Positions 1 through 48,116 of a stretch of DNA of 48,116 nucleotides are shown one piece after another. Made by a program: the position numbers and the translations under genes. The DNA is from Candidatus Phycocordibacter aenigmaticus. Lineage in GTDB: Bacteria; Patescibacteriota; Minisyncoccia; Phycocordibacterales; Phycocordibacteraceae. The notes beneath the pieces are model-generated. The model saw nothing but the letters and a program-made list of their open reading frames with translations, made no database searches and was not told the DNA's origin. Where the stretch lies: positions 1 to 48,116 of the forward strand of contig CP174359.1 of assembly GCA_045401115.1 (NCBI GenBank), given 5' to 3'. Within the stretch, counting starts at the first letter, position 1. Each line of letters begins with the position of its first letter.

Positions 1-2870
1 AAACGCATCATCCACATTCAACGTATCTCCTGAGAGCGTGATGTTAGTGCCGGCTGCGAGGTTGGTATTGTCTGAGATGTCGATGGAGCTGAGGGTGGCG
101 ATAGTGCCGAGGCCAAGTGAGGTACGCGCGGTGGCACCTGATTCATAAGCAAAGGCACCGGAGCCAGTGGCGACGATGAACTGGCCGTCACTTGCTGCAG
201 CACCAAGAGTGTTGAGGTCTTGGAGGACGCCGGTGGTGGTGAGACCGCCTGCGGCTTGGACCAAGCCACCTGCTGCGGTGACCGTGAGGGTGTCGCCAGT
301 GAGGGTGATGCCGTTGCCGACGGCGAGGTTGGTGTTGCTTGAGATATCAACCGAAGTCAGGAACCCAGCATCATTGGTGAAGTCAGCGAGGGTAACGGTT
401 GTGTAGTCAATTTCGTTGTCAGAGACGGTATTGGTATCGAGGGTTGCTGAGCCGGTACTGTAGGTAAAGTCGCCATGATCACCATTAGCGATGTCTGAAG
501 CAAGAATAGATGAGGAAAGGTTGAGCTTGCTGTACGCAATAGCTGCCGCGCTATTGATGTCAGCGTTCACGATGGTGTCGTTGACGATTTCTGAAGAACT
601 AATAGAGGTACCTAAAGTAGCAGTGAGCGCATTGCCTGAGACCGTGAGGCCGGTGCCGGCGAACTCGTTGATCGTGTCGCCGCCGATGACAATGTTGCCG
701 CCCACGGTGATAGTGCCGGCTGAATCAATGGTGGTGGTGGCGGTGCCGCCTGCGTAGAGGGTGTCGAATACGGAAAGGAGTGTGGTTGAAGCGTTAGTGA
801 AGGTGTAGAGGCCGGTACCAGTGTCTCCTGTGTTTGAGAGGAACGCATCATCCACATTCAACGTATCTCCTGAGAGCGTGATGTTAGTGCCGGCTGCGAG
901 GTTGGTATTGTCTGAGATGTCGATGGAGCTGAGGGTGGCGATGGTGCCGAGGCCAAGTGAGGTACGCGCGGTGGCACCTGATTCATAAGCAAAGGCACCG
1001 GAGCCAGTGGCGACGATGAACTGGCCGTCACTTGCTGCAGCACCAAGAGTGTTGAGGTCTTGGAGGACGCCGGTGGTGGTGAGACCGCCGGTTGCTTGGG
1101 CAAGACCGCCGGTTGCGGTGACGGTGAGCGTGTCGCCAGTGAGGGTGATGCCGTTGCCGACGGCGAGGTTGGTGTTGCTTGAGATATCAACCGAAGTCAG
1201 GAACCCAGCATCATTGGTGAAGTCAGCGAGGGTAACGGTGGTGTAGTCAATTTCGTTGTCAGAGACGGTGTTTGCGTCAAGTGTTGCCGAGCCAGTTGCA
1301 TAGGTGAAGTCGCCATGATCACCATTAGCGATGTCTGAAGCAAGAATAGATGAGGAAAGGTTGAGCTTGCTGTACGCAATAGCTGCCGCGCTATTGATGT
1401 CAGCGTTCACGATGGTGTCGTTGACGATTTCTGAAGAACTAATAGAGGTACCTAAAGTAGCAGTGAGCGCATTGCCTGAGACCGTGAGGCCGGTGCCGGC
1501 GAACTCGTTGATCGTGTCGCCGCCGATGACAATGTTGCCGCCCACGGTGATAGTGCCGGCTGAATCAATGGTGGTGGTGGCGGTGCCGCCTGCGTAAAGG
1601 GTGTCGAATACGGAAAGGAGTGTGGTTGAAGCGTTAGTGAAGGTGTAGAGGCCGGTACCAGTGTCTCCTGTGTTTGAGAGGAACGCATCATCCACATTCA
1701 ACGTATCTCCTGAGAGCGTGATGTTAGTGCCGGCTGCGAGGTTGGTATTGTCTGAGATGTCGATGGAGCTGAGGGTGGCGATGGTGCCGAGGCCAAGTGA
1801 GGTACGCGCGGTGGCACCTGATTCATAAGCAAAGGCACCGGAGCCAGTGGCGACGATGAACTGGCCGTCAGAGGCTGCAGCACCAAGAGTGTTGAGGTCT
1901 TGGAGGACGCCGGTGGTGGTGAGACCGCCGGTTGCTTGGGCCAAGCCTCCTGCTGCGGTGACGGTGAGCGTGTCGCCGGTGAGGGTGATGCCGTTGCCGA
2001 CGGCGAGGTTGGTGTTGCTTGAGATATCAACCGAAGTCAGGAACCCAGCATCATTGGTGAAGTCAGCGAGGGTAACGGTGGTGTAGTCAATTTCGTTGTC
2101 AGAGACGGTGTTTGCGTCAAGTGTTGCCGAGCCAGTTGCATAGGTGAAGTCGCCATGATCACCATTAGCGATGTCTGAAGCAAGAATAGATGAGGAAAGG
2201 TTGAGCTTGCTGTACGCAATAGCTGCCGCGCTATTGATGTCAGCGTTCACGATGGTGTCGTTGACGATTTCTGAAGAACTAATAGAGGTACCTAAAGTAG
2301 CAGTGAGCGCATTGCCTGAGACCGTGAGGCCGGTGCCGGCGAACTCGTTGATCGTGTCGCCGCCGATGACAATGTTGCCGCCCACGGTGATAGTGCCGGC
2401 TGAATCAATGGTGGTGGTGGCGGTGCCGCCTGCGTAAAGGGTGTCGAATACGGAAAGGAGTGTGGTTGAAGCGTTAGTGAAGGTGTAGAGGCCGGTACCA
2501 GTGTCTCCTGTGTTTGAGAGGAACGCATCATCCACATTCAACGTATCTCCTGAGAGCGTGATGTTAGTGCCGGCTGCGAGGTTGGTATTGTCTGAGATGT
2601 CGATGGAGCTGAGGGTGGCGATGGTGCCGAGGCCAAGTGAGGTACGCGCGGTGGCACCTGATTCATAAGCAAAGGCACCGGAGCCAGTGGCGACGATGAA
2701 CTGGCCGTCAGAGGCTGCAGCACCAAGAGTGTTGAGGTCTTGGAGGACGCCGGTGGTGGTGAGACCGCCGGTTGCTTGGGCCAAGCCTCCTGCTGCGGTG
2801 ACGGTGAGCGTGTCGCCGGTGAGGGTGATGCCGTTGCCGACGGCGAGGTTGGTTTCGCTTGAGATATCAA
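1..2870. repeat. Intragenic tandem repeat, 840-bp (280-aa) unit, ~3.4 near-identical copies
   Basis: Positions 1, 841, 1681 and 2521 all begin (a/g)aacgcatcatccacattcaacgtatctcc. Shadow ORFs in the track recur with period 840. Identity breaks at ~2870. Confidence 0.97.
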
Positions 2871-5800
2871 TACTGCTACCAAGGAGTGAGACATTGCCTG
2901 AGAGTGCACCGTCTGCGACAGAACCTGATGCTGAGATGGTGAGATCATTGGCAACGTTTGCATCACCAATGGTGTCATTGTTCGTAAACACATTAGTCAC
3001 CCCAGTGAGGAACGACTCGAGTCCCCCTTCAGTGTTGGTGTTAAGAATGGTGGTGGAAGCGTTGATGAGGGCGTTGGTGTCAGTGTCAGTGTAGTGGTCG
3101 AGGTCTGCAATTTGTGATTCGGTGATGGAGAGGTTGGCAAGGGTGGTGATGGATGCCACTGAGGTGGTCGCGGCGAGGTTTGAGATGAAGTTGTTGGTAG
3201 CGCGGGTTGAGGTGAAGTAGAGGTTGTTTGAACCTTCTGCAAGGCCGTCAGTGGTGGTAGCGTACCAGTCTGAAAGCGCAAAGTAATTTGCAAGGTCAGT
3301 ATCATCGGCAAGGGTTGAGCCCCAGACACGGGTGTCGATTTGGTCAGTCTTGAGGTATCCGCCTGCGGTGAGGACGACCACACTGTCATCGGTACCTGGA
3401 CCAATGCTTGGTGCATGGATGGTTGAGTCAAACTCAGCACCGTTGGTGAAGGTTTGGGTGCCGCCCCAGGTGTTTGAGGTGGTGGTACCAAAGGCAATGC
3501 CAAGCGTATCACCGGTGAGCGTGAGTGGGTATGTGGTGGCAAGGTTTGTATTGCTCGAGATGTCGATGGAGCTGAGGGTGGCAAGGGTGCCGAGGCCGAG
3601 GCTGGTGCGGGCGGTTGAACCACTTTCGTATGCAAAGGTGCCTGCTCCTGTTGCCACGATGAACTGACCGTCAGAGGCTGCAGCACCGAGGGTGTTGAGG
3701 TCTTCAAGTATACCTGTGGTGGTGAGACCACCGGTTGCTTGGGCCAAGCCTCCTGCTGCGGTGACGGTGAGCGTGTCGCCGGTGAGGGTGATGCCGTTGC
3801 CGACAGCAAGATTAGTTTCGTCTGAGATGTCGATGGATGTACCGAGGGTTGCAGTGAGCGCATTGCCTGAGACCGTGAGGCCGGTGCCGGCGAACTCGTT
3901 GATCGTGTCGCCGCCGATGACAATGTTGCCGCCCACGGTGATAGTGCCGGCTGAATCAATGGTGGTGGTGGCGGTGCCGCCTGCGTAGAGGGTGTCGAAT
4001 ACGGAAAGGAGTGTGGTTGAAGCGTTAGTGAAGGTGTAGAGGCCGGTACCAGTGTCTCCTGTGTTTGAGAGGAACGCATCATCCACATTCAAGGTGTCTC
4101 CTGAGAGCGTGATGTTGGTGCCGGCTGCGAGGTTGGTATTGTCTGAGATGTCGATAGTGTCATTGTTCGTAAACACATTAGTCACCCCAGTGAGGAACGA
4201 CTCGAGTCCCCCTTCAGTGTTGGTGTTAAGAATGGTGGTGGAAGCGTTGATGAGGGCGTTGGTGTCAGTGTCAGTGTAGTGGTCGAGGTCTGCAATTTGT
4301 GATTCGGTGATGGAGAGGTTGGCAAGGGTGGTGATGGATGCCACTGAGGTGGTCGCGGCGAGGTTTGAGATGAAGTTGTTGGTAGCGCGGGTTGAGGTGA
4401 AGTAGAGGTTGTTTGAACCTTCTGCAAGGCCGTCAGTGGTGGTAGCGTACCAGTCTGAAAGCGCAAAGTAATTTGCAAGGTCAGTATCATCGGCAAGGGT
4501 TGAGCCCCAGACACGGGTGTCGATTTGGTCAGTCTTGAGGTATCCGCCTGCGGTGAGGACGACCACACTGTCATCGGTACCTGGACCAATGCTTGGTGCA
4601 TGGATGGTTGAGTCAAACTCAGCACCGTTGGTGAAGGTTTGGGTGCCGCCCCAGGTGTTTGAGGTGGTGGTACCAAAGGCAATGCCAAGCGTATCACCGG
4701 TGAGCGTGAGTGGGTATGTGGTGGCAAGGTTTGTATTGCTCGAGATGTCGATGGAGCTGAGGGTGGCAAGGGTGCCGAGGCCGAGGGTACTTCGTGCCGT
4801 ACCTGCGTCAGCATCATCTATTAAGGTACGACCGTATGAAGAGAGTGTAGTGAGGGTGGCAGATCCACTTCCGGTGAAGTATGGGAGTTGGTTAGCAGCA
4901 GAAGTGAGACCAGCGAGTGCAGCAAGTTCTGCGTCGTATGCTTGGACGTCAGAGCCGATGGCAAGGCCTAAGTTAGTACGGGCACCTGAGGCGGTGGTGG
5001 CACCGGTGCCGCCGCGGGCGATGGCAAGAGAACCAGACCAGGTTGGGGTGAAGGTATGGGTGTCACCTGATGAGGTAATAGTGAGACCGAGGTTAGTGTC
5101 ACTTGAGGTGGCGAAGGTTTGGGTTGAGCCAGTTTGGTATGAACCGGCTACACCGACTGCGGTGATTCCCCCGCCAGCGCCAGCGTCAGCGCCACAGGAG
5201 AAGGTGCCGTTGTTGTAGATGAGTTTGTCTCCTGAGTCGGCACATTCTGAGAGACCGAAGCCTGAGATGAATGAGCCGGTGAGGTGTGGGAGGGTTGAGG
5301 TGGCTGATGAGTCGGAGGCGGTGAAATATTCAGATACGGTCTCTCCCGCTACTGAAAGTTTTGCATATGGACTACTGGTGCCGATACCAACGTTGCCTTG
5401 TGACTGGACAACAAAATCAACTCCGCTGTTTTCATCAATAAACTCAAGTACATTGAAATTCACCTCATTATCGTAACTTTCAATTTTAAATATTGGCTCT
5501 GTTTGCGACTGATCTGAGTTGGTAATAACAAAACTTGATTTATCAACTGAAACATCATCAGCTTGTCGTAATTGCAATAATGCATCTGAAATTACTGTCC
5601 CGATACCCACATTCCCTGTCTGGGAATCATACACAAGCCCTGACGTATCAACGGCAAGACCACCTGCAAAGGTTGAGGTGGCAGCAGCGTCGTTGGCAAT
5701 AAACTCGGTGGCGGTGAGTGAGCCAGTGGTGGTGTCGTCACCGTTGTTAATAAGGAATGCATCGTCCACGTTGAGCGTGTCTCCTGAAAGCGTGATGTTG

Positions 5801-8800
5801 GTGCCGGCGGCGAGGTTGGTGTTGCTTGAGATGTCGATGGAGCTGAGAGTGGCAAGTGAACCAAGGCCGAGTGAGGTACGCGCGGTGGCGCCTGATTCAT
5901 AGGCAAAGGCACCGGAGCCGGTGGCGACGATGAACTGACCATCGCTTGCTGCAGCGCCAAGGGTGTTGAGGTCTTGGAGAACGCCGGTGGTGGTGAGGCC
6001 ACCGGTTGCTTGGGCAAGACCGCCGGTTGCGGTGACGGTGAGGGTGTCGCCGGTGAGAGTGATGCCGTTGCCGACGGCAAGGTTGGTATTGCTTGAGATG
6101 TCGATAGTGTCATTGTTCGTAAACACATTAGTCACCCCAGTGAGGAACGACTCGAGTCCCCCTTCAGTGTTGGTGTTGAGGATGGTGGTGGAAGCGTTGA
6201 TGAGAGCGTTGGCGTCAGTGTCAGTGTAGTGATCAAGGTCTGAGATTTGTGATTCGGTGATGGAGAGGTTGGCTAAGGTGGTGATGGATGCCACTGAGGT
6301 GGTAGCGGCGAGGTTTGAGATGAAGTTGTTGGTAGCGCGGGTGGTGGTGAAGTAGAGGTTGTTTGAACCTTCTGCAAGACCGTCAGTGGTGGTAGCGTAC
6401 CAGTCTGAAAGCGCAAAGTAATTTGCAAGGTCGGTGTCATCGGCAAGGGTTGAGCCCCAGACACGGGTGTCGATTTGGTCAGTCTTGAGGTATCCGCCTG
6501 CGGTGAGGACGACCACACTATCGTCAGTACCTGGGCCAATGCTTGGTGCATGGATGGTTGAGTCAAACTCAGCACCGTTGGTGAAGGTTTGTGTGCCGCC
6601 CCAGGTGTTTGAGGTGGTGGTACCAAAGGCAATGCCAAGCGTGTCACCGGTGAGCGTGAGTGGGTATGTGGTGGCGAGGTTGGTGTTGTCTGAGATGTCG
6701 ATGGAGCTGAGGGTGGCGAGTGAACCAAGACCAAGATTAGTGCGGGCACCTGAGGCAGTGGTGGCACCGGTGCCGCCGCGGGCGATGGTGAGGGTGCCGG
6801 TGGTGCCGGTGAGTATTGGAAGGCCGGTAGCGTCGGTGAGATCGAAGGCAGGGGTAGCGTCTGAGGCGCCGAGTGATACGGAGACGCCACCAAATGAGAC
6901 TGAGGAGTTGACGAGTTTGGCGTTAGTGACTGCGCTGTCTTCTATTTCAGAAGAGCCGATGGTGGTGCCGAGGTCTGCCGTCACATTGCCTGCTGAGTAG
7001 GTCAGGCCTCCTGAGAAGGTGGTGGTGGAGACCCAGGTGGGAGTGTCACCGGCGAGGGCGAGGATTTGTCCGTTGGTGCCTGCGGTGGTGGTGGCAAGTT
7101 GGTTAGTGCCATTGCCCACGAGGAGAGTGCCTGACTGTATTGCGCTCCATCCGGTGCCACCGTTGGAGACGCCGAGGATACCGGTGACGTCAGTGGCGAG
7201 GTTCACGAGTGCGGTGGTGACTGAGCCGGCGGTTGCTTTGAGGAAGCCAGTGAGGTTTCCGAGGGTGAAGGTGTTGCCGACTACGAGGTTTGAAGTGGAA
7301 GCGGTGTTTGATACGGCAAGGTTCGTAGTGGTGGCGTTGGTGGTGGTGCTGTTGGTTATTGTTGCGCTATCAGCAGCAAGTGTGGCGGTGTAGAAGTTGG
7401 TGCTGGTAGCATTCGTACTTGTTGCGTTTGTGGTGGTGAGGTTGGTGATGGTGGATGAGGCGTTGATGAGTACACCCACAGTAGTGGTTGGTGAGAGGGC
7501 GCCTCCGGTCAATTCAAAGGCTTGGCCGAAGGATGCGCCGCCGCCTGCGCCATCATCAGAACCATCACACAGATCAGCGCTGCCGGTTATCGCCACACAG
7601 AAGTCAGATGGTGATGTGCCATAGGTACCAAGGAAATCGAGTGCACCGCTAATACTTACACGTGGAAGTGTTGAAGTTGCGGTGGTTGTTGCAGTAAAGT
7701 GGCTCGCCACTGTTTCCCCCACTACTGAAAGTTTTGCGTATGGTGAGGTGGTGCCGATGCCGATGCGATCGTTCACACTATCAATAACCAACGTTGATGT
7801 GTCAAAGGTATAGTCACCAGTTGCAGTGTCTCCTGTATTTAATAAGAACGCGTCATCCACATTCAACGTATCTCCTGAGAGCGTAATGTTGGTGCCGGCT
7901 GCGAGGTTTGTATTGCTCGAGATGTCGATAGAGCTGAGGGTGGCGAGAGAGCCGAGGCCGAGGCTGGTACGTGCGGTTGAACCACTTTCATATGCAAAGG
8001 TGCCTGCTCCTGTTGCCACGATGAACTGACCGTCACTGGCTGCAGCACCAAGAGTGTTGAGATCTTCGAGTACTCCGGTGGTAGTGAGACCACCGGTTGC
8101 TTGGGCCAAGCCTCCTGCTGCGGTGACGGTGAGGGTGTCGCCGGTCAAAGTGATACCGTTGCCGACAGCAAGATTAGTTTCGTCTGAGATGTCGATGGAT
8201 GTACCGAGGGTCGCAGTGAGCGCATTGCCTGAGACCGTGAGACCGGTGCCGGTGAGATCGGTAACGGTCTCACTATTTACAGAAATTCCGGAATCGAATG
8301 TAGCAAGACCGGTGGTGCGAAGTGTTCCAGCAACGTCGAGTTTATATGAAGGAGTGGTGTCGCCGATGCCGACATTGCCATCAATAGGGTTCAAAATAAC
8401 ATTTACATCATTACCTACACTTGGTTCAGTACCTTGAAAATATACATACCCATTAACCCCAGCGACTGCACCAATTTTAGCTGCTCTATCATTAGAACCA
8501 GTGTTTGTTTCAAACCGTAAAATACCGTGTGTGGTACTCGGTGGTGTTGAAACAGACGAAAACACATGAAGTGGAGCTGACGGACTGTTTGTTCCAATAC
8601 CAACGTTACCGCCACTCGTAGCAAAGTATGCAGAGCCTGTTGAAGAGAGTTGTGTCGTTGAAGCATTACCAGTCACTGTAAGGAGTGAGCCGTCAAAAGT
8701 GAGGTTGCTTTCTGCAGTAAGTGCCGATGTGCCGTTGCCGGTGAGTAATGCATTAGCGGTAAGAGTGGTGGCTCCTGTACCTCCATTTGTAACAGGAAGT

Positions 8801-10788
8801 GTGCCAGTCACTTCACTGGTCAAGTCTACTGAAGTACCGAGTGTAGTTTGAAGGGCATTACCTGAGATAGTGAGGCCGGTGCCGGTGAGGTCGGTAATGT
8901 AATCACTACCGAGTGCGAAATTAGTTGTTGAAAGATTTGGCAATGTTGAGGTTGCGGTGGTACTTGTTGCCTGAAAGTACGGCGCTGCAATTTGTCGCCA
9001 TGCTTCAAGTCCACCAGCAAAGGTTGAGGTGCCAGTGCCGCTAATGGCAATGTTTTGTGTGGTGGTTGGTGCGAGAGCTGATTGTGAAAATATATTTGTA
9101 GCAAGTTCAAAAGCTTGACCAAACGATGAGCCACTATTGGTTGAAAGACAGGTACCATTAACTGCGAAACAACCGCCAGTAATATTAAAACCGACGTTCG
9201 AGGTTGTGGTGGCGGATCCGTTAATATTTAAACCTGAGAGTGTCGTAGTACCGAAGCCGTCGCCTGCAACAGAAAGGAAGTTTGTACTTGGTGATGATGA
9301 TGCCACCGAGAATACTGGCGTTGTTTGTCCAGCTGATGCTTGCGCTGCAAGTGTTGCATATGGCGACGTTGTCCCGACACCTACACCACCAGTAGTGTAA
9401 TAGATATCACTCCCTGCGGTAGTCCACTGTGTCGTACCTGATGTAGGGATATTCGTCCACGCACCTCCATTGTTCTTTACTTGAAGCGTGCCGCCATTAT
9501 CACGGAATCCATACCCACTGGCACTTGCTGTGTCTCCGAAATTAATGTATCGGCTCGTACCTGAAAGAATAACGTCGCCATAGACATCAAGTTGCGCCAA
9601 CGGTGAAGACGTCGCAACACCGATATATCCAGAAGAATCGAAAAAGAGTGTTGAGGTTGCACTCAACGTATCACCAGTTGCAGCATAATACGGAACATAT
9701 CCTAATGTACCGGAATTTACCGTACCACTACCACTGCCACCACCGACACCACTCGTGCCTGAAATTGACCCTCCTATAATAGTGGGGTTAGTAATAGTGA
9801 CACCATTCAAATTATCAATGCGGTTCGTAAGTGAGATGGCACGGAAGTTTCCAGCGCTGGCTTTATCGCTTGCGGCGGTGAAGCGGGTGATTTCTTGTCT
9901 GAGTTCATTTTCAAGTTGTTGGAGGCGTATGGTGAGATCATTATCTGAAACACCGCTATACGATACTTCTCGAGTGATGTTATTGACCACCGTGGTTGGC
10001 GTACGCTCTATGATGCGTTCAACAATTCTTGTATCGGCAGAAGATTCGTTAGAGTCACTGTTACTACCTAGTCCTCGTTTTGGATAGACCAATGCAGGTG
10101 GTGTGTAGTCATCGACCCAAAGTCGATCACCGATAGTACTAATAATTCCTTGTGGTGAAAAAGAGAAAGCAAGATTTTGATTCTGCAAAGAATCGACACT
10201 CGTCACTGATGCTGAAAGTTGCTGTGCCTTTCCAAGAAAAGTGGTTGATATTTTTTGCGCTTGTTTAAATCCTTTGTTTACCACTTCACGAACATGAGTA
10301 GGACTATAGTCTGCATATGAAAATGTAGACACACCAAATATCAATAACAATGCTAGTGACAAAACACCGATTTGTTTTGGTGCATGTTCAACGATACTTT
10401 TTTGTACTTTCTTTGCTAGAGGTTGTGCACGCCAGTATTCCTGTCTTCTTTGTTCAGCAAGTTCTTCTCGTCGCAGTGCATTCTTTTTTTGTTGTGACTC
10501 AAAAAACAGAATGAGTGAGTGCCGACTCACCTGCACATCCTTTCCTTCTTTTTTTGAAAGAAGAGTCCCAGTTCTTGCCAAAGAAATAATGTATTTCTCA
10601 CTGTAGCCGGTGAGCGTTTGAGCTTCAGAAACAGTGACATACACATCCCCTTTTGAAATGACTTCTGCTTGACGCTCTTCATGCGAAAGATGCGACAAAG
10701 TACCTTGTTCGCGTTCCTTTATATGTGCACCAGCGCGACCCTTTTCATAGGGTGGCTGATTACTTTCTTCGTGTTCGTTATCAGTCAT
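1..10788 (-). CDS. Giant membrane-anchored repetitive surface protein (>=3596 aa, 3' end outside window): N-terminal HTH_17/excisionase-like domain, one TM helix, then an S/T/G-rich repeat stalk
   Basis: Translated by hand. ATG at 10788 ([14 protein letters not shown]...) has an in-frame TAG just upstream. The frame is still open at position 1 (...[34 protein letters not shown]) and at spot checks near 5400, 7300 and 8400. The ORF is absent from the track, consistent with no stop inside the window. HTH-like segment aa ~49-96 ([26 protein letters not shown]); hydrophobic helix aa ~140-158 ([19 protein letters not shown]); recurrent GIGT(T/S)SP-type and tail-fibre-like motifs. Confidence 0.93.
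2972..6720. repeat. Second intragenic module (~630 bp) in three copies: ~2972-3601, ~4157-4786, ~6107-6720
   Basis: Each copy starts gtgtcattgttcgtaaacacattagtcaccccagtgaggaacgactcgag. Copies 1 and 2 are 1185 bp apart and near-identical. Confidence 0.92.
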
Positions 10789-11179
10789 TCGTTTTTGGAA
10801 TATATCTATATGATAACTGGATATTTTCTAAAAATAGGGCTTCAGAAAAAACTCCTGTGGATTTGAAAGAATAGAAACCACTTGTAAAGATTTTTGAAGT
10901 ACATACGAATGAGTAGATTTCTTTCTTACAATTCCCTTTTAAGGACCTTAATGTAATGAAGAAGAAATAGTACTTTTGAAGATACTCATACCACCCCACC
11001 GCCTCTGTGACGGGTATCGATTCTATTATAGGAGTGGCGCTTGTCCGAGGTCGGACATGATATGTGTGCAGGCGGTTTGTGATTATATGCATTCCTTATA
11101 TATATAGAACATCAGTCCATATAAGGACGATCCTCTATATGAGGTACCAATATATGAACGTAGGGTTAAAAATCCATAG

Positions 11180-11220
11180 AGGCACCAAATATCGAGGACC
11201 GACCTCGATATTTGGTGCCT
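11180..11220. repeat. Perfect 18-bp-arm inverted repeat with GAGG-ACCGA-CCTC core (dispersed palindrome family)
   Basis: AGGCACCAAATATCGAGG accga CCTCGATATTTGGTGCCT. Confidence 0.9.
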
Positions 11221-11442
11221 GCTGTCGTTGTTAAGTACGGTCTTTGGCGGGTAAGAGGTGTTTTTAACTATCTCGGATTGCCGAGAAAATATTTATACGG
11301 CTAAAAATATAGTTTTTATGGATATCTCGGATACATGAATACTAACCTAAGACACAGAGGCTCTAGTGATTACTATCTACTACGACAGTAGATACACGTT
11401 CGATAATGCGTTCAGTAACTACACCTCTAATGGATCTGGGAT

Positions 11443-12354
11443 TTAGTTCTTCTCTTTCTTTGGGAGCACAAGTGTTGGAGGTGTATAGCTATCTTGCCAC
11501 AAGAAGTCACTAAGGGCGCTGATAACACCAGGAACAGAGAACGTAGCGGCAATGTTTTGCACATCATCTACCGTTACACTCTCAAAGAGAGTAGTGGCAA
11601 TTAAGTGCGCTGTTTTTTGAGATTCAATTATTATTATAGAGGCAGTTTTACCTGCGTCAGTCACCACACGTTGCGAGACTGACCGCATGTCAGATGCAAG
11701 TTCCTTTGTAATCATGTCGCGGTCAATCCAGAGATCGGCGAGGTGATCAGAGAACCGGTCATGCCAGTTTAAAAATTTTACCGGTGCGTGGTGGAGCGTC
11801 AGTACACCATTGGTATAACCAACGACGATTCTTTTTGAAGCACTGAGTACTAATTCCCCACTTTGCCGGTATACATTCTGCAGTGTCTCTGTCGCGCCAC
11901 TATTACGTACCCCTATTTCGACTGTCATTATTTTTTGTGATACTGCACGAGCGATATTCTGTGGCCCACCATCTTGAAAAGCAGTATAACCCACCGTAAG
12001 AGCAGAGAAGAACACAAATGCACCAGCTACCGCACCAACAAGGCGCGCAAACGTAACTGTAGTAGCATTGTCAGAACCAAGAGAAGTGGCGGCTTGTTGG
12101 TGAAGAGAATTAAAATATTCACGTGAACGTGCTGCACTAAGTTCTTTAGTGCGTCTTTCTTTTTCTTTTTTAACTGAATCAACGAATGTGAGAAACGAAT
12201 CACGGTCAATGAACCATACGCCATTTATTTTTTCACCTACTATCTGCTGAGTGCGCGCAAGACGACCAATGTAATCAGACGTATATCCAAATTCTTTAGC
12301 AAGTAATTTTGCTGAAGCATGGTTATTATTTTTAGGTGTGGAGGCGGTAGTCAT
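11443..12354 (-). CDS. HTH_17-like domain + TM protein; stand-alone paralog of the giant protein's N-terminal anchor region
   Basis: 303-aa ORF. HTH motif AKLLAKEFGYTSDYIGRLARTQQIVGEKINGVWFIDRDSF; TM LVGAVAGAFVFFSALTVGY. C-terminus ISALSDFLWQDSYTPPTLVLPK matches [22 protein letters not shown] in the giant protein. Confidence 0.88.
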   Translation of the reverse strand: MTTASTPKNNNHASAKLLAKEFGYTSDYIGRLARTQQIVGEKINGVWFIDRDSFLTFVDSVKKEKERRTKELSAARSREYFNSLHQQAATSLGSDNATTVTFARLVGAVAGAFVFFSALTVGYTAFQDGGPQNIARAVSQKIMTVEIGVRNSGATETLQNVYRQSGELVLSASKRIVVGYTNGVLTLHHAPVKFLNWHDRFSDHLADLWIDRDMITKELASDMRSVSQRVVTDAGKTASIIIIESQKTAHLIATTLFESVTVDDVQNIAATFSVPGVISALSDFLWQDSYTPPTLVLPKKEKN

Positions 12355-12513
12355 AAATAGACGAACTACCTTTTAGTTTACTAGTTATTTCGGCTTTTTT
12401 GGCACAGAAAAAATACCAATGTGGAATATCTACAAACAAGCAGAGTACTACGTTACTACTGTAACCCAGTCATCATATACCCTCTTTGTGACCCTAATGT
12501 GTGAGTAGGAATA

Positions 12514-13422
12514 CTATGATGCAAAGATGTCTTGCAAAAAATCAATACCGAGTTCAAAAAGAACACCAAATGAGCCGAGGAGTGTAGTGAGGAAACCAGC
12601 GATAAGATCGATACCTTGCATAAATATCGTTCCAAAGTAGCTTATTATTGCCCCCTGAGCCTCATCACTCACCGCCCCTGATGAGAATGCTGTATTAGCA
12701 TCCTGAGTGAATGACCATTCAGCAGGAACATGTGCACCACCTGCCATAACAATAAGTGTGATGATTAGTGCTACTGGTAGAAAATAACTAATAAAAACAT
12801 AGTTGTTTTCTGAAGGTTTTTTATTCTCGTATACTCGAGATTCCTTCAAAGGTGTGTGTGTTTCTTTTTGATGAGGTATTACCCCACCCATACTCTGTGA
12901 AGCATGTAATGACGATGTATGCACCAAGTTTTTATGAATGCGAGGTTGTATATGCGCTGTTCCTACCTTACGCGTCCCCTCTACTTTCTTCTGTACCGGT
13001 ACTATTCTTTCGTTATAAGGCGTATATTTCTCTTTCAGTGGTAAGTGAGCCGGAGCATCATCTTTAATATAGGTCACTGAGCTCCATGTATAGAGGACAT
13101 CGGGTTTTTCTGGTTGTTTATTCTGAGTATGAAGTGTATTTAACGGTATAGTGGTAGTAGCTTTGTCCTCTTTAAGGGGAGGACTTTCCTCGCCTGCATG
13201 TTCTTGATCATGTTGTTCTGATTCATCCTCGCATGCAGGAGTATCGATTCCTGCATGTTCGCGCAAGTCTGATTCATCTATATACCAAGAACGCCCAATT
13301 CGGGTTGCCGAGATTTTTCTATCGCGAGCGAGTTGTCCGACATAGTCTTGTGTATAGCCACTTATTTCTGCAGCTCGTTTAGACGAGATGTATGCTTGGC
13401 CGTTAATTTGTACTTCTTCCAT
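12514..13422 (-). CDS. HTH_17-like domain + TM protein
   Basis: HTH motif YISSKRAAEISGYTQDYVGQLARDRKISATRIGRSWYIDESDL; low-complexity linker; TM YFLPVALIITLIVMAGG. Start moved from the track's TTG at 13440 to ATG 13422, which lies 6 nt after a TACAAT -10. Confidence 0.85.
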   Translation of the reverse strand: MEEVQINGQAYISSKRAAEISGYTQDYVGQLARDRKISATRIGRSWYIDESDLREHAGIDTPACEDESEQHDQEHAGEESPPLKEDKATTTIPLNTLHTQNKQPEKPDVLYTWSSVTYIKDDAPAHLPLKEKYTPYNERIVPVQKKVEGTRKVGTAHIQPRIHKNLVHTSSLHASQSMGGVIPHQKETHTPLKESRVYENKKPSENNYVFISYFLPVALIITLIVMAGGAHVPAEWSFTQDANTAFSSGAVSDEAQGAIISYFGTIFMQGIDLIAGFLTTLLGSFGVLFELGIDFLQDIFAS

Positions 13423-13441
13423 AGCTCTATTGTAATACAAA

Positions 13442-13468
13442 AAGCCGCGACATGTGCTGTCGCGGCTT
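13442..13468 (-). terminator. Intrinsic terminator after gatB
   Basis: 11-bp stem AAGCCGCGACA/TGTCGCGGCTT, followed by a U run on the minus strand. Confidence 0.75.
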
Positions 13469-13484
13469 GTTTCTGTGTAGAAGT

Positions 13485-14897
13485 CTATTGTACGCCAAGC
13501 TCTTCTTTGATGAGTGTGGCGAGTTCTTTTGGATTAGCGGCTCCTTTTGATACCTTCATACCTTGCCCAATGAGAAATTGAATAACTGACTCTTTCCCCT
13601 GCTTGAGCTCTTCGGCAACCTCTGGGTTCTCTTTGATGACAGTTTGCGCATAGCCGCGAAGTGCTTCGGTGTCGTGCACCTGCATAAGGTTGCGTGCCTC
13701 AGCGATAGATTTCGCTCGCCCGCCCTTTTCAAGCATCTCAGTAAGAATATCTTTTGCGCCGCGTGATGATACTGAGTTTTCAGCAACCAAGTCAATGAGT
13801 TCCATAAATGCACCTCCTTCGAGATTGTGGAGTGCGTCTGCCATGCCACTTCCCCGCACGTCACTGAGTAAGTAGTTGGTTGCTGTTTTTATTTTTTGTA
13901 CATCATCAGTGCGTGCTAACACTTCGGCATCAAAGAATGCGCCGAATGTGCGGTCGAGTGTAAGCGTCACTGCATCGTCTTCTTTTACACCCAGTGCCGT
14001 GTACCGTTCTCGTTTTTCCCATGGAAGTTCAGGTAGGTCTGCTTTGAGTGTGTCGATATTAAACTCGGGAATATCGGACAGTTTTAGTTTTGGTAGATCA
14101 GGGTCTGGAAAGTAACGGTAGTCATGTGACTCTTCTTTCATACGTTGTGAAAATGTTGACTGTGAATTTTCGTCCCAGCCACGTGTTTCTTGTACGAGTG
14201 TACCTCCCTCTTCAAGCACTTGAGTATGTCGCTCGATTTCGTAGGCAACCGCACGTTCCATAGCTTTGAATGAGTTGAGATTTTTCACTTCGACTTTAGT
14301 GCCAAGTGTTGCGTCTTTTGATATTGAAATGTTCGCTTCAACGCGCATCTCCCCTTTCTCCATATTTGCATCAGACACACCAAGCGTGCGGAGCAGGAGC
14401 TGAAGTTCTTGAGCGAAACGACTGGCAGTCTCAGCATCGTGTATGACCGGCTCAGTCACCAGTTCCATCAGTGGTACACCAGCTCGGTTAAAGTCGACGA
14501 GACTATACGCCCCGTGTGTATGCTGACTACGCGCGGTATCTTCTTCAAGATGAATACGGGTTATCTCAACCCCCGCAAGAGACCCACCAGAGATTAATGG
14601 ATATTTATATTGACTGATTTGATACCCTTTTGGTAAGTCTGGGTAGAAATAGTTTTTACGATCAAATTCTGTATAGTCGGCAACGGTACCTTCAATAGCT
14701 GCACCAACACGTAGCACGTGTGCCACAGCCGACTTATTGATAACCGGCAATGTGCCAGGGAATGCCATACATACCGGACAGATATGTGTATTAGGTTCAC
14801 CAGCATGAGGGTCGTTCGCTGAACGACAGAACATTTTAGTCTTGGTCTTCAGTTCCGCGTGGATCTCTAGTCCTATTGTCGGGGTGTATTTTGCCAT
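13485..14897 (-). CDS. gatB: Asp-tRNA(Asn)/Glu-tRNA(Gln) amidotransferase subunit B
   Basis: IGLEIHAEL, RKNYFYPDLPKGYQISQY, HLEEDTA, DFNRAGVPLMELVTEP, EANISI, VEVKNLNSF, YRYFPDPDLP motifs. Confidence 0.98.
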   Translation of the reverse strand: MAKYTPTIGLEIHAELKTKTKMFCRSANDPHAGEPNTHICPVCMAFPGTLPVINKSAVAHVLRVGAAIEGTVADYTEFDRKNYFYPDLPKGYQISQYKYPLISGGSLAGVEITRIHLEEDTARSQHTHGAYSLVDFNRAGVPLMELVTEPVIHDAETASRFAQELQLLLRTLGVSDANMEKGEMRVEANISISKDATLGTKVEVKNLNSFKAMERAVAYEIERHTQVLEEGGTLVQETRGWDENSQSTFSQRMKEESHDYRYFPDPDLPKLKLSDIPEFNIDTLKADLPELPWEKRERYTALGVKEDDAVTLTLDRTFGAFFDAEVLARTDDVQKIKTATNYLLSDVRGSGMADALHNLEGGAFMELIDLVAENSVSSRGAKDILTEMLEKGGRAKSIAEARNLMQVHDTEALRGYAQTVIKENPEVAEELKQGKESVIQFLIGQGMKVSKGAANPKELATLIKEELGVQ

Positions 14898-15034
14898 GAA
14901 AAATTCGACTCTTTTTGAAATGAGGCTTTAAAACGACCTCTGGATAGTTAAATGATAGCACTCAGGAGGTGGCGAGTCTATGGAGTACCTACACCTATAT
15001 ATTCCTTTATTAATATGGGAATTATAGATACATT

Positions 15035-16060
15035 CTATACATCCTCTGAATCAGCCGTATCGTGATGTTTTTCTTTCTGCTCCTCTTCAAGTTTCTCTAA
15101 GAATTTAACGAGGGTATCTTGGGCGATTTTAAGGCGATCATCATCGATAGCGGAGACGGGAATAACCGAGGATCCTGAGCATGCTTCCAGCTCTTTGAGT
15201 TTTTCCTTCATCACTTCTTCTTCCACCTCATCTATTTTGGTAAGGAACACCATTTCCGGCTTCTCCAACAGCGCTTTATCGTAATCTGAAAGTTCATTAC
15301 GGATAGTGGTGTAGGTAGCGCACACATCTTCATTTTCAACGGAAACACAGTGTAAGAGTACACGAGTACGGGTAATGTGTCGTAAAAATGCATGACCAAG
15401 TCCCTTCCCTGTCGCAGCGCCTTCAATAAGGCCGGGAATGTCTGCAAGCACGAACCCAAACAACACACCAAGAGCCGGTTCAAGTGTCGTAAACGGATAG
15501 GCACCGACCTTGGCATTTCTGTTCGTAAAGGCATTCAAAAGTGTTGATTTGCCGGCGTTCGGCATACCCACGAAGCCAACGTCAGCGATAAGCCGCACTT
15601 CCACTTCGAGTGTCCCTGATTCACCATACTCACCTGGGATTGCTTTTTCGGGATACTGATTCGTTGATGATTTAAAGCGGGCGTTGCCATAGCCGCCGCG
15701 ACCACCTTTTAAAATGGTATGCTCCTCTCCTTCGACAGCAATATCCCATTCTCTTCCGGATTCAGTTTCTACTATACGAGACCCGACCGGCACATCAATG
15801 TATACCGGGACACCGTTCTTTCCTTCAAGTTCGTTCTTGGATCCGTCACCGCCGTCTTCAGCTTTAAATTCAGGGTTACCGCGGTAGCGTGACAGTATAT
15901 TCAAATCGCGTACCCCACGGAGAATTACATCACCACCGCGACCACCATCACCTCCTGCAGGCCCGCCAAAGGCTTTACTGCGCATGCGCAACCAGCGTAC
16001 GACACCGTCGCCGCCTTTACCTGCGGTCGCTTTGAGTGTTATTTCGTCTACAAATGCCAT
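15035..16060 (-). CDS. obgE: GTPase ObgE/CgtA
   Basis: FVDE...AGKGGDG, GGDGGRGGDV, ADVGFVGMPNAGKSTL, YPFTTL, ADIPGLIEGA, TKID motifs. Confidence 0.97.
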   Translation of the reverse strand: MAFVDEITLKATAGKGGDGVVRWLRMRSKAFGGPAGGDGGRGGDVILRGVRDLNILSRYRGNPEFKAEDGGDGSKNELEGKNGVPVYIDVPVGSRIVETESGREWDIAVEGEEHTILKGGRGGYGNARFKSSTNQYPEKAIPGEYGESGTLEVEVRLIADVGFVGMPNAGKSTLLNAFTNRNAKVGAYPFTTLEPALGVLFGFVLADIPGLIEGAATGKGLGHAFLRHITRTRVLLHCVSVENEDVCATYTTIRNELSDYDKALLEKPEMVFLTKIDEVEEEVMKEKLKELEACSGSSVIPVSAIDDDRLKIAQDTLVKFLEKLEEEQKEKHHDTADSEDV

Positions 16061-16065
16061 AAATT

Positions 16066-16220
16066 TAGTAAGTGGGAGGTGGAATGTGGTAAGTGGTTCA
16101 TGGGAAATAGAATGTGGTTAATAGTTAGAAGGTGGTAGGTGGTAAGTGGAAGGTGGTTAAGAGTTAGAAGGTAGAATGTGGTAGGTGGGAGGTAGAAGGT
16201 GGGAGGTGGTAAGTGGGGTG
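16066..16220. repeat. Degenerate heptamer tandem array (TRGNARG), ~21 units, filling the intergenic space between the four-helix-bundle gene and obgE
   Basis: TAGTAAG TGGGAGG TGGAATG TGGTAAG TGGTTCA TGGGAAA TAGAATG TGGTTAA (tagt) TAGAAGG TGGTAGG TGGTAAG TGGAAGG TGGTTAA (gagt) TAGAAGG TAGAATG TGGTAGG TGGGAGG TAGAAGG TGGGAGG TGGTAAG TGGGGTG. Confidence 0.93.
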
Positions 16221-16583
16221 TTATTTTAGTTTTTTGATGAGTGTACTTAACATTTTTTGTACAGAGGAAAGAGTGTCGTAAATAGGTTTAATATCCTTCC
16301 TATGATAGATCTGTTCCGCAAGAATGAGCTGTGTTTCCAATTCTGCGGCCGATCCGGCTGCAATACCCAGAAATCGCCTAAAATCCTTTTTACTTTCTCG
16401 TCTTGCACCCTCAGCAATATTAGACGGTATCGACACGGCGCACCGTCGCATCTGACTCACTAAACCATATTGCTCCTCTTGGGGCAAATCCTGCGTAAAA
16501 TCATATACCGCGGCTGCGAGCTCTATCGCAGACTGCCATACTCGCAAACTACGGAAGGCGCTCTGTACATTACCATCTTCCAT
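16221..16583 (-). CDS. Four helix bundle protein (23S rRNA intervening-sequence protein / Avd-like family)
   Basis: 120 aa with the family signature FRSLRVWQSAIEL...YGLVSQMRRCAVSIPSNIAEG...FRRFLGIAAGSAAELETQL. Confidence 0.95.
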   Translation of the reverse strand: MEDGNVQSAFRSLRVWQSAIELAAAVYDFTQDLPQEEQYGLVSQMRRCAVSIPSNIAEGARRESKKDFRRFLGIAAGSAAELETQLILAEQIYHRKDIKPIYDTLSSVQKMLSTLIKKLK

Positions 16584-16609
16584 ACTATATATTGTACCGC
16601 CTCATTTAA

Positions 16610-16680
16610 CTACTTTTGTAGTTTCCACCTTCTACTTCTGGTCTCTACATTCTACCTACTACTTTCTACCTACCATTCTG
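16610..16680. repeat. Heptamer array (~9 units) in inverted orientation, upstream of the four-helix-bundle and holin-family genes
   Basis: Reverse complement reads CAGAATG GTAGG TAGAAAG TAGTAGG TAGAATG TAGAGAC CAGAAG TAGAAGG TGGAAAC. Confidence 0.85.
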
Positions 16681-16693
16681 CTACAATAGGATT

Positions 16694-17026
16694 ATGAATA
16701 TCTTTTCGCGGTTTTTAGGGACAATACTTGCGCTTCTTTTAAGTGCCTACGTCATTGAAGGGTTCATTGTTGAGAGCCTTTATGCGGCGGCTATTGTGGC
16801 GGTAATGCTCGCTATTATAAATATTACACTGAAGCCAATAGTACTGTTGATTGCGCTGCCACTGCAGGTGCTCACACTCGGACTGTTTACATTTATTGTA
16901 AACGCGCTGTTCCTGCTCTTTGTGGCGAGCTTCGTACAAGGTTTTGCTATTGCGGGTTTTGTCCCTGCCCTCTTTGGCGCACTGGTTATCGCAGCGACAC
17001 TGTGGGTGCTTGATATCTTTTTCTAA
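16694..17026 (+). CDS. Phage holin family (4-TM, DUF360/YvlD-like) membrane protein
   Basis: 110 aa, four hydrophobic segments; motif N..LKPI...IALPL..LTLGLF..IVNA. Confidence 0.9.
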   Translation: MNIFSRFLGTILALLLSAYVIEGFIVESLYAAAIVAVMLAIINITLKPIVLLIALPLQVLTLGLFTFIVNALFLLFVASFVQGFAIAGFVPALFGALVIAATLWVLDIFF

Positions 17027-17049
17027 TACACAGCCTTAATGGACAGTTT

Positions 17050-17082
17050 AAGAAATGTTGGACGTCGGTACCAACATTTCTT
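17050..17082. repeat. Palindrome-family hairpin (degenerate GGACGTC-G-GAC core)
   Basis: AAGAAATGTTGG acgtcggta CCAACATTTCTT. Confidence 0.7.
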
Positions 17083-17090
17083 TAAGGAAA

Positions 17091-17126
17091 AAAACAAAAA
17101 CGCGCCGGGTGGCGCGTTTTTGTTTT
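17091..17126. terminator. Bidirectional intrinsic terminator between the convergent holin-family and secA genes
   Basis: AAAACAAAAACGCGCC gggt GGCGCGTTTTTGTTTT; A/T tracts on both sides. Confidence 0.85.
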
Positions 17127-17136
17127 CTCTTGCTGG

Positions 17137-19617
17137 TTATTTTTTATCGGTGATTCTCCACCCTTGTTTAAGCAGCGACTCTGCTTTTTTAAATTTCATT
17201 TCTTTCGTTTGAGCGCCATCGGTGATTGTTACAACGTCGTTGCGTCCGAACTTGGTCGAGCCATTGTTTTGTTCAACCACAATAGGGTCAATCTTTATCG
17301 GCTCAGCGCCGATGCGTGGGATTCCTTCAGCAATAAACTGTGAAAGGTTTGCTTCGAGGTCGCGGAAGAGGCGGAGTCCTTCTTTGCGATATTCAATAAA
17401 TGGGTCTCTGCCGCCATATGAACGTAGGTTCACTGAAGAGCGGAGGTAATCCATAGTTTCGAGGTGTTCAATCCAGAGCAAGTCATACGCTTGCAACATA
17501 GAGCGACGGACACCACGCACGAGGACCTCTTTGCCGAGTTCCTGCTCTTTCTCGCCGAGCATTTTCTCTGGGTCAACACCAGCTTGTGTTAAATGATTTC
17601 TTGCTGCTTCAAGGACCGCCTCGTCATCACCGGCGAGAATATCGCGGCGGCGTGCGTAAAGTGTTTGTCGTTGGTGGTTAAGCACATCGTCAAAACCGAG
17701 GACATGTTTACGTGCGTCAAAGTTTACGCCTTCGATTTTTTCTTGTGCTGACTCAAGTGAGCGCGAGATCATGCGGTTTTGAATTGGTTCGTCTTCTGCG
17801 ATACCGAGGCGGCCCATGAGACTCTTTACCGCACCTGAGGCAAACACGCGCATGAGTTTATCTTCAAGCGATACAAAGAACTGTGTCTCGCCAGGGTCTC
17901 CTTGACGACCCGCACGACCACGGAGTTGGTTATCAATACGGCGCGCATCGTGGCGCTCGGTACCGGCTACATAAAGCCCGCCGAGTTCTTTTACTTTTTC
18001 ATAGTCGCCTTCCGGTGCGGGGTTACCACCGAGTTTGATGTCCACACCACGCCCGGCGAGGTTTGTTGCGATAACGACCGCACCAACACGCCCCGCCTGT
18101 GCAATAATTTCACCTTCACGTTCGTGGTTTTTTGCGTTCAACATTTCATGCGGAATCCCCTCTTTTTTGAAAAGATCAGCAAGACGTTCATTAACCTCAA
18201 TAGAAGTGGTACCGATAAGTACGGGTTGTCCTTTTTTATTACGCTCTTTTATTTCACGCGCGAGTGCGGTAAATTTGCCGTTTTCGGTTTGGTAAATGAG
18301 GTCATCGTGGTCAACACGTGCTACTGGGCGGTGGGTAGGAATGGGTACCACATCAAGGTTATAGACCGAGCGGAACTCTTCTTGTGAAGTAAGGCCGGTA
18401 CCGGTCATACCTGCGGTCTTTTCATACATACGGAAATAGTTTTGGAACGTCACACTGGCGTACGTTTGGCTTTCGCGCTGTACAGTAATACCTTCTTTGG
18501 CTTCAATAGCTTGGTGGAGCCCTTCTGACCATCGACGGCCCGGCTGCAGACGCCCGGTGAACTCGTCGACAATAACGATACTGTCATCTTTGACGACGTA
18601 GTCTTTGTCACGTGCAAACAACGCATGCGCTTTTACCGCAGCATCGAGGTGATGGACATACTTAATCCCACCTTCGGCATACATGTTTTCAATGCCAAGC
18701 GCTTTCTCTGCCTTTTCAATACCTGAGTCAGTCAGTTGTACTGCGCGTTGTTTTTCGTCAACAGTGAAGTCCTCTTCCGGTTTGAGGCGTGTAGCAATTT
18801 GGGCAAACGTTTGATACAGATCTTCTGGGTCACGCGCTGGACCTGAAATAATGAGCGGCGTTCGTGCTTCGTCAATTAAAATAGAGTCTACTTCGTCGAT
18901 AATAGCGAAGTGGTGCCCACCTTCGTCTGGTGCACGTTGGCGTAGTTCCTCTTTTGAGTACACAAGGTTGTCGCGGAGATAGTCAAAGCCGAATTCATTA
19001 TTAGTACCATACGTAATATCAGCACGATACGCTTCGGCGCGCGTACATGGTCGTAGGTAGTCATTGACTACTTTAAAACTTCCCTGTTCGTCGCGTTCTT
19101 CATCAGTTTCTTCATTCGTATGTGTTGGGTCATACATGAATGACGCGTCATGGTTGAGTATACCCACCGAAAGACCAAGTGCGTGATAGATTTGTCCCAT
19201 CCATATTGCGTCACGTTGCGCAAGGTAATCGTTTACAGTAATGACATGTACTCCTTTACCACTGAGCGCATTCACATAGACTGGTAATGTTCCAACGAGT
19301 GTCTTACCTTCACCGGTACGCATCTCAGCGATACCGCGGTTATGCAGCACATACCCACCAATGATTTGTACGTCATAGTGACGCTCGCCGAGTTGCCGAT
19401 GTGCGACTTCGCGTACTGCAGCAAATGCTTCAGGGAGAAAACTTTCAAGCGTCTGACCGTTTTTGATTCTTTCCTTAAACTCATGAGTGAGTGCAGTGAG
19501 TTCTTCATCAGACCGTTTTTGCATCGCCTCCTCATATGCCGCTACCTGAGGCACCATCTTTTCCCCCTCTTTTAAGAGCGGACTTTGGGAATTTATAAAC
19601 TTAGAGAAAAATTTCAT
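17137..19617 (-). CDS. secA: Preprotein translocase subunit SecA
   Basis: EMRTGEGKTL, HVITVNDYLAQRD, DEVDSILIDEARTPLIISG, GRRWSEGLHQAIEAKE, GTERHDARRIDNQLRGRAGRQGDPG motifs. Confidence 0.99.
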   Translation of the reverse strand: MKFFSKFINSQSPLLKEGEKMVPQVAAYEEAMQKRSDEELTALTHEFKERIKNGQTLESFLPEAFAAVREVAHRQLGERHYDVQIIGGYVLHNRGIAEMRTGEGKTLVGTLPVYVNALSGKGVHVITVNDYLAQRDAIWMGQIYHALGLSVGILNHDASFMYDPTHTNEETDEERDEQGSFKVVNDYLRPCTRAEAYRADITYGTNNEFGFDYLRDNLVYSKEELRQRAPDEGGHHFAIIDEVDSILIDEARTPLIISGPARDPEDLYQTFAQIATRLKPEEDFTVDEKQRAVQLTDSGIEKAEKALGIENMYAEGGIKYVHHLDAAVKAHALFARDKDYVVKDDSIVIVDEFTGRLQPGRRWSEGLHQAIEAKEGITVQRESQTYASVTFQNYFRMYEKTAGMTGTGLTSQEEFRSVYNLDVVPIPTHRPVARVDHDDLIYQTENGKFTALAREIKERNKKGQPVLIGTTSIEVNERLADLFKKEGIPHEMLNAKNHEREGEIIAQAGRVGAVVIATNLAGRGVDIKLGGNPAPEGDYEKVKELGGLYVAGTERHDARRIDNQLRGRAGRQGDPGETQFFVSLEDKLMRVFASGAVKSLMGRLGIAEDEPIQNRMISRSLESAQEKIEGVNFDARKHVLGFDDVLNHQRQTLYARRRDILAGDDEAVLEAARNHLTQAGVDPEKMLGEKEQELGKEVLVRGVRRSMLQAYDLLWIEHLETMDYLRSSVNLRSYGGRDPFIEYRKEGLRLFRDLEANLSQFIAEGIPRIGAEPIKIDPIVVEQNNGSTKFGRNDVVTITDGAQTKEMKFKKAESLLKQGWRITDKK

Positions 19618-19626
19618 TGTTCGCGC

Positions 19627-19635
19627 ATTATAACA
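19627..19635 (-). promoter_or_regulatory. Extended -10 promoter element of secA
   Basis: TGTTATAAT, 9 nt upstream of the ATG. Confidence 0.7.
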
Positions 19636-19649
19636 ACTGAATGCTTATT

Positions 19650-19683
19650 ATAAAAACGCTCCTTATATAAGGAGCGTTTTTAT
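19650..19683 (-). terminator. Perfect 34-bp palindrome; likely terminator of the H1-like gene
   Basis: ATAAAAACGCTCCTTAT/ATAAGGAGCGTTTTTAT. Confidence 0.75.
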
Positions 19684-19704
19684 TTCTAAGCGGGCAAGAA
19701 AAGC

Positions 19705-20007
19705 TTATCGCTTGCGGCGACGAGCTGTCTTCTTAGCAGGTTTACGCTTAGCAGCTTTCTTTGCTGCTGGCTTACGCTTCGCTGCTTTTTTAGCAGGTTT
19801 ACGCTTTGCCGCCTTCTTAGCTGGCTTTCGTTTTGCCGCCTTCTTAGCTGCTGGTTTTCGCTTTGCTGCTTTTTTTGCTGCTGGCTTACGCTTTGCAGTT
19901 TTCTTAGCAGGTTTGCGACGTGCAACTTTCTTTGCTGGCTTACGAGCTGCTGCCTTTTTAGCAGCTTTCTTAGGAGCTGCTTTTTTTGCTGTTCGACGTC
20001 GTTTCAT
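19705..20007 (-). CDS. Histone H1-like Lys/Ala/Arg/Pro-rich basic protein
   Basis: 100 aa made almost entirely of K(R)KP(A)AKKAA repeats. DNA repeats differ at synonymous positions. Followed by its own terminator. Confidence 0.82.
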   Translation of the reverse strand: MKRRRTAKKAAPKKAAKKAAARKPAKKVARRKPAKKTAKRKPAAKKAAKRKPAAKKAAKRKPAKKAAKRKPAKKAAKRKPAAKKAAKRKPAKKTARRRKR

Positions 20008-20310
20008 ACTAGTTCAAAGTTTTTGAATTACTAACTAACTTCCAACTTGTATCGTGCGAACCACTCGACCTTAATGCAACAAAAAACTTTTTTACTAAAA
20101 ACAAAAAATATTTTTTGTTGTTTTGCGTGCCCACATACAAGCTTCTTTAATTATGCGTTGCAAATATGCAACGACAACAAAATAAAAAAGTTTTTGTGGA
20201 TAACAAAAAATATTTTTGAAAAACTTTTTGTAAAAATTTTTAATGTAAATGTGTCTTTTTATTTTTTGTTTTTGTTTTTTAAAAAACGTAATTTTGTTTT
20301 TTACTTTTTT

Positions 20311-21315
20311 TCACATCACGCGCACTTCCGGAGTGATGTGAAGTTTGGTTGTGATGAACACTTTTCTTTGCACGTCACGCATTAATGCGCGTACATCATT
20401 TGCAGTAGCGCCATCTTCAGTAGCAAGCACCAATGGTTGTTTGTCCCACACCAATGCACCGCCCACACGCATACCTTTAGCGCCCACCACATGGTCAAGC
20501 AACCACGCAAGTGGTATCTTCACTCCCCCTTCAGGTAGTGAGAAGATTGGCATACGTGGATACGTGTTTTGGAATATACTCGCCTCTGCTTCAGGAAGAA
20601 CGGGATTTAAAAAGAATGAGCCGGCGCTCCCATACGCACCGCTTTCAGGAAATTTATTTTTTCGTATTGCGCATACGGCATCGCGCACCTCTCCTGCGCT
20701 TGGCGTGTTCTTGTCTTTAAAGTGTTCCTCTAGGTCACGGTAGTCGAGACATGGCGCGGGGGTGCGTGAAAGTCGAAATGTAGCGGAAAGAATTGTATAA
20801 CGCGGTACGTGCATTTTAAATATACTGGTTCGGTAATCAAATGCGCAGTCTTCGTTTTTAATCGTGCGTTCACGTCTGTCTTTATGATCATAGACATCTA
20901 CAGACACGCATGTTTCTGAAAGCGCCGCACCATACGCACCAATGTTTTGAAACACTGCACCGCCAACCGTTCCTGGAATGGCGGAAAGATTTTCAATACC
21001 CCACCATTCATTTTCTACAGTGTGTGCGACAAACACATCCCAGTTCGTGCCTGCATCAACATGCACTAACACTTCTTCAGTATCAATATCGGCGTGCGTT
21101 ATTTTTTGAAACTCCATGCGATACACCACGCCAGTGTACGGTTCATCTTTTGCCAACACGTTTGACCCACCGCCAAGTATAAAAAAATCATTCCGCTCTG
21201 CTTCGAGTGCACGAATACATTCTGCTCGTGTTTCTGGCACTATGACACGGCGCGCTTCGCCGCCCACCTTTAGTGTGGTGAGATCCTTAAACAGTAAGTC
21301 TTGGTGCGTATGCAT
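20311..21315 (-). CDS. murB: UDP-N-acetylmuramate dehydrogenase
   Basis: TTLKVGGEA, ILGGGSNVL, ENLSAIPGTVGGAVFQNIGAYG, FDYRTSIFK, GSAGSFFLNP motifs. ATG at 21315 preferred over the track's TTG at 21321. Confidence 0.96.
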   Translation of the reverse strand: MHTHQDLLFKDLTTLKVGGEARRVIVPETRAECIRALEAERNDFFILGGGSNVLAKDEPYTGVVYRMEFQKITHADIDTEEVLVHVDAGTNWDVFVAHTVENEWWGIENLSAIPGTVGGAVFQNIGAYGAALSETCVSVDVYDHKDRRERTIKNEDCAFDYRTSIFKMHVPRYTILSATFRLSRTPAPCLDYRDLEEHFKDKNTPSAGEVRDAVCAIRKNKFPESGAYGSAGSFFLNPVLPEAEASIFQNTYPRMPIFSLPEGGVKIPLAWLLDHVVGAKGMRVGGALVWDKQPLVLATEDGATANDVRALMRDVQRKVFITTKLHITPEVRVM

Positions 21316-21329
21316 AAACAATTCCCTCC

Positions 21330-21395
21330 ATTATGCGACTGACGGGTGCGAGCTCCAAAAAGATCTTATGTGAGTGCTGCCATCAGCCGCATAAT
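21330..21395 (-). other. Candidate structured RNA leader upstream of murB
   Basis: The minus strand forms a continuous 16-bp helix AUUAUGCGGCUGAUGG/CCGUCAGUCGCAUAAU with two G-U pairs (these are A-C mismatches on the plus strand), followed directly by GGAGG. Confidence 0.5.
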
Positions 21396-21466
21396 AGAGG
21401 CAACTACCTTAGTACGATAGCATTTTTTCTTTCTCTCAAACAACCCGTTCAAAACACGAAATACCA

Positions 21467-21487
21467 TCTTGAGGACCGACCTCGAGA
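21467..21487. repeat. Palindrome-family hairpin, GAGG-ACCGA-CCTC core
   Basis: TCTTGAGG accga CCTCGAGA. Confidence 0.8.
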
Positions 21488-21506
21488 ATGATTGGTTTTA
21501 TAGATA

Positions 21507-21749
21507 TTACGGATGCGTGATGATAGAGACCACGACGTAGTGTGGCTCAACAATGTGAAAATAAAAACGCCATTGTTTATCAATGCGTGCCTGCCATACT
21601 CCCTCGTATCCTTTATACTTCTTTGCGTTAAGCGACGGATGGTGAAAGTCTTCTAGAAGATAGCCGAATTGTTTACGGGTTTTTTTCTGTACCTGCTTTG
21701 GAAAAGCCTTAAATTGCTTAACAGCGCTACCGGCCAGTTGAATCTTCAT
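21507..21749 (-). CDS. RelE/ParE-superfamily type II toxin
   Basis: 80 aa, basic; HPSLNAKK...GVWQARIDKQWRFYF pattern; overlaps the upstream antitoxin by 23 nt. Confidence 0.82.
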   Translation of the reverse strand: MKIQLAGSAVKQFKAFPKQVQKKTRKQFGYLLEDFHHPSLNAKKYKGYEGVWQARIDKQWRFYFHIVEPHYVVVSIITHP

Positions 21750-21996
21750 AGGAGTCTACTTTTTCATCAAACTCTTCTAGATTGGAGAACTCAATGAAAT
21801 TACCGCGTTTAATGTCTTCGAGGCCTGCGCGAATGTCAGCAAGCACTGGGTCACTTGATGCTCCATGTGGCTCTAATACAAGCGTGCCATTTTGTTCACG
21901 TACAGCAAGTATACCGCCCTCACCAACGCCGAGTGCTTCGCGTATCTTTTTAGGGAGTGTAATCACTCCCCGTTGACCGACTTTGACTGTTTTCAT
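21727..21996 (-). CDS. AbrB/MazE/SpoVT-family antitoxin
   Basis: VKVGQRGVITLPKKIREALGVGEG...LVLEP AbrB motif; acidic C-terminus. Confidence 0.88.
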   Translation of the reverse strand: MKTVKVGQRGVITLPKKIREALGVGEGGILAVREQNGTLVLEPHGASSDPVLADIRAGLEDIKRGNFIEFSNLEEFDEKVDSYEDSTGR

Positions 21997-22002
21997 AAAT
22001 AC

Positions 22003-22031
22003 AGAATATCAGAAATACAGATTTTCTGCAA
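22003..22031 (-). promoter_or_regulatory. TA operon promoter with candidate operator
   Basis: TTGCAG-17 nt-TATTCT with an extended TG, 6 nt before the ATG. Inverted repeat CAGAAA-N7-TTTCTG (22010-22028) spans the spacer and overlaps the -35. Confidence 0.6.
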
Positions 22032-22051
22032 ATCCCCCACTCAGTCCTATT

Positions 22052-22074
22052 ATATAAAGGACTGTCCTTTATAT
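22052..22074. repeat. Palindrome-family hairpin (AGGAC-N-GTCCT core)
   Basis: ATATAAAGGAC t GTCCTTTATAT, perfect 11-bp arms. Confidence 0.75.
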
Positions 22075-22105
22075 TCATTAGATTTTCATTTTTGAGATAC
22101 GAAAA

Positions 22106-22123
22106 ACCCCGCCGGAGCGGGGT
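22106..22123 (-). terminator. Intrinsic terminator after the O-antigen-ligase-like gene
   Basis: Minus strand ACCCCGC-UCCG-GCGGGGU followed by UUUU. Confidence 0.75.
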
Positions 22124-22262
22124 GCTTTCGTAGATCTTTGGAAGCCGACACACAAAGTATCAGCACTCACAGAAAATATAATAGCAGTTTTTGAATTTTT
22201 TTCAACTCCCCGCTCCTTTTGGGCCTGTGGGAAAGTGTTTGGTAGTGCACTATTACCGAGCG

Positions 22263-24449
22263 TTATTGCAACGGGCGACCGGCGCGGATGTCTGAGATGT
22301 ACTGCTCTCCTTGCGTTTTAAACTGTGGGTTAAGTTCTATTGCTTTCTGAATGGCCTCAATAGCGTTGGTACGTTGGTTGGCGTTCAGGTATGCCGCGGC
22401 AAGTTCAAGCCAGCGTTGCGCGTCTTCAGGGTTGTTCTCTACTTGACGCAAGGCAAAAGCAATAACTTTCTCATGCTGGTTAGTATCAATGTATGCTTGG
22501 AGCAGTATTGAATTATCAATGTCGACGGTGCCGTAGCGTTCAATAAGGAGTTGGTCGGCACGTTCCTGTTTGTCGGCGCGAATAGCGGTTGCCGCGTAGA
22601 AAATACGCGCACGGTCATACGCCGGCTCAAGCTCATAGGCTTCTTTAAAGAATTGAAGCGCTTCTTCAGTATTTCCTTGGTCAAGTTCAATCAGTGCACG
22701 TTCAAAAAGAATGGATTGTTTCCCCGGGGAAAGTTCATGAGCAGTTTCAATGTGTTCAGTTGCTTGGTCGTATACTCCCAGCTGGCGCAAGAAAGAGCCA
22801 AAGAACATATGGAGACGTGCGTTGTTTGGTGTATGTTCTAGGACTTCATTAAATTCATCGATTGCAAACATTGCCACTTCATTACGAAATTCTGGAGTAC
22901 TGCGGTCGGCAAGCTGTGTACTGCGGATTTGCGCAGCAAACTGCACGAGTTGCTCGTGCGCTTCCTGACGACCCATACCGCCGTCTTTTACTATGCCCTT
23001 GAATTCGTCAAAGTTCTTAGTAAGCCCTTCTTCATACGGGCGGATAGCATCAATAATGCCGGATGCGCGTGCCATGCCTGGCACGTTTGCCATCCAGAAC
23101 ACCGCAACAAAGACTACCCCCACGGCGAGCGCTGCAATAGGAAGTGCTGTTTTATCTACGGTTTTGGTGCCGCCGACTATGGGCGCGGTTTCGTTATTTT
23201 GCAGACTGCGGGTGGTGAGATAGCTGAGGAGTGAAAGGAAGAGCACATAGCTCATGAGATTGTCGAACACAAAAAGGTTGTGGAAGCCGTAGCCGGCAAG
23301 GAGGCCAGTAATGATGGCGCGTTCACCGATGGTGAATGCGTTGCCTGGTTTCCACAAGTACCACAGTGCGGTGGCAAAGAGTGCAAGGTATAAGAGGAAC
23401 CCAAAGATGCCGCCGGCAATAAGCCAGTCAAAGAAAATGTTATGCGCGCGGTCAAACCACGGCTCTTGAGCATACAGTGATGGGTTGTAGTAAGCGCTAA
23501 ACACATAGCTGAAGCCTTCTTGCCCCCATCCAAAGAGTGGGCGGTCTTTGAAACCTTCGTACGCCATACTCCAAATGGTGAAGCGTGTCTCCCCTTCTTC
23601 AAGAGAGATAGAGGCGATGCGGGTAAGCACGTCGTTGTTCTGTACGAGTGCAGTGTCTTTGATCATAAAGAATATACCGGCCAGGATGATGATAGATGCG
23701 GCAAGCGCAGCGCCTGCTGTGCGTAGGGTCTTTTGACCTTTGGCAAAAACAACGAATATGAGGCCAGAGAGTAGCAAGCCGCCCACTAAACCGAGAATGG
23801 TACCGCGCGTGGCGGTGTAGAAAATCATACTGCCCTGCAGCACTAGCGCGAATACATAGAAAAGTTGCATGTAGCGGTGTGGCTTCCATGCGGCGAGCGC
23901 CATGAGGGTGATAAAGAAATTAAAGAGCATGTACACCGCCAAGTAGGTGGCGTTGCCGAAGGTTGCATCCACACGCACGCCACCTTGGTTAATGGTGAGA
24001 AGGCCCGCGAGTTGGAACACGCCGTAGAGCGCGACGAGCACCGAGGCGATGATTGAAGTATTCCAGAAGCGTTTCCAGAGTTTCTGCGTGCTAAGCATGG
24101 TGGAGGCAACAAGGAAGTAGGCGCCAAAGTGAAGGAGTGAAATATATCCCTCCATGCGTTCGAAGTTTGACCAGAATGCTTTTGATGGATCTTCAGCTAG
24201 GATGGTTGAAATACCAAGCGAGGCAATAAACGCAAGCAGTGCGTAGAGCATGGTGGAGCCACGCGGTCGTACGCTGCTGTCTTTAAACGCCAGGATAAGC
24301 CACAGCGCAAAAATGATTTCGACAATAATGCGGAACGTGAAGGCTTTTCCTGTAATAAAAGGAAAGAAAAAACCATCAGCAATAATTAAAGGTATAAAAA
24401 GCGTAGCAAAAAGACCTGTATAAATGCCGTATTTGAGTATCTGATTCAT
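22263..24449 (-). CDS. O-antigen ligase (Wzy_C/WaaL/PglL-like) family membrane protein with C-terminal TPR repeats
   Basis: Multi-TM N-terminal part with ATFGNATYLA, TATRG, R..IW..A...FKDRPLFGWG, RAHN motifs; TPR-like helical C-terminus (AIEAIQKAIELNPQ). Confidence 0.9.
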   Translation of the reverse strand: MNQILKYGIYTGLFATLFIPLIIADGFFFPFITGKAFTFRIIVEIIFALWLILAFKDSSVRPRGSTMLYALLAFIASLGISTILAEDPSKAFWSNFERMEGYISLLHFGAYFLVASTMLSTQKLWKRFWNTSIIASVLVALYGVFQLAGLLTINQGGVRVDATFGNATYLAVYMLFNFFITLMALAAWKPHRYMQLFYVFALVLQGSMIFYTATRGTILGLVGGLLLSGLIFVVFAKGQKTLRTAGAALAASIIILAGIFFMIKDTALVQNNDVLTRIASISLEEGETRFTIWSMAYEGFKDRPLFGWGQEGFSYVFSAYYNPSLYAQEPWFDRAHNIFFDWLIAGGIFGFLLYLALFATALWYLWKPGNAFTIGERAIITGLLAGYGFHNLFVFDNLMSYVLFLSLLSYLTTRSLQNNETAPIVGGTKTVDKTALPIAALAVGVVFVAVFWMANVPGMARASGIIDAIRPYEEGLTKNFDEFKGIVKDGGMGRQEAHEQLVQFAAQIRSTQLADRSTPEFRNEVAMFAIDEFNEVLEHTPNNARLHMFFGSFLRQLGVYDQATEHIETAHELSPGKQSILFERALIELDQGNTEEALQFFKEAYELEPAYDRARIFYAATAIRADKQERADQLLIERYGTVDIDNSILLQAYIDTNQHEKVIAFALRQVENNPEDAQRWLELAAAYLNANQRTNAIEAIQKAIELNPQFKTQGEQYISDIRAGRPLQ

Positions 24450-24471
24450 TGGGGAAATAATACCATAAGTG

Positions 24472-24613
24472 AGGTAAGTGGGAGGTGGGAGGTAATTTTG
24501 ATGGGAAATAAACGGCTCAGGGGGTGAGCCGTTCTTTTTGGGAGTTAAATGACGGACGTCCGACGTCCGTCATGTGGAAGAGTGCTATGTGCGGACGTCG
24601 GACGTCCGCACAT
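24472..24613. repeat. Composite element copy 1: heptamers + 30-nt hairpin + inverted palindrome doublet
   Basis: AGGTAAG TGGGAGG TGGGAGG (24472-24492); GGAAATAAACGGCTCAGGGGGTGAGCCGTT (24504-24533); ATGACGGACGTC-C-GACGTCCGTCAT (24549-24573); ATGTGCGGACGTC-G-GACGTCCGCACAT (24587-24613). Confidence 0.85.
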
Positions 24614-24647
24614 GGAGAGGTGGTTTTTGGGAGGTATTGAATAATTA

Positions 24648-25391
24648 TTATTCCTCGGCGCCGAAGGCGTTGGCGCAGGATTCGCTACGAGTGAAACCAG
24701 CGGCTTGGGCCTCATCTTCAGAGCAGAAATATGACTCGCCTTTGCGGGTGTCCACTTTGACACGGTTGTAGTTGGGGCATCCTTCAAGGAAATAGCTCTT
24801 GCCGTAGCCTTTCTCGGAAATATTTCCTTTGATGGTGCAGGACGGGTCGCTTGGGCCGGTGGCTTGTTCACGCAATGAATCCTCTTCAACTAGAAGATCA
24901 CACGCGCGCCACATGCCGCGCTCCTCTTTACGCGCTTCTTCACGTGCGCTGCTGAGGAGGTCGCGGTAGCGATTGTCCGGCGCTTGTGCGAAGACATCCG
25001 CATAGCCGGCGCGCACGAGTGCATCCTGCACGAAGATGTCATCGTCTTTCGGGTCATCGGAGGCGAGGTATACGTAGCGGAGCAGGCGGTCGTAGCGGTC
25101 ACTTCCTGAAATATCTTTTTCAATGCGGATAGTCTCCCCTTCTATCAACTCTTCGAGATATGCTTTGCTCTCATTATAGAAACAGTCGCTACGCTCAGGC
25201 GCATCAACGCCAAGCAGACGGATGCGTGTGTCGTTTTCTATATCAATGGTGTCGCCATCGACAACGTGCACCACGTGGTGCACTGAGTGTTCAAATAAGT
25301 CTGCGTCATTGTCGCGGACCAGTATGTAGCCGCCCACTGACCCTCCCGCAAGAAGGAGTGAGAATAGTGCTGCCAGTACCTTCGGTTTCAT
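24648..25391 (-). CDS. Thermonuclease (SNase) family protein, N-terminal membrane anchor, C-terminal Cys-containing domain
   Basis: VVDGDTI, IRLLGVDAPE, DRYDRLLRYV motifs; C-terminal CTIKGNIS...CPNY...FCSEDEAQAAGF. Start moved to ATG 25391, 7 nt after TGCTACAAT. Confidence 0.9.
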   Translation of the reverse strand: MKPKVLAALFSLLLAGGSVGGYILVRDNDADLFEHSVHHVVHVVDGDTIDIENDTRIRLLGVDAPERSDCFYNESKAYLEELIEGETIRIEKDISGSDRYDRLLRYVYLASDDPKDDDIFVQDALVRAGYADVFAQAPDNRYRDLLSSAREEARKEERGMWRACDLLVEEDSLREQATGPSDPSCTIKGNISEKGYGKSYFLEGCPNYNRVKVDTRKGESYFCSEDEAQAAGFTRSESCANAFGAEE

Positions 25392-25461
25392 TCCTTTTAT
25401 TGTAGCAATAGAGGAACAACTTGATAGAAACCTTCCCCATGGCGCGGTAGTATATAGCGTA

Positions 25462-26721
25462 GTGGTTAAAACAGTACAAAACAAGCTTTACCAGCTCCTC
25501 CGCTGGAGTGAGCGCTACACGAAAACCGATATGGTGTATCTTGCCTCCGGTGGTTTTTGGCTGACTGTGGGGCAAGGGGTGTCTTCGCTCTCGGCTTTTG
25601 CACTAGCTATTGCGTTTGCAAACCTGGTGCCACCGGAAACGTACGGTACGTACAAGTATCTCCTTTCCATCGCGGCTATCTTCGCGATTTTTACTCTCCC
25701 CGGCATGAACACTGCCGTGGCGCGCGCGGTGGCGCGCGGCAACGAAGTGACCGTGCGCGCCGCAACCAAAGCACGCCTTCTCTGGAGTTTTCTCGGCACA
25801 CTCGCCGCTTTCGGCGGTGCGCTGTACTACTTCATAAACGGCAATATGGAGCTTGCCATTGCGCTGGCCATCATTGGCGCAGTGCTTCCCCTATTCGATA
25901 CCTTTACCACATACAACGGCTACCTGACGGGGAAAAGAGAATTCAAGAAACAATCCCTCTTTCATCTTGTTTCACAAAGCATTAGCACCGCTTCCCTTAT
26001 TGGCGCCCTTCTTCTTACGAACAATGTTCTCTTCCTGCTCCTTGCGTACTTCGTCCCTCTCGCCGTAGTGCGCTTCGTGCTGTATAAAAAAGTAGCTGCG
26101 AGTCTGAAATTAGGGGCGCCTGACAAAGAAACGCTCACCTACGGAAAGCATTTGAGTTTTATTAATGTGCTAGGTGTGGTAGCCGGCAGCATTGATAAGA
26201 TCCTCCTCTGGAAATTCCTCGGTCCGGCACAACTAGCAATTTATGTGTTTGCACTCGCAATACCGGAACAAATGAAAGGCCCTCTCAAAGGAATCGGGGA
26301 ATTAGCGTTTCCAAAATTTGCCGCTCAAACTCCTGAACAAATTCATAAAAATATGCCTTCTCTTTGGAGAAAGCTTGCTTTATACGCAACGGGTCTTTTT
26401 GGAATCTCCCTTCTTTATATTCTTGCTGCACCATTTATTTTTAAATTCCTCTTCCCTCAGTATATGGAGAGTGTAATTTATTCACAAATTTTCTCTCTAA
26501 CCCTTGTAACTGCTTTTGGTGCCGTACTTGCACAACTACTTGCGGCTCAAAAAAAAATACAGGTCCAATACATAATCTCAACAGTACAACCAATAATAGC
26601 CGTAGCACTCTTTTTGATTTTTATTCCAATATATGAAGTCTGGGGAGCAATACTTGCCTTTGCTATAAGTCGTCTTGTGGCGATAATCCTATATATTTCA
26701 GCAGTAATTAGAAACGTCTAG
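25462..26721 (+). CDS. Wzx-like oligosaccharide flippase
   Basis: 419 aa, ~12 TM; PETYGTYKY, IDKILL..FLGPAQLAIY..A motifs of the MATE-like/Wzx family. Confidence 0.9.
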   Translation: MVKTVQNKLYQLLRWSERYTKTDMVYLASGGFWLTVGQGVSSLSAFALAIAFANLVPPETYGTYKYLLSIAAIFAIFTLPGMNTAVARAVARGNEVTVRAATKARLLWSFLGTLAAFGGALYYFINGNMELAIALAIIGAVLPLFDTFTTYNGYLTGKREFKKQSLFHLVSQSISTASLIGALLLTNNVLFLLLAYFVPLAVVRFVLYKKVAASLKLGAPDKETLTYGKHLSFINVLGVVAGSIDKILLWKFLGPAQLAIYVFALAIPEQMKGPLKGIGELAFPKFAAQTPEQIHKNMPSLWRKLALYATGLFGISLLYILAAPFIFKFLFPQYMESVIYSQIFSLTLVTAFGAVLAQLLAAQKKIQVQYIISTVQPIIAVALFLIFIPIYEVWGAILAFAISRLVAIILYISAVIRNV

Positions 26722-27376
26722 TAACTTTTGCGAAACTAATTTCAAGCCTGCCGTGGTCAACATTATCAAACACATCAATTTCATTGAGGATTTGAATATT
26801 ATATTTAGTTCGGTCTATTGCATCAACAACGGGTTTTGCTGATTGATCGTCACGGTTACGCCAATAATCATCGAAAATTATTACTGTATCTTTATCCATG
26901 AGCTGTCGCACCGCATTCCAATCACTTCGCACTGTATTTACATTATGCCCACCATCAATAAAAATGAAATCGAATGGTTCCGCATTTTTCACATAGGCCG
27001 GTAATGTTTCTAGAGTATTACCTTGTACTAATTCAATATGCGCACCTGTTTTTGAAAGTTTTTCTTCTACCTCTTTTTTTTGAGGTGGTCGTTTTGAAAT
27101 TTCATACTCAAACATATCATTATCCAATTCCTCAAAAAGGTCGAAACCCACATAAAGAATATCTTTTACGGGAGAGACTTTTTGAGCGGTTTTAATCATT
27201 TTCACAGCCCTACCTCCATTCCATGTCCCAACCTCGAGTATCCGCGTTGCCTGCAGGCGAGCAATCTCATCAAATAAATGATGGTAACGTTTTGGTGCTT
27301 TAAATTTTTGATATAAAAAATTTACAATGGGTATATAAAGCGGCCTAAATATATGGACATATTTTTTCATAATCAT
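26708..27376 (-). CDS. Class I SAM-dependent methyltransferase (Methyltransf_24-like)
   Basis: ILEVGTWNG, YVGFDLF, FDFIFIDGGH, IIFDDY motifs. Confidence 0.88.
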   Translation of the reverse strand: MIMKKYVHIFRPLYIPIVNFLYQKFKAPKRYHHLFDEIARLQATRILEVGTWNGGRAVKMIKTAQKVSPVKDILYVGFDLFEELDNDMFEYEISKRPPQKKEVEEKLSKTGAHIELVQGNTLETLPAYVKNAEPFDFIFIDGGHNVNTVRSDWNAVRQLMDKDTVIIFDDYWRNRDDQSAKPVVDAIDRTKYNIQILNEIDVFDNVDHGRLEISFAKVTRRF

Positions 27377-27409
27377 TCTATTTTAAATTTCAGCGCAACA
27401 CATAAAAAA

Positions 27410-28516
27410 CTATTTTTTAAGAATTTGTAATTCTTCTTCATATAAGTCTACTACATTAAACCAATCAAACGTTAAGGCGCGTTGATAGGCTCTTTTTTCA
27501 AATTGCTTCCTTTTCTTTTCATTTGTCAAAAGAAGATTCATACCGGTCATTATAGATTTATAGTTAGGTTGAACTAGTAGTCCAGTTTGGTTATTTTCAA
27601 TCGCAACTTCAGCACCCGAACCATAAGTACCTAAAGAAGTCTTTCCACATAGCGCTGCTTCAATATAAACCATCCCGAAACCCTCAATAGAGTTCGGACT
27701 AGAGACCGGAGTGAGGATAAAAAATATTGCATTATTATATAAATCTATTAACTCTTTATCGGAGGCATTTTCAATAAAGACGACCTTATTTTGCAAACCA
27801 TTATCTTTTATAAATTTCTTTATTTTAATGTAATATTCAGGAGAATCTGTAGTAGATCCAACGAAAATATAGTGAAGTTCGGGATACTTCTTTGAAATAT
27901 TTTCAAAAGCTTTTAAAGATTTCAATTGTCCTTTCCGGGGTTTTAATGCACCAACACTTAATATATAAGAATCTGGATATTTATTTATTCTCTTTGTTTG
28001 TCCTATGAATAACTTTGTATCAACGCCTACTGGAATATAGCGAATATTATCCTTAAATAAAAAACTAGAATTAGATGCTTCAATTTGTTTTTTGACAAAA
28101 TCGTTAATAGGCCAGACACGGCCTACTTTATTATAAACTTGTTTCATCAACCAGTTCTTTATTTGACCATTTTCGGTGAAGAGTGAGTATGTCCCCAATG
28201 AATGTATTGCCACGTTTTTGATGCGACCAAGCATTGCAAGATAAGCAATAATTCCGGCAGGACGAGTGTCGAAACAAACGATCACATCGTGTCTTTTTAA
28301 AAAAAATCGGAGTTTTAAAAGCTGAAATATACTTCGAAATGGCCTTCTAAAATACTGTCGAAATGGCACGACGAGTGTCTGATACTTACTAGTATAATTT
28401 TCCGAAACGAAGCTAATTTTATGTCCCCGTTCTGTTAAGCCATCAGCAATACTGACCGCCATTCTACCAAGGCCAGAATGAGGATTTATATTCTCCGCAA
28501 TAAGGCAAATTCTCAT
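27410..28516 (-). CDS. Glycosyltransferase family 4
   Basis: ILSVGALKPRKG, EGFGMVYIEAALCG motifs. Confidence 0.93.
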   Translation of the reverse strand: MRICLIAENINPHSGLGRMAVSIADGLTERGHKISFVSENYTSKYQTLVVPFRQYFRRPFRSIFQLLKLRFFLKRHDVIVCFDTRPAGIIAYLAMLGRIKNVAIHSLGTYSLFTENGQIKNWLMKQVYNKVGRVWPINDFVKKQIEASNSSFLFKDNIRYIPVGVDTKLFIGQTKRINKYPDSYILSVGALKPRKGQLKSLKAFENISKKYPELHYIFVGSTTDSPEYYIKIKKFIKDNGLQNKVVFIENASDKELIDLYNNAIFFILTPVSSPNSIEGFGMVYIEAALCGKTSLGTYGSGAEVAIENNQTGLLVQPNYKSIMTGMNLLLTNEKKRKQFEKRAYQRALTFDWFNVVDLYEEELQILKK

Positions 28517-28521
28517 GCCCC

Positions 28522-28911
28522 CTATTTTATATCAAGATCAACCCTAACAGTGTCTTCTTCATATCCGTCATCATCACGACTTAATGTTGTCATGTCAATC
28601 ATTACACTATCTTCTTCGGCAATATAAGTATGTACAACTCCTGGAGGGACCTCTGAAAACATTCCTGCTCCGAGGATATAGTCTTCTCGCTCACTACCAT
28701 CCGGCAGACAAACTACCAAACGTAATTTTCCGCTCATAACATAATCGTATTGAGTGGACTTGTGATGATAATGTTTAGCACGTAACGCCCCTTTTTTAAA
28801 ACTTACACAGCCGACATGACTAATCGATTTATTAATAATGTCAGTAATAGTGCCTCGCCCATCTATGTGTACAGGTTTAATTGTAGTAATAGTTGCTAAT
28901 TTTTTTTTCAT
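28522..28911 (-). CDS. Cupin-domain protein (sugar epimerase/isomerase-like, FdtA/WxcM-type fold)
   Basis: DGRGTI, R.KHYHHKSTQYDYVMSG, PPGVVH cupin motifs. ATG 28911 preferred over the track's TTG at 28929. Confidence 0.75.
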   Translation of the reverse strand: MKKKLATITTIKPVHIDGRGTITDIINKSISHVGCVSFKKGALRAKHYHHKSTQYDYVMSGKLRLVVCLPDGSEREDYILGAGMFSEVPPGVVHTYIAEEDSVMIDMTTLSRDDDGYEEDTVRVDLDIK

Positions 28912-28921
28912 AAATATTACA

Positions 28922-30181
28922 TTATTCAATAATGGTTGGTTCCGGTATCGGAACTATAAATTTACCACCAGCCTCTCTATACTCTTCCAAATTTTTTATA
29001 ATCTCTTCTGCAAAATTCCACGCCAGAATAATAGCATAATCTGGTTTCTCTTTTAATAAACTTTCATCAGAATATATCGGTATCCTTGTACCAGGAGTAA
29101 ATAAGTTCTGTTTAAGTATGCTTTTCTCAGTAAGAAAATCAAGGTAATAATTATCGATGTTACAAAAGTTAAGTAATGTATTACCTTTTGCTGGCGCCGA
29201 AACGCCGACAATACTCTTCCCGTCCATTTTCAATTTATTGAGCAAGATTAAAAGATCACTACGTTGTTGATATGTCTTTTTTCGAAAATCTTTTAAGATT
29301 TCCCCGCCGTAAAGCCCTAAATCCTCTTCTTGTTTTATAAGTTTTTGTACTCCTTCTTCTACACTATACGCGCCCTTATGTCCAATGTAATAACGGAGCG
29401 TACCACCGTGAATCTTTTGTTTTTCTACATCAAATAACTCCAGCCCGAAAGATTCGAAATAAACAGCTAGTGGTTTGACTGATAGATAACCTATGTGTTG
29501 ATGATAAATGGTGTCGTATTCTACATTCTTAAGCATATCTACCGCATATGGTGCTTCTATGACAATAACCCCATCATCTGATAATAATTTTTTCATTCCA
29601 TAAACTGCGGAGTCAATTTCATGCAGGTGTGCAAAAACATTAGTACCTGTGATTACTTGAGCTTTTCGACCGCGTTTAACAATAGAGTCCGCGAGGGTCT
29701 CTGTAAAAAAATCAATAACTGTATCAATTCCACTATCAATTGCTTTTTGGGCGACCTTTTCAGCTGGATCTACTCCTAATACATCAAAACCACACTCCTT
29801 AAAACCTGTGAGTAAGACTCCGACATTACTGCCAATATCAACTGCCAGACTTGCTTTTGAAAAACTAAAACGCTTAGCTATAGCAGCTGCCATTTTTTTA
29901 TAATGCTCAACTCCACTTTTTGTTATAGACGATTCATATATATAATTTGTACGATACAAAATATCTGGGTTTACGAAATAATTAATCTGCAAAAGACCGC
30001 AGTAGCCACATGACATTAATTTAAGCGGAAAATAAACCTCCATCTCATCTAACCTTTCCTCAGTTAAAAAATCGTCAGAATGTGGTTGCATGCCCAAATC
30101 AAGAACCAACTTGAGTTCTTTTTTCTTACACATATGGCAAGAGTGCGACATTTTACCAAACTGACCAGGATCAATTTTCAT
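28922..30181 (-). CDS. NDP-sugar C-methyltransferase (Zn-binding; methyltransf_13/14 architecture)
   Basis: CxxC...DLG.QP...PL....[47 protein letters not shown] motifs. Confidence 0.9.
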
Positions 30182-31175
30182 ATTTTTTTAACATTTGTAT
30201 ATCTGCATCAACCAAAATTCTGACAAGTTCTCTAAAACCTGTTTTAGGTTCCCACCCTAATTTTTCTTTTGCTTTTGAAGCGTCTCCTTGAAGCACATCT
30301 ACCTCAGCTGGTCGAAAAAGATGCTCTTTTATCTCCACATATTTTTTCCAATCAAGGTTAACATAAGAAAAAGCTTCTTCAAGGAACTCACGGACCGTAT
30401 GCGTCTCATTTGTAGCAAGTACATAATCGTCAGGACTGTCTTGTTGTAACATAAGCCACATCGCTTCTACATACTCAGGTGCATAACCCCAATCTCGCTT
30501 TGCATCTAAGTTTCCCAAATAAATCTTTTCTTGTTTACCAACCAAAATATTAGCGACCCCTCTAGAAATCTTACGAGTTACAAAATTTGGACCACGACGC
30601 GGAGATTCATGGTTAAACAAAATACCAGAGCATATAAACATTCCGTATGACTCTCTATAGTTCTTACACATCCAATGAGCGTATTGCTTACTCACAGCAT
30701 ATGGACTACACGGATAGAAAGGGGTTGTTTCTGTTTGCGGGGTTTCGATTACCTTACCATACAACTCCGAGGTTGAACCTTGATATATTTTTGTATGTTC
30801 TAAATTATTATTACGTACCGATTCAAGTATCCTAGTGATACCAATACCAGTGACATCTCCCGTATACTCTGGTATATCAAAACTTACCCTTACATCACTC
30901 ATTGCACCCAAGTTATATATCTCATCTGGTTTAACCATTTTAATGATTCTTTCCAGGCTACTTGAATCACCCAAATCCCCGTAATGCAATTCTAAATTAT
31001 CATGATCTTTAATATTTCTATCACTCAACAAGCCATCATCTGAACCAATATAAAAATTACTTGACCGCCGCACAAGTCCGTGCACCTCATAACCCTTTTT
31101 CAGCAAAAATTCTGCTAGATAAGATCCATCTTGGCCAGTTATGCCTGTAACAAGTGCGATTTTTTGTTTTATCAT
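30171..31175 (-). CDS. gmd: GDP-mannose 4,6-dehydratase
   Basis: [62 protein letters not shown] motifs. Confidence 0.97.
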
Positions 31176-31290
31176 AACGCTATTATATTGACAATAATCA
31201 GTATATTATAAGAAAGTATAACTTAATTTTAGATTATAGTCATTGTATATAGGTATCGATTATCTTTGGTTTAATTTGATAAACACCGTT

Positions 31291-32007
31291 ATGATAAAAA
31301 GGAAGACAATTCTCATACTTGGCGCAACAGGCGGGATAGGTAAGGCAATTTCTAAATCATTGAGTAGAAATAATAACCAATTACTATTACATGGTAATAA
31401 TAAAAACAAACTCGCATCAATGGAGCGCGAGCTCGACCAGATGGATGTAAATATAAATTCATACCAGGTAGATTTATCTAATCCAAAATCTGTCACTGAA
31501 TTTACTAATGAATTATGTAATAAATATCCAGAAATTGATTGGATAATAAATACTGCTGGTTACATTAATGAAGATGAGAAGAAGGGAGAACAATCGATCA
31601 GCAGTATCGAACGAACTTTTTATATTAATACTATTGCGCCAATTTATTTGACCGAAAGAATAAAGAAGAATATTACAGATGTAGGAGGTGTGATAATGAT
31701 TTCTTCTACTGCATCATTATCTGCAAATCCTGGGTTTCCTATATATTCAGCAAGTAAATCAGCGTTAAACACATTTACAAAGTCTCTATCAAAACAATTC
31801 TTAAATATGAATAAATCAGCTTTTGTCATTTGCCCTGGGGGCACAAATACTACAATGCGAGAACGCGTTGCGGGAGATTCATTATTACAACAACATCCTA
31901 ATGTTATTGCTGCAGAAATTTCCAAAATAATAGACGGATTATCTGAGTTTAAAAACGGAGATATTATTATTATTAAGAATGGTTTTGTAAATAAAGAGGG
32001 GTTGTAA
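31291..32007 (+). CDS. SDR family oxidoreductase (putative NDP-sugar ketoreductase)
   Basis: ILGATGGIG, INTAG, ISS, YSASK motifs. Start moved to ATG 31291 from the track's TTG at 31243. Confidence 0.85.
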   Translation: MIKRKTILILGATGGIGKAISKSLSRNNNQLLLHGNNKNKLASMERELDQMDVNINSYQVDLSNPKSVTEFTNELCNKYPEIDWIINTAGYINEDEKKGEQSISSIERTFYINTIAPIYLTERIKKNITDVGGVIMISSTASLSANPGFPIYSASKSALNTFTKSLSKQFLNMNKSAFVICPGGTNTTMRERVAGDSLLQQHPNVIAAEISKIIDGLSEFKNGDIIIIKNGFVNKEGL

Positions 32008-32107
32008 CACGCAAAAAATCATTTATTTCTGCTTCAGAAAAGCAAGTGATAATGGGACATCTCCTTCTTATTTAGATAAGTATAATTTGATAGGTGGAGT
32101 GAACACG

Positions 32108-33172
32108 TTATTTTGAATTCAAAATTTTTCTAACACGCTTATCCCATGTATATACTTCACGTATTACACCCTCCTTATTAAGAGCCTTATTAATTACAGT
32201 AACATATGAAGTAGTGTCTCCTGCAGGCGAAAATATGACGTCTTGGCCTTTAAACACTTCTCTTAACGCTGGGACGTCTGAAGCGACGATGGGCTTGCCG
32301 GTTGCCATATAGGCGAATGCTTTGAGCGGCGAGGTGTATTTTGAAGCATCCTCATCTTTTGCTGAGTTTGGGAGCACTAATACATCGGCGGCGGCAAGCA
32401 CGCGCGGTAGTTCTCGGTACGGAGTTTCGGGCAGAAACAATGCTTTGGGATACTTTGTTTTCCATGCTTTTTTCTGTGGACTGTCTGGGCCAATGAGTAC
32501 ACAGAGTATGTCGTCATGTAGATATTCGCTTGCAGCTGCAAAAGTATCAGCACCTTTTGCTTCATCTATCTTTCCTACGTAGAGTGCTACTTTTTTACCT
32601 TGGGGAATACCAAGCCACTCGCGCGATTCTTTTTGGCCATACTCTTTTTGAAACGGTTCAAGGTCTATGGCGTCATGCGCTACGGTTATTTTCTCCAGCG
32701 CCACTCCTTTTTCTATATATGCATCGCGAAGCCCTTCTGAGATAACCACTAAACGGTATGCGTGATTTGCGACAAACGTTGAAATGTGTGTCGGCTTGGT
32801 GTGCGCTTCGTAGACCAACTTTCTGCCGAGTAAAAGATACTGCAATAAGACGAACGCGTCTCGCGAATAGATTATGTCAGCCTGCCAAAAAGACTTCTTC
32901 CACTTCGCTGCTTCCGAGAACCAGAGCGCTGAAAATAGAAAACCTACACTTCCCCATTTCACTAGGTCAGGAACTCTAAGTTGTGTGATGGGAAAAATCT
33001 TCTCTACATCATAGTACTCAAACGGGTCTTCAGTGATAGGTGTTTTTCTGTTTGGAACCACTAACTCTACAGAAACACCTTCGTTTACAAAGGCTTCACA
33101 AGTTTTCATAATCTGTACGCCGTGCGCCTTTTCAGTTGGGAGTCGTATAAGTGCTGCGTAAAATATTTTCAT
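32108..33172 (-). CDS. Glycosyltransferase family 4
   Basis: RLPTEKAHGVQI, LYVGKI, ADVLVLPNS, SPLK.F.YMA.GKPIVASD motifs. Confidence 0.93.
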   Translation of the reverse strand: MKIFYAALIRLPTEKAHGVQIMKTCEAFVNEGVSVELVVPNRKTPITEDPFEYYDVEKIFPITQLRVPDLVKWGSVGFLFSALWFSEAAKWKKSFWQADIIYSRDAFVLLQYLLLGRKLVYEAHTKPTHISTFVANHAYRLVVISEGLRDAYIEKGVALEKITVAHDAIDLEPFQKEYGQKESREWLGIPQGKKVALYVGKIDEAKGADTFAAASEYLHDDILCVLIGPDSPQKKAWKTKYPKALFLPETPYRELPRVLAAADVLVLPNSAKDEDASKYTSPLKAFAYMATGKPIVASDVPALREVFKGQDVIFSPAGDTTSYVTVINKALNKEGVIREVYTWDKRVRKILNSK

Positions 33173-33173
33173 A

Positions 33174-33779
33174 CTACTTTATACAAAAAACATTATAGCC
33201 ACTCGTTTGGTTACTATTTTCTTTACCAAAGATTTTATCTAGCCATTCAAAGAAGTGGGTGCGTTTTGAAAATATTGGGAGTAGATTCGCAGCTGTCGCC
33301 AAAGGTCCGCGCACATTTTGTATTTCTACTGAATTAAAATCTTTTGTCATGTATTCAAACCCATCTCGAGTAAAGCGGTAGAAATCACCATAGTACCCAT
33401 GCATTGGATGGTAGTAGAAAAGAAACGGTGCATAGAGATAGCAATACCCGCCAGGCTTGAGAACACGATATATTTCCCGCATAGCTTTCTGGGGCTCTTC
33501 AACATGTTCAAGAACAGCAATGCAAATAACTGCATCAACACTGTTATCTTCAAATGGTAAGTCGTGGATATCTCCAACAATATCAGGATTGTAGTCAGGA
33601 ACCTTATCTAAGATTTTATAATCAACCTTGTCAGTAAACTCTTTCAGCCAACTGTTCTCAGCAAGTCGATTTTGTTTGTGAGGGTCTACGCGCAACCCGC
33701 CGCCAATATCAATAACAACTTCTTTTTCTAAGAAAATCTTTTTAATCTTATCTTTAAAAAACTTGTCCCAGGGTTTCAT
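33174..33779 (-). CDS. Class I SAM-dependent methyltransferase (type 11-like)
   Basis: VIDIGGG, GDIHDLPFEDNSVDAVIC.AVLEH, RVLKPGG motifs. Confidence 0.92.
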   Translation of the reverse strand: MKPWDKFFKDKIKKIFLEKEVVIDIGGGLRVDPHKQNRLAENSWLKEFTDKVDYKILDKVPDYNPDIVGDIHDLPFEDNSVDAVICIAVLEHVEEPQKAMREIYRVLKPGGYCYLYAPFLFYYHPMHGYYGDFYRFTRDGFEYMTKDFNSVEIQNVRGPLATAANLLPIFSKRTHFFEWLDKIFGKENSNQTSGYNVFCIK

Positions 33780-35215
33780 AATGAGATATTTTTTGTTGTT
33801 GCTTTCTTTAATAAAGTACCGAACTTACTAGCTGGAAGGACTGTTAGCTTTACAGATTCTTTTTCTATTTCCATAGAGACAATTTTCCCGAATCCTGTTT
33901 GGTACCACGGTAGAACCATAGTAACGGAATCGGTGAAAAAACGCCAAAGACGTACTATTGCTTCTCCAGCATGCCCACCGCGCAGTGCATACCAACTATG
34001 GTTTAACACCTCCTTTACACTGAAGAAATACGCATATGGAAGCCTTGGTATTTGAAAACGTAAACGATGCGCCGCGTCTAGACCGTTTTGGTAAATACCT
34101 GTTGTTGGATTTCTTTTTTGCCAGCGCGTGTTTATTAATATACGCCGCGCTTGGTTCGTATCGGAAAAGACTTCTTTTCCGTGGAATGTATACAAAAATG
34201 GCTGTAGTTCGTTTGCATGATTGAACATATCTTCGATACCATCGATGCGTGTGAGCCACGCAAGATGCGCTGTCCAAAAAATTGGACATTGAAAATTGAA
34301 ATTTAAACCTTTATGAGAATGTAGGAACCCATCAAAAAAATGTTGCCGTACTTGATACAGTACGTTATTCAGCGCTTTTTGCGCAATTGGATTTTTTGAA
34401 TGTGAAAGAGCGTATGCATCAAATGCGTGTGAAGCAACCTCATAAGAAGAGAGCCAGTACCAACGTTTACACTCCATACGGAGGTCTTTTATACCGTTGG
34501 AGTCGTACATTGAAAGAAGTGCGCCTATAGACGCCTCAAGTGCTTCTTCATACACACCCTCCTTTATATTAAGGGCATTGAGGGTGTACTGAGCAAACGC
34601 TGTGTGCCTTGATTGATAAAACGTAGTGATGTCGTCATATGGTAAAGAGTTTTTTGCTGGGTCAGGATAGTATCGAAAAAAACCATCTGGGGTTGCATCT
34701 TTAAAGGCACGTTCAATACTTTCATGAGCAATTGTCCGATACGCACTCTCCTCTCCCAAATAGCGCGCATATGATGCAAGTCCCGTAAGACCCCATAAAC
34801 GTTGGTTGGTTATTTTTTTACTGCGCGCGGTTTTCACAAGGTACCCTTCAGCCACTTCTCGAAGTGTTGTTTGTATTTTTTCATGCTCTTTTTTAGAAAA
34901 ACTGTCTCTGTTATTTGTGGCAAAACGCGCAACGGCGTCTACAGCGGTCCCTGTGTCAATGACATTTTGAGACATATTCATAGGGTTTAGATGACCTGGA
35001 TAGAATACTTTTGCGCCTTCAGGAGATTCAACAACAAGATCAAGTAAATACCACACAAACTTTTTTCCTTTTTCAATTTCTCCAAGATAATCATAAAAAT
35101 CTAACAAGTACGCATTGCTTCCTGTATGCTCCACACGGTGCTTCGGGCACGTACGATTTTTTTCGAGATATACCGCGGCTTCGCGGATCATATGTTTAAA
35201 AGTTATGAGCGGCAT
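33776..35215 (-). CDS. Hypothetical 479-aa protein in the glycan cluster (possibly alpha/alpha-toroid); alternative start at 35191
   Basis: Long ORF overlapping neighbouring genes at both ends; predicted helical and aromatic-rich; no family recognised. Confidence 0.75.
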   Translation of the reverse strand: MPLITFKHMIREAAVYLEKNRTCPKHRVEHTGSNAYLLDFYDYLGEIEKGKKFVWYLLDLVVESPEGAKVFYPGHLNPMNMSQNVIDTGTAVDAVARFATNNRDSFSKKEHEKIQTTLREVAEGYLVKTARSKKITNQRLWGLTGLASYARYLGEESAYRTIAHESIERAFKDATPDGFFRYYPDPAKNSLPYDDITTFYQSRHTAFAQYTLNALNIKEGVYEEALEASIGALLSMYDSNGIKDLRMECKRWYWLSSYEVASHAFDAYALSHSKNPIAQKALNNVLYQVRQHFFDGFLHSHKGLNFNFQCPIFWTAHLAWLTRIDGIEDMFNHANELQPFLYTFHGKEVFSDTNQARRILINTRWQKRNPTTGIYQNGLDAAHRLRFQIPRLPYAYFFSVKEVLNHSWYALRGGHAGEAIVRLWRFFTDSVTMVLPWYQTGFGKIVSMEIEKESVKLTVLPASKFGTLLKKATTKNISL

Positions 35216-36173
35216 ACACCTCTAGAATATTTGGGATTAGATGTTGGAGTGAATGATTTTTCTTTACGTACGTGTATAGGTCTTCAGTGTTTGTGTATGT
35301 AGGTGCACATACTGCACGTGACAGACTTTCGGTAGTCGGATCTGCAATAGTAACGGGCATGTCTGTGTAGGTTGGGTTAGTAGTTACAACTGGGCAACCA
35401 CAAGCAAGTGCCTCCAACACCACCTTATCAAGTGAGCCAGTCTCTGATGTGTGTACAAACATGGCAGCGCGGCGGTATTCATCCGGAAGGTCTTTATGAG
35501 AAAGGCCTGCTGGCATTTCGACTTTTGCGCCGAGCTTTTGCGCGAGTGCCGCGAGGCGCTCGCGCTCTTCCCCTTCCCCTATGATGCGCACCGGCTTCCT
35601 TGATGCAGCAGCCGCTTCTATCACTAGGTCATGCCGCTTGGTTTTCATTAAGCGGCCAACTGAGAGGAGATGCTCGGCGCGCTCCACTGTCGCGCCCGGA
35701 GTAAATACATCAACATCAATGCCGTGCCCCATGATCTGTACCTTTTTGGATTGAAGGCGGAAGCTCCCTGGTGTTGCGGTAAATATATGTTGCGCAAAAA
35801 CCTCAGCAAAGCGTAGCTTTAAATCAACACTTTTATGCATATACCACAGTCCGAGTGTTTTACCAGTGAGACGCCAAATCCAACCAGCAAGGACGATGTA
35901 CTCAGGATTCATATGTACAAAAACTCCATCGTATTCTCGATGTAGTTTGGAAAGTAGAAGGTAGAAGGTGGTAAGTTGTTGGAATTTGTTAGTTCCGCGC
36001 TCTTTACCGAGTGAGTGCACGGTGACATTTTTCGGCAGATCGTAATCCCCTGTTTGGAGCGCAATGACGTGAATATGTTCAGCGTTCTTTGCGAACTCAA
36101 CCAGCCACCTATGAAAAAAACCGAGTATCGGGTGGTTTCTATCGACAACTTGGGTGATGATTAATAATTTCAT
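35196..36173 (-). CDS. Glycosyltransferase family 4
   Basis: LSVGRL..TKRH, TGSLDKVVLEALACG motifs. Confidence 0.92.
   Translation of the reverse strand: MKLLIITQVVDRNHPILGFFHRWLVEFAKNAEHIHVIALQTGDYDLPKNVTVHSLGKERGTNKFQQLTTFYLLLSKLHREYDGVFVHMNPEYIVLAGWIWRLTGKTLGLWYMHKSVDLKLRFAEVFAQHIFTATPGSFRLQSKKVQIMGHGIDVDVFTPGATVERAEHLLSVGRLMKTKRHDLVIEAAAASRKPVRIIGEGEERERLAALAQKLGAKVEMPAGLSHKDLPDEYRRAAMFVHTSETGSLDKVVLEALACGCPVVTTNPTYTDMPVTIADPTTESLSRAVCAPTYTNTEDLYTYVKKNHSLQHLIPNILEVYAAHNF
35948..35975. repeat. Four heptamer units inside a glycosyltransferase CDS
   Basis: TGGAAAG TAGAAGG TAGAAGG TGGTAAG; encodes (Q)LTTFYLLLS(K) on the minus strand. Confidence 0.75.
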
Positions 36174-36177
36174 ATTT

Positions 36178-36233
36178 TAGTAAGTGGTAGGTGGAAAGTG
36201 GAAGGTGGTTAAGGGAATGCAAGAAATGGGAAA
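36178..36233. repeat. Heptamer array (~8 units) ending 4 nt before the ATG at 36173
   Basis: TAGTAAG TGGTAGG TGGAAAG TGGAAGG TGGTTAA GGGAATG CAAGAAA TGGGAAA. Confidence 0.88.
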
Positions 36234-36250
36234 CAACATATACAGATTAA

Positions 36251-36715
36251 CTACTTTTTAGGCTTGGTGAAAATGACGTATTTGTAGAGGAAGAAATTAA
36301 ATACCGCGAGTATGCCGAGGGAGAATACCTGCGCAAGGAGGTACCACACGTCAAACACCACCGTCAGTAGGTACATTATGGCACTGTTGGCGATGAGGTT
36401 AAAAATCCCTCCGATGAAGAACTTGATAACCTGCCAGTGGGCGCCGGCGACTGTTTTGTCCTCGAAGGTCCACAGCTTCTGCAAGAAAAAGTTAGAAATT
36501 GTCGCAAAGGCGAAGGCGATATTCACCGAGTACCAGTATGGCACCAGAAAAACTTCCTGGAGAAGAAAGAGCGAGGCGAGATCAACGAAGGCGGCGGTGC
36601 CGCCGCCGATCAAGAAACGTATATAGACCAGCGGCACGCGGTTTAGAGGCGGCGGGAGGATGCCGAGGAGCCAGGTGGTGAACCTGCTGTGCTGTGTGGG
36701 ATGGTTATGATCCAT
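36251..36715 (-). CDS. GtrA family membrane protein
   Basis: RFLIGG..AAFVDL, NFFLQKLWTF, KFF, four TM segments. Confidence 0.92.
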   Translation of the reverse strand: MDHNHPTQHSRFTTWLLGILPPPLNRVPLVYIRFLIGGGTAAFVDLASLFLLQEVFLVPYWYSVNIAFAFATISNFFLQKLWTFEDKTVAGAHWQVIKFFIGGIFNLIANSAIMYLLTVVFDVWYLLAQVFSLGILAVFNFFLYKYVIFTKPKK

Positions 36716-37316
36716 TGTTTTTTATTAATTGTTCTAACTCGTCGAAGGAGGTGACAGTCGGCACAGAGCCGATGCCGGGGTTGCCGTCGCGACGCATTTC
36801 ATACACAGCGACGTCAGGACACTCCTCTTTAACTGCAAGGAGTTGTGAGTCGTGGTCGTCGATGAAAAAATAAGGACCGTCATATTTTTTTATTAACGCA
36901 GCAACTTCACTTCCTTTTGTGGCGCCGCCGGCAAGCGGTATGTTAGATACTGCCTGCACAATAGCGAATACTCCTGACGCTTCTAGTTTTGCTTTTTGAT
37001 ATGACGGGCACGCGCGGTTGGCGGTCACAATAACTGAATGTTCCCCGTGTATATCGAGAAATTTTTGTGCGTCGGGATACACATACTGCGCGTATTCACC
37101 TGGATCAAGTGTTATAAGCCCTTCGGTAAACAACCGCTCTAACTCACGAGATACTTCAGCACGCCGCGGATTGTTTAAGTTAAATTTTTCAGCTCCCAAC
37201 ATCACTTCGTCAAACAACTCTTTCACGTCAGGCACTACAGTGAGTTTGTTTGAAAGATACTGATATGAGCGATAGGTATCAAAGAGGGTTCGGTCGAAGT
37301 CGATAAAGAAGGTCAT
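36705..37316 (-). CDS. HAD-superfamily hydrolase
   Basis: FFIDFDRTLFDT motif I; TKG; FFIDDH motif IV. Confidence 0.85.
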   Translation of the reverse strand: MTFFIDFDRTLFDTYRSYQYLSNKLTVVPDVKELFDEVMLGAEKFNLNNPRRAEVSRELERLFTEGLITLDPGEYAQYVYPDAQKFLDIHGEHSVIVTANRACPSYQKAKLEASGVFAIVQAVSNIPLAGGATKGSEVAALIKKYDGPYFFIDDHDSQLLAVKEECPDVAVYEMRRDGNPGIGSVPTVTSFDELEQLIKNNGS

Positions 37317-37320
37317 AAAT

Positions 37321-37362
37321 TAGTAGGTGGTAGATAGAAGGTGGAAAGTGGTTAGTGGAAGA
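37321..37362. repeat. Heptamer array (6 units) between the two HAD genes
   Basis: TAGTAGG TGGTAGA TAGAAGG TGGAAAG TGGTTAG TGGAAGA; ends 4 nt before ATG 37316. Confidence 0.9.
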
Positions 37363-37371
37363 ATAAAGAAT

Positions 37372-37875
37372 TTATGTTTTTAGAGCTACTTTCTCAAGCT
37401 CAAATAGGTTTTGTACTGCGATAAATTCCGGCGCTTCTTCTCCAGCGTTTTTAGCGGTCGGGCGACGCATACGTACCACCTGCACACCCGGTACATTATC
37501 ACGAACATCGGCAAGCTCGTTGAGAGAGTCGTCGGCAAAAACAGCAGGAGTGTTTTCTGAATGCTGTGCGAGATAGCGCCTGATAGCTTCTGACTTTCCC
37601 CCTTCTGTTACATAAAGCGCTTCAGTAATGCGAGAAATAAGACGAGTGTTTTCTAATTTTGCTTTTTGGACCTCTTCTACACCACGCGTCACTACTACCA
37701 ACTCATGTCCTGCTTTTTTCCATGCGGCAAGAAAACCAGAAACATCGTCGTATAAAAACGGTGAGAGATCAGAGAGGGTTACGTTCTGGGTTCCTAAAAT
37801 AAAATCAGCTTCAAGTGCGTTGTAGAACGCTTCTGTGTTGAAAAGTGTTCGGTCGAAATCAAGGAAGAAAAGCAT
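37372..37875 (-). CDS. HAD-superfamily hydrolase (tandem paralog)
   Basis: FFLDFDRTLFNT, VVVTRG, GGKS, VFADDS motifs. Confidence 0.85.
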   Translation of the reverse strand: MLFFLDFDRTLFNTEAFYNALEADFILGTQNVTLSDLSPFLYDDVSGFLAAWKKAGHELVVVTRGVEEVQKAKLENTRLISRITEALYVTEGGKSEAIRRYLAQHSENTPAVFADDSLNELADVRDNVPGVQVVRMRRPTAKNAGEEAPEFIAVQNLFELEKVALKT

Positions 37876-37880
37876 AGAGA

Positions 37881-37894
37881 TGGAAGGTGGTTAG
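37881..37894. repeat. Two heptamer units 5 nt before ATG 37875
   Basis: TGGAAGG TGGTTAG. Confidence 0.55.
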
Positions 37895-37958
37895 TTGACT
37901 GTTTAAGTAATTTTGATATTATAGTTATATTACGACGAAAAGGGGCCCAAACGGTTAA

Positions 37959-38486
37959 CTACCTAAGGCCCCCTTTTCTTTTGCCAATTTTCTCCCTAAT
38001 ATCACCCTTACTTAGATCATCAAAGTATCTACGGGTGATTTTTTTATACAAAGATGATGCATTACTGTTCGGGAAAAGCACTTTTTCCAACCTCTCCTCT
38101 TCAAGAAGAAATTTCACCATTCGAAAATAGTCGCCGTCTCCAGAAACAAGTACTACTTTATTGAAATCATCTTTTTTATAAAGACGATGCATACATGCAA
38201 AAACAATTTCAGTATCAACATTCCCCTTTTTAATACTTTTCATTGCCGGATTATGTTTACGGAACTTAACAATAAAACCAGCTTTTTGTATCGCATCATA
38301 TAGTTCGTCATTTGCAGCATCAACAAAGCCAAGCCAATAGTATGCCTCTTCAACTGCGTATTTTTTCTGCAGATAAATACGAAAACGCGCTAGATCAATC
38401 TGCCAAGGATTGGTTGGATGTTCTGTGGTTCCCAGATGGAGATTCTGTCCGTCAATAAAGGCAATATTTCTTCGATCTTTCTGCAT
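37959..38486 (-). CDS. NYN domain (LabA/DUF88, PIN-like) protein
   Basis: AFIDGQNL, KGNVD, LVSGDGDY motifs. Start moved to ATG 38486, 6 nt after TGCTACTAT. Confidence 0.92.
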   Translation of the reverse strand: MQKDRRNIAFIDGQNLHLGTTEHPTNPWQIDLARFRIYLQKKYAVEEAYYWLGFVDAANDELYDAIQKAGFIVKFRKHNPAMKSIKKGNVDTEIVFACMHRLYKKDDFNKVVLVSGDGDYFRMVKFLLEEERLEKVLFPNSNASSLYKKITRRYFDDLSKGDIREKIGKRKGGLR

Positions 38487-38490
38487 ATTT

Positions 38491-39486
38491 TTATAGTAGC
38501 AAAGAAATAACCGCTTTTGCGAGTGTGTGCGAATCATGGCGCACGAGGCTGCGGCGTACTGCGTCGGTGGCGTGCTGTTTGGGCGCTGGGGCAAGCATAG
38601 GAATGCGAAGCGCGTGTTCGGTATAGTCGTCATGCACGAGGCATTCGCGAGCTTTTTTATACGCGGCAATGACATCTTTGGCTGGTTCGGCGTTGTTGAT
38701 GACCACAGTGTCGGGTTTTCTGCCGGTGTAGCGGGTGAGCGTATCGACGTGGTCAGTCACTGACATGTCATCAGTCTGGCCGCACTTGGTCATGAGGTTT
38801 GCCACGTATGCGACCTGCGCATCAGTTTTCTGTAGTGCTTCGGAGACTCCTTCAAAAAGAAAATTAGGGATGATGCTGGTGTAGAGATCGCCCGGCCCAA
38901 GGAGTACGAGGTCAGCCTCATTGATGGCACTAAGCGCCGAGGTGTACGCCGGAGTGGATGAATCAAGAAAAATATCGGTAATGACGCCGCGTGTTTGTTC
39001 CCCAGGATGTTTGTCTATTGCCGCCTCCCCGTGCGTTGTACTGCCGTCTGCATACTGCGCGACGAGACGCGCGTGTGTTTCAGAGACCGGTACAACACGG
39101 CCGCGGATGTTGAGAATCTTTGTTGCCTCTTCAATGGCACGCGCTTCGCTGCCGAACATGTCGGTAAGTGCAACGAGAAAAAGATTGCCGAGGTTGTGCC
39201 CTTTAAGCCCTTCCTCGCCGCGGTCAAAGCGGTACAACATGAGTTCGCGCACGATGTTCGGTTCCGTGTCGCCGGCGGCGAGTGCGGCGAGTGCCATGCG
39301 TACATCCCCCACTGGCAGTTTGCCGAATTGGTCCATGAGCCTGCCTGTTGAACCACCGTCGTCTGCCACGGATACTATGGCAGTTATGTCGATGGTGTCG
39401 GCGTATTTCTTAAGTCCTGAGAGGGATACGAAAGTGCCGGTGCCGCCGCCGATGGTTACTATGCGTTTTTTGCTGTTATCTGCCAT
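38491..39486 (-). CDS. yvcK: YvcK/CofD-like family protein (UDP-GlcNAc-binding, gluconeogenesis factor)
   Basis: IVTIGGGTG, VADDGGSTG, GHNLGNL, GPGDLYTSIIPN, NLMTK.GQT, HDS..LA motifs. Start at ATG 39486. Confidence 0.92.
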   Translation of the reverse strand: MADNSKKRIVTIGGGTGTFVSLSGLKKYADTIDITAIVSVADDGGSTGRLMDQFGKLPVGDVRMALAALAAGDTEPNIVRELMLYRFDRGEEGLKGHNLGNLFLVALTDMFGSEARAIEEATKILNIRGRVVPVSETHARLVAQYADGSTTHGEAAIDKHPGEQTRGVITDIFLDSSTPAYTSALSAINEADLVLLGPGDLYTSIIPNFLFEGVSEALQKTDAQVAYVANLMTKCGQTDDMSVTDHVDTLTRYTGRKPDTVVINNAEPAKDVIAAYKKARECLVHDDYTEHALRIPMLAPAPKQHATDAVRRSLVRHDSHTLAKAVISLLL

Positions 39487-39496
39487 AGAGTATGTA

Positions 39497-40639
39497 TCAT
39501 TGTTGATTGAGGCAATCGGTGAATGCTTGTTGATATGCCTTTTTATACGCTTCTTTTTCCATAAGCACTGAGTGTGCTTTTTTGCGGGCGCGACCGCCCA
39601 TGAGGACGCGTGCGTTCGGGTCAGCGAGTAAGCCACTTAACGCCCGAGCAATAACGTACGGCAGTGGACGCACGACCAGCACGTCATGCTGCTTTTCATA
39701 CACTTCGCCGACAACACCGACGTCAGTGGTGACGATAGGCAGCCGGGCGAGACCGGCATCAATGAGTGTCATGCCGTAACCTTCAAAGCGTGAGAGCTGC
39801 AGAAAAATATCGGCATGTTCATAGTATGACGCGAGATCTTTCTGCCACCCAAGAAAGTGTACCCTGCTGGCTATGCCAAGGTTTCGGGCGCGTTTCTTTA
39901 GAAGATTCTCGCGTGAACCGCTGCCGGCAATGTAGAGGTGTGCCTCGGGTACATGCACCATAGCTTCAAGCGCGACGTGTATTCGCTTTTCTGGTTCCAA
40001 ACGAGAGACCATCAGTATCACCGGATGTTCAGGGTTGTATGCGGTGGGACGTTTTGACGCGACCTCGACATCCTCTATTGACGTGTCGTGTATAGGAAGG
40101 ACGGTGATCTTTTCTTTGTTGACGAACCAAAGACTTTTTGCGATACGTTTAGACACCACGCGCACGCGTGTTGCCTGTGCAATGACAAAAAAAGCGATGA
40201 ATACTTCGATAAATTTCCGAATAGATGAGAGAAAATAGTGAGGGTTGAATGCGTCAGTATGGATTTGTGTTTGCAGTGACACATGCAGGGCGCGCGCGAT
40301 GCGCCAGCCGGCAAAGCCTAGGAAAAATGGGTCTTGAGTGGACACGACGAGGTTGTCGGTATTTTTTTCAGGAGCGTGTGGCGCGAGCGCGCGCCCTTCG
40401 CGCATACCTTCGAGAAAGGCATTTGAATATGCCTCTTTTTTTGATGCGCCACCAGGGAAAACAACACGGACGTTACTTGAAAGTTCAAACACTTGTCGCT
40501 CGCCTACACCGAGAACAAGGATGGTGAGTTTTTCAAACAACGTGCCGTAGGATTGCATGCGCGCCTGCACCGCGCTATCTGCGTCGAGTATCTTCGCGTC
40601 TGTTGAGAGCATAAGTGCGCGGGTGTTTTGCCTGGTCAT
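39497..40639 (-). CDS. Glycosyltransferase family 4
   Basis: VSRLEPEK, EGYGMTLIDA...PIVTTDVG motifs. Confidence 0.92.
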   Translation of the reverse strand: MTRQNTRALMLSTDAKILDADSAVQARMQSYGTLFEKLTILVLGVGERQVFELSSNVRVVFPGGASKKEAYSNAFLEGMREGRALAPHAPEKNTDNLVVSTQDPFFLGFAGWRIARALHVSLQTQIHTDAFNPHYFLSSIRKFIEVFIAFFVIAQATRVRVVSKRIAKSLWFVNKEKITVLPIHDTSIEDVEVASKRPTAYNPEHPVILMVSRLEPEKRIHVALEAMVHVPEAHLYIAGSGSRENLLKKRARNLGIASRVHFLGWQKDLASYYEHADIFLQLSRFEGYGMTLIDAGLARLPIVTTDVGVVGEVYEKQHDVLVVRPLPYVIARALSGLLADPNARVLMGGRARKKAHSVLMEKEAYKKAYQQAFTDCLNQQ

Positions 40640-41772
40640 ATATGTTTAAAGAACATAGCAGTTTCTTCCACCATGCGGGCTATAGAAAATCGGTCTACCC
40701 TATTTTTTGCATTTCCTGCTAAGCGTGCGCGACTTTCGGGAGCGTTGAGCAATTTCTCTATGCGGTGTGTGAGCGTTTTAGTATCGTTCGGCTTTACCAG
40801 GTAGCCATGTACGTTGTCTTCAATAAGTTCAGGATTACCTCCCACTTTGGTGGTGATGATCGGCACGCCCACCGACGCCGCTTCAAGAAGAAGGTGTGAG
40901 AAGCCTTCGTAGCGGGTATTGAGCACGAACACGTCGGCCGCACGCATGTAGCGGAGTGCTACGGCACGATCTACATTGCCGGTAAATACTACAGAATCCG
41001 CAACACCGAGGTCTTCCGAAAGAGCGACAAGGCGGTCCATCTCGGGGCCGTCGCCGACAATGAGAAGGCGCAAGTCAGGAATACGCTTGCAGAGTTCTGC
41101 GTGAATGCGGATGAGCGTGTCAAAGCCTTTCCACGGCACCAGGCGGCTGACTGAAATGACCAACTTGCCTTTAAATTTAAGAAGACCGCGGATGACTTGT
41201 TTAAGTCCGACAGGTTCTATATCAACGCCATTGTAGATAACGGAGATACGTTTTCGCTCTACTCCCCACTCGCGTACGATTTTACCGAGGTATTTGCTGG
41301 GTACTATCACCTTTACGGCTTGCCGGGCTACCCACCGTTCGAGGGTGCGCATGATGCGAATGAGGAGAGGAAGAGTGGTGTCTTTTTGAAATTCTTCAAC
41401 TGTTTTTGTATAGCGAAATCTACCACCTGCCTGTTCCCACGCATAATCACCCACCATTTTAAGTACAAACGGTTTACGCATGAGTTTTGCTGCGAGTGCC
41501 GACGGAAGGCCGACTGAGATAGGATCTTGAGCATACACTACATTCGGTTTGAATTTGTGGATACGTGCCACTGTTTTGAAAAAATATGCCAGATGCCGTA
41601 GGAATTTTGGATAGCCACGCACTTCACGATACGGAAGCACCGATACACTAAAGCCATAAGCTGGTAAGCGCTCTAGGAGTGTTTTGGAATAGGTCGCTGG
41701 ACCACCCCCTTCAGGTGGGAAAAGCCCCGTAGCTATGAGTATTTTTTTACCTTGAGATGATTTTTGTACCAT
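40636..41772 (-). CDS. Glycosyltransferase family 4
   Basis: ATGLFPPEGGGPATY, SVSRLVPWKG, EGFSHLLLEA motifs. Confidence 0.94.
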   Translation of the reverse strand: MVQKSSQGKKILIATGLFPPEGGGPATYSKTLLERLPAYGFSVSVLPYREVRGYPKFLRHLAYFFKTVARIHKFKPNVVYAQDPISVGLPSALAAKLMRKPFVLKMVGDYAWEQAGGRFRYTKTVEEFQKDTTLPLLIRIMRTLERWVARQAVKVIVPSKYLGKIVREWGVERKRISVIYNGVDIEPVGLKQVIRGLLKFKGKLVISVSRLVPWKGFDTLIRIHAELCKRIPDLRLLIVGDGPEMDRLVALSEDLGVADSVVFTGNVDRAVALRYMRAADVFVLNTRYEGFSHLLLEAASVGVPIITTKVGGNPELIEDNVHGYLVKPNDTKTLTHRIEKLLNAPESRARLAGNAKNRVDRFSIARMVEETAMFFKHI

Positions 41773-41779
41773 TTATTGC

Positions 41780-41808
41780 ATCATACCTCTACACACCGAT
41801 GGGGACAA
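41780..41808 (-). promoter_or_regulatory. sigma70-type promoter of the 41772 glycosyltransferase
   Basis: TTGTCC-17 nt-TATGAT, 7 nt before the ATG. Confidence 0.65.
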
Positions 41809-41813
41809 TAAAG

Positions 41814-41943
41814 CGGGAAATAGAAGGTGAAAAGTGGGAGGTGGTAGGTAGTTAATGGTAAGTGGAAGGTGGTAGGTAGAAGGTGGAAATAAACGGCTCA
41901 GGGGGTGAGCCGTTTATGTGTAGCGAGGACCGACCTCGCTACA
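41814..41943. repeat. Composite element copy 2: ~11 heptamers + identical 30-nt hairpin + GAGG-ACCGA-CCTC palindrome
   Basis: CGGGAAA TAGAAGG TGAAAAG TGGGAGG TGGTAGG TAGTTAA TGGTAAG TGGAAGG TGGTAGG TAGAAGG TGGAAAT; 41885-41914 is identical to 24504-24533; TGTAGCGAGG accga CCTCGCTACA (41919-41943). Confidence 0.88.
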
Positions 41944-41946
41944 ACT

Positions 41947-42903
41947 TTAGGAGATGCTGCCTAAGTGACGACGTACCTTCTCGAGGATTATTTCTGACGA
42001 TACTACTTCTCCTTCAGAAGGATCTGTGTTTAACACTTCATCAAAGTCCGGCTCTCCTTTCCAATCAACCCCCTCCACTGGTTCTTTTTCGGTGTCGACG
42101 ATCTTCCCCGTAGTGATAACGGTATCTTTTTCAAGAAAGACGTTATGTGCGATACCGGTGCTAGTAGGCAGGAACGGCTGCGCTTCGTGTTCAGTGACAT
42201 CATGCACCATTTCCTCGCCGGTGCGTGTATCAAGAGAGAAGGTTACCGTACGCCACCCACTGTCGGTTTTTGACACTGCTTGCACTAACAGCACGCCATC
42301 GTTTTCCGGATTCTGTTCAACCAACACTAACGTTCCCTGTACAACACCATAACTTTCAGCGGTTGCTTCGTGTGAGTGGCTGTTCTGCCAGTGGTCTTCA
42401 TGAGAAAGCGTGACTATGCATGTCTCTTCAATAGATTTGAAATTGAAATTAAACCGACGCTCAACCAAGACTCCGTCTATGGTGTATTGTTTTTCTTTCG
42501 CGACGATACCAAGTTCGCGCAGATCGGCGATCGTTATGTCGGAATGATCTCCAAGATACGCTTCAAGATAGCTTCCCTCTTCAGAATCAGGCGCGGTGAA
42601 ATTAAGTGTATACGAAAATGGTGCAGGATCTGACGCGACACTAACGGCAAGCGCGACGTGATACCCCACCTCAGATTTAGAAACGTTGCTGTCGAATGTG
42701 ACGCCGACAAAGAATCCTTCGAGCGATTCCGCTTTTGCGGAGTCCGCCGACTTTTCCAACGTTCCCGCAACTGTCGCCACCGAAGATACCTCTTCCAATG
42801 AAGACTCACGCACCACTTCATCGGTAGTTTCAAAAGCGGTGGAACTAGCGGCTTGTTCGTCGGGTTCGTGCGAAAACACGCCCGGGCGTTCAGGTGAACT
42901 CAT
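41947..42903 (-). CDS. Hypothetical acidic protein (318 aa)
   Basis: Long ORF with TGGCATTAT -10 element 7 nt before the ATG; E/D/S/T-rich; no family recognised. Confidence 0.72.
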   Translation of the reverse strand: MSSPERPGVFSHEPDEQAASSTAFETTDEVVRESSLEEVSSVATVAGTLEKSADSAKAESLEGFFVGVTFDSNVSKSEVGYHVALAVSVASDPAPFSYTLNFTAPDSEEGSYLEAYLGDHSDITIADLRELGIVAKEKQYTIDGVLVERRFNFNFKSIEETCIVTLSHEDHWQNSHSHEATAESYGVVQGTLVLVEQNPENDGVLLVQAVSKTDSGWRTVTFSLDTRTGEEMVHDVTEHEAQPFLPTSTGIAHNVFLEKDTVITTGKIVDTEKEPVEGVDWKGEPDFDEVLNTDPSEGEVVSSEIILEKVRRHLGSIS

Positions 42904-43005
42904 GGTAAATATAATGCCAGAAATATGGTATATGTCAATATCACCAGATGGCCGAAACCATTGAGAGGTTTTGAGGGTACTGAATATGCTACGCTTTACC
43001 TATTC

Positions 43006-43542
43006 ATGCATATTTTGATTTGTACCCCCCTGTTCCCACCGGATGTTGAGCCGATAGCGCAGTATGTGCAAGAGCTGGCACGGCGCCTCAGCGATACACA
43101 TACCGTGACCGTGCTTACGTATGGTGCACTGCCTGAGCCAACTGACGGTGTAGACATTCAGGGAGTAAGCAAAGATCAACTGACTGTGACTCGTATATTG
43201 CGTTACACGCACAAGCTCTTTACCCTCCAAAGGAAAGCCGACATAGTGCTGGCGATAAACGGCGCGTCGGTTGAGTTGCCTTTGGTACTTACCGCGCCTT
43301 TCTCACGCGCGCGGTCGTTGTTTAACTACTGCGATACGCGAGCACATGAAGCACAGCAAAAAAATATATTCTTGCGTACGCTGCATATGCTCGCGCGGGC
43401 GCGTGCCGCACACACACTCTGCGCCGTACCAGCCACAAAACCTGAGATACTTCCTTTCTCTCCTCAACCTATAGCCGCACAAAAACAGTATGAAGCGGAT
43501 TGGAAAGCTCATAAAGCACACCTTGAATCACTTTTTATATGA
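43006..43542 (+). CDS. Glycosyltransferase GT4-like N-terminal domain only (178 aa)
   Basis: HILICTPLFPPDVEPIAQYVQELARRL resembles the N-terminus of the 40636-41772 GT; no C-terminal nucleotide-sugar-binding domain. Start moved to ATG 43006. Confidence 0.68.
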   Translation: MHILICTPLFPPDVEPIAQYVQELARRLSDTHTVTVLTYGALPEPTDGVDIQGVSKDQLTVTRILRYTHKLFTLQRKADIVLAINGASVELPLVLTAPFSRARSLFNYCDTRAHEAQQKNIFLRTLHMLARARAAHTLCAVPATKPEILPFSPQPIAAQKQYEADWKAHKAHLESLFI

Positions 43543-44639
43543 ACGAACATAATTCGAAAACCCAATGGAATGAATATGTACAGACCGAAATGGATGCGGT
43601 GCAGCCACTACTGCAGGAGGCCGGTTTTACACTTGATGACGAACAACCGCACGTTATAGGTGAGCGATATGTGATACGCGCGGTGACTACTGCGAGTGGT
43701 GAAAAGATGGTGCTGCTGGGCCGCAACGCTAAAGACGGAAAGCGGGTGGTGATTAAGGTAAGTTCAGATGAAGAAGGAAAAAAAGAACTAGAACATGAGC
43801 GGCGCGCTAAAGCACTTCTTGAAAAACTTCATTTTGCGTACGACGTATTTGTTACGCCACAAGAACTTTTCTTTACAGAATCTGACGGGCGTATGGTTGC
43901 GGTGTATGAATATATAGAGCAGGAAAAGCAATTCATTGACCGCCCTACTCCTGAGCAGTTTACCTATGCATTATGCGCGTTTAAAGCACAAGAAGGCGCG
44001 CATGCCACAACGCATCGACATACGAAACTTATCCATGACGTGTTCGAAACACGCGATGCGGCAAGTTATCTTGCTGAACATGAGCGTTTTAAAACAACCA
44101 TTACTGACTTTGACGCACGCACCGAGCCACTTTTACGGGACGTGTACACCCTGCTTTCTGATAACCGCGAGGTTATTGACCGATACGGTTCGTTCCTTAC
44201 GCACACTGATTTTGTGCCGCATAACTTTCGTATACAGGATGATGTGATTTATCTACTCGATTACTCTTCGCTGCGTTTTGGAAACAAATATGAGGGGTGG
44301 GCGCGTTTTCTGAATTTTATGACGTTGTATAACCCAGAGTTGGAAATGGCGTTGACACAGTATGTTGCTGATAATCGATCTCTTGACGAGCAATGTTCAC
44401 TAAAAATGATGCGCTTGTATCGTCTGAGTGAATTGGCGGCTTTTTATGTAGGTACACTATCGAAGGCAACTGGAGCATTGCACACATTAAATAAGACACG
44501 GGTGTATTTTTGGCTCGACGCGTTGGCAGCACTCTATTCGGGCGAGATGCTGGGCGAAGAAGCGCGCGCTGAGTATCAACGGACGCGTGACGCGCTGCGC
44601 AGTGAGGACGAGAAGCGGCGGCAGAAGAATTTGCATTAA
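43539..44639 (+). CDS. APH/choline-kinase-like phosphotransferase
   Basis: VVIK (ATP-site Lys), LTHTDFVPHNF (Brenner HxDxxxxN), YLLDY motifs; 4-nt overlap with the upstream gene. Confidence 0.8.
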   Translation: MNEHNSKTQWNEYVQTEMDAVQPLLQEAGFTLDDEQPHVIGERYVIRAVTTASGEKMVLLGRNAKDGKRVVIKVSSDEEGKKELEHERRAKALLEKLHFAYDVFVTPQELFFTESDGRMVAVYEYIEQEKQFIDRPTPEQFTYALCAFKAQEGAHATTHRHTKLIHDVFETRDAASYLAEHERFKTTITDFDARTEPLLRDVYTLLSDNREVIDRYGSFLTHTDFVPHNFRIQDDVIYLLDYSSLRFGNKYEGWARFLNFMTLYNPELEMALTQYVADNRSLDEQCSLKMMRLYRLSELAAFYVGTLSKATGALHTLNKTRVYFWLDALAALYSGEMLGEEARAEYQRTRDALRSEDEKRRQKNLH

Positions 44640-44645
44640 CAAAAA

Positions 44646-44671
44646 ATGGCCAACATCCGGATGTTGGCCAT
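44646..44671. terminator. Perfect 26-bp palindrome between convergent genes (probable bidirectional terminator; palindrome-family-like core)
   Basis: ATGGCCAACATCC/GGATGTTGGCCAT. Confidence 0.7.
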
Positions 44672-44693
44672 GTTAATTGGGGTTTATTGGAGG

Positions 44694-45239
44694 TCATTCG
44701 GCTTCGTGCATGCGCTGAACAAGCGCTTCGTACTCGGCAACGAGCGGATGCTGCCACCCCTCTTTTTTATACATAGCAAGCATCGCGTCTTCGAACCACA
44801 TCTTTTTATCTTTCCCACGTTTGAAATGGGTCCACACCGCTGCACCTTGTTTTTCGTATGATGCGAGGAGGTCTTTTGCGTTATGAATTTTATCAGCGAT
44901 GGCTACTGCCCACACGGCTTCCCCACCTTCACGCACTGTTTCGATATATTTTAATTTTTTCTCTTCCCAGGAAAGGGAGTCGTCGTTCGACGCCGCGTGC
45001 ACGATGCGGAGCACTTCGTCGCCGAGTTGTGTGCGCAGTTCGCTTTCGGGAAAGTCGGTGTCTTCAAGCACGTCGTGCACGAGCGCTGCCGCCACCACTT
45101 CGTCGCTAAAGCCGTGCTGCGCGAGCGAGAGCGCCACTGCCACAGGATGCATGATGTACGGCACATCTTCTTGTTTGCGCACTTGCTGTCGATGCGCGAG
45201 TGCGGCAATTCTGGCTGCTGTATCAATGAGGTTCATCAT
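44694..45239 (-). CDS. HD-domain (p)ppGpp-hydrolase-like protein (small alarmone hydrolase/Mesh1 family)
   Basis: AH..Q.RK...PYIMHP..VA, AALVHDVLEDT, ADKIHN motifs. Start placed at ATG 45239, adjacent to the upstream stop. Confidence 0.9.
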   Translation of the reverse strand: MMNLIDTAARIAALAHRQQVRKQEDVPYIMHPVAVALSLAQHGFSDEVVAAALVHDVLEDTDFPESELRTQLGDEVLRIVHAASNDDSLSWEEKKLKYIETVREGGEAVWAVAIADKIHNAKDLLASYEKQGAAVWTHFKRGKDKKMWFEDAMLAMYKKEGWQHPLVAEYEALVQRMHEAE

Positions 45240-45240
45240 A

Positions 45241-46425
45241 TTAAGAATTGAACACGGGTTTAAATACGCGTTCGTGCATTTGTTTACCAATCATATCCCA
45301 ATTATATTTCTCGAGCACTAAGGCGCGTGCACGGGTAGTGACTGCCTCTACTTTTTCAGGATTTGCCAGTATGTCGTTCACTGCTTCGGCAATCTGTTCG
45401 GGATTCTCTTTATCAACTGCCCAGGCGGTGGTTTCTTTTTCGGAATCGCGGCGTGCGTCGAAGACGAATTCCGCAAGACCGCCTTCTTGGGTGGTGACAA
45501 CAGGCACGCGCGCTGCCATAGCAGAGAGGAATGAATTACCCAACCCTTCTGAACGCGAGGGTCCAATAAAAATATCAATGACCGTTGGGTTACGGTATAG
45601 CGGTACGTCGTCACGGTCTTTCTGTCCGAGGAAATGTACGCGCTCTGTTACGTTGAGTTCGTCGGCGAGTTTTTTTAGCATTGCCTCATCTGGCCCAGAC
45701 CCAATAAGGAGAAAGTGGACATGGTCAGGCAACAGTGGGAGCGCGCGGATGACGGTATCGTGCCCTTTTTGATGTACGAGGCGTGCGGCGTTAAGCATAT
45801 ACACATCGCCTTCTTTTTTCCCGAGTGTGTCGCGCACTGCTTCGGCTTCTTCTTGGGTATATTCGGGGTTGAGGTTTTTAGGATTAGCGCCGTTGTAGAT
45901 TAGTTCGATATCGCCCGTGTAGCCACGCCTTTCTGGCCAAGTACCGAGGTAGCGTGAAATCACTTGAATTTTTGAAGCAGTGCGGAAGCCGTAATCCAAA
46001 AGTGGTGTGAGTGGACGGATGAACCAACGCTCAAATACTTTCTCGTACGGGTCGCCGTCTTGGAGCGTGAGTACGTGCGGGACACGGGTGCCTAAAAGAC
46101 GCATGAGCGCGACCGGAAAGAGCATGTAGGTCATCAGTGCCCAGAGCGCGTCAAAGGTATGTTTTTTGTGCAGCATAATCCCCTGCAATGCAGACAGTGG
46201 TACGAACAACACCTTAGAGATGTAGTGATTGCCAAAACCGACGCGGTGCACATGTACATTGTCTACTTTTTCATACACTGGGTCCTTCATGTCAAAACGA
46301 ACTGTTAACATATGGAACTCGATATCTTCCGGGCTGATGCGGTGTGTTATTTCTTTGACCGCTGCTTCTGCGCCGCTGGTGAATTTTGGATAATATGCGA
46401 GGGAGAATATGAGGACTTTTTTCAT
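45241..46425 (-). CDS. Glycosyltransferase family 4
   Basis: ARLVHQKGHD, EGLGNSFLSAMA..VPVV motifs. Confidence 0.94.
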   Translation of the reverse strand: MKKVLIFSLAYYPKFTSGAEAAVKEITHRISPEDIEFHMLTVRFDMKDPVYEKVDNVHVHRVGFGNHYISKVLFVPLSALQGIMLHKKHTFDALWALMTYMLFPVALMRLLGTRVPHVLTLQDGDPYEKVFERWFIRPLTPLLDYGFRTASKIQVISRYLGTWPERRGYTGDIELIYNGANPKNLNPEYTQEEAEAVRDTLGKKEGDVYMLNAARLVHQKGHDTVIRALPLLPDHVHFLLIGSGPDEAMLKKLADELNVTERVHFLGQKDRDDVPLYRNPTVIDIFIGPSRSEGLGNSFLSAMAARVPVVTTQEGGLAEFVFDARRDSEKETTAWAVDKENPEQIAEAVNDILANPEKVEAVTTRARALVLEKYNWDMIGKQMHERVFKPVFNS

Positions 46426-46426
46426 A

Positions 46427-47326
46427 TTATTTTTGTGACTGTTTTATCTTTTCGACGTATTCTTTGAGTGTGTGTTGTTGTTTCCATCCAAGCAGTTCAA
46501 GCTTAGTGGTATCTTCCGCACCACTTGAGCGCGTGGATTTGGTGGCCGGAGCGAATTCTATTTCAAGACCGAACATGTGCGCGAGGTCAAGCAGCGAGTG
46601 TACTTCTTTTGCTGAAATACCGTATTCATCGTTCGTCCCTTTTTCGCCAATAAGGAAGAGCGCGTTGACAGTATCGAGCACGTGAGTGAAAGCGCGGGTT
46701 TGTTCACCAGTGCCATTTATAGTGCCTGATTCACCATTGAGATAGTGTTGTTTAAATGTTTCAACAATAGTGCCGTAAGAACCAGTGAACTGCCCTGCGC
46801 GTTCGCGCGGTCCGTAGACATTATAAAAGTATGCAATGGAGTATGGGAGATCGTACCAACAATCGCCGTAATTTTTTACTAATTCACTATTACTGTATTT
46901 AAAGAAGGAATATGGTGAGCGGTTGTGACCAGCCACACTATCTTCACGTTTATCGGCAAAGCGAGTTGATGATCCAGCGTATACCAATTTGCATTGGTGT
47001 GTCCGCCAGAATTCAAGAACCCCGAATGTGCCTTCGGCGTTTAAGTCGAAAACTTTTTGTGGCTCTTTCAAGCTCGGTGCGACGCGGGAGTATTCGCCGA
47101 GGTGGTAGATGATGGTGGGGGTTTCAGGAATGTGCTGGGCGATGTCTTTGGTGTGCCCTTCGCGGTATTCCACGCCCTCAACATGGTTTTCTTTAGTGCC
47201 GGTGAAGTAGTTGTCGAGTGAGATGACGTGGTAGCCTTCTTGCACAAGGCGCTCGCAGAGGTGTGAGCCTACGAAGCCTGCCCCGCCAGTTACCACCGCA
47301 ATACCCTTTTCAGAATTAGTCGTCAT
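46427..47326 (-). CDS. NAD-dependent epimerase/dehydratase (extended SDR)
   Basis: VTGGAGFVGSHL, YAGSS, SPYSFFK (YxxxK), FYNVYGP, TRAFTHV motifs. Confidence 0.93.
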   Translation of the reverse strand: MTTNSEKGIAVVTGGAGFVGSHLCERLVQEGYHVISLDNYFTGTKENHVEGVEYREGHTKDIAQHIPETPTIIYHLGEYSRVAPSLKEPQKVFDLNAEGTFGVLEFWRTHQCKLVYAGSSTRFADKREDSVAGHNRSPYSFFKYSNSELVKNYGDCWYDLPYSIAYFYNVYGPRERAGQFTGSYGTIVETFKQHYLNGESGTINGTGEQTRAFTHVLDTVNALFLIGEKGTNDEYGISAKEVHSLLDLAHMFGLEIEFAPATKSTRSSGAEDTTKLELLGWKQQHTLKEYVEKIKQSQK

Positions 47327-48116
47327 GTGTTTCGTCTTTTATTTCGCGAATGCGCCAGCCGGATAATGTCGAGCTGTGCCGGGCGAAAAGTACTCCCAGA
47401 GTAGCAAGTACCACCAAAGCTGCAAGTGCAGTGAGCCAACCAAGGATTGGCGGCAGGCCACCGGAAGGCGCGCTACTACGGGCCGTATCGGCAAGCGCCG
47501 GCGCGGCAGTGAGGGTTGTGGAGTCTATGGATTCTTCGGACGTTTCGCTTGGAGTGGCTGCTGCGGGAGAAGCGGCTGGCTGTGTGACACGCTTTTTGGC
47601 GGTCGGCGGTGTGTGGGAGCGATTAATAAAAAGCGGGTATTGGTATGATGTCGCAACGACGCCGTTTGGATACTGTAGCGCAACGGTTTCAGGTTGAGCG
47701 CCGGAAAGACCGGTGTGTTTGTTTGAAATAAATACGGTTTGCCCGTCGGCAATGATGGTGTGCTGTGGGAACTGGAACTGCGTGCCGGCGCTAAAGAGGA
47801 TCCAACCACCGATGTCTACCTCTACCCCGCTTTCATTTTTTAAGGCAATGTATTTGTGCGTTACTTCGGGAATTGAAATGCGTGCCGGGATAGCGTTGAT
47901 ATGCACACGGTCATTGGCACTGTAGTGACCACTAACTGCGTTCACATACACTATGTAAGCGCCGGGATAGAGAAAGTGGTGTGCAACCCGCGCACCCTCG
48001 GCACGCGATCCGTCGCCAAAGCTCCACACAACACGCGCGTTTTCTATTGGTTCATTTTCAAAGCCAAGTACCTGCGCATTGAACGTACTGTCGGCACCCA
48101 CGAACACAGTGCGGTC
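47316..48116 (-). CDS. Surface protein with PKD domain, lamin-tail-like domain, P/S/T linker and C-terminal TM (5' end outside window)
   Basis: VWSFGDGS...H.F..PG.Y.V (PKD); IALKN...VDIGGW (LTD-like); TM ILGWLTALAALVVLATLGVLF; frame open to 48116. Confidence 0.85.
   Translation of the reverse strand, partial: DRTVFVGADSTFNAQVLGFENEPIENARVVWSFGDGSRAEGARVAHHFLYPGAYIVYVNAVSGHYSANDRVHINAIPARISIPEVTHKYIALKNESGVEVDIGGWILFSAGTQFQFPQHTIIADGQTVFISNKHTGLSGAQPETVALQYPNGVVATSYQYPLFINRSHTPPTAKKRVTQPAASPAAATPSETSEESIDSTTLTAAPALADTARSSAPSGGLPPILGWLTALAALVVLATLGVLFARHSSTLSGWRIREIKDETHDD

Follow-up and report, generated by a model that had tools for sequence, protein, structure and literature searches.

The gatB locus and its three HTH genes

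In the window (the whole 48,116-nucleotide stretch of DNA that was analysed), three adjacent minus-strand ORFs, 13422-12514 (P0002), 12354-11443 (P0001) and 10788-1 (a giant gene), each carry an N-terminal excisionase/MerR-like winged HTH (Table 1). ORF analysis and BLASTP bear out the initial annotation in describing them as consecutive, co-oriented HTH-TM genes with the common motif GY(T/S)xxY(V/I)xxLARx, copies of which include GYTQDYVGQLARD and GYTSDYIGRLART; no other clear HTH_17-like gene occurs in the 721-kb genome. The two regions said to be shared by P0001 and the giant protein are likewise confirmed as separate segments, the HTH plus post-HTH helix (34% identity, E 4e-7) and the post-TM/pre-stalk motif (48% identity, E 4e-11); P0001 also matches P0002 (E 5e-8), and P0002 matches the giant (E 1e-3). 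The conserved upstream neighbour is gatB, in the order SecA, a 4-helix-bundle protein, Obg, GatB and the HTH genes, and this synteny is matched in 12 related loci. The three genes belong to one conserved gene neighbourhood. A terminator-like hairpin lies between gatB and P0002, so the HTH genes open a new transcription unit.

Table 1. Features of the locus, with positions in the window
Feature	Position	Strand	Basis or description
gatB	13485..14897	-	NCBIfam GatB equivalog, E 4.6e-163
Terminator-like hairpin 3' of gatB	13442..13468	-	11-bp stem, 7 GC pairs, then T run
P0002, class A gene	12514..13422	-	HTH_17, long low-complexity linker, TM, tail
P0001, anchor module of a long-type giant	11443..12354	-	303 aa; translation, alignment to P0006, AF2, multiple alignment
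Out-of-frame relic of a giant-family segment	11366..11449	-	Three-frame translation, tblastn, empirical rank
Palindrome, 18 bp with 5-nt loop	11180..11220	.	Genome-wide hairpin family
AT-rich spacer, 37% GC	10789..11365	-	No coding remnant detectable
Intact giant fibre gene, short-type anchor	1..10788	-	Crosses contig origin

The reading frame of P0002 starts at 13422 (ATG, 302 aa) or 13440 (TTG, 308 aa), and its product opens with an HTH_17 domain, which a long low-complexity linker joins to a TM segment near residue 215; a short hydrophobic tail ending in FELGIDFLQDIFAS follows. It scores 30 bits against PF12728 in a six-frame search and 26.5 bits in hmmscan (curated cut-off 27 bits), and it matches the TIGR01764 excisionase model with an E-value of 5.8e-5. 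Full-length homologues of 277-336 aa lie upstream of giants at seven loci (L017, L023, L025, L027, L033, L041 and L042), and this long class A gene is the conserved partner immediately upstream of giants with long-type anchors. The giant gene itself starts at 10788 and leaves the window edge with 3596 aa open; its landmarks are the HTH (about 10492-10641), the TM segment (about 10315-10371) and the post-TM motif (about 10075-10107), which is followed by the neck and then by a Gly/Thr/Ser-rich repeat fibre.

Domains, fold and relatives of P0001

The initial reading of the P0001 architecture is right: HTH, basic helix, TM segment, then a juxtamembrane module with no stalk. The winged HTH (about residues 12-50) is followed by a long basic helix (51-93), the TM segment (about 103-125), a juxtamembrane helical region that contains WHDRFSDHLADLWIDRD (197-213) and the pre-stalk motif FSVPGVISALSDFLWQDSYTPPTLVLPK (272-299), after which comes TAA. 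In the AF2 model residues 10-80 have pLDDT >90, including a winged HTH of order beta-alpha-alpha-beta-beta (E12-14, H15-22, H26-34, E40-43, E46-50), and a helix spans residues 95-127; the ectodomain (139-303) has pLDDT <50 and gives no reading on whether it is a closed domain. With no signal peptide, a K/R-rich helix before a single hydrophobic segment and the modelled helix across that segment, P0001 is predicted to be an N-in bitopic protein whose HTH lies in the cytoplasm and whose C-terminal part is extracytoplasmic.

The top Foldseek matches to the HTH are pSK1 Par (8csh, 31% identity), RacA (5i44), Xis (4j2n) and BldC (6amk), with probabilities of 0.97-0.99 and TMt of 0.57-0.76 at weak E-values (0.04 or higher). 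PF12728 gives 23 and 18.3 bits for the giant (cut-off 27) and no match for P0001, while 9 of 23 family relatives match it at E<=0.01; the family alignment matched nothing in a sequence-profile search of the PDB, and a word-based protein search with P0001 returned P0001 alone. The recognition helix, GYxxDYxxxLAR, is 80-90% conserved across 243 copies, which argues for one common ligand, whether DNA or something else.

P0001 had been taken for a copy of the giant protein's anchor, which it is not: it is only about 30% identical to the anchor of the neighbouring giant and carries a juxtamembrane module of about 100 aa (with WHDRFSDHLADLWIDRD and LWIDRD) that is absent from that giant and present in others. 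By these sequence features P0001 is classed as a long-type anchor and the intact neighbouring giant as short-type. P0001 shares the LWxDRD module with the giants of L017, L023, L027, L033, L041 and L042, each of which is preceded by a long class A gene, whereas short-type giants (L024, L026, L028 and L032) are each preceded by a short one; this covariation of class A type with anchor type suggests that the two interact. P0002, the class A gene upstream here, is of the long form that in relatives is paired with long-type anchors.

Among the best hits that cover P0001 beyond the TM segment, the full-length relatives are the N-termini of very large proteins (P0006, P0008, P0009 and P0012, of 1957, 2298, 2733 and 1933 aa), aligned from the HTH through the YTPP motif; P0001 aligns nearly end to end with residues 15-330 of P0006. 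The proposed arrangement of gatB, two HTH-TM genes and a giant does not recur: in all 12 related loci (two from metagenomes, ten from the same genus) Obg and GatB are followed by class A and then the giant, and the middle gene is present in none. Complete stalk-less long-type anchors occur elsewhere, as P0010 (301 aa, ending at the equivalent position and followed by GAPDH) and P0007 (363 aa, in two assemblies). Breaks at the anchor/stalk junction are seen in three lineages, with which the suggestion of a spare anchor cassette is compatible; the fibre locus also breaks assemblies in nearly all relatives.

In more distant Paceibacteria, stand-alone HTH-CC-TM genes of about 250 aa (class B) are conserved beside fibre genes. 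Like P0001, class B proteins (for example P0048, P0051 and L018 7953-8798) have the HTH, the basic helix and a TM segment near residue 100, and their genes also sit between a class A gene and a fibre gene; unlike P0001, they have an ectodomain ending in FSDEV..PVF..(F/L)xVPV, with no homology to P0001 detectable after the TM segment, and the fibres encoded next to them have no fused anchor but an ordinary signal peptide. MAFFT aligned FS and P columns as if the P0001 stop were the natural C-terminus of this family, a candidate that was rejected when hhalign of the C-terminal regions gave a probability of about 0.

Sequence beyond the P0001 stop

P0001 does end just after the YTPPxLV motif, as initially annotated, but homology to giant N-termini continues past the stop for 26 codons in a different frame (ELNPRSIRGVVTERIIERVSTVVVDS, 11449-11372), which indicates that the stop is secondary. 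In three-frame translation this relic reads ELNPRSIRGVVTERIIERVSTVVVDSNH up to a stop codon. Its counterpart is the segment conserved next in line in the giant family, which is present in the neighbouring giant; the relic is 46% identical to P0005, and tblastn HSPs between the relic region and the neighbouring giant are linked across frames. A position-matched empirical rank test, used in place of a neck-HMM scan, places the relic first among 1376 comparable out-of-frame peptides taken from around the stops of the 689 ORFs in the genome that reach 150 aa, with a score of 49 against 40 for the next best. A neck-motif HMM run over the six-frame genome found the giant and missed the relic, so the significance of the relic depends on its position. 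The relic deviates at 3 of 6 conserved neck positions, and after it homology to the giants ends altogether.

The 0.6-kb spacer yielded no relic of a fibre or of a donor class A gene in tblastn searches with giants and class A proteins, and no other fibre DNA was found downstream of P0001 or elsewhere in the genome. The idea that giant and relic had recently undergone gene conversion was rejected, since their DNA identity does not exceed that given by shared coding. A Logan contig from an independent assembly (2956 bp, four samples) matches gene, frameshift and spacer at 100% identity; a search for close sister strains found none, and scanning metagenome contigs for exact DNA matches revealed no strain variant. 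The spacer also contains a 103-aa ORF (P0004, 10781-11092) with no family or Pfam match, probably spurious. Downstream of P0001, the perfect palindrome belongs to a hairpin family with the core CGAGGTCGGTCCTCG and is probably a terminator or a REP-like element. An Rfam search of 10600-13600 returned nothing credible, its one lncRNA match (E 0.1) being meaningless.

Origin and possible role of the short gene

The much longer homologues collinear with the whole P0001 ORF, the out-of-frame relic after which homology ceases, the synteny, the lack of further fibre DNA, the anchor types and the Logan contig together lead us to conclude that P0001 is probably what remains of the 5' end of a giant gene that once ran on, at full length, into a fibre since lost; the middle gene was not designed as a subunit without a stalk. 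The usual locus 3' of gatB in the genus comprises two genes, class A (HTH-linker-TM) and then one giant. The giant's product starts with a winged HTH, predicted to be cytoplasmic, from which a basic coiled-coil helix leads to a single TM helix (N-in, C-out), followed by the juxtamembrane module, a conserved neck (..ERxPTTVVxN(I/V)T..LQxLENELR..) and a fibre of thousands of residues. The resident giant here would have had a long-type anchor, paired with P0002, of which nothing past the neck would have survived: the present stop would come from a frameshift within the purine-rich sequence that follows YTPPTLVLPK, with 26 more codons left out of frame and the remainder deleted. The intact short-type giant 0.6 kb downstream is now the only fibre gene of the genome. 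We infer the order of events, whether replacement or duplication followed by deletion, and also that the surviving ORF can still yield a membrane-inserted HTH-TM protein without a stalk; the chances that this product does something are about even. The remnant would then reflect ordinary turnover at a fast-changing locus, and the piece that is still intact may still be made.

An error of assembly or sequencing, with the gene in reality fused to a fibre, is conceivable in that the frame of the giant is discrepant at the contig origin in the same assembly; yet on read-through the frame closes 28 codons later with no fibre-coding DNA beyond, and with the independent contig identical this explanation is hardly credible. 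That P0001 was never stalked and belongs to a stand-alone anchor family, the out-of-frame match being due to chance, draws on the existence of the large class B family, but P0001 lacks the class B C-terminal motif, its full-length relatives are giants and the relic stands first in its rank test; this reading is disfavoured and we regard it as very unlikely.

A stronger competitor, although still distinctly less probable than a simple remnant, is that P0001 arose by truncation and is now maintained as a functional stalk-less anchor. It would then be an HTH protein tethered to the membrane that acts together with P0002, the giant or both, perhaps as a regulatory or competing subunit of an oligomeric fibre base or as a partner needed by the long class A protein. 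The initial annotation had named as adverse to its reading the case in which homologues are normally long and this copy is a truncation free of purifying selection; the homologues are long and the copy is truncated, but the ORF is intact, with none of 18 near-invariant family columns deviating. At columns at least 70% conserved it deviates in 6 of 47 (intact giants, 1-13), so that the remaining ORF resembles intact giants and gives no sign of relaxed constraint. An intact ORF beside a decayed relic is the pattern that continued selection on the anchor would give, but the deletion junction may fall within the neck motif, which would remove this argument. P0010 and P0007, as independent complete anchors ending near the same domain boundary, the separate HTH-CC-TM genes kept beside fibre genes in L018, L019 and L029, and the covariation of class A and anchor types also favour maintenance; against it, none of the 12 related loci keeps such a middle gene, and at only about 30% identity between P0001 and the giant's anchor, co-assembly is not implied.

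As a remnant, P0001 resembles the gene remnants and pseudogenes of variable surface-protein loci: the 5' end of a long adhesin-like gene, cut short by a frameshift and then a deletion, lies beside an intact paralogue; unlike typical cases it is a complete, undecayed module ending at a domain boundary, and similar stand-alone modules are real genes in relatives. The fibre locus of these reduced-genome Paceibacteria evidently turns over quickly, with whole fibres disappearing or being exchanged and the anchor end persisting; the 303-aa ORF should not be annotated as a designed subunit.

Fold and topology point to a membrane-tethered DNA-binding head at the cytoplasmic base of the fibre as the most likely mechanism of the module; the head, which resembles RacA, pSK1 Par, Xis and BldC in fold, leads into a coiled coil. 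RacA and Par also continue into a coiled coil. P0001 shares with these HTH_17/excisionase proteins the beta-alpha-alpha-beta-beta fold and the long helix after it, but they are soluble, whereas here the coiled coil runs directly into a TM segment and, in the giants, onward into an enormous fibre outside the cell. ToxR/CadC-type regulators (OmpR-type HTH) and RodZ (Xre-type HTH) are bitopic membrane proteins that likewise carry a cytoplasmic HTH at the N-terminus; the head of ToxR sits on DNA and that of RodZ binds MreB. Their topology is the closest model for how the module could work, in that the predicted N-in orientation, HTH, basic juxtamembrane stretch, single TM segment and extracytoplasmic C-terminal part are alike; the outside part differs, being a fibre here and a helical stub alone in P0001. 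The analogy with RodZ is one of topology alone: neither its Xre-type HTH nor its C-terminal domain was matched in Pfam or NCBIfam, and the same searches gave no match to the OmpR/PhoB-type winged HTH (Trans_reg_C) of ToxR/CadC, the fold matches being MerR/excisionase-like.

A broader proposal, which we consider rather doubtful, is that the HTH-coiled-coil-TM head is a self-contained selectable module, a putative RacA/Par-like binder of DNA (or another common ligand) that ties the base of an episymbiont's attachment fibre either to gene control or to the nucleoid; P0001 and other copies without a stalk would persist as partners of class A proteins or because they tune or compete with the fibre's oligomeric base, and the anchor/neck junction would be a recurrent recombination point at which fibres are swapped onto resident anchors. 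Our literature search on HTH-anchored giant proteins in Patescibacteria/Parcubacteria found no description of this arrangement, in which, throughout this order, giant surface fibres consistently adjoin or are fused to excisionase/RacA-like winged HTH-TM proteins whose recognition helix is almost invariant in more than 200 copies. If the head binds DNA, an attachment organelle would be connected, physically or through regulation, to the chromosome in an unusual way, and anchor-only remnants would be natural constructs for testing the head alone.

The three related genes and their family

The genome is a single contig of 721,362 bp (44% GC), of which the window forms the first 48 kb, and its relatives place it within Paceibacteria/Minisyncoccia (Patescibacteria). 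The initial annotation had described three adjacent genes sharing the motif GY(T/S)xxY(V/I)xxLAR, and we find the motif near the N-terminus of all three: P0002, the middle gene P0001 and the giant fibre gene beside it. Pairwise BLASTP relates P0001 to the giant over the post-TM motif (E 4e-11) and over the HTH and helix (E 4e-7), P0001 to P0002 (E 5e-8) and P0002 to the giant (E 1e-3); with P0001 or Pfam HTH_17 as query, meaningful scores in the whole genome are limited to these three genes, and the observation therefore stands.

Features of the locus, and copies of the hairpin family found in the spacer
Feature	Position	Strand	Remark
SecA	19617-17137	minus	
Four-helix-bundle protein, 120 aa	16221-16583	minus	between SecA and Obg; TIGR02436 (23S rRNA intervening-sequence protein family)
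Obg	16060-15035	minus	
GatB	14897-13485	minus	
Terminator-like hairpin	13468-13442	minus	
P0002	13422-12514	minus	N-terminal motif GY(T/S)xxY(V/I)xxLAR
P0001, 303 aa	12354-11443	minus	N-terminal motif GY(T/S)xxY(V/I)xxLAR
Relic	11449-11366	minus	out of frame with P0001
Repeat pair	11258-11278, 11312-11332		spacer upstream of giant
18-bp palindrome	11180-11220		spacer; hairpin family
Giant ORF	1-10788, starting at 10788	minus	N-terminal motif GY(T/S)xxY(V/I)xxLAR
Other hairpin copies, window	21478, 41931		
Other hairpin copies, genome	90914, 90976, 96984, 102846, 202587, 265662, 591095, 592130, 624282		

The four-helix-bundle gene is missing at this position in most of the related loci examined.

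An exhaustive representative search returned 1131 relatives, and the hits listed fall into three architectures. Class A proteins (~190-340 aa), of which P0002 is a member, carry a single HTH or a pair, then a long linker and a distal TM segment; class B proteins (~240-280 aa) have an HTH, a basic helix, a TM segment near residue 100 and a C-terminal FSDEV..PVF..VPV; class C comprises the giants (~900 to >4000 aa), in which the same HTH, helix and TM are followed by a juxtamembrane region, a conserved neck (ERxPTTVVxN(I/V)T..GVS..LQxLENELR) and the fibre. Past the TM segment the best relatives of P0001 are the class C proteins P0006 (1957 aa), P0008 (2298 aa), P0009 (2733 aa) and P0012 (1933 aa), which are collinear with it from the HTH to its last residues. 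The idea that the end of P0001 mimics the class B C-terminus was tested and rejected, hhalign finding no relation between the C-terminal regions. Several giants carry two tandem HTH-coiled-coil units before the TM segment (P0005 at L017, 7475-8626, and those at L025, L034, L035 and L036); the two copies in P0005 are identical over 38 residues (VAARFGYTADYVSRLAREGKIAGEKVDGVWFVDPASLA), which points to a very recent internal duplication.

The P0001 stop codon and the giant's far end

Directly past the TAA of P0001, another frame reads ELNPRSIRGVVTERIIERVSTVVVDSNH before it too meets a stop. This relic is the counterpart of the stretch after the YTPP motif in giants, the neighbouring one included, and is 46% identical to P0005; tblastn with the neighbouring giant as query links the in-frame and out-of-frame pieces. 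Because a genome-wide scan with a small neck HMM did not recover the relic, we made a position-matched test, in which every ORF of 150 aa or longer (689 in all) contributed the out-of-frame peptides around its stop, to be scored against the neck segments of ten giants; the relic ranked first of 1376 such peptides, with a score of 49 against 40 for the runner-up. The stop of P0001 is thus secondary. Past 11366 neither the giants nor the class A proteins show any remaining homology, tblastn of the whole genome revealed no fibre-coding DNA besides the giant, and a close orthologue is absent from the collections searched.

The ORF of the giant is still open at the contig origin, and its remainder lies in the final ~1.6 kb of the genome contig. 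If the contig is closed into a circle, the ORF would stop after 3 codons, but a different frame goes on for 521 aa, with a bacterial Ig-like domain, an acidic tail and homology to the C-termini of P0006 and P0008. The junction made by circularisation therefore lies inside the repeat region, where it is either off by 1-2 nt or collapsed, and the true giant is at least ~4117 aa long.

Anchor types and the standing of P0001

Ten same-genus genomes and two metagenome contigs have the order Obg, GatB, class A, giant, and none of these 12 loci has a middle gene between class A and giant; nearly all of these contigs end inside the giant. Within the genus there are two kinds of anchor. Long-type anchors, which bear an LWxDRD module, occur in P0001 and at L017, L023, L027, L033, L041 (P0006) and L042; the class A protein that precedes this type is long, with homology to P0002 from end to end. 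Short-type anchors, without the module, occur in the intact giant here and at L024, L026, L028 and L032; the class A protein ahead of this type is shorter, and its match to P0002 is confined to the HTH. This co-variation (L017, L023-L028, L032-L033, L041-L042) hints that the two proteins act together. A tail, LFExGLDF, is found on the long class A form and not on the short one.

The window thus brings together a long class A gene, a truncated long-type anchor and an intact short-type giant. In the simplest history, P0002 and a P0001-type giant would be the original resident pair, duplication or acquisition would then have placed the short-type giant downstream of them, and the fibre of the resident giant would have been lost, an order of events that we infer. 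The architecture first given for P0001 was right; to call it a copy of the giant's anchor was imprecise, because it is of a different anchor type. Membership of a complex, a decoy function and use as an anchor cassette would be candidate roles for it.

We consider it probable that P0001 is what truncation left of a full-length gene for a long-type giant, with no demonstrated role of its own. That it was always a short gene seems very improbable, and an assembly artefact is more improbable still, as a Logan contig assembled independently and seen in 4 samples shows no difference over 2956 bp, a stretch that takes in stop, relic and spacer. On whether P0001 is a dead remnant, the evidence cuts both ways. 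No relative has kept the middle gene, and the truncation is plainly secondary. Against this, when 15 long-type anchors are aligned, P0001 departs from none of the 18 near-invariant columns and from 6 of the 47 columns at least 70% conserved, the same as intact giants (1-13 of the latter), whereas the relic differs at 3 of 6 conserved positions of the neck. The comparison (0/18 vs 3/6; Fisher p ~0.01 by hand calculation) no longer holds should the deletion junction fall within the neck.

Also against a dead remnant are two other long-type anchors that are complete short genes. P0010 (L037 359-1908; 301 aa) ends at a point equivalent to the end of P0001 and is flanked by a class A gene and a GAPDH gene; no fibre gene follows it. 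P0007 (L038 805-2054, L039 405-1654; 363 aa) is identical in two assemblies and comes to a stop inside the coiled coil of the neck (..LQLQILRVLL*); from there up to the end of the contig a different frame encodes an Ig-like domain. It is a second case of a giant interrupted between anchor and stalk. Moreover, the anchor is a separate gene in more distant Paceibacteria, where GatB is followed, in this order, by class A, class B and a giant bearing a plain signal peptide (L018, L019), or by class B and several signal-peptide surface proteins (L029), so that an HTH-CC-TM protein standing alone next to a fibre gene is a viable state. Maintenance of the P0001 remnant as a functional stalk-less anchor is rather unlikely in our judgement. 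The initial annotation had named, as the outcome that would count against it, a recent truncation of normally long homologues, lacking purifying selection; the homologues are long and P0001 is truncated, but its conserved columns give no sign of relaxed selection.

The N-terminal module and the spacer

P0002 scores 30 bits against HTH_17 in a six-frame search and 26.5 by hmmscan (cut-off 27) and matches an excisionase TIGRFAM; the giant's HTH_17 score is below threshold, and Pfam and NCBIfam profile searches gave no hit for P0001. An AlphaFold2 model of P0001, built from a 10-sequence alignment, exceeds pLDDT 90 for residues 10-80 only, and its ectodomain is unreliable. The modelled order is strand, helix, helix, two wing strands and a long helix (51-93), which leads into a second helix (95-127) spanning the hydrophobic segment. 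The best PDB matches by Foldseek are the DNA-binding domains of pSK1 Par (8csh, 31% identity), RacA (5i44), mycobacteriophage Xis (4j2n) and BldC (6amk), with probabilities of 0.97-0.99 and target TM-scores of 0.57-0.76; the low confidence of most of the model makes the E-values weak (0.04 or higher). There is no signal peptide, and a Lys/Arg-rich helix precedes a single hydrophobic segment and then the fibre, a layout from which we predict an N-in, C-out topology. The turn and recognition helix, GYxxDYxxxLAR, is 80-90% conserved among 243 HTH copies from 150 cluster representatives, which fits one common ligand better than many different operators, DNA binding being a prediction.

The spacer downstream of the relic (0.6 kb, 37% GC) has as its sole feature a perfect 18-bp palindrome, one of a genome-wide family of hairpins (CGAGGTCGGTCCTCG palindromes). 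These are intergenic and palindromic, with the core (A)TAGCGAGGTCGGTCCTCGCTA(T), and number at least 12 copies in the 721-kb genome, some directly behind further hairpins of terminator-like form; REP-like elements or a binding site shared by one protein are possible identities. The repeat pair ..ATATCTCGGAT / ..CTATCTCGGAT, its members 54 nt apart, occurs nowhere else in the genome and could be an operator or a coincidence; one copy overlaps a small hairpin (TCTCGGATTGCCGAGA).

Follow-up and report, generated by a model that had tools for sequence, protein, structure and literature searches.

Polarised heptamer arrays in an ultra-small Patescibacteria genome as likely arms of palindromic spacer elements

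The arrays and their surroundings

The window, that is, the whole stretch of DNA analysed here, comprises 48,116 nucleotides of Candidatus Phycocordibacter aenigmaticus (GCA_045401115.1, CP174359.1:1-48116), an ultra-small bacterium of the Paceibacteria/Parcubacteria (CPR; Patescibacteria). Genes for a holin, an Avd-like 23S_rRNA_IVP protein (IVP), ObgE, an O-antigen-ligase-like protein (Wzy_C), the glycosyltransferases GT1 and GT4 and HAD-like proteins are accompanied there by arrays of a heptamer that reads GTRGNAR on its purine strand and YTNCYAC on its pyrimidine strand (Table 1). Scanning the window for three consecutive GTRGNAR units with at most two mismatches gave 35 matches against 0.02 expected from dinucleotide shuffles, and the whole genome (721 kb) holds 14 arrays against 0–1 in shuffled sequence. 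The arrays of the window are confirmed as real and far beyond chance. A preceding sequence-only reading was right both in calling their placement and polarity non-random and in the sites that it listed, all of which carry repeats, although the remnant of about two units before ATG 37875 falls under both the genome-wide and the window scan thresholds. The possible opposite-polarity counter-example that it had named at 20031–20044 consists of two units and is at chance level.

Table 1. Heptamer arrays of the window and the features next to them
Position	Strand	Feature	Basis or remark
16065–16219	-	Largest array, ~21 degenerate units in two blocks (16065–16106, 16118–16219)	Repeat scans
16221–16583	-	23S_rRNA_IVP gene (Avd-like four-helix bundle), 120 aa	Pfam PF05635, E 1.4e-36
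16591–16596	-	TACAAT, 7 nt, ATG: probable leaderless promoter of the IVP gene
16615–16676	+	Opposite-orientation array, pyrimidine-rich on plus	Scan match
16682–16687	+	Holin -10 box TACAAT, 6 nt, ATG 16694
24457–24465	-	Wzy_C extended -10 box TGgTATTAT, 7 nt, ATG 24449
24471–24498	-	Array, 4 units	Occupies -35 region of Wzy_C/TPR O-antigen-ligase-like gene
24511–24533		Terminator-like hairpin H1
35947–35981	-	Array, 5 units, within the GT1 glycosyltransferase CDS	Sense orientation; encodes QQLTTFYLLLSK (aa 65–76)
36177–36218	-	Array in the GtrA-to-GT1 intercistronic spacer	Ends 3 nt from ATG 36173
37320–37361	-	Array between two HAD-like genes	Fills 55-nt G-free spacer; ends 3 nt from ATG 37316
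37881–37895	-	Short remnant, ~2 units	5 nt before ATG 37875
41780–41808	-	GT4 promoter TTGTCC, 17 nt, TATGAT, then 7 nt, ATG 41772
41813–41896	-	Array, ~11 units, upstream of the GT4 -35 box	Scan match
41892–41914		Hairpin H1
41921–41941		Hairpin H2

Thirteen of the 14 arrays lie outside solid coding sequences. TRF gives periods of 7, 14, 21 and 28 at the window arrays, which are made of tandem head-to-tail units and are longer than chance allows, as in long simple sequence repeats (SSRs). The units are imperfect and neighbouring ones are rarely identical; because of this degeneracy only 4 arrays of this genome pass a strict lag-7 test, a count similar to those at lags 6 and 9. The excess specific to period 7 comes from the relative G014, in which 84 arrays, whatever their unit, pass the strict test at lag 7 versus at most 4 at lags 5, 6 and 8–11, and the mostly intergenic location from the present genome. 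Nine of the 14 arrays are packed into 26 kb of the window and 12 fall within the first 103 kb of the genome, so the earlier description of them as dispersed holds inside the window but not genome-wide. This tight clustering is a feature of which the palindrome model given below provides no account.

The largest array takes up the entire spacer between the IVP gene and obgE, starting 1 nt past the IVP stop codon, and is pyrimidine-rich on the minus (sense) strand. This spacer of 160 nt contains one G (1% G), only one start-like codon and, at 146 nt, a longer stretch without any G than is seen elsewhere in the genome. The array on the other side of the IVP gene, directly 5' of the holin -10 box, is in the minus-strand reading the 5' arm of an inverted pair whose 3' arm is the IVP–obgE array, and the duplex predicted between the spacer and the 16584–16700 flank has an energy of -62.5 kcal/mol (z -4.7). 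The apparent promoter of the IVP gene itself lies 3' of the 5' arm, so the two arms may never share one RNA. Inverted heptamer arms bracket the IVP genes in all cases checked, namely here, at 4/4 loci in G014 and at 2/2 in the relative G039. Each of the four G014 loci has a different unit family, and the orthologous IVP–obgE locus of G039 is also bracketed, but with another heptamer, AAGTTTN.

As judged from the flanking signals, the arrays of this genome appear to occupy three contexts: intercistronic RNA, the interval from a terminator hairpin to a leaderless -10 box, and 3' UTRs. The arrays that precede obgE, the GT1 gene and both HAD-like genes probably lie in intercistronic RNA, since they have neither a -10 box at the leaderless position (none was found for ATG 36173 of GT1) nor an upstream terminator. 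All four end 3–5 nt from an ATG. The terminal unit that three of them were said to have in common was found as TAGTAAG, TAGTAAG and TAGTAGG, beginning 5, 4 and 4 nt from ATGs 16060, 36173 and 37316, and the fourth ends in TGGAAGG, 5 nt from ATG 37875, again as had been read. The array between the HAD-like genes also lies 10 nt past the stop codon at 37372, and a TATAAT about 45 nt upstream of the short remnant could place the latter in a short 5' leader. The Wzy_C, GT4 and trmD arrays, on the other hand, are probably situated in untranscribed promoter DNA, the first being flanked by an H1 hairpin and the extended -10 box and the second lying between hairpins H1 and H2 and a complete promoter. 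The promoter contacts claimed for the holin, ligase and GT4 genes all proved to be there; the location of the arrays relative to the -10 boxes is, however, inconsistent between loci. The H1 hairpin, ACGGCTCA-N5-6-TGAGCCGT, represents a separate REP-like family with 36 copies in this genome.

The 16S rRNA 3' tail, GGAUCAUUUCC, which the sequence-only reading had proposed to check, contains CAUUUCC and has no anti-Shine-Dalgarno; CCUCC is absent from the tail in 20 of 20 relatives as well, and no Shine-Dalgarno enrichment was seen upstream of genes genome-wide. Together with the pyrimidine-rich sense strand, these data rule out the arrays as Shine-Dalgarno sites. TAnnnT boxes are most frequent 15 to 12 nt before the start codon and occur in 40–50% of genes with a spacer of at least 11 nt against a background of 8%; many genes are apparently leaderless. 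The genome encodes RNase III and a four-domain S1 protein. A Rho rut site would fit the composition of the largest array (1% G), yet no Rho_RNA_bind domain was detected in this genome or in G014, whereas 9 of 14 control genomes score, E. coli and B. subtilis included. An operator of the HutP/TRAP type with UAG triplets was likewise rejected, as no HutP (PF09021) was found in four array-rich genomes and the units here are mostly UGG. The purine arms of G014 do read UAG-N4, as in a HutP-type operator.

Polarity, inverted pairs and turnover

At all seven intergenic arrays of the window, the gene that starts next to the array has the pyrimidine strand as its sense strand, just as the sequence-only reading had stated. 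The holin gene is the one plus-strand gene of the region, and its array is flipped accordingly. Polarity does not follow the replication strand, which had been named as a possible alternative cause: the origin lies at about 200 kb and the terminus at about 535 kb, and one and the same replichore carries 8 purine-on-plus and 5 pyrimidine-on-plus arrays. Outside the window, three arrays (88605, 102872 and 448610) are purine-in-sense and directly follow stop codons. Several arrays, among them the one before obgE, are as close to the upstream stop as to the downstream start. About 23 of the 25 single arms from four genomes that could be classified, by eye and on crude ORF calls, have pyrimidines at a start or purines at a stop. 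The former number about 15 and the latter about 8, a surplus with which a degree of selection for the arm nearer the start would be compatible.

The distribution of the GTRGNAR family is patchy (7 of 61 relatives), and G014 alone has 45 of its arrays. Its inverted pairs are present in the relatives G014, G003 and G039. Pairs of convergent, closely spaced arms of the same unit occur once in the window, 13 times in G014 and 6 times in G003. In the relatives these GTAG-family pairs always follow the order stop codon, purine arm, loop, pyrimidine arm, start codon, the reversed order being seen in 0 of 19. Their arms begin no more than about 11 nt from the stop, for most of them the distance from their end to the start is at most about 14 nt, and the pairs fold at z -3 to -7. 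When adjacent array pairs of any family are considered in G014, 22 of 22 are inverted, with both arms of one unit family. A second heptamer family in G014 places a T-rich CAGCTTT arm after stops and an A-rich AAAGCTG arm before starts, a composition rule opposite to that of GTRGNAR which counts against CU-rich leaders as a general reading. The present genome has just the one inverted pair around the IVP gene and mostly single arms; the palindrome model is therefore imported from relatives with only about 55% protein identity.

Comparison with these relatives reveals fast positional turnover. None of 15 orthologous spacers carries an array in both the present genome and G014 (0/13 and 0/2). The GTRGNAR family nevertheless persists at about 45% protein divergence between genomes although the positions turn over. 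In units outside the detection window the four-nucleotide core GTRG is kept at a 7-nt phase and the three linker positions are free, a pattern not expected if units had arisen by simple slippage and then decayed uniformly. Arm complementarity is the same within a locus as between loci (22.6 vs 22.7 pairs of 28) and thus gives no locus-specific compensatory evidence for selection of the stem. The loops are not conserved, which leaves a copy-and-paste mobile element unsupported. Descent from REP, REPIN or MITE elements was rejected, since unit order and loops differ at every locus and no near-identical full-length copies were found.

Proposed palindromic spacer elements and competing readings

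We consider it fairly likely that each array is an arm of a palindromic spacer element built of heptamer arrays, in some cases the single arm that has survived. When complete, such an element would read on either strand as a 5' purine arm (GTRGNAR)n, a loop and a 3' pyrimidine arm (YTNCYAC)n, and would typically take up the intergenic interval between the stop codon of one gene and the start codon or -10 box of the next, its loop being short or, as in the window, housing the Avd-like 23S_rRNA_IVP gene. Such a palindrome is identical from both strands, so the arm next to a start is pyrimidine-in-sense and the arm next to a stop purine-in-sense; pyrimidines before a start codon are then simply the 3' half of the element, and polarity follows from architecture. 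The elements may arise and turn over through slippage-type expansion combined with some core-specific constraint or recognition. The earlier suggestion that they are not slippage debris is partly right in view of the phased GTRG core. They may be tolerated flush to start codons because, with no Shine-Dalgarno and mostly leaderless starts, there would be no ribosome-binding site to disrupt. Arms that are co-transcribed would pair into a stem about 30 bp long and mismatched once every 7 nt, a possible RNase III-type substrate resembling the 23S rRNA intervening sequence, and a lone pyrimidine arm would act as an unstructured, G-free spacer devoid of start codons.

In our view the arrays serve neither as a dedicated translation leader nor as a defined promoter module, and the corresponding proposals of the sequence-only reading are not supported as a general explanation in view of the purine-in-sense arms, the inverted pairs, the three contexts, the opposite rule of the CAGCTTT/AAAGCTG family and the lack of arrays common to orthologous spacers. 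Still, a pyrimidine arm could in principle be an SD-independent translation-initiation region for internal cistrons, either as a G-free, unstructured CU/A-rich landing pad for ribosomal protein S1 or as a track along which post-termination ribosomes would meet the correct start as their first AUG. This idea, proposed likewise for TAACTGA repeats (PMC4679880), draws on the four arrays that end just before an ATG in probable intercistronic RNA, on the composition of the IVP–obgE spacer and on a genome with a four-domain S1 protein yet without SD and anti-SD. We regard it as unlikely, for arrays of the same polarity stand between terminators and -10 boxes of the apparently leaderless Wzy_C, GT4, trmD and holin genes, purine-in-sense arms follow stop codons elsewhere in the genome, folding predictions for relatives pair the pyrimidine arm with the purine arm, another G014 family puts an A-rich arm before starts, and orthologous genes compared between G014 and this genome manage without arrays.

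Somewhat less probable still is a double-stranded DNA track bound by a nucleoid protein or a transcription factor, or a UP-like element upstream of promoters, whose length would tune cell-envelope genes, possibly by phase variation. The place of the arrays relative to -10 and -35 boxes differs every time and four of them have no downstream promoter; with a 7-bp phase, neighbouring sites would not share one face of the helix, and slippage should be slow where neighbouring units are rarely identical. As regards a phase-variable contingency SSR, the units are imperfect, and the one relative that a metagenome scan turned up, 72% identical, has no array. Many array-adjacent genes do belong to envelope and glycosylation functions, the classic setting of repeat-mediated switching, but the housekeeping genes obgE, trmD and dnaX carry arrays too. 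What speaks for this reading besides is that four arrays are located at the -35 region, or upstream, of leaderless promoters that can be recognised, and that a fixed-phase core with free linkers resembles an array of binding sites. Plain replication-slippage debris, with polarity a side effect of nearly all the local genes lying on one strand, is the least probable of these readings; the tests of polarity and of core conservation already go most of the way to refuting it. In many prokaryotes no long SSRs are commoner than heptamers, for which slippage was proposed (Mrazek 2007, summarised in PMC4679880), and the degeneracy of our arrays, their low strict lag-7 count and their unconserved positions would agree with it. 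Debris does not account, however, for the flipped array at the holin gene, for the ~23/25 single arms and 19/19 pairs that follow the stop/start rule in four genomes, for decay that is uneven across the unit, for the common unit family of paired arms (22/22) or for the retention of the family despite positional turnover.

Relation to known repeats

The palindromic elements favoured here have counterparts among described repeats. The TAACTGA heptamers of marine Beggiatoaceae, some Cyanobacteria and Bacteroidetes (MacGregor 2015, PMC4679880), for which binding of S1, Csp or CsrA was proposed, also form tandem, nearly always intergenic arrays that are oriented forward to a downstream start, often end within a few nucleotides of it without a canonical ribosome-binding site, precede genes that have no function in common and are in part essential, and are patchily spread in phylogeny; our start-proximal arrays have this same arrangement. 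They differ in that the unit here is GTRGNAR/YTNCYAC instead of TAACTGA and is degenerate, with a four-nucleotide core and free linkers, that relatives have inverted pairs where BOGUAY shows one inverted case among 170 sets, and that our host lacks an anti-SD altogether. The GGGAATC repeats of Xanthomonas, 89–93% intergenic and with 70–75 convergent close pairs capable of forming stem-loops, and the GGGGA(T/C)T repeats of Nostoc (Rehm et al. 2015, PMC4692102) are close parallels, with which the cyanobacterial STRR heptamers and long SSRs (Mrazek 2007) may be grouped. The Xanthomonas type resembles ours in intergenic location, closeness to the end of a neighbouring ORF, convergent pairs and absence of a leading- or lagging-strand preference; but our units have GG at most, and the GTAGNAR of G014 no G run, unlike the G-tract quadruplex units of Xanthomonas and Nostoc, and Xanthomonas species keep their repeats at conserved positions whereas this genome and G014 do not.

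The 23S rRNA intervening sequences of Coxiella and Leptospira, in which an S23p/IVP ORF sits in a stem cut by RNase III (PMC4990558), provide another parallel. An IVP ORF in the loop between complementary terminal arms is found here, in G014 and in G039, and the host has an RNase III gene. The Coxiella stem is 28 bp, while our arms are 42–155 nt heptamer arrays; the IVP gene apparently has its own internal promoter, and the element stands between holin and obgE instead of in 23S rRNA helix 25 or 45, no rRNA being present in the window. With REP/BIME/REPIN elements and MITEs the arrays have in common that they are short, dispersed, extragenic, hairpin-forming inverted repeats filling the gaps between co-directional genes; unlike those, their copies have only the four-nucleotide core and the phase in common, and the loops are unrelated. 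The arrays belong to a known kind of bacterial spacer repeat, the heptamer LSSRs, here in an ultra-small Patescibacteria genome.

Arrays in the window and along the genome

A pattern search of the window for the heptamer arrays, whose tandem 7-nt units read GTRGNAR on the purine strand and YTNCYAC on the pyrimidine strand, gave 35 matches against 0.02 expected, and Tandem Repeats Finder (TRF) called arrays of period 7, 14 or 21 (see the table). A position-weight scan of the whole 721,362-bp genome (G000), with a threshold of at least 24 of 28 positions over four GTRGNAR units, returned 14 arrays compared with 0–1 in shuffled sequences. The neighbours of the window arrays encode ObgE, the 23S_rRNA_IVP (Avd-like) protein, a holin-family protein, a Wzy_C/TPR protein, the glycosyltransferases GT1 and GT4, GtrA and two HAD-like proteins. 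The longest G-free tracts of the genome are pyrimidine arms (maximum 146 nt), and the spacer between the IVP gene and obgE contains a single G over its 160 nt. Direct inspection of the window bore out the details of the sequence-only reading. In 7/7 intergenic cases the adjoining gene has the pyrimidine strand as its sense strand; the terminal units TAGTAAG, TAGTAAG and TAGTAGG start 5 nt (ATG at 16060), 4 nt (36173) and 4 nt (37316) from their start codons, the ATG at 37875 has a two-unit remnant starting 5 nt away, and the remaining arrays adjoin the promoter boxes of the holin, Wzy_C and GT4 genes.

Coordinates and signals of the arrays and of the features discussed with them
Feature	Position	Details
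TRF array	16068-16217	window
TRF array	16645-16673	window
TRF array	24478-24493	window
TRF array	35950-35969	window
TRF array	36180-36209	window
TRF array	41821-41886	window
Five-unit array within the GT1 ORF	35947-35981	sense orientation
IVP gene	16221-16583	minus strand; 120 aa
Arms flanking the IVP gene	16615-16676, 16065-16219	
Holin promoter box		TACAAT, 6 nt, ATG; abuts array
Wzy_C promoter box		TGgTATTAT, 7 nt, ATG; abuts array
GT4 promoter		TTGTCC, 17 nt, TATGAT, 7 nt, ATG; abuts array
GGGAAAT/GGGAAAC	16100-16108, 24500-24508, 36224-36232, 41815-41822	plus strand; ATTTCCC in gene sense
SD words on purine strand of arrays	16072-16212, 24478-24495, 41834-41843	plus strand
H1 hairpin	24511-24533, 41892-41914	window; 34 more sites in G000
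Second hairpin	41921-41941	one of 10 copies
Giant ORF	1-10788	minus strand
16S gene	61785-63242	minus strand; outside window
G-poor tract	87540-87835	plus strand
Purine-in-sense array	88605	after small Cys-rich ORF
Cys-rich ORF	88630-88777	minus strand
Purine-in-sense array	88793	upstream of promoter TATACT, 6 nt, ATG
Purine-in-sense array	102872	after 305-aa HTH-like gene, then terminator hairpin
Purine-in-sense array	448610	after dnaX
Ribosomal protein S1 gene of G014 (L061)	353353-354450	4 domains

The arrays, described as dispersed from the window, proved not to be spread over the genome: 9 of the 14 lie in the window and 12 in the first 103 kb. By GC skew the origin lies at about 200 kb and the terminus at about 535 kb, and the replichore holding the window carries 8 arrays purine-on-plus and 5 pyrimidine-on-plus. 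Since both orientations occur within one replichore, array polarity is independent of replication; a polarity following the replication strand, the outcome that would have told against the original proposal, is thereby rejected. The pyrimidine-in-sense rule itself holds throughout the window and fails genome-wide. Outside the window one further array of this kind precedes a start, that of trmD (...CTACTATATACT, 6 nt, ATG), while three others are purine-in-sense and follow straight after stop codons, according to gene calls that outside the window and in the relatives are crude longest-ORF calls. The pyrimidine-at-start rule is only half of a wider rule.

Several other features were seen beside these arrays. 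The five-unit array within the GT1 ORF is translated as QQLTTFYLLLSK (residues 65–76). A sense ATTTCCC motif beside or inside four arrays looks like the organism's own 16S tail (CAUUUCCAUG), and the purine strand of the arrays contains perfect canonical SD words (GGGAGGTGG) several times, which should be meaningless in an anti-SD-less host and would act as strong ribosome-binding sites if cloned in E. coli. Neither Rfam nor tRNA scanning gave a match in the window. Outside it, a Cys-rich small ORF (MKNIEQHIQDEKGFSCDSCPCAGLCTVACRCTIAGGCDFCGCERSEKLL) with a leaderless-type promoter (TATACT, 6 nt, ATG) and a purine arm right after its stop has no Pfam match and might code for a small peptide that is secreted or binds metal. 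Very poor in G on its plus strand, a tract of about 290 nt starts with a 77-nt array and ends at a terminator-like hairpin of the H1 family; its sole ORF is of low complexity with no Pfam match, and the tract may represent a decayed element or a non-coding RNA. At the start of the window a giant ORF of more than 3,596 aa, extending beyond it, has 840-nt internal repeats: nested ORFs recur at 18, 858 and 1698, as does a TRF unit of 15 nt at 1962, 2802 and again at 3765.

Inverted pairs in relatives and the IVP genes

Of 61 related genomes, 7 carry the array pattern, and controls with the pattern reversed gave counts close to 0. Protein identity between G000 and its closest array-bearing relatives is only about 55%. 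In the complete genome G014 (748,944 bp) there are 45 GTRGNAR-family arrays against 0–1 in shuffles, and strict lag-7 arrays of any unit number 84, compared with at most 4 at lags 5, 6 and 8–11; further unit families include CAGCTTT/AAAGCTG, CTAGAAG, GAACTCT and ACAGTGA. The 13 GTAG-family pairs of G014, that is, inverted arms separated by a loop, run in the order stop codon, purine arm, A-rich loop of 20–60 nt, pyrimidine arm, usually 0–14 nt, start codon. One of these pairs spans 258870-258970. The majority lie between co-directional genes, and they fold as long stems with about one mismatch per 7 nt (z −3 to −7). Six further pairs in G003 are all purine-then-pyrimidine (6/6), and 22/22 adjacent arrays in G014, whatever their family, are mutually inverted and share a unit family. 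Single arms obeyed the stop/start rule in about 23 of 25 cases from G000, G014, G003 and G039, as classified by eye on crude ORF calls. A 5'-purine...pyrimidine-3' palindrome is identical from either strand, so its start-side arm is pyrimidine-in-sense and its stop-side arm purine-in-sense. The CAGCTTT family of G014 keeps the geometry with the opposite composition, T-rich at stops and A-rich at starts, which means that a CU-rich stretch before the start is not a general requirement. The strongest array hairpin of G014 (z −7.0) lies directly upstream of its ribosomal protein S1 gene; the G000 ortholog has no array.

In the window the IVP gene itself stands between two arms, with a predicted pairing of −62.5 kcal/mol (z −4.7). 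IVP genes are bracketed likewise in 4/4 cases in G014, each by a different heptamer family, and in the 2/2 checked in G039. The IVP–obgE synteny recurs in G039 and G002, the arms in G039 being built of another unit, AAGTTTN. None of 30 relatives carries the window's array upstream of obgE; the arrays present at that site in G002 and G039 differ in unit or arrangement. The 23S rRNA intervening sequences contain an S23p ORF within an RNase III-cut stem (PMC4990558). The IVP element of G000 resembles them in having its ORF inside arms predicted to form a stem, and differs in lying between protein-coding genes. Across the 61 relatives, IVP genes occur in 6 of the 7 that are array-rich and in 22 of the other 54, a weak co-occurrence confounded by other heptamer families.

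Translation signals and the position of arrays in transcripts

ObgE of this organism has its relatives in Paceibacteria/Parcubacteria MAGs. The single 16S gene of G000 ends in GGAUCAUUUCC, where the E. coli equivalent is GGAUCACCUCC, and has no anti-SD, a point left for checking by the sequence-only reading; the CCUCC core is absent in 20/20 relatives of the order with a readable 16S 3' end (L086–L107). No purine-rich SD signal was found upstream of 526 G000 genes, where the enriched words are TATAA, TATAC, ATACT and TACTA. The maximum for TAnnnT hexamers lies at −15 to −12 relative to the start codon, and they occur in 40–50% of genes with a spacer of at least 11 nt against a background of 8%; −10 boxes lie 6–9 nt ahead of start codons, and T occupies position −1 in 57% of genes. 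The missing anti-SD and SD signals and the closeness of the −10 boxes to the starts point to a largely leaderless lineage, and from these motifs we infer that leaderless transcription and translation are the default in G000. The genome encodes a 4-domain S1 protein (415.0–416.1 kb), a KH protein (659871-660242) and RNase III; Rho, looked for in G000 and G014, is absent from both.

The position of the arrays with respect to promoters is inconsistent. Those of holin, Wzy_C, trmD and GT4 precede a −10 box in leaderless position, and the last three lie also downstream of a terminator-like hairpin, so that they are probably in no mRNA. Neither a leaderless −10 box nor an upstream terminator accompanies the arrays of obgE, GT1 and the two HAD-like genes; these four are thus probably intercistronic RNA, and three other arrays belong to 3' UTRs. 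Promoter and terminator consensus scans gave chance-level counts and were informative only for the GT4 promoter and the H1 hairpin. In G014, the lower share of leaderless −10 boxes at array-flush genes is no more than a trend (24% vs 39%, p 0.10). The proposed leader and promoter readings may each hold for a subset, and neither accounts for all arrays. A dedicated leader function would suit the four intercistronic cases, and we regard it as unlikely; DNA binding or promoter function, which would suit the promoter-proximal arrays, appears very improbable.

More specific candidates were rejected or found no support. Reading the G-free tracts as Rho-dependent terminators (rut) fails in genomes without Rho, and a HutP-like UAG-N4 operator in that no HutP was found in four array-rich genomes. 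The arrays and the 16S 3' tail (CAUUUCC) are both pyrimidine-rich, which speaks against their pairing, and a purine-strand G-quadruplex is not conserved, the G014 units having no G runs. The CYTACT terminal unit of obgE, GT1 and the HAD-like gene is not supported as a leaderless −10 box: there is no A at −11, and in 2/3 cases the spacing to ATG is 5 nt, which canonical TATACT boxes of G000 do not use.

The REP-like H1 hairpin, (A)TAA-ACGGCTCA-N5-6-TGAGCCGT-TTA(T), has a conserved stem, a variable loop and 36 intergenic copies in G000; a second hairpin, AGCGAGGnCnGnCCTCGCT, is present in 10 copies. What the 24.5-kb and 41.9-kb sites have in common as a "composite element" is an array beside a generic H1 hairpin.

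Origin, candidate function and significance

Individual arrays are not retained between orthologous spacers: among genes with an array in G014, 0/13 have one in G000, and 0/2 in the reverse comparison, most window array genes having no G014 ortholog. The only relative that a metagenome scan for strain variation brought up was a distant one (72% identical), and it had no array. Nor is there locus-specific compensatory pairing, the complementarity of same-locus arms (22.6/28) equalling that of different-locus arms (22.7/28, p 0.6); the pairing potential comes from the family consensus alone. In units just beyond the best-scoring three-unit stretch the G-T-R-G core is kept (about 1.0, 1.0, 0.6 and 0.95 bits), positions 5–7 are nearly free and C-poor, and the 5' boundary unit is (T/A)TAG. 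Slippage followed by uniform decay would not produce a retained core with a free linker. The suggestion that the arrays are not slippage debris is partly right: the 4-nt core at 7-nt phase is maintained either by recognition or by a biased generating process.

On this sequence evidence, our reading is that each array is an arm or half-arm of a palindromic heptamer-array spacer element, an architecture from which their polarity follows; the lack of any SD-type ribosome-binding site in this lineage plausibly explains why they are tolerated flush against start codons. Elements of this kind are already documented, STRRs among them. To our knowledge, gene-boundary heptamer arrays have been reported for years in Beggiatoaceae, Xanthomonas and cyanobacteria with no accepted function. 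In Beggiatoaceae, TAACTGA repeats lie immediately ahead of start codons (PMC4679880, which also summarises the long SSRs of Mrazek 2007), and in Xanthomonas GGGAATC arrays form convergent pairs (PMC4692102).

The palindromes and the Avd-like IVP protein might even form one system, sparing SD-less Patescibacteria the polar effects of long operon spacers or of a selfish IVP cassette, with the GTRG core read by a dedicated protein, although we rate this as quite unlikely. With both arms transcribed, the upstream stop codon would be zipped beside the downstream start codon, allowing termination–reinitiation; alternatively, RNase III cutting would leave the downstream mRNA almost leaderless. Post-termination ribosomes could use a lone G-free arm as a start-codon-free track up to the true AUG, and the dedicated protein, for which the pentameric IVP is a candidate, would recognise the conserved core at its 7-nt phase.

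These results extend heptamer arrays to a CPR lineage without an anti-SD and seemingly mostly leaderless, and add that array arms bracket every 23S_rRNA_IVP (Avd-like) gene checked. The rule that the pyrimidine strand is the sense strand becomes a geometric consequence of the palindrome and no evidence for a leader function, and the array tracts should not be annotated as ribosome-binding sites or promoters. The questions narrow to the factor recognising a 4-nt core at 7-nt phase and to the processing of the stems. Should a role in reinitiation or processing be borne out, the arrays would be relevant to the translation of internal cistrons in bacteria that lack SD signals.

Follow-up and report, generated by a model that had tools for sequence, protein, structure and literature searches.

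A PF05635 four-helix-bundle gene nested between inverted heptamer arrays in Candidatus Phycocordibacter aenigmaticus: a putative operon-borne counterpart of ORF-bearing 23S rRNA intervening sequences

We have asked why, in Candidatus Phycocordibacter aenigmaticus, a short gene is enclosed by tandem arrays of one degenerate heptamer, TRGNARG, set in opposite orientations, and whether gene and arrays belong to a single unit. The locus lies in a 48,116-nt stretch of DNA analysed as a whole (the window), for which a first-pass annotation had proposed a stand-alone protein/repeat unit. The gene (16221..16583, minus strand) codes for a 120-aa four-helix-bundle (4HB) protein and is followed in the same direction by obgE (15035..16060, minus; GTP1_OBG Pfam, 7.8e-43). 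On its other side lies the gene for a PF04020 four-TMS holin-family membrane protein (16694..17026, plus; Pfam, 2.2e-23), divergent here whereas by synteny it is co-directional and directly upstream of obgE in most relatives. The 3' arm (16066..16220, plus; 152–155 nt with a single C), delimited by sequence and autocorrelation, holds about 21–22 TRGNARG units, with an autocorrelation of 0.64, 0.60, 0.59 and 0.56 at lags 7, 14, 21 and 28, respectively, versus about 0.2–0.4 at other lags. Read on the sense strand of the 4HB gene, the unit is CYTNCYA and G-free. The arm occupies all of the spacer between the 4HB stop codon (TAA, 16221-16223, minus), one base short of which its last unit stops, and a point 5 nt before the obgE ATG (16058-16060, minus), and the entire obgE leader consists of it. 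The 5' arm (16625..16679), in which TRGNARG lies on the minus strand, the sense strand of the 4HB gene, is weaker, with about 8 degenerate units of which 5–6 fit the consensus and a lag-7 identity of 0.44; on the plus strand it forms a C-rich leader ending 14–18 nt before the holin-family ATG. Between this arm and the 4HB start codon is a 41-nt spacer (16584..16624, minus) with the palindrome AACTAC-TTTT-GTAGTT, a local hairpin in the MFE fold. The annotated count of about 21 units filling the 3' spacer from the stop codon is thus borne out, as is the description of this array as the largest, and of the pair as the only inverted one, in the window. The upstream array, given as about 9 units, is real and on the opposite strand, but smaller and weaker than that.

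Profile searches place the 4HB protein in PF05635 (23S_rRNA_IVP; E=1.4e-36, 125.4 bits, cut-off 33.8), its sole Pfam match, and in TIGR02436 (E=1.1e-37, 128.6 bits, cut-off 24); the score against NF008911 is 138.1 bits versus a cut-off of 137. A whole-genome search gave one PF05635 match, and the gene is therefore single copy. The nearest solved structure is XCC0516 (PDB 2GSC, E=5.5e-23), for which a homopentamer of four-helix bundles has been reported. The protein carries the motifs GxxRxxxSxxxNxxE and GSxxELxTQ, and the alignment of homologues has invariant positions G40, R47, S51, N55 and E58 in addition to G77, S78, E81, L82, T84 and Q85. PF05635/TIGR02436 is a very large family, 7979 of 8000 scored candidates being homologues of it, and to our knowledge no function has been assigned to it beyond the accessory role of Avd in diversity-generating retroelements (DGRs). 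A placement of PF05635 in the HEPN superfamily was considered and dropped, the family being unmentioned in the HEPN survey paper. As annotated, the window holds neither a reverse transcriptase nor an rRNA gene; the 16S gene is at 61.8 kb and the rRNA operon near 56–63 kb, outside the window, and the 721-kb genome (98%-complete, single contig) contains no match to PF00078 (reverse transcriptase, RVT_1) anywhere, which supports the proposal of a stand-alone unit.

The heptamer is not confined to the two arms. Three consecutive TRGNARG units, with up to 2 mismatches, match at 33 positions in the window versus 0.07 expected from shuffles, and the genome holds about 10 further arrays of the family. 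Solo arrays in the window, all written on the plus strand, are found at 24465..24512; at 35943..35982, inside a long minus-strand ORF (35196-36173); at 36178..36212, 4 nt upstream of the start of that same gene, with the C-rich strand as sense; at 37321..37362, where the array fills the spacer of two minus-strand genes and ends 4 nt upstream of a start at 37316; and at 41821..41890, about 9 units lying 48 nt upstream of a start at 41772. A terminator-like hairpin and a REP-like hairpin precede this last array on the sense strand. In total, TRGNARG arrays lie 4–48 nt from six start codons, and the starts with a C-rich sense array upstream are those of obgE (5 nt) and the holin-family gene (14–18 nt) and those at 36173, 37316, 41772 and 659743. 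The same bias holds more widely, as the C-rich strand of solo arrays is in the sense transcript in 31 cases versus 7 across five genomes.

The enclosed arrangement recurs across the gene family. We scored flank complementarity for 111 non-redundant homologous genes, from related genomes and many phyla, with 160 other ORFs of the same loci as controls. The median score was 25 in homologues versus 14 in controls, and 58% of homologues versus 4% of controls reached a score of at least 24 (Mann-Whitney p=6e-26); the four top-scoring controls were themselves 4HB genes. The fraction of genes with arms, 58–70%, applies to a sample consisting of the 80 matches that scored best against a CPR-centred alignment. 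The enrichment of inverted period-7 arrays around homologues, in CPR and other phyla alike, is what would be expected of a protein/repeat unit. Lag-7 identity of the two flanks was 0.415 and 0.401 versus 0.286 and 0.292 in controls, and the signal recurred at lags 14 and 21. Among 93 periodic flanks, the period that fitted best was 7 in 76. Arm length has its mode at 5 units, followed by 4. The 3' arm described above is unusually long, 4–5 units being typical. Cultured carriers include Thiohalocapsa halophila DSM 6210, with arms of four AGTGGTT units, and Flavobacterium fluvii DSM 19978, and homologues are also available in Xanthomonas campestris (XCC0516) and Bacteroides thetaiotaomicron. In relatives, about 20 of 29 PF05635 loci have arms of 21–33 nt, 73–97% complementary and 350–450 nt apart, and among these the unit differs from locus to locus. 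Each cassette has its own unit, the core of which is usually TAG or CAG; YAG forms the core in 68% of the consensus units of arms versus 24% expected. An orthologous cassette followed across four genera of Flavobacteriales retained its unit family unchanged. The upstream neighbour runs in the same direction as the PF05635 gene in 100 of 110 cases and the downstream neighbour in 83 of 106, and none of 140 homologous loci matched rRNA.

Arrays and gene are also linked at the level of whole genomes. Genomes with a PF05635 gene hold 83 period-7 arrays in 1341 kb versus 4 in 973 kb of genomes without one, an approximately 15-fold difference in density; a count restricted to the genus gives 76 in 1241 kb versus 0 in 315 kb. 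Arrays are thus far from equally common in relatives lacking the gene; equal abundance would have spoken against the first-pass proposal. Period-5 and period-6 arrays, in contrast, are equally common in gene-bearing and gene-less genomes. One genome (G029) is an exception, with four arrays and no detectable PF05635 gene. Each of three heptamer families probed occurs only in genomes with PF05635 genes, and this genome has TRGNARG but neither of the other two. Dispersed arrays tend to agree with the arms of the cassette in the same genome, as 38–56% of them in three genomes are within 1 mismatch of a resident arm versus 5–7% for arms from other genomes. In a further genome (G014), dozens of arrays of many unit families accompany four PF05635 genes and 18% of the arrays match a resident arm, which argues against a strict specificity of one protein for one heptamer. 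Protein and heptamer sequences covary (Mantel r=-0.137, p=0.004), a correlation expected from common descent alone and therefore not decisive.

Comparison of the holin/obgE junction among relatives reveals an empty site. The holin-family stop codon adjoins the obgE ATG with no array in at least 10 genomes belonging to the genus, an outcome in favour of the first-pass proposal. The junction carries a gene-less hairpin of inverted arrays in one genome (L020), other cassettes in two (L027 and L010) and a RAYT-like gene in another (L004). Elsewhere, cassettes occupy many junctions, including that of pheS and pheT and the sites preceding murG and obgE.

Among published cases, the nearest is the ORF-bearing intervening sequence (IVS) in the 23S rRNA of Coxiella. 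In Coxiella burnetii, an S23p ORF is carried in the loop of a 28-bp stem which is cut by RNase III, with two to three tandem GACAGAT heptamers of strain-variable copy number just upstream of the ORF, and the authors judged the IVS RNA to be more important than the protein (PMC4990558, Warrier et al. 2016). ORF-bearing IVSs are also cited for Leptospira (Ralph & McClelland 1993, as cited in PMC3936711 and PMC4990558), and such elements have been proposed in print to be remnants of mobile elements. The present locus resembles them in protein family, in terminal inverted repeats that enclose the ORF and are able to form a long stem, in an element length of about 430–450 nt and, with respect to GACAGAT, in the tandem heptamers upstream of the ORF, here the 5' arm. 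It differs in lying between the protein-coding genes obgE and holin-family rather than in an rRNA helix, in arms that consist of long degenerate arrays (about 8 and about 21 units) where the IVS has a near-perfect 28-bp stem, and in a heptamer family scattered at about 10 other genome sites. The gene-between-inverted-heptamers layout has previously been described only inside ribosomal RNA genes; here it stands between ordinary genes and recurs across many phyla.

Heptamer arrays as such are well documented. TAACTGA arrays occur in Beggiatoaceae, Cyanobacteria and Bacteroidetes (PMC4679880), GGGAATC and GGGGAYT arrays in Xanthomonas and Nostoc, respectively (PMC4692102), and paired tandem hepta- or octamers, termed 'global regulator sites', in Geobacter metallireducens (PMC2700814); heptameric tandem repeats are over-represented in many bacterial genomes (PMC4692102). 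The arrays described here are likewise intergenic, biased in orientation, often end beside a start codon and, when dispersed, are often convergent inverted pairs between operon genes, but the unit, TRGNARG, differs from TAACTGA-type repeats. None of these papers ties arrays to PF05635 genes, the arrays being described without a partner protein, and full-text searches found no paper linking the two.

Combined, these results lead us to read the locus as a probable IVS-like unit of gene and repeats set in an operon. It would represent a widespread module of three parts, a PF05635 gene nested between two convergent, cassette-specific, YAG-phased heptamer arrays, and be the operon-borne counterpart of the ORF-bearing 23S IVS, with the heptads putatively read by the protein. 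We hold this reading as a whole with moderate confidence. Transcription of the module together with its neighbours is proposed because of the prevailing co-directionality of PF05635 genes with the genes on either side. In such a transcript the 5' arm, which is G-rich, could pair with the C-rich 3' arm in many registers to give a long stem enclosing the ORF, which by analogy would be of the kind cut by RNase III in the Coxiella IVS. The putative reader of the phased heptads is probably the ring-forming 4HB protein, which would recognise them in its own arms and in solo arrays of the same family before other start codons and might thereby influence the array-bearing genes. As arms have about five heptads, possibly one would be read per protomer of a pentamer. 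The G-free 3' arm would at the same time serve as leader of the downstream gene in a genome without a Shine-Dalgarno system: the 16S 3' end is GGATCATTTCCATG and GGAGG precedes 3 of 751 ORFs, indicating that Shine-Dalgarno pairing is irrelevant here. Mimicry of the anti-Shine-Dalgarno sequence by CCACCTCC units was considered and rejected.

Two known systems help to frame such a reader. In REP/REPIN-RAYT, as here, a single-copy gene is flanked by an inverted short repeat that is also dispersed between genes, repeat and gene co-occur across genomes (with the exception of G029 in the present case), and repeat families differ between gene variants. The RAYT is, however, an HUH/Y1 nuclease and the REP a palindrome of fixed sequence, unlike the 120-aa helical bundle and the tandem 7-mers of this locus. 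TRAP, the trp RNA-binding attenuation protein, is a ring-shaped homo-oligomer that reads phased (G/U)AG triplets near start codons, one per subunit; it is a beta-sandwich 11-mer with a triplet spacing of 5–6 nt. Its fold is unrelated and the spacing differs from 7-nt heptads, and TRAP may thus serve as a working analogy only.

The folding results bear on whether arm complementarity reflects a selected stem. At this locus, arms of 28 nt are 82% complementary, the MFE fold of the cassette RNA contains 58 long-range pairs between the 5' and 3' arms, and the energy of the arm duplex is -62.5 versus -41.8 ± 5.3 for shuffles. Arm mismatches across cassettes comprise 55 G:U and 66 A:C, with no excess of G:U, and sense and antisense arm duplex energies are equal; pairing as sense RNA therefore lacks specific support. 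None of 27 cassettes exceeded within-arm permutations of units in mirror order at the 0.05 level, a test of low power where units are alike. Since arms are no more mirror-ordered than shuffled units, their complementarity follows from the shared unit family and need not represent a selected stem. A limit also applies to reading by the protein, as solo arrays are mostly C-rich in the sense transcript and the 5' arm carries the other strand, so that a strand-specific RNA reader could not bind both. Read inward, 62% of 5' arms contain stops in every one of the three frames versus 24% in controls, with a TAG density of 4.7% versus 1.3%. A role as three-frame stop insulator was nevertheless rejected: CAG-core units are also common (17% versus 5% expected) and TAA and TGA barely enriched, so the stops are taken to be a by-product of the YAG core.

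These observations weigh on both sides of the alternative that structure alone is at work, with the arrays acting independently of the gene as REP-like intergenic hairpins that process, stabilise, terminate or insulate, and the 4HB ORF a passenger in the loop, as in 23S rRNA helices, rather than a repeat reader. Gene-less convergent hairpins of the same unit families do lie between co-directional genes in three genomes (G014, G017 and G008), such hairpins preceding dnaJ, rplS and pth in addition to occupying the holin/obgE junction, and in G014 and G017 arrays far outnumber PF05635 genes. Gene-less paired sites of tandem hepta- or octamers in Geobacter and Xanthomonas, and the cutting of the IVS stem by RNase III together with the ranking of RNA above protein by the Coxiella authors (PMC4990558), point the same way. 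However, a stem requires neither a 7-nt period nor a conserved YAG core nor a fixed 4–5 units, the arms have neither mirror order nor G:U tolerance, solo arrays, of which there are many, are unable to fold into a hairpin, and the near absence of arrays from gene-less relatives is unexpected for independent host elements. We therefore consider this account somewhat doubtful.

Dispersal raises a further alternative, that gene and arms form a selfish mobile cassette, a minimal transposon-like or homing element with the arrays as its ends, each containing multiple binding sites as in Tn7 or Mu, and with solo arrays and hairpins as footprints of insertion or excision. The filled, empty and variant states of the holin/obgE junction and the range of junctions occupied elsewhere would fit such an element, as would two cassettes (L090 and L091) with ORFs 77% identical and unrelated flanks and the scatter of solo arrays of the resident family. 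This alternative is nonetheless unlikely, given a 120-aa helical protein with no recognisable catalytic domain, a genome without reverse transcriptase, and no target-site duplication seen. Near-identical copies within a genome were not found, paralogues being about 50% identical with differing arms, and a search for 4HB pseudogene remnants beside solo arrays yielded none (best E=0.09). Across genera, orthologous cassettes persist and are about as well conserved as the genes beside them, indicating vertical retention. We know of no dispersal activity for a PF05635 gene/heptamer module.

That the arrays are simply leader elements of obgE and the holin-family gene, the 4HB gene merely lying between them, is very improbable. 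The C-rich strand of most arrays in this genome is indeed sense, just upstream of start codons, and a comparable bias in position is known for TAACTGA in Beggiatoaceae, but obgE has no such leader where the holin-family gene adjoins it and the bracket is specific to the PF05635 family across phyla. The related suggestion of the first-pass annotation, that the upstream array is oriented with respect to the holin-family gene, agrees with the finding that the C-rich strand is sense 14–18 nt before that ATG, but cannot explain a family-wide bracket. A DGR remnant with the 4HB gene as Avd is scarcely credible, since, although PF05635 is the Pfam family most resembling Avd and shares a fold family with Avd and XCC0516, the partner of DGR Avd is a reverse transcriptase-RNA complex and this genome has no reverse transcriptase and, for repeats, 7-nt tandem arrays only and no template/variable pair, so that the locus is not a DGR.

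The first-pass interpretation as a whole is thus partly supported, and the IVS-like module with its putative heptad reader remains our preferred reading. It extends to a bolder proposal, which we put forward as a tentative possibility: PF05635 pentamers would be the cognate readers so far missing for bacterial heptamer arrays, with about five YAG-phased heptads to each ring, in a REPIN-RAYT-like partnership that would have colonised operon stop/start junctions and rRNA helices. In this genome, which lacks a Shine-Dalgarno system, the C-rich arrays before the starts of obgE and about six other genes would be targets of the protein and of the G-rich 5' arm.

The locus ties the PF05635 family to heptamer arrays through its own inverted arrays, their near-confinement to gene-bearing genomes and the IVS layout, and phased YAG heptads provide a concrete candidate ligand for the protein. 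Predictions for RNA biology follow, namely an intercistronic stem as substrate of RNase III and, in a genome lacking an anti-Shine-Dalgarno sequence, leaders that are G-free. If the protein is indeed a reader of the heptads, a very large protein family would gain a function and the excess of heptamers in bacterial genomes (PMC4692102) an explanation.

The genome of Candidatus Phycocordibacter aenigmaticus is a single contig of 721,362 bp with 44% G+C, the first 48 kb of which constitute the window. The minus-strand ORF at 16221-16583 encodes a 120-aa four-helix-bundle (4HB) protein (PF05635, E=1.4e-36; TIGR02436, E=1.1e-37) whose closest solved relative is XCC0516 of Xanthomonas campestris (PDB 2GSC, E=5.5e-23), described in the literature as a homopentamer of four-helix bundles. 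The gene is bracketed by two heptamer arrays, or arms, with which it forms a cassette. The 3′ arm (16066-16220) extends from one base past the stop codon to 5 nt before the start of obgE (15035-16060, minus strand) and comprises ∼21 units of the family TRGNARG on the plus strand, with a single C in its 152 nt and autocorrelation of 0.64, 0.60, 0.59 and 0.56 at lags of 7, 14, 21 and 28, respectively. The 5′ arm (16625-16679), facing the PF04020 holin-family gene (16694-17026, plus strand), carries ∼8 weaker units of the same family on the opposite strand, with a lag-7 identity of 0.44. A three-unit TRGNARG pattern, allowing up to two mismatches, is matched 33 times in the window compared to 0.07 times expected from shuffles. 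Repeat and pattern scans confirmed the array description in the first-pass annotation, including that this is the largest array and the only inverted pair within the window. The cassette RNA folds with 58 arm-to-arm pairs, the arm duplex having an energy of −62.5 kcal/mol compared to −41.8±5.3 kcal/mol for shuffled arms.

Bracketing by arms is a property of the 4HB gene across its relatives. PF05635 genes are present in 19 of 40 genomes of the same genus and order and, at approximately 20 of 29 such loci, arms of 21–33 nt that are 73–97% complementary lie 350–450 nt apart, tight around the ORF. The arms are short 7-mer runs whose unit changes between cassettes (GAGTTYA, AGCTTTW, AGGGTTT, AGGTNCT, AGTTNTT, TGAATTA and TAGTAAG), one cassette carrying a 33-nt pair of TAGTGAG arms with 97% complementarity. 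They occupy the whole spacers around cassettes, which sit amid co-directional housekeeping genes, for example at pheS/pheT in two genomes and before murG in another.

The first-pass annotation had proposed testing homologues for flanking 7-periodic arrays, and strong enrichment was found. An alignment-based scan, restricted to one genome per species, contributed 80 further loci from Bacteroidota, Patescibacteria, Gammaproteobacteria, Firmicutes, Planctomycetota, Cloacimonadota, Desulfobacterota, Acidimicrobiia and Methanophagales; these are the best 80 matches to a CPR-centred alignment, and the armed fraction holds for them rather than for the whole family. Smith-Waterman alignment of the 110 nt upstream with the reverse complement of the 110 nt downstream gave a median score of 25 for 111 4HB genes, compared to 14 for 160 other ORFs from the same loci (Mann-Whitney p=6e-26), and the four top-scoring "control" ORFs proved to be 4HB genes themselves. 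Lag-7 identity was 0.415 and 0.401 in the upstream and downstream flanks of 4HB genes, echoed at lags 14 and 21, versus 0.286 and 0.292 for other ORFs, and 7-nt-periodic 5′ and 3′ flanks were found at 67% and 43% of 4HB genes versus 9% and 10%, respectively. Of 93 periodic flanks, 76 fitted a period of 7 best, and a period of 8 appeared occasionally; the arms of the fourth 4HB gene of genome G014 (L149 130-200 and 540-610; G014:C1:656030-656510) have a 9-nt unit, TAGAGANNN. On the sense strand the 5′ arm is 28% G and 7% C, a bias reversed in the 3′ arm, and the consensus unit contains TAG in 52% of arms (20% expected) and CAG in 17% (5% expected). Arms most commonly contain 5 units, then 4, the 21-unit 3′ arm in the window being an outlier. 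Upstream neighbours share the orientation of the 4HB gene in 100 of 110 cases and downstream neighbours in 83 of 106, and the median spacers are ∼45 nt. One orthologous cassette has kept its TAGAAGT/TAGATAT units in four Flavobacteriales genera, with 72–88% identity in the ORF and 57–85% in the flanking proteins.

Array abundance corresponds with gene presence. Three unit patterns were probed in 41 genomes, in which TRGNARG matched in G000 (40 hits), G014 (23), G002 (13), G027 (10), G020 (8) and G003 (7), TAGGGTT in G006 (78), G017 (42) and G014 (10), and AGSTNCT in G017 (56), G014 (37), G039 (12), G006 (10), G020 (9) and G002 (5). All nine array-rich genomes in this probe carry PF05635 genes, and each of the 22 genomes lacking the gene has at most 4 matches to any of the three patterns. 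In the source genome of the window, only TRGNARG was detected, the unit family of its single cassette. A family-agnostic count (≥68% identity at the lag over four units) identified 83 period-7 arrays in 1341 kb from genomes with the gene and 4 in 973 kb from genomes without it, all in G029, whereas arrays of period 5 (18 versus 13) and period 6 (18 versus 19), the internal control, were similar; within the genus, the period-7 counts are 76 in 1241 kb and 0 in 315 kb, respectively. Arrays are much rarer in relatives lacking the gene, and this co-occurrence, combined with the architecture (flank scores of ≥24 at 58% of 4HB genes compared to 4% of other ORFs), partially supports the proposed stand-alone protein/repeat system. 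Dispersed arrays lie within one mismatch of the resident cassette arm in 56% (G004), 43% (G027) and 38% (G000) of cases, versus 5–7% for arms of other genomes. The corresponding values for G014 are 18% and 9%, and its unit families far outnumber its 4HB genes. In G014 and G017, many arrays pair convergently as hairpins that enclose no gene and lie between co-directional genes; examples precede dnaJ, rplS and pth, and others occupy both rnpA spacers of the rpmH-rnpA operon (L147 200-700; G017:C4:140500-141000); as hairpins occur at successive junctions, an ordinary gene can therefore look bracketed. Period-7 arrays were also observed in G029 at L186 9518-9554, where PF05635 was not detected.

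Comparison of the obgE/holin junction identified an empty site in at least 10 genomes of the genus, where obgE and the holin-family gene share one orientation and only 0–40 nt, with no array, separate the end of the latter from the obgE ATG. Elsewhere, the junction contains other 4HB cassettes (L027; L010, with a phosphoribosyltransferase-like gene between cassette and obgE), a hairpin of inverted ATACGAAT/ATTCGTAT arrays with no gene inside (L020, ∼1390-1500, G008), which resembles the cassette minus its ORF, or a heptamer array that is poor in G and lies in a genome where no PF05635 gene was detected (L028, ∼1390-1500, G037). This last array and those of G029 could be relics, or their partner could be a divergent gene. 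In G001, of the same genus, the junction holds an IS200/RAYT-like gene of 224 aa with copies of the palindrome ATATGGACACGGCGTGTCCATAT on either side (L004 2500-3740), beside a holin gene inverted as in the window. Because the junction is array-free or otherwise filled in relatives, the array before obgE is part of the inserted module rather than a leader that obgE had ancestrally. These filled, empty and variant sites, as well as a single case of two similar ORFs whose flanks are unrelated, suggest that the cassette may be mobile, although the 4HB protein has no catalytic domain, the genome encodes no reverse transcriptase, and neither near-identical paralogues nor pseudogene remnants at solo arrays (those lacking a 4HB gene) were found.

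The genome contains one PF05635 gene and about a dozen TRGNARG-family arrays, most of which end 4–48 nt before a start codon and have the C-rich, G-free strand in the sense orientation; the genes concerned are obgE and the holin-family gene, as well as those with starts at 36173, 37316, 41772 and 659743. Similarly, solo arrays just 5′ of start codons in five genomes are C-rich on the sense strand in 31 cases and G-rich in 7. The alternative that the upstream array is simply oriented relative to the holin gene agrees with this placement but leaves the bracketing across the gene family unexplained. The 16S 3′ end (C1:61785-61840, outside the window) reads GGATCATTTCCATG in place of the E. coli GGATCACCTCCTTA and the CCUCC anti-Shine-Dalgarno is therefore lost; GGAGG precedes only 3 of 751 ORFs, and the genome has no Shine-Dalgarno system. 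Position −1 is T at 56% of starts, and the stretch from −13 to −5 is rich in A.

Other repeats were also observed. A TRGNARG array at 35943-35982, 200 nt from a second array in the same gene's leader, falls within the minus-strand ORF 35196-36173; it is either an in-frame coding segment or sits upstream of the true start. The REP-like hairpin GTAGCGAGGTCGGTCCTCGCTAC is found repeatedly beside heptamer arrays (window 41890-41945; genome 102790-102860), adjoined in the window by a terminator-like hairpin, AAACGGCTCAGGGGGTGAGCCGTTT (41890-41920). At 19730-19966, a tandem repeat of 27/30/114 nt (TTCTTAGCTGGCTTACGCTTTGCAGCT...), with TRF scores reaching 296, may represent repetitive coding sequence, and a doublet of the 15-mer CGGTGAGCGTGACGC with other short repeats at ∼1-kb spacing in 1962-8268 (1962, 2802, 3765, 6036) suggests a large gene or gene array of repeated modules.

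Three tests fail to show selection on arm pairing as such: G:U mismatches are not in excess over A:C (55 versus 66), sense and antisense arm duplexes are equally stable, and the order of unit variants is not mirrored between arms beyond unit shuffling (0/27). The conserved features are unit family, 7-nt phase, YAG core and unit number, which a reader of phased heptads would explain better than a stem alone. The presumably pentameric protein encoded between the arms would be the obvious candidate for this role; the many families of G014 and gene-less arrays of G029 argue against strict one-protein-one-unit specificity.

The nearest published case is the 23S rRNA intervening sequence (IVS) of Coxiella burnetii, in which an S23p (PF05635) ORF lies in the loop of a 28-bp stem cut internally by RNase III, with 2–3 tandem GACAGAT heptamers directly 5′ of the ORF, and which has long been suspected to be a mobile-element remnant (PMC4990558). 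The window locus shares all of its architectural features but lies outside 23S rRNA, the defining location, and is therefore classed as an operon-borne form of the IVS module rather than as an IVS itself. Heptamer arrays have been described with no partner protein as TAACTGA, mostly just 5′ of start codons, in Beggiatoaceae, Cyanobacteria and Bacteroidetes (PMC4679880) and as ∼70 convergent pairs of GGGAATC (Xanthomonas) and GGGGAYT (Nostoc) (PMC4692102), and paired tandem hepta-/octamers between operon genes of Geobacter metallireducens were ascribed to "unidentified global regulators" (PMC2700814). PF05635 genes have been noted within cas loci (PMC3936711), and full-text literature searches found no published link between the family and heptamer arrays outside rRNA. 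To this the window adds a single junction with a clean set of empty and variant sites, a within-genus demonstration that period-7 arrays accompany the 4HB gene, evidence for arms sharing a unit family rather than an exact stem, and a genome without an anti-Shine-Dalgarno in which a G-free 3′ arm constitutes the entire leader of an essential GTPase gene, obgE.

Follow-up and report, generated by a model that had tools for sequence, protein, structure and literature searches.

Repetitive extragenic palindromes are characterized by a unit length of 20-40 bp, by the presence of many copies downstream of genes, and by the co-existence of several families within one genome (Nunvar, 2010, PMC2817692; Di Nocera, 2013, PMC3733652). 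In addition, Y1 (HUH) genes of the RAYT or TIRYT type are flanked by their own palindromes in REP/BIME systems, and clusters interleave different repeat families, with Neisseria mosaics of interleaved repeats being cited in one of these reports (PMC3733652). A second relevant class consists of the heptamers of Xanthomonas and Nostoc (GGGNATC-type; cyanobacterial STRR), period-7 G-rich repeats with a varying number of units that lie between co-directional ORFs, on the antisense strand and at most 50 bp upstream of the ORF (Rehm et al., 2015; PMC4692102). Each of these characteristics of both classes is shared by repeats of the genome analyzed here.

The window, a stretch of 48,116 nucleotides at the start of contig CP174359.1, contains two look-alike intergenic blocks that were originally predicted to be copies of one non-autonomous element or a signature of accessory-gene insertion. 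The data presented below suggest, with a probability of roughly two in three, that each block is a mosaic of independent repeat families ordered by minus-strand transcription. As a genome feature, such a repeat mosaic is modest and largely familiar in type.

Composition of the two intergenic blocks

Both blocks sit between two minus-strand genes (Table 1) and carry, on the + strand, the 30-mer GGAAATAAACGGCTCAGGGGGTGAGCCGTT. As predicted, its two copies are identical (0 mismatches), which is not expected by chance (0/100 shuffles matched), and the order of array, hairpin, and palindrome(s) is the same in both; no third copy exists in the window at up to three mismatches. Beyond the 30-mer, the alignable part comprises approximately 22 nt of heptamers (20/22 identical; about three units), with an indel between the two. 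In the 60 nt on each side of this part likeness is at the level of shuffled sequence, and flanks past approximately 60 nt are unrelated. The right-hand hairpins, proposed to form one family, are indeed palindromes but belong to two different families, F2 in copy 1 and F3 in copy 2. No Rfam family matched within the window.

Table 1. Positions of the repeat, promoter, and gene features discussed in the text
Feature	Position	Strand	Description
Shared 30-mer, copy 1	24504..24533	-	F1 hairpin and sense-strand U-rich tail
F1 hairpin, copy 1	24511-24533		Arms 24511-24519 / 24525-24533; loop G5 on +, C5 on -
Tail, copy 1	24504-24510	-	UAUUUCC, U-rich on sense strand
Shared 30-mer, copy 2	41885..41917	-	F1 hairpin with full 12-nt arms, tail as in copy 1; 30-mer itself 41885-41914
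F1 hairpin, copy 2	41889-41917		Arms ATAAACGGCTCA / TGAGCCGTTTAT at 41889-41900 / 41906-41917
Part order, copy 1			Array 24466-24500, hairpin 24511-24533, palindromes 24549-24573 and 24587-24613
Part order, copy 2			Array 41815-41886, hairpin 41889-41917, palindrome 41919-41943
Direct repeat TTTTTGGGAGTTA	24535..24547	+	12/13 partner TTTTTGGGAGGTA at 24624-24636; pair flanks F2 doublet
F2 palindrome a	24549..24573	none	ATGACGGACGTC-C-GACGTCCGTCAT; REP-like, CGTC-type
F2 palindrome b	24587..24613	none	ATGTGCGGACGTC-G-GACGTCCGCACAT
F3 palindrome	41919..41943	none	TGTAGCGAGG-ACCGA-CCTCGCTACA; GTAG-type REP-like, conserved GG-TCGGT-CC tip
Heptamer array, copy 1	24466..24500	+	Units GTAAGTG / GGAGGTG / GGAGGTA
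Heptamer array, copy 2	41815..41886	+	About 10 units, GGTAGGT / GAAGGTG / GTAAGTG type; G-rich antisense to GT4
Extended -10 element	24457..24465	-	TGgTATTAT, 7 nt ahead of Wzy ATG (24447-24449)
Promoter-like site	41780..41808	-	TTGTCC-17-TATGAT; -10 ends 7 nt before GT4 ATG (41770-41772)
PF05635 cassette	16068..16680	-	Gene 16221-16583; inverted same-type arrays 16068-16217 and ~16610-16680
Neighbors, copy 1		-	SNase 24648-25484; Wzy_C/TPR 22263-24449
Neighbors, copy 2		-	318-aa acidic ORF 41947-42903, no Pfam match; GT4 40636-41772

The two copy 1 palindromes both have a GACGTC-S-GACGTC core and can pair into a long REPIN-like hairpin; the same core is found within and right after a RAYT-like Y1 gene (genome positions 48590-49300, hereafter 48.6 kb). 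The copy 2 palindrome, of the form GTAGCGAGG-ACCGA-CCTCGCTAC, lies 3 nt past the point where the acidic ORF stops. Genome-wide, F2 to F5 have 7-17 copies each, and three RAYT-like Y1 (PF01797) genes, whose best NCBIfam match is the REP-associated tyrosine transposase (below cut-off), carry F4, F2, and F5, respectively, inside or beside them. The suggested MITE/BIME-like unit is supported insofar as a BIME-like palindrome mosaic is present, with three Y1 genes and a family for each, but not as a single mobile unit. Target-site duplications, proposed as a check on the flanks, gave no general signal for any of the five families, the longest word shared by left and right flanks being that of the null. 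Anecdotal repeats only were observed, namely the 12/13 pair around the F2 doublet and TGAA(A)TAA at 270.8 kb. When the F2 doublet and one direct repeat are subtracted from copy 1, the hairpin lies 25 nt from the SNase stop, the usual distance for this hairpin.

The heptamer arrays are located next to promoters. In the window, five arrays occupy intergenic gaps. They precede a start by 7-43 nt, are G-rich on the antisense strand, and conform to the G-rich heptamer repeats of Rehm et al. (2015), which are placed in this way or, on the sense strand, past the stop. The copy 1 array is G-rich antisense to Wzy and extends to the extended -10 element, from whose position the Wzy mRNA is predicted to be leaderless. 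Wzy orthologs have the same promoter layout upstream, and across the genome a TAnnnT peak 6-9 nt before starts is observed together with no Shine-Dalgarno signal. Only about a dozen arrays exist, six of them within 26 kb, and those of the window match the arms of the genome's single four-helix-bundle gene (PF05635/TIGR02436), at 16.2 kb. The arrays are possibly quadruplex-forming.

With respect to the flanking genes, the expectation that the adjacent accessory genes vary within the genus proved correct: SNase has an ortholog-level match in 1 of 32 other genus genomes and the acidic ORF in none of the 32; Wzy is present in 27 of 33, the window's own genome counted. For neither window locus did the nearest genomes yield a clean empty site, because protein identity is only 58-68%, gene neighbors differ, and the regions upstream of Wzy there have the promoter and lack the repeats. 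Exact-protein look-ups returned no strain-level relatives.

A hairpin family multiplied behind genes

The original prediction was set against the possibility that only these two copies exist; the reverse was found. The hairpin belongs to a family, F1, with arms ATAAACGGCTCA / TGAGCCGTTTAT and a variable center, of which approximately 42 copies occur in the 721-kb genome. The genome's commonest 10-mer is AAACGGCTCA (72 occurrences). Copies measure 23-24 bp (up to 46 bp counting outer stems), and all are intergenic except 3 of 42 within crude ORF calls. The arms are invariant and the centers saturated with change; three copies contain compensatory double changes in the arms, and in 11 the arms are at least 6 bp longer than the 9-nt core arm, by extensions that are mostly copy-specific. 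F1 hairpins fold on either strand (z = -3.1 to -10.5), with no bias of loop orientation relative to gene strand. A G5 loop with a GGAAAT flank occurs only in the two window copies among the 42, and loops common to other copies (CCCTAT x2, CCCAGG x2, ATGCAT x2, GTGCAC x4) come without common flanks. The spacer CTTTGCTA of an F1 doublet (3 copies) is the sole fixed linker found. Unpaired F1 9-mers number only 8-9 in the genome; because this is the chance level, a role of F1 as an uptake sequence was rejected.

The suggestion that the hairpin could act as a terminator gains support from several observations. Firstly, F1 agrees with intrinsic terminators in its hairpin and in its position after gene ends: 21 of 31 copies downstream of a gene end sit 21-44 nt past the stop. 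Secondly, the strand transcribed for the flanking genes reads AACGGCUCA-CCCCC-UGAGCCGUU-UAUUUCC, a hairpin followed by a U-rich tail, and the window 30-mer is therefore most likely a two-way transcription terminator. Additionally, E. coli possesses the same 12-nt arms, with a T-run behind them, in the rpsQ-rplN gap where the S10 operon ends, and among Enterobacteriaceae the arms are kept and the loop varies at this ordinary terminator. The F1 tail consensus is TTTATTTTT; at both window copies the sense-strand U-tract is interrupted (UUUAUUUCC), and the only hit of a terminator consensus scan was on the + strand of copy 1. A pure terminator is expected to be depleted from divergent gaps, which, by crude ORF-based gene calls, hold 8 of 39 F1 copies with no depletion.

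Of 301 genomes sampled from the order, 29 (in 26 of 190 genera) have F1 arms, approximately 90% of related genomes being without the motif. F1 recurs at some orthologous sites, the coincidences amounting to 4-5 of 18 copies, only about twice chance when copies are confined to gene ends. Neither an unpaired GTAG or CGTC tag in the arms, nor F1 at or adjacent to the three Y1 genes, nor a tblastn match of the three Y1 proteins to 117 F1-bearing loci of other genomes was found, and no copying enzyme or mechanism was found for F1. No description of such repeats in CPR or Saccharibacteria turned up in literature searches.

Repeat families also cluster. Two or more families occupy 15 intergenic gaps, as compared to 7.3 +/- 2.2 expected; five gaps contain three families in varying order, and each window module is found at further sites too, combined with different partners and differently ordered. 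The mixed-family clustering is significant. BIMEs are defined as REP clusters that alternate in orientation and have defined linker motifs; because the units here are symmetric, their orientation is undefined. At 270.8 kb, the stop codon lies within the hairpin arm in two other genomes (G001 and G018), and in the window's genome the stop and that same hairpin are separated by inserted repeats, an F5 palindrome plus one more hairpin.

Taken together, these data suggest a layout that, along the direction of transcription, consists of a stop codon, REP-like palindrome(s), F1 with its U-rich tail, a pyrimidine-rich array, a promoter, and a leaderless start. F1 would be the resident component, a symmetric two-way hairpin of intrinsic-terminator type whose arms form a multiplied, sequence-conserved family. 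The REP-like palindromes would have been inserted later, into the 3' untranslated stretch that separates stop and terminator, as seen at one other genome site (270.8 kb) and as we infer for F2 and F3 in the window, where the pointer to insertion is one 12/13 direct repeat. F2 shares its core with the palindromes at the 48.6-kb Y1 gene, F3 is a separate family, and the arrays are G-rich heptamer repeats of antisense type, matching the arms of the PF05635 cassette. The identical 30-mers would be two members of one F1 sub-family with a common loop and tail.

Alternative origins of the shared sequence

The identity of the 30-mers may have a more local origin, in which a duplication or gene conversion copied approximately 60 nt (three heptamers, hairpin, and tail) between gaps 17 kb apart and the 30-mers are direct paralogs. 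The G5 loop and GGAAAT flank, restricted to the two window copies, and the 20/22 identity where the alignment runs into the heptamers indicate that these may be direct copies of each other. However, any two arrays align about equally because the same units are used (for instance 19/22 by eye against 16130-16160), an indel parts heptamers from hairpin, and other F1 pairs have common loops with unrelated flanks; such a copy is possible, is not needed to explain the identity, and is considered a minority explanation. It is compatible with the mosaic and would add one event. A single composite element moved whole is very improbable, and largely refuted already. Although part order is equal in both copies and families cluster above chance, the modules differ between copies (F2 versus F3) and recur elsewhere with other partners, other clusters order the families differently, and the shared ends, terminal inverted repeats, and target duplication of a MITE are lacking. 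Even less credence is given to a recombination or cassette-junction site (integron attC-like or lox/dif-like) marking accessory-gene insertion. Integron attC sites, imperfect palindromes 57-141 bp long whose core sites read RYYYAAC...GTTRRRY, close each cassette on its 3' side and have an integrase nearby. The 12-bp inverted arms of F1 around a variable center of 4-6 bp and the rarity in the genus of both upstream genes are in keeping with a junction, but F1 is far below attC length, its arms depart from the consensus of the core sites, its spacing past stop codons is short and fixed, and it trails many core genes, among them those encoding GroEL, UvrA, GlmS, and RNase Y. Moreover, the flippase-SNase-...-Wzy arrangement is also present in a distant metagenomic relative (approximately 65% identity).

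The conserved arms could also represent a sequence-specific protein signal, whether an uptake sequence in inverted pairs, a termination- or processing-factor site, or a structure on which a hairpin-specific enzyme acts. Uptake sequences of Neisseria and Pasteurellaceae form inverted-pair terminators after many genes, with conserved 10-12-nt arms and variable loops, and occur mostly singly, also inside genes. F1 resembles them in its arms and loops, and invariant arms beside saturated centers, together with the spread of the arms over the order and their recurrence at some orthologous sites, accord with a signal. In contrast to uptake sequences, virtually no unpaired copies exist; most related genomes are without the motif, and fixed arms with a free loop are also found at the ordinary enterobacterial terminator. 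A protein signal is thus regarded as improbable, though less so than either a composite element or a cassette junction. Rather unlikely, yet somewhat better placed, is a broader proposal in which F1 would be a self-propagating, standardized two-way terminator module, its arm sequence and not just its fold being recognized and copied by a hairpin-specific activity (a RAYT-like Y1 protein in trans, or templated fold-back that also makes the copy-specific outer stems). Such a module would have persisted across this order of Patescibacteria to reach its present copy number here, and resident hairpins would serve as landing pads drawing other palindrome families into mosaics.

Comparison with described repeat systems

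Read as mosaics, look-alike intergenic blocks in this genome would be stacks of independent repeats as opposed to mobile cassettes or gene-insertion markers. An ultra-small, leaderless, Shine-Dalgarno-free genome spends its commonest 10-mer on one post-gene hairpin, and three RAYT-like transposases are retained, with a separate palindrome family for each. If F1 is a copied terminator, it would illustrate in simple form how a regulatory part can spread as a repeat, and the F1 set would supply candidate ends of transcripts in a lineage where transcript maps are almost lacking.

Despite the similarities to REP/BIME systems outlined above, several differences are evident. F1 is a high-copy extragenic palindrome of REP size; unlike REPs, it has a hypervariable center, carries neither tag, and lacks the cognate RAYT (REPtron) that F2 possesses. 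Tag sequences are present in F3 (GTAG/CTAC) and F2 (CGTC/GACG) and are base-paired in the stems, unlike the unpaired tags of REPs (Di Nocera, 2013). A CGTC-type family occurs at a Y1 gene here, whereas none was found in that earlier survey (PMC3733652). The heptamer units (GGTRGGT/GWARGTG) contain GG tracts where the Xanthomonas/Nostoc type has GGG and, unlike the latter, are linked to a PF05635 gene cassette (PMC4692102). The E. coli S10-operon terminator is like F1 in its identical arms, in its short variable loop with an A-tract on one side and a T-tract on the other, and in its placement directly past a stop codon, and differs in that the F1 T-tract is often short or interrupted. A further difference from earlier REP/RAYT systems is the host, a Patescibacteria genome of 0.72 Mb, in which arms that form a single-copy site in E. 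coli are multiplied approximately 42-fold.

Two look-alike sites and their neighbours

Two intergenic stretches of the window, near 24.5 kb (copy 1) and 41.9 kb (copy 2), each sit between two minus-strand genes, and the 30-mer GGAAATAAACGGCTCAGGGGGTGAGCCGTT is present in both (24504-24533 and 41885-41914). No third match was found at up to three mismatches, and 0 of 100 shuffles matched. Given the 30-mer pair, the shared order of parts (heptamer array, hairpin, palindrome or palindromes) and the minus-strand flanks, the original prediction of a composite occurring twice, 17 kb apart, is confirmed as an observation. The best local alignment of the two copies takes in the 30-mer and, separated from it by an indel, a 22-nt heptamer stretch with 20/22 positions identical; in the 60 nt on each flank, similarity does not rise above that of shuffled sequence. 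Furthermore, copy 1 carries two F2 palindromes, also able to pair mutually, and copy 2 a single F3 palindrome, GTAGCGAGG-ACCGA-CCTCGCTAC; the right-hand modules are thus unrelated to each other, contrary to the expectation of one palindrome family at both sites.

Coordinates of genes and hairpins discussed in the text
Feature	Coordinates	Strand	Remarks
SNase (thermonuclease)	24648-25484	-	copy 1 flank, upstream of Wzy
Wzy_C/TPR protein (Wzy)	22263-24449	-	copy 1 flank, next gene after SNase
318-aa acidic ORF without Pfam match	41947-42903	-	copy 2 flank
GT4 glycosyltransferase	40636-41772	-	copy 2 flank, after 318-aa ORF
Y1 gene	48590-49300		F2, core GACGTC-S-GACGTC, within frame (encodes MGDVRRHP) and 16 nt after stop
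Y1 gene	96129-96854		F5, TATAAAGGAC-W-GTCCTTTATA, within frame and at stop
Y1 gene	247641-248375		F4, GGTCAACACCCGGGTGTTGACC, flanking the gene on both sides
F1 doublet	G000:C1:103815-103870		common 8-nt spacer CTTTGCTA
F1 doublet	G000:C1:116528-116583		common 8-nt spacer CTTTGCTA
F1 doublet	G000:C1:449304-449359		common 8-nt spacer CTTTGCTA
E. coli rpsQ-rplN hairpin	L078:6816-6839		arms exactly ATAAACGGCTCA / TGAGCCGTTTAT; also at about 25 other Enterobacteriaceae loci

Across the genome (a single contig of 721,362 bp, 44% GC and 98% complete, whose first 48 kb make up the window), 15 intergenic gaps hold at least two of the hairpin family F1, the palindrome families F2-F5 and the heptamer arrays (H7), against 7.3 +/- 2.2 expected under a length-weighted null (2,000 trials, maximum 16). 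Five of the gaps hold three families (F1+F2+H7; F1+F3+H7; F3+F5+H7; F1+F4+F5; F1+F4+H7), in differing orders and combinations. We therefore favor, with a probability of roughly 0.7, the reading that each composite consists of independent repeat modules stacked in transcription order, and is neither a mobile unit nor a cassette junction. Of the MITE/BIME-like unit proposed originally, the BIME-like mosaic is borne out in part, and the single mobile unit finds no support.

The check on whether adjacent accessory genes are variably present came out positive. SNase has an ortholog-level match in only one of the 32 other genomes of the genus, with three further weak matches, and the acidic ORF has none at ortholog level in the genus and two weak ones, so both upstream genes are variable; Wzy occurs in 27 of the 33 genus genomes, the window's own counted. 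In a metagenomic relative (approximately 65% identity) the order is flippase, SNase, a run of small ORFs, then Wzy. The sole small ORF examined, of 115 aa and HTH-like by eye (L137:4783-5130), follows SNase, as do similar ORFs at two further loci (L139 and L010), and an F2-like palindrome, TGACGGACATCGGATGTCCGTCA (L137:5196-5224), is found 3' of the first small gene that follows SNase. The corresponding place in the window's genome lacks this gene and has the repeat mosaic instead. A cassette-junction signature was nonetheless not borne out: F1 follows many core genes and therefore does not mark insertions. Genes directly before F1 copies include GroEL, UvrA, GlmS, RNase Y, a peroxiredoxin and a PPIase, alongside hypotheticals.

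The F1 hairpin family

With one mismatch tolerated in each arm, the F1 pattern AACGGCTCA-N3-9-TGAGCCGTT has 42 copies in the genome, where AAACGGCTCA is the commonest 10-mer (n=72) and unpaired F1 9-mers number just 8-9, the chance level. Information is near 2 bits over the arms ATAAACGGCTCA / TGAGCCGTTTAT; at the centre position next to either arm some 0.2-0.4 bits remain, the centres being different in almost every copy. In three copies the arms differ by compensatory double changes (AATGG...CCATT in one, AACAG...CTGTT in two), and in 11 the arms exceed the 9-nt core arm by at least 6 bp, the extension being mostly copy-specific, as in CATGTACAT-AAACGG...CCGTTT-ATGTACATG; copies in other Patescibacteria MAGs have perfect stems of up to 24 bp. 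The F1 doublet with its common spacer is a larger unit, itself copied, and in two of the three doublets the second hairpin's centre is GTGCAC. Separately, loci in three other Patescibacteria MAGs (L049, L099, L113) have a tandem left arm, AAACGGCTCA-N-AAACGGCTCA-loop-TGAGCCGTTT, an arrangement that suggests addition of arms as units.

Among the 31 F1 copies located downstream of a gene end, 21 lie 21-44 nt 3' of the stop codon. Read on the minus strand, the sense strand of the flanking genes, the shared 30-mer is a hairpin with UUUAUUUCC after it, and its 'GGAAAT' part is therefore a U-rich tail. The anticipated terminator-like character of the hairpin thus finds support in the sequence, and we lean towards F1 being a transcription terminator. 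Against a purely terminator role are the lack of F1 depletion in divergent gaps (8 of 39 copies, on crude gene calls) and a consensus terminator scan that flags copy 1 on the plus strand only. A search of 5,426 complete E. coli genomes found the 12-nt arms of F1, followed by a T-run, in the rpsQ-rplN gap of every one, the junction where the S10 operon ends and the spc operon begins. Throughout the Enterobacteriaceae the arms of this hairpin are constant and its loop differs among genera; conserved arms with a free loop are therefore possible for an ordinary terminator. That the arms of the S10-operon-end hairpin and of F1 are identical is probably coincidence, though in tests of terminator activity the E. 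coli hairpin would be a good positive control.

Exact F1 arms are found in three of the 40 nearest genomes (5-6 copies each) and in 29 of 301 genomes across the order, own included, representing 26 of 190 genera, mostly at 1-8 copies. The 36 exact copies in the window's genome are the highest number among the 301, the next-highest being 16, and in other genomes the centre is often fixed, for example as AACGGCTCAACGCGTTGAGCCGTT. In the genomes G001, G018 and G038, 4-5 of 18 copies occupy sites orthologous to copies in the window's genome, one of these being in a different family of the order; approximately two coincidences are expected by chance if F1 is restricted to some 350 gene ends, so these sites are only suggestive of vertical retention. 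Public MAGs carrying the hairpin are labelled Saccharibacteria or Patescibacteria, and a scan of public genomes returned single copies across many phyla, which fits a generic terminator-like sequence arising often. What is specific to Patescibacteria is the multi-copy state.

Proposed assembly of the mosaic

The gene that ends at 270847 has an ortholog, at about 75% protein identity, in two genomes of the genus (G001 and G018; loci L157 and L155). These orthologs terminate in ...HFE-TAA, and their stop codon falls within an F1 arm (gaaTAAACGGCTCA...). Past the gene's stop in the window's genome (G000:C1:270740-270860) come an F5 palindrome, another hairpin with a 12-bp stem, and then tGAAATAAACGGCTCA...; TGAA(A)TAA flanks the extra palindromes on either side. 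The site is a filled/empty comparison: F1 is the resident element common to both states, and the other palindromes entered between stop and F1. The order of parts in both window copies matches the filled site. At copy 1 a 12/13 direct repeat, TTTTTGGGAG(T/G)TA, stands on either side of the F2 doublet; without the doublet and one repeat, F1 would lie 25 nt from the SNase stop, the family's usual distance. The order, and at copy 1 the repeat and the distance as well, suggest that in the window copies, too, palindromes entered the stretch separating the stop from a resident F1. Spacers between the copy 1 hairpins are C-poor and array-like, as if the hairpins interrupted an older G-rich stretch. 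A genome-wide comparison of flanks revealed no general target duplication for any repeat family.

Three PF01797 (Y1/HUH) genes are present in the genome, each with its own palindrome family. The top NCBIfam match of the one at 48.6 kb is the REP-associated tyrosine transposase, below cut-off, and this RAYT-like locus (G000:C1:48590-49340, approximately 0.5 kb past the window end) contains an in-frame CGTC-type palindrome, AATGGGTGACGTC-C-GACGTCACCCATT. Palindromic copies of F3 number 11-12; the GG-TCGGT-CC tip is conserved among them and the stems vary.

Heptamer arrays (GGTRGGT / GWARGTG) occur at about a dozen genome sites, six of them inside the window, between its 16- and 42-kb positions. 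Each of the five intergenic window arrays precedes a start codon by 7-43 nt, its G-rich strand being the antisense one. Arrays are interrupted or terminated by the motif (A/G)TGGGAAA(T/C)A, or GGTGGAAATA (16100-16112, 24497-24508, 36226-36238, 41815-41824), within which the F1 left arm begins in both composites. The genome's sole PF05635 / TIGR02436 four-helix-bundle gene (16221-16583) has inverted arrays of the same heptamer units on both sides; the arrays at the two composites are solitary. A short run of about three GAAGGTA units lies at 35950-35969, within a GT4-family ORF (35196-36173). A 71-nt array of this heptamer type in opposite orientation (C-rich on the plus strand) at G000:C1:87588-87658 lies some 150 nt from an F1 hairpin at 87811, placing array and F1 in one gap at a different spacing.

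Among the 394 genes with 50 nt or more of intergenic sequence in front of them, TAnnnT, often TGnTAnnnT, ends 6-9 nt 5' of the start codon in 148, and upstream of these genes there is no Shine-Dalgarno signal, GGAG/GAGG being without enrichment. With this peak so close to starts, operon-first genes look leaderless and the genome appears free of Shine-Dalgarno sites. Specifically, TGgTATTAT (24457-24465) lies 7 nt before the Wzy ATG, a layout kept by five Wzy orthologs in the genus, and TTGTCC-17-TATGAT (-10 element at 41780-41785) ends 7 nt before that of GT4.

Comparison with known repeat systems

Mosaic clusters of distinct repeat families are known in Neisseria and from the BIMEs of E. coli (PMC3733652). 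The window arrays resemble in placement the quadruplex-forming heptamer repeats of Xanthomonas and Nostoc, which lie upstream of ORFs with the G-rich strand antisense (PMC4692102). The CGTC-type repeats differ from those of Di Nocera 2013 (PMC3733652), which were reported to have no associated transposase gene, whereas here one lies inside a Y1 gene and another just after it. Of all the components the F1 family is of most interest, and it is a variant of REP-like/terminator repeats rather than a new type of system.
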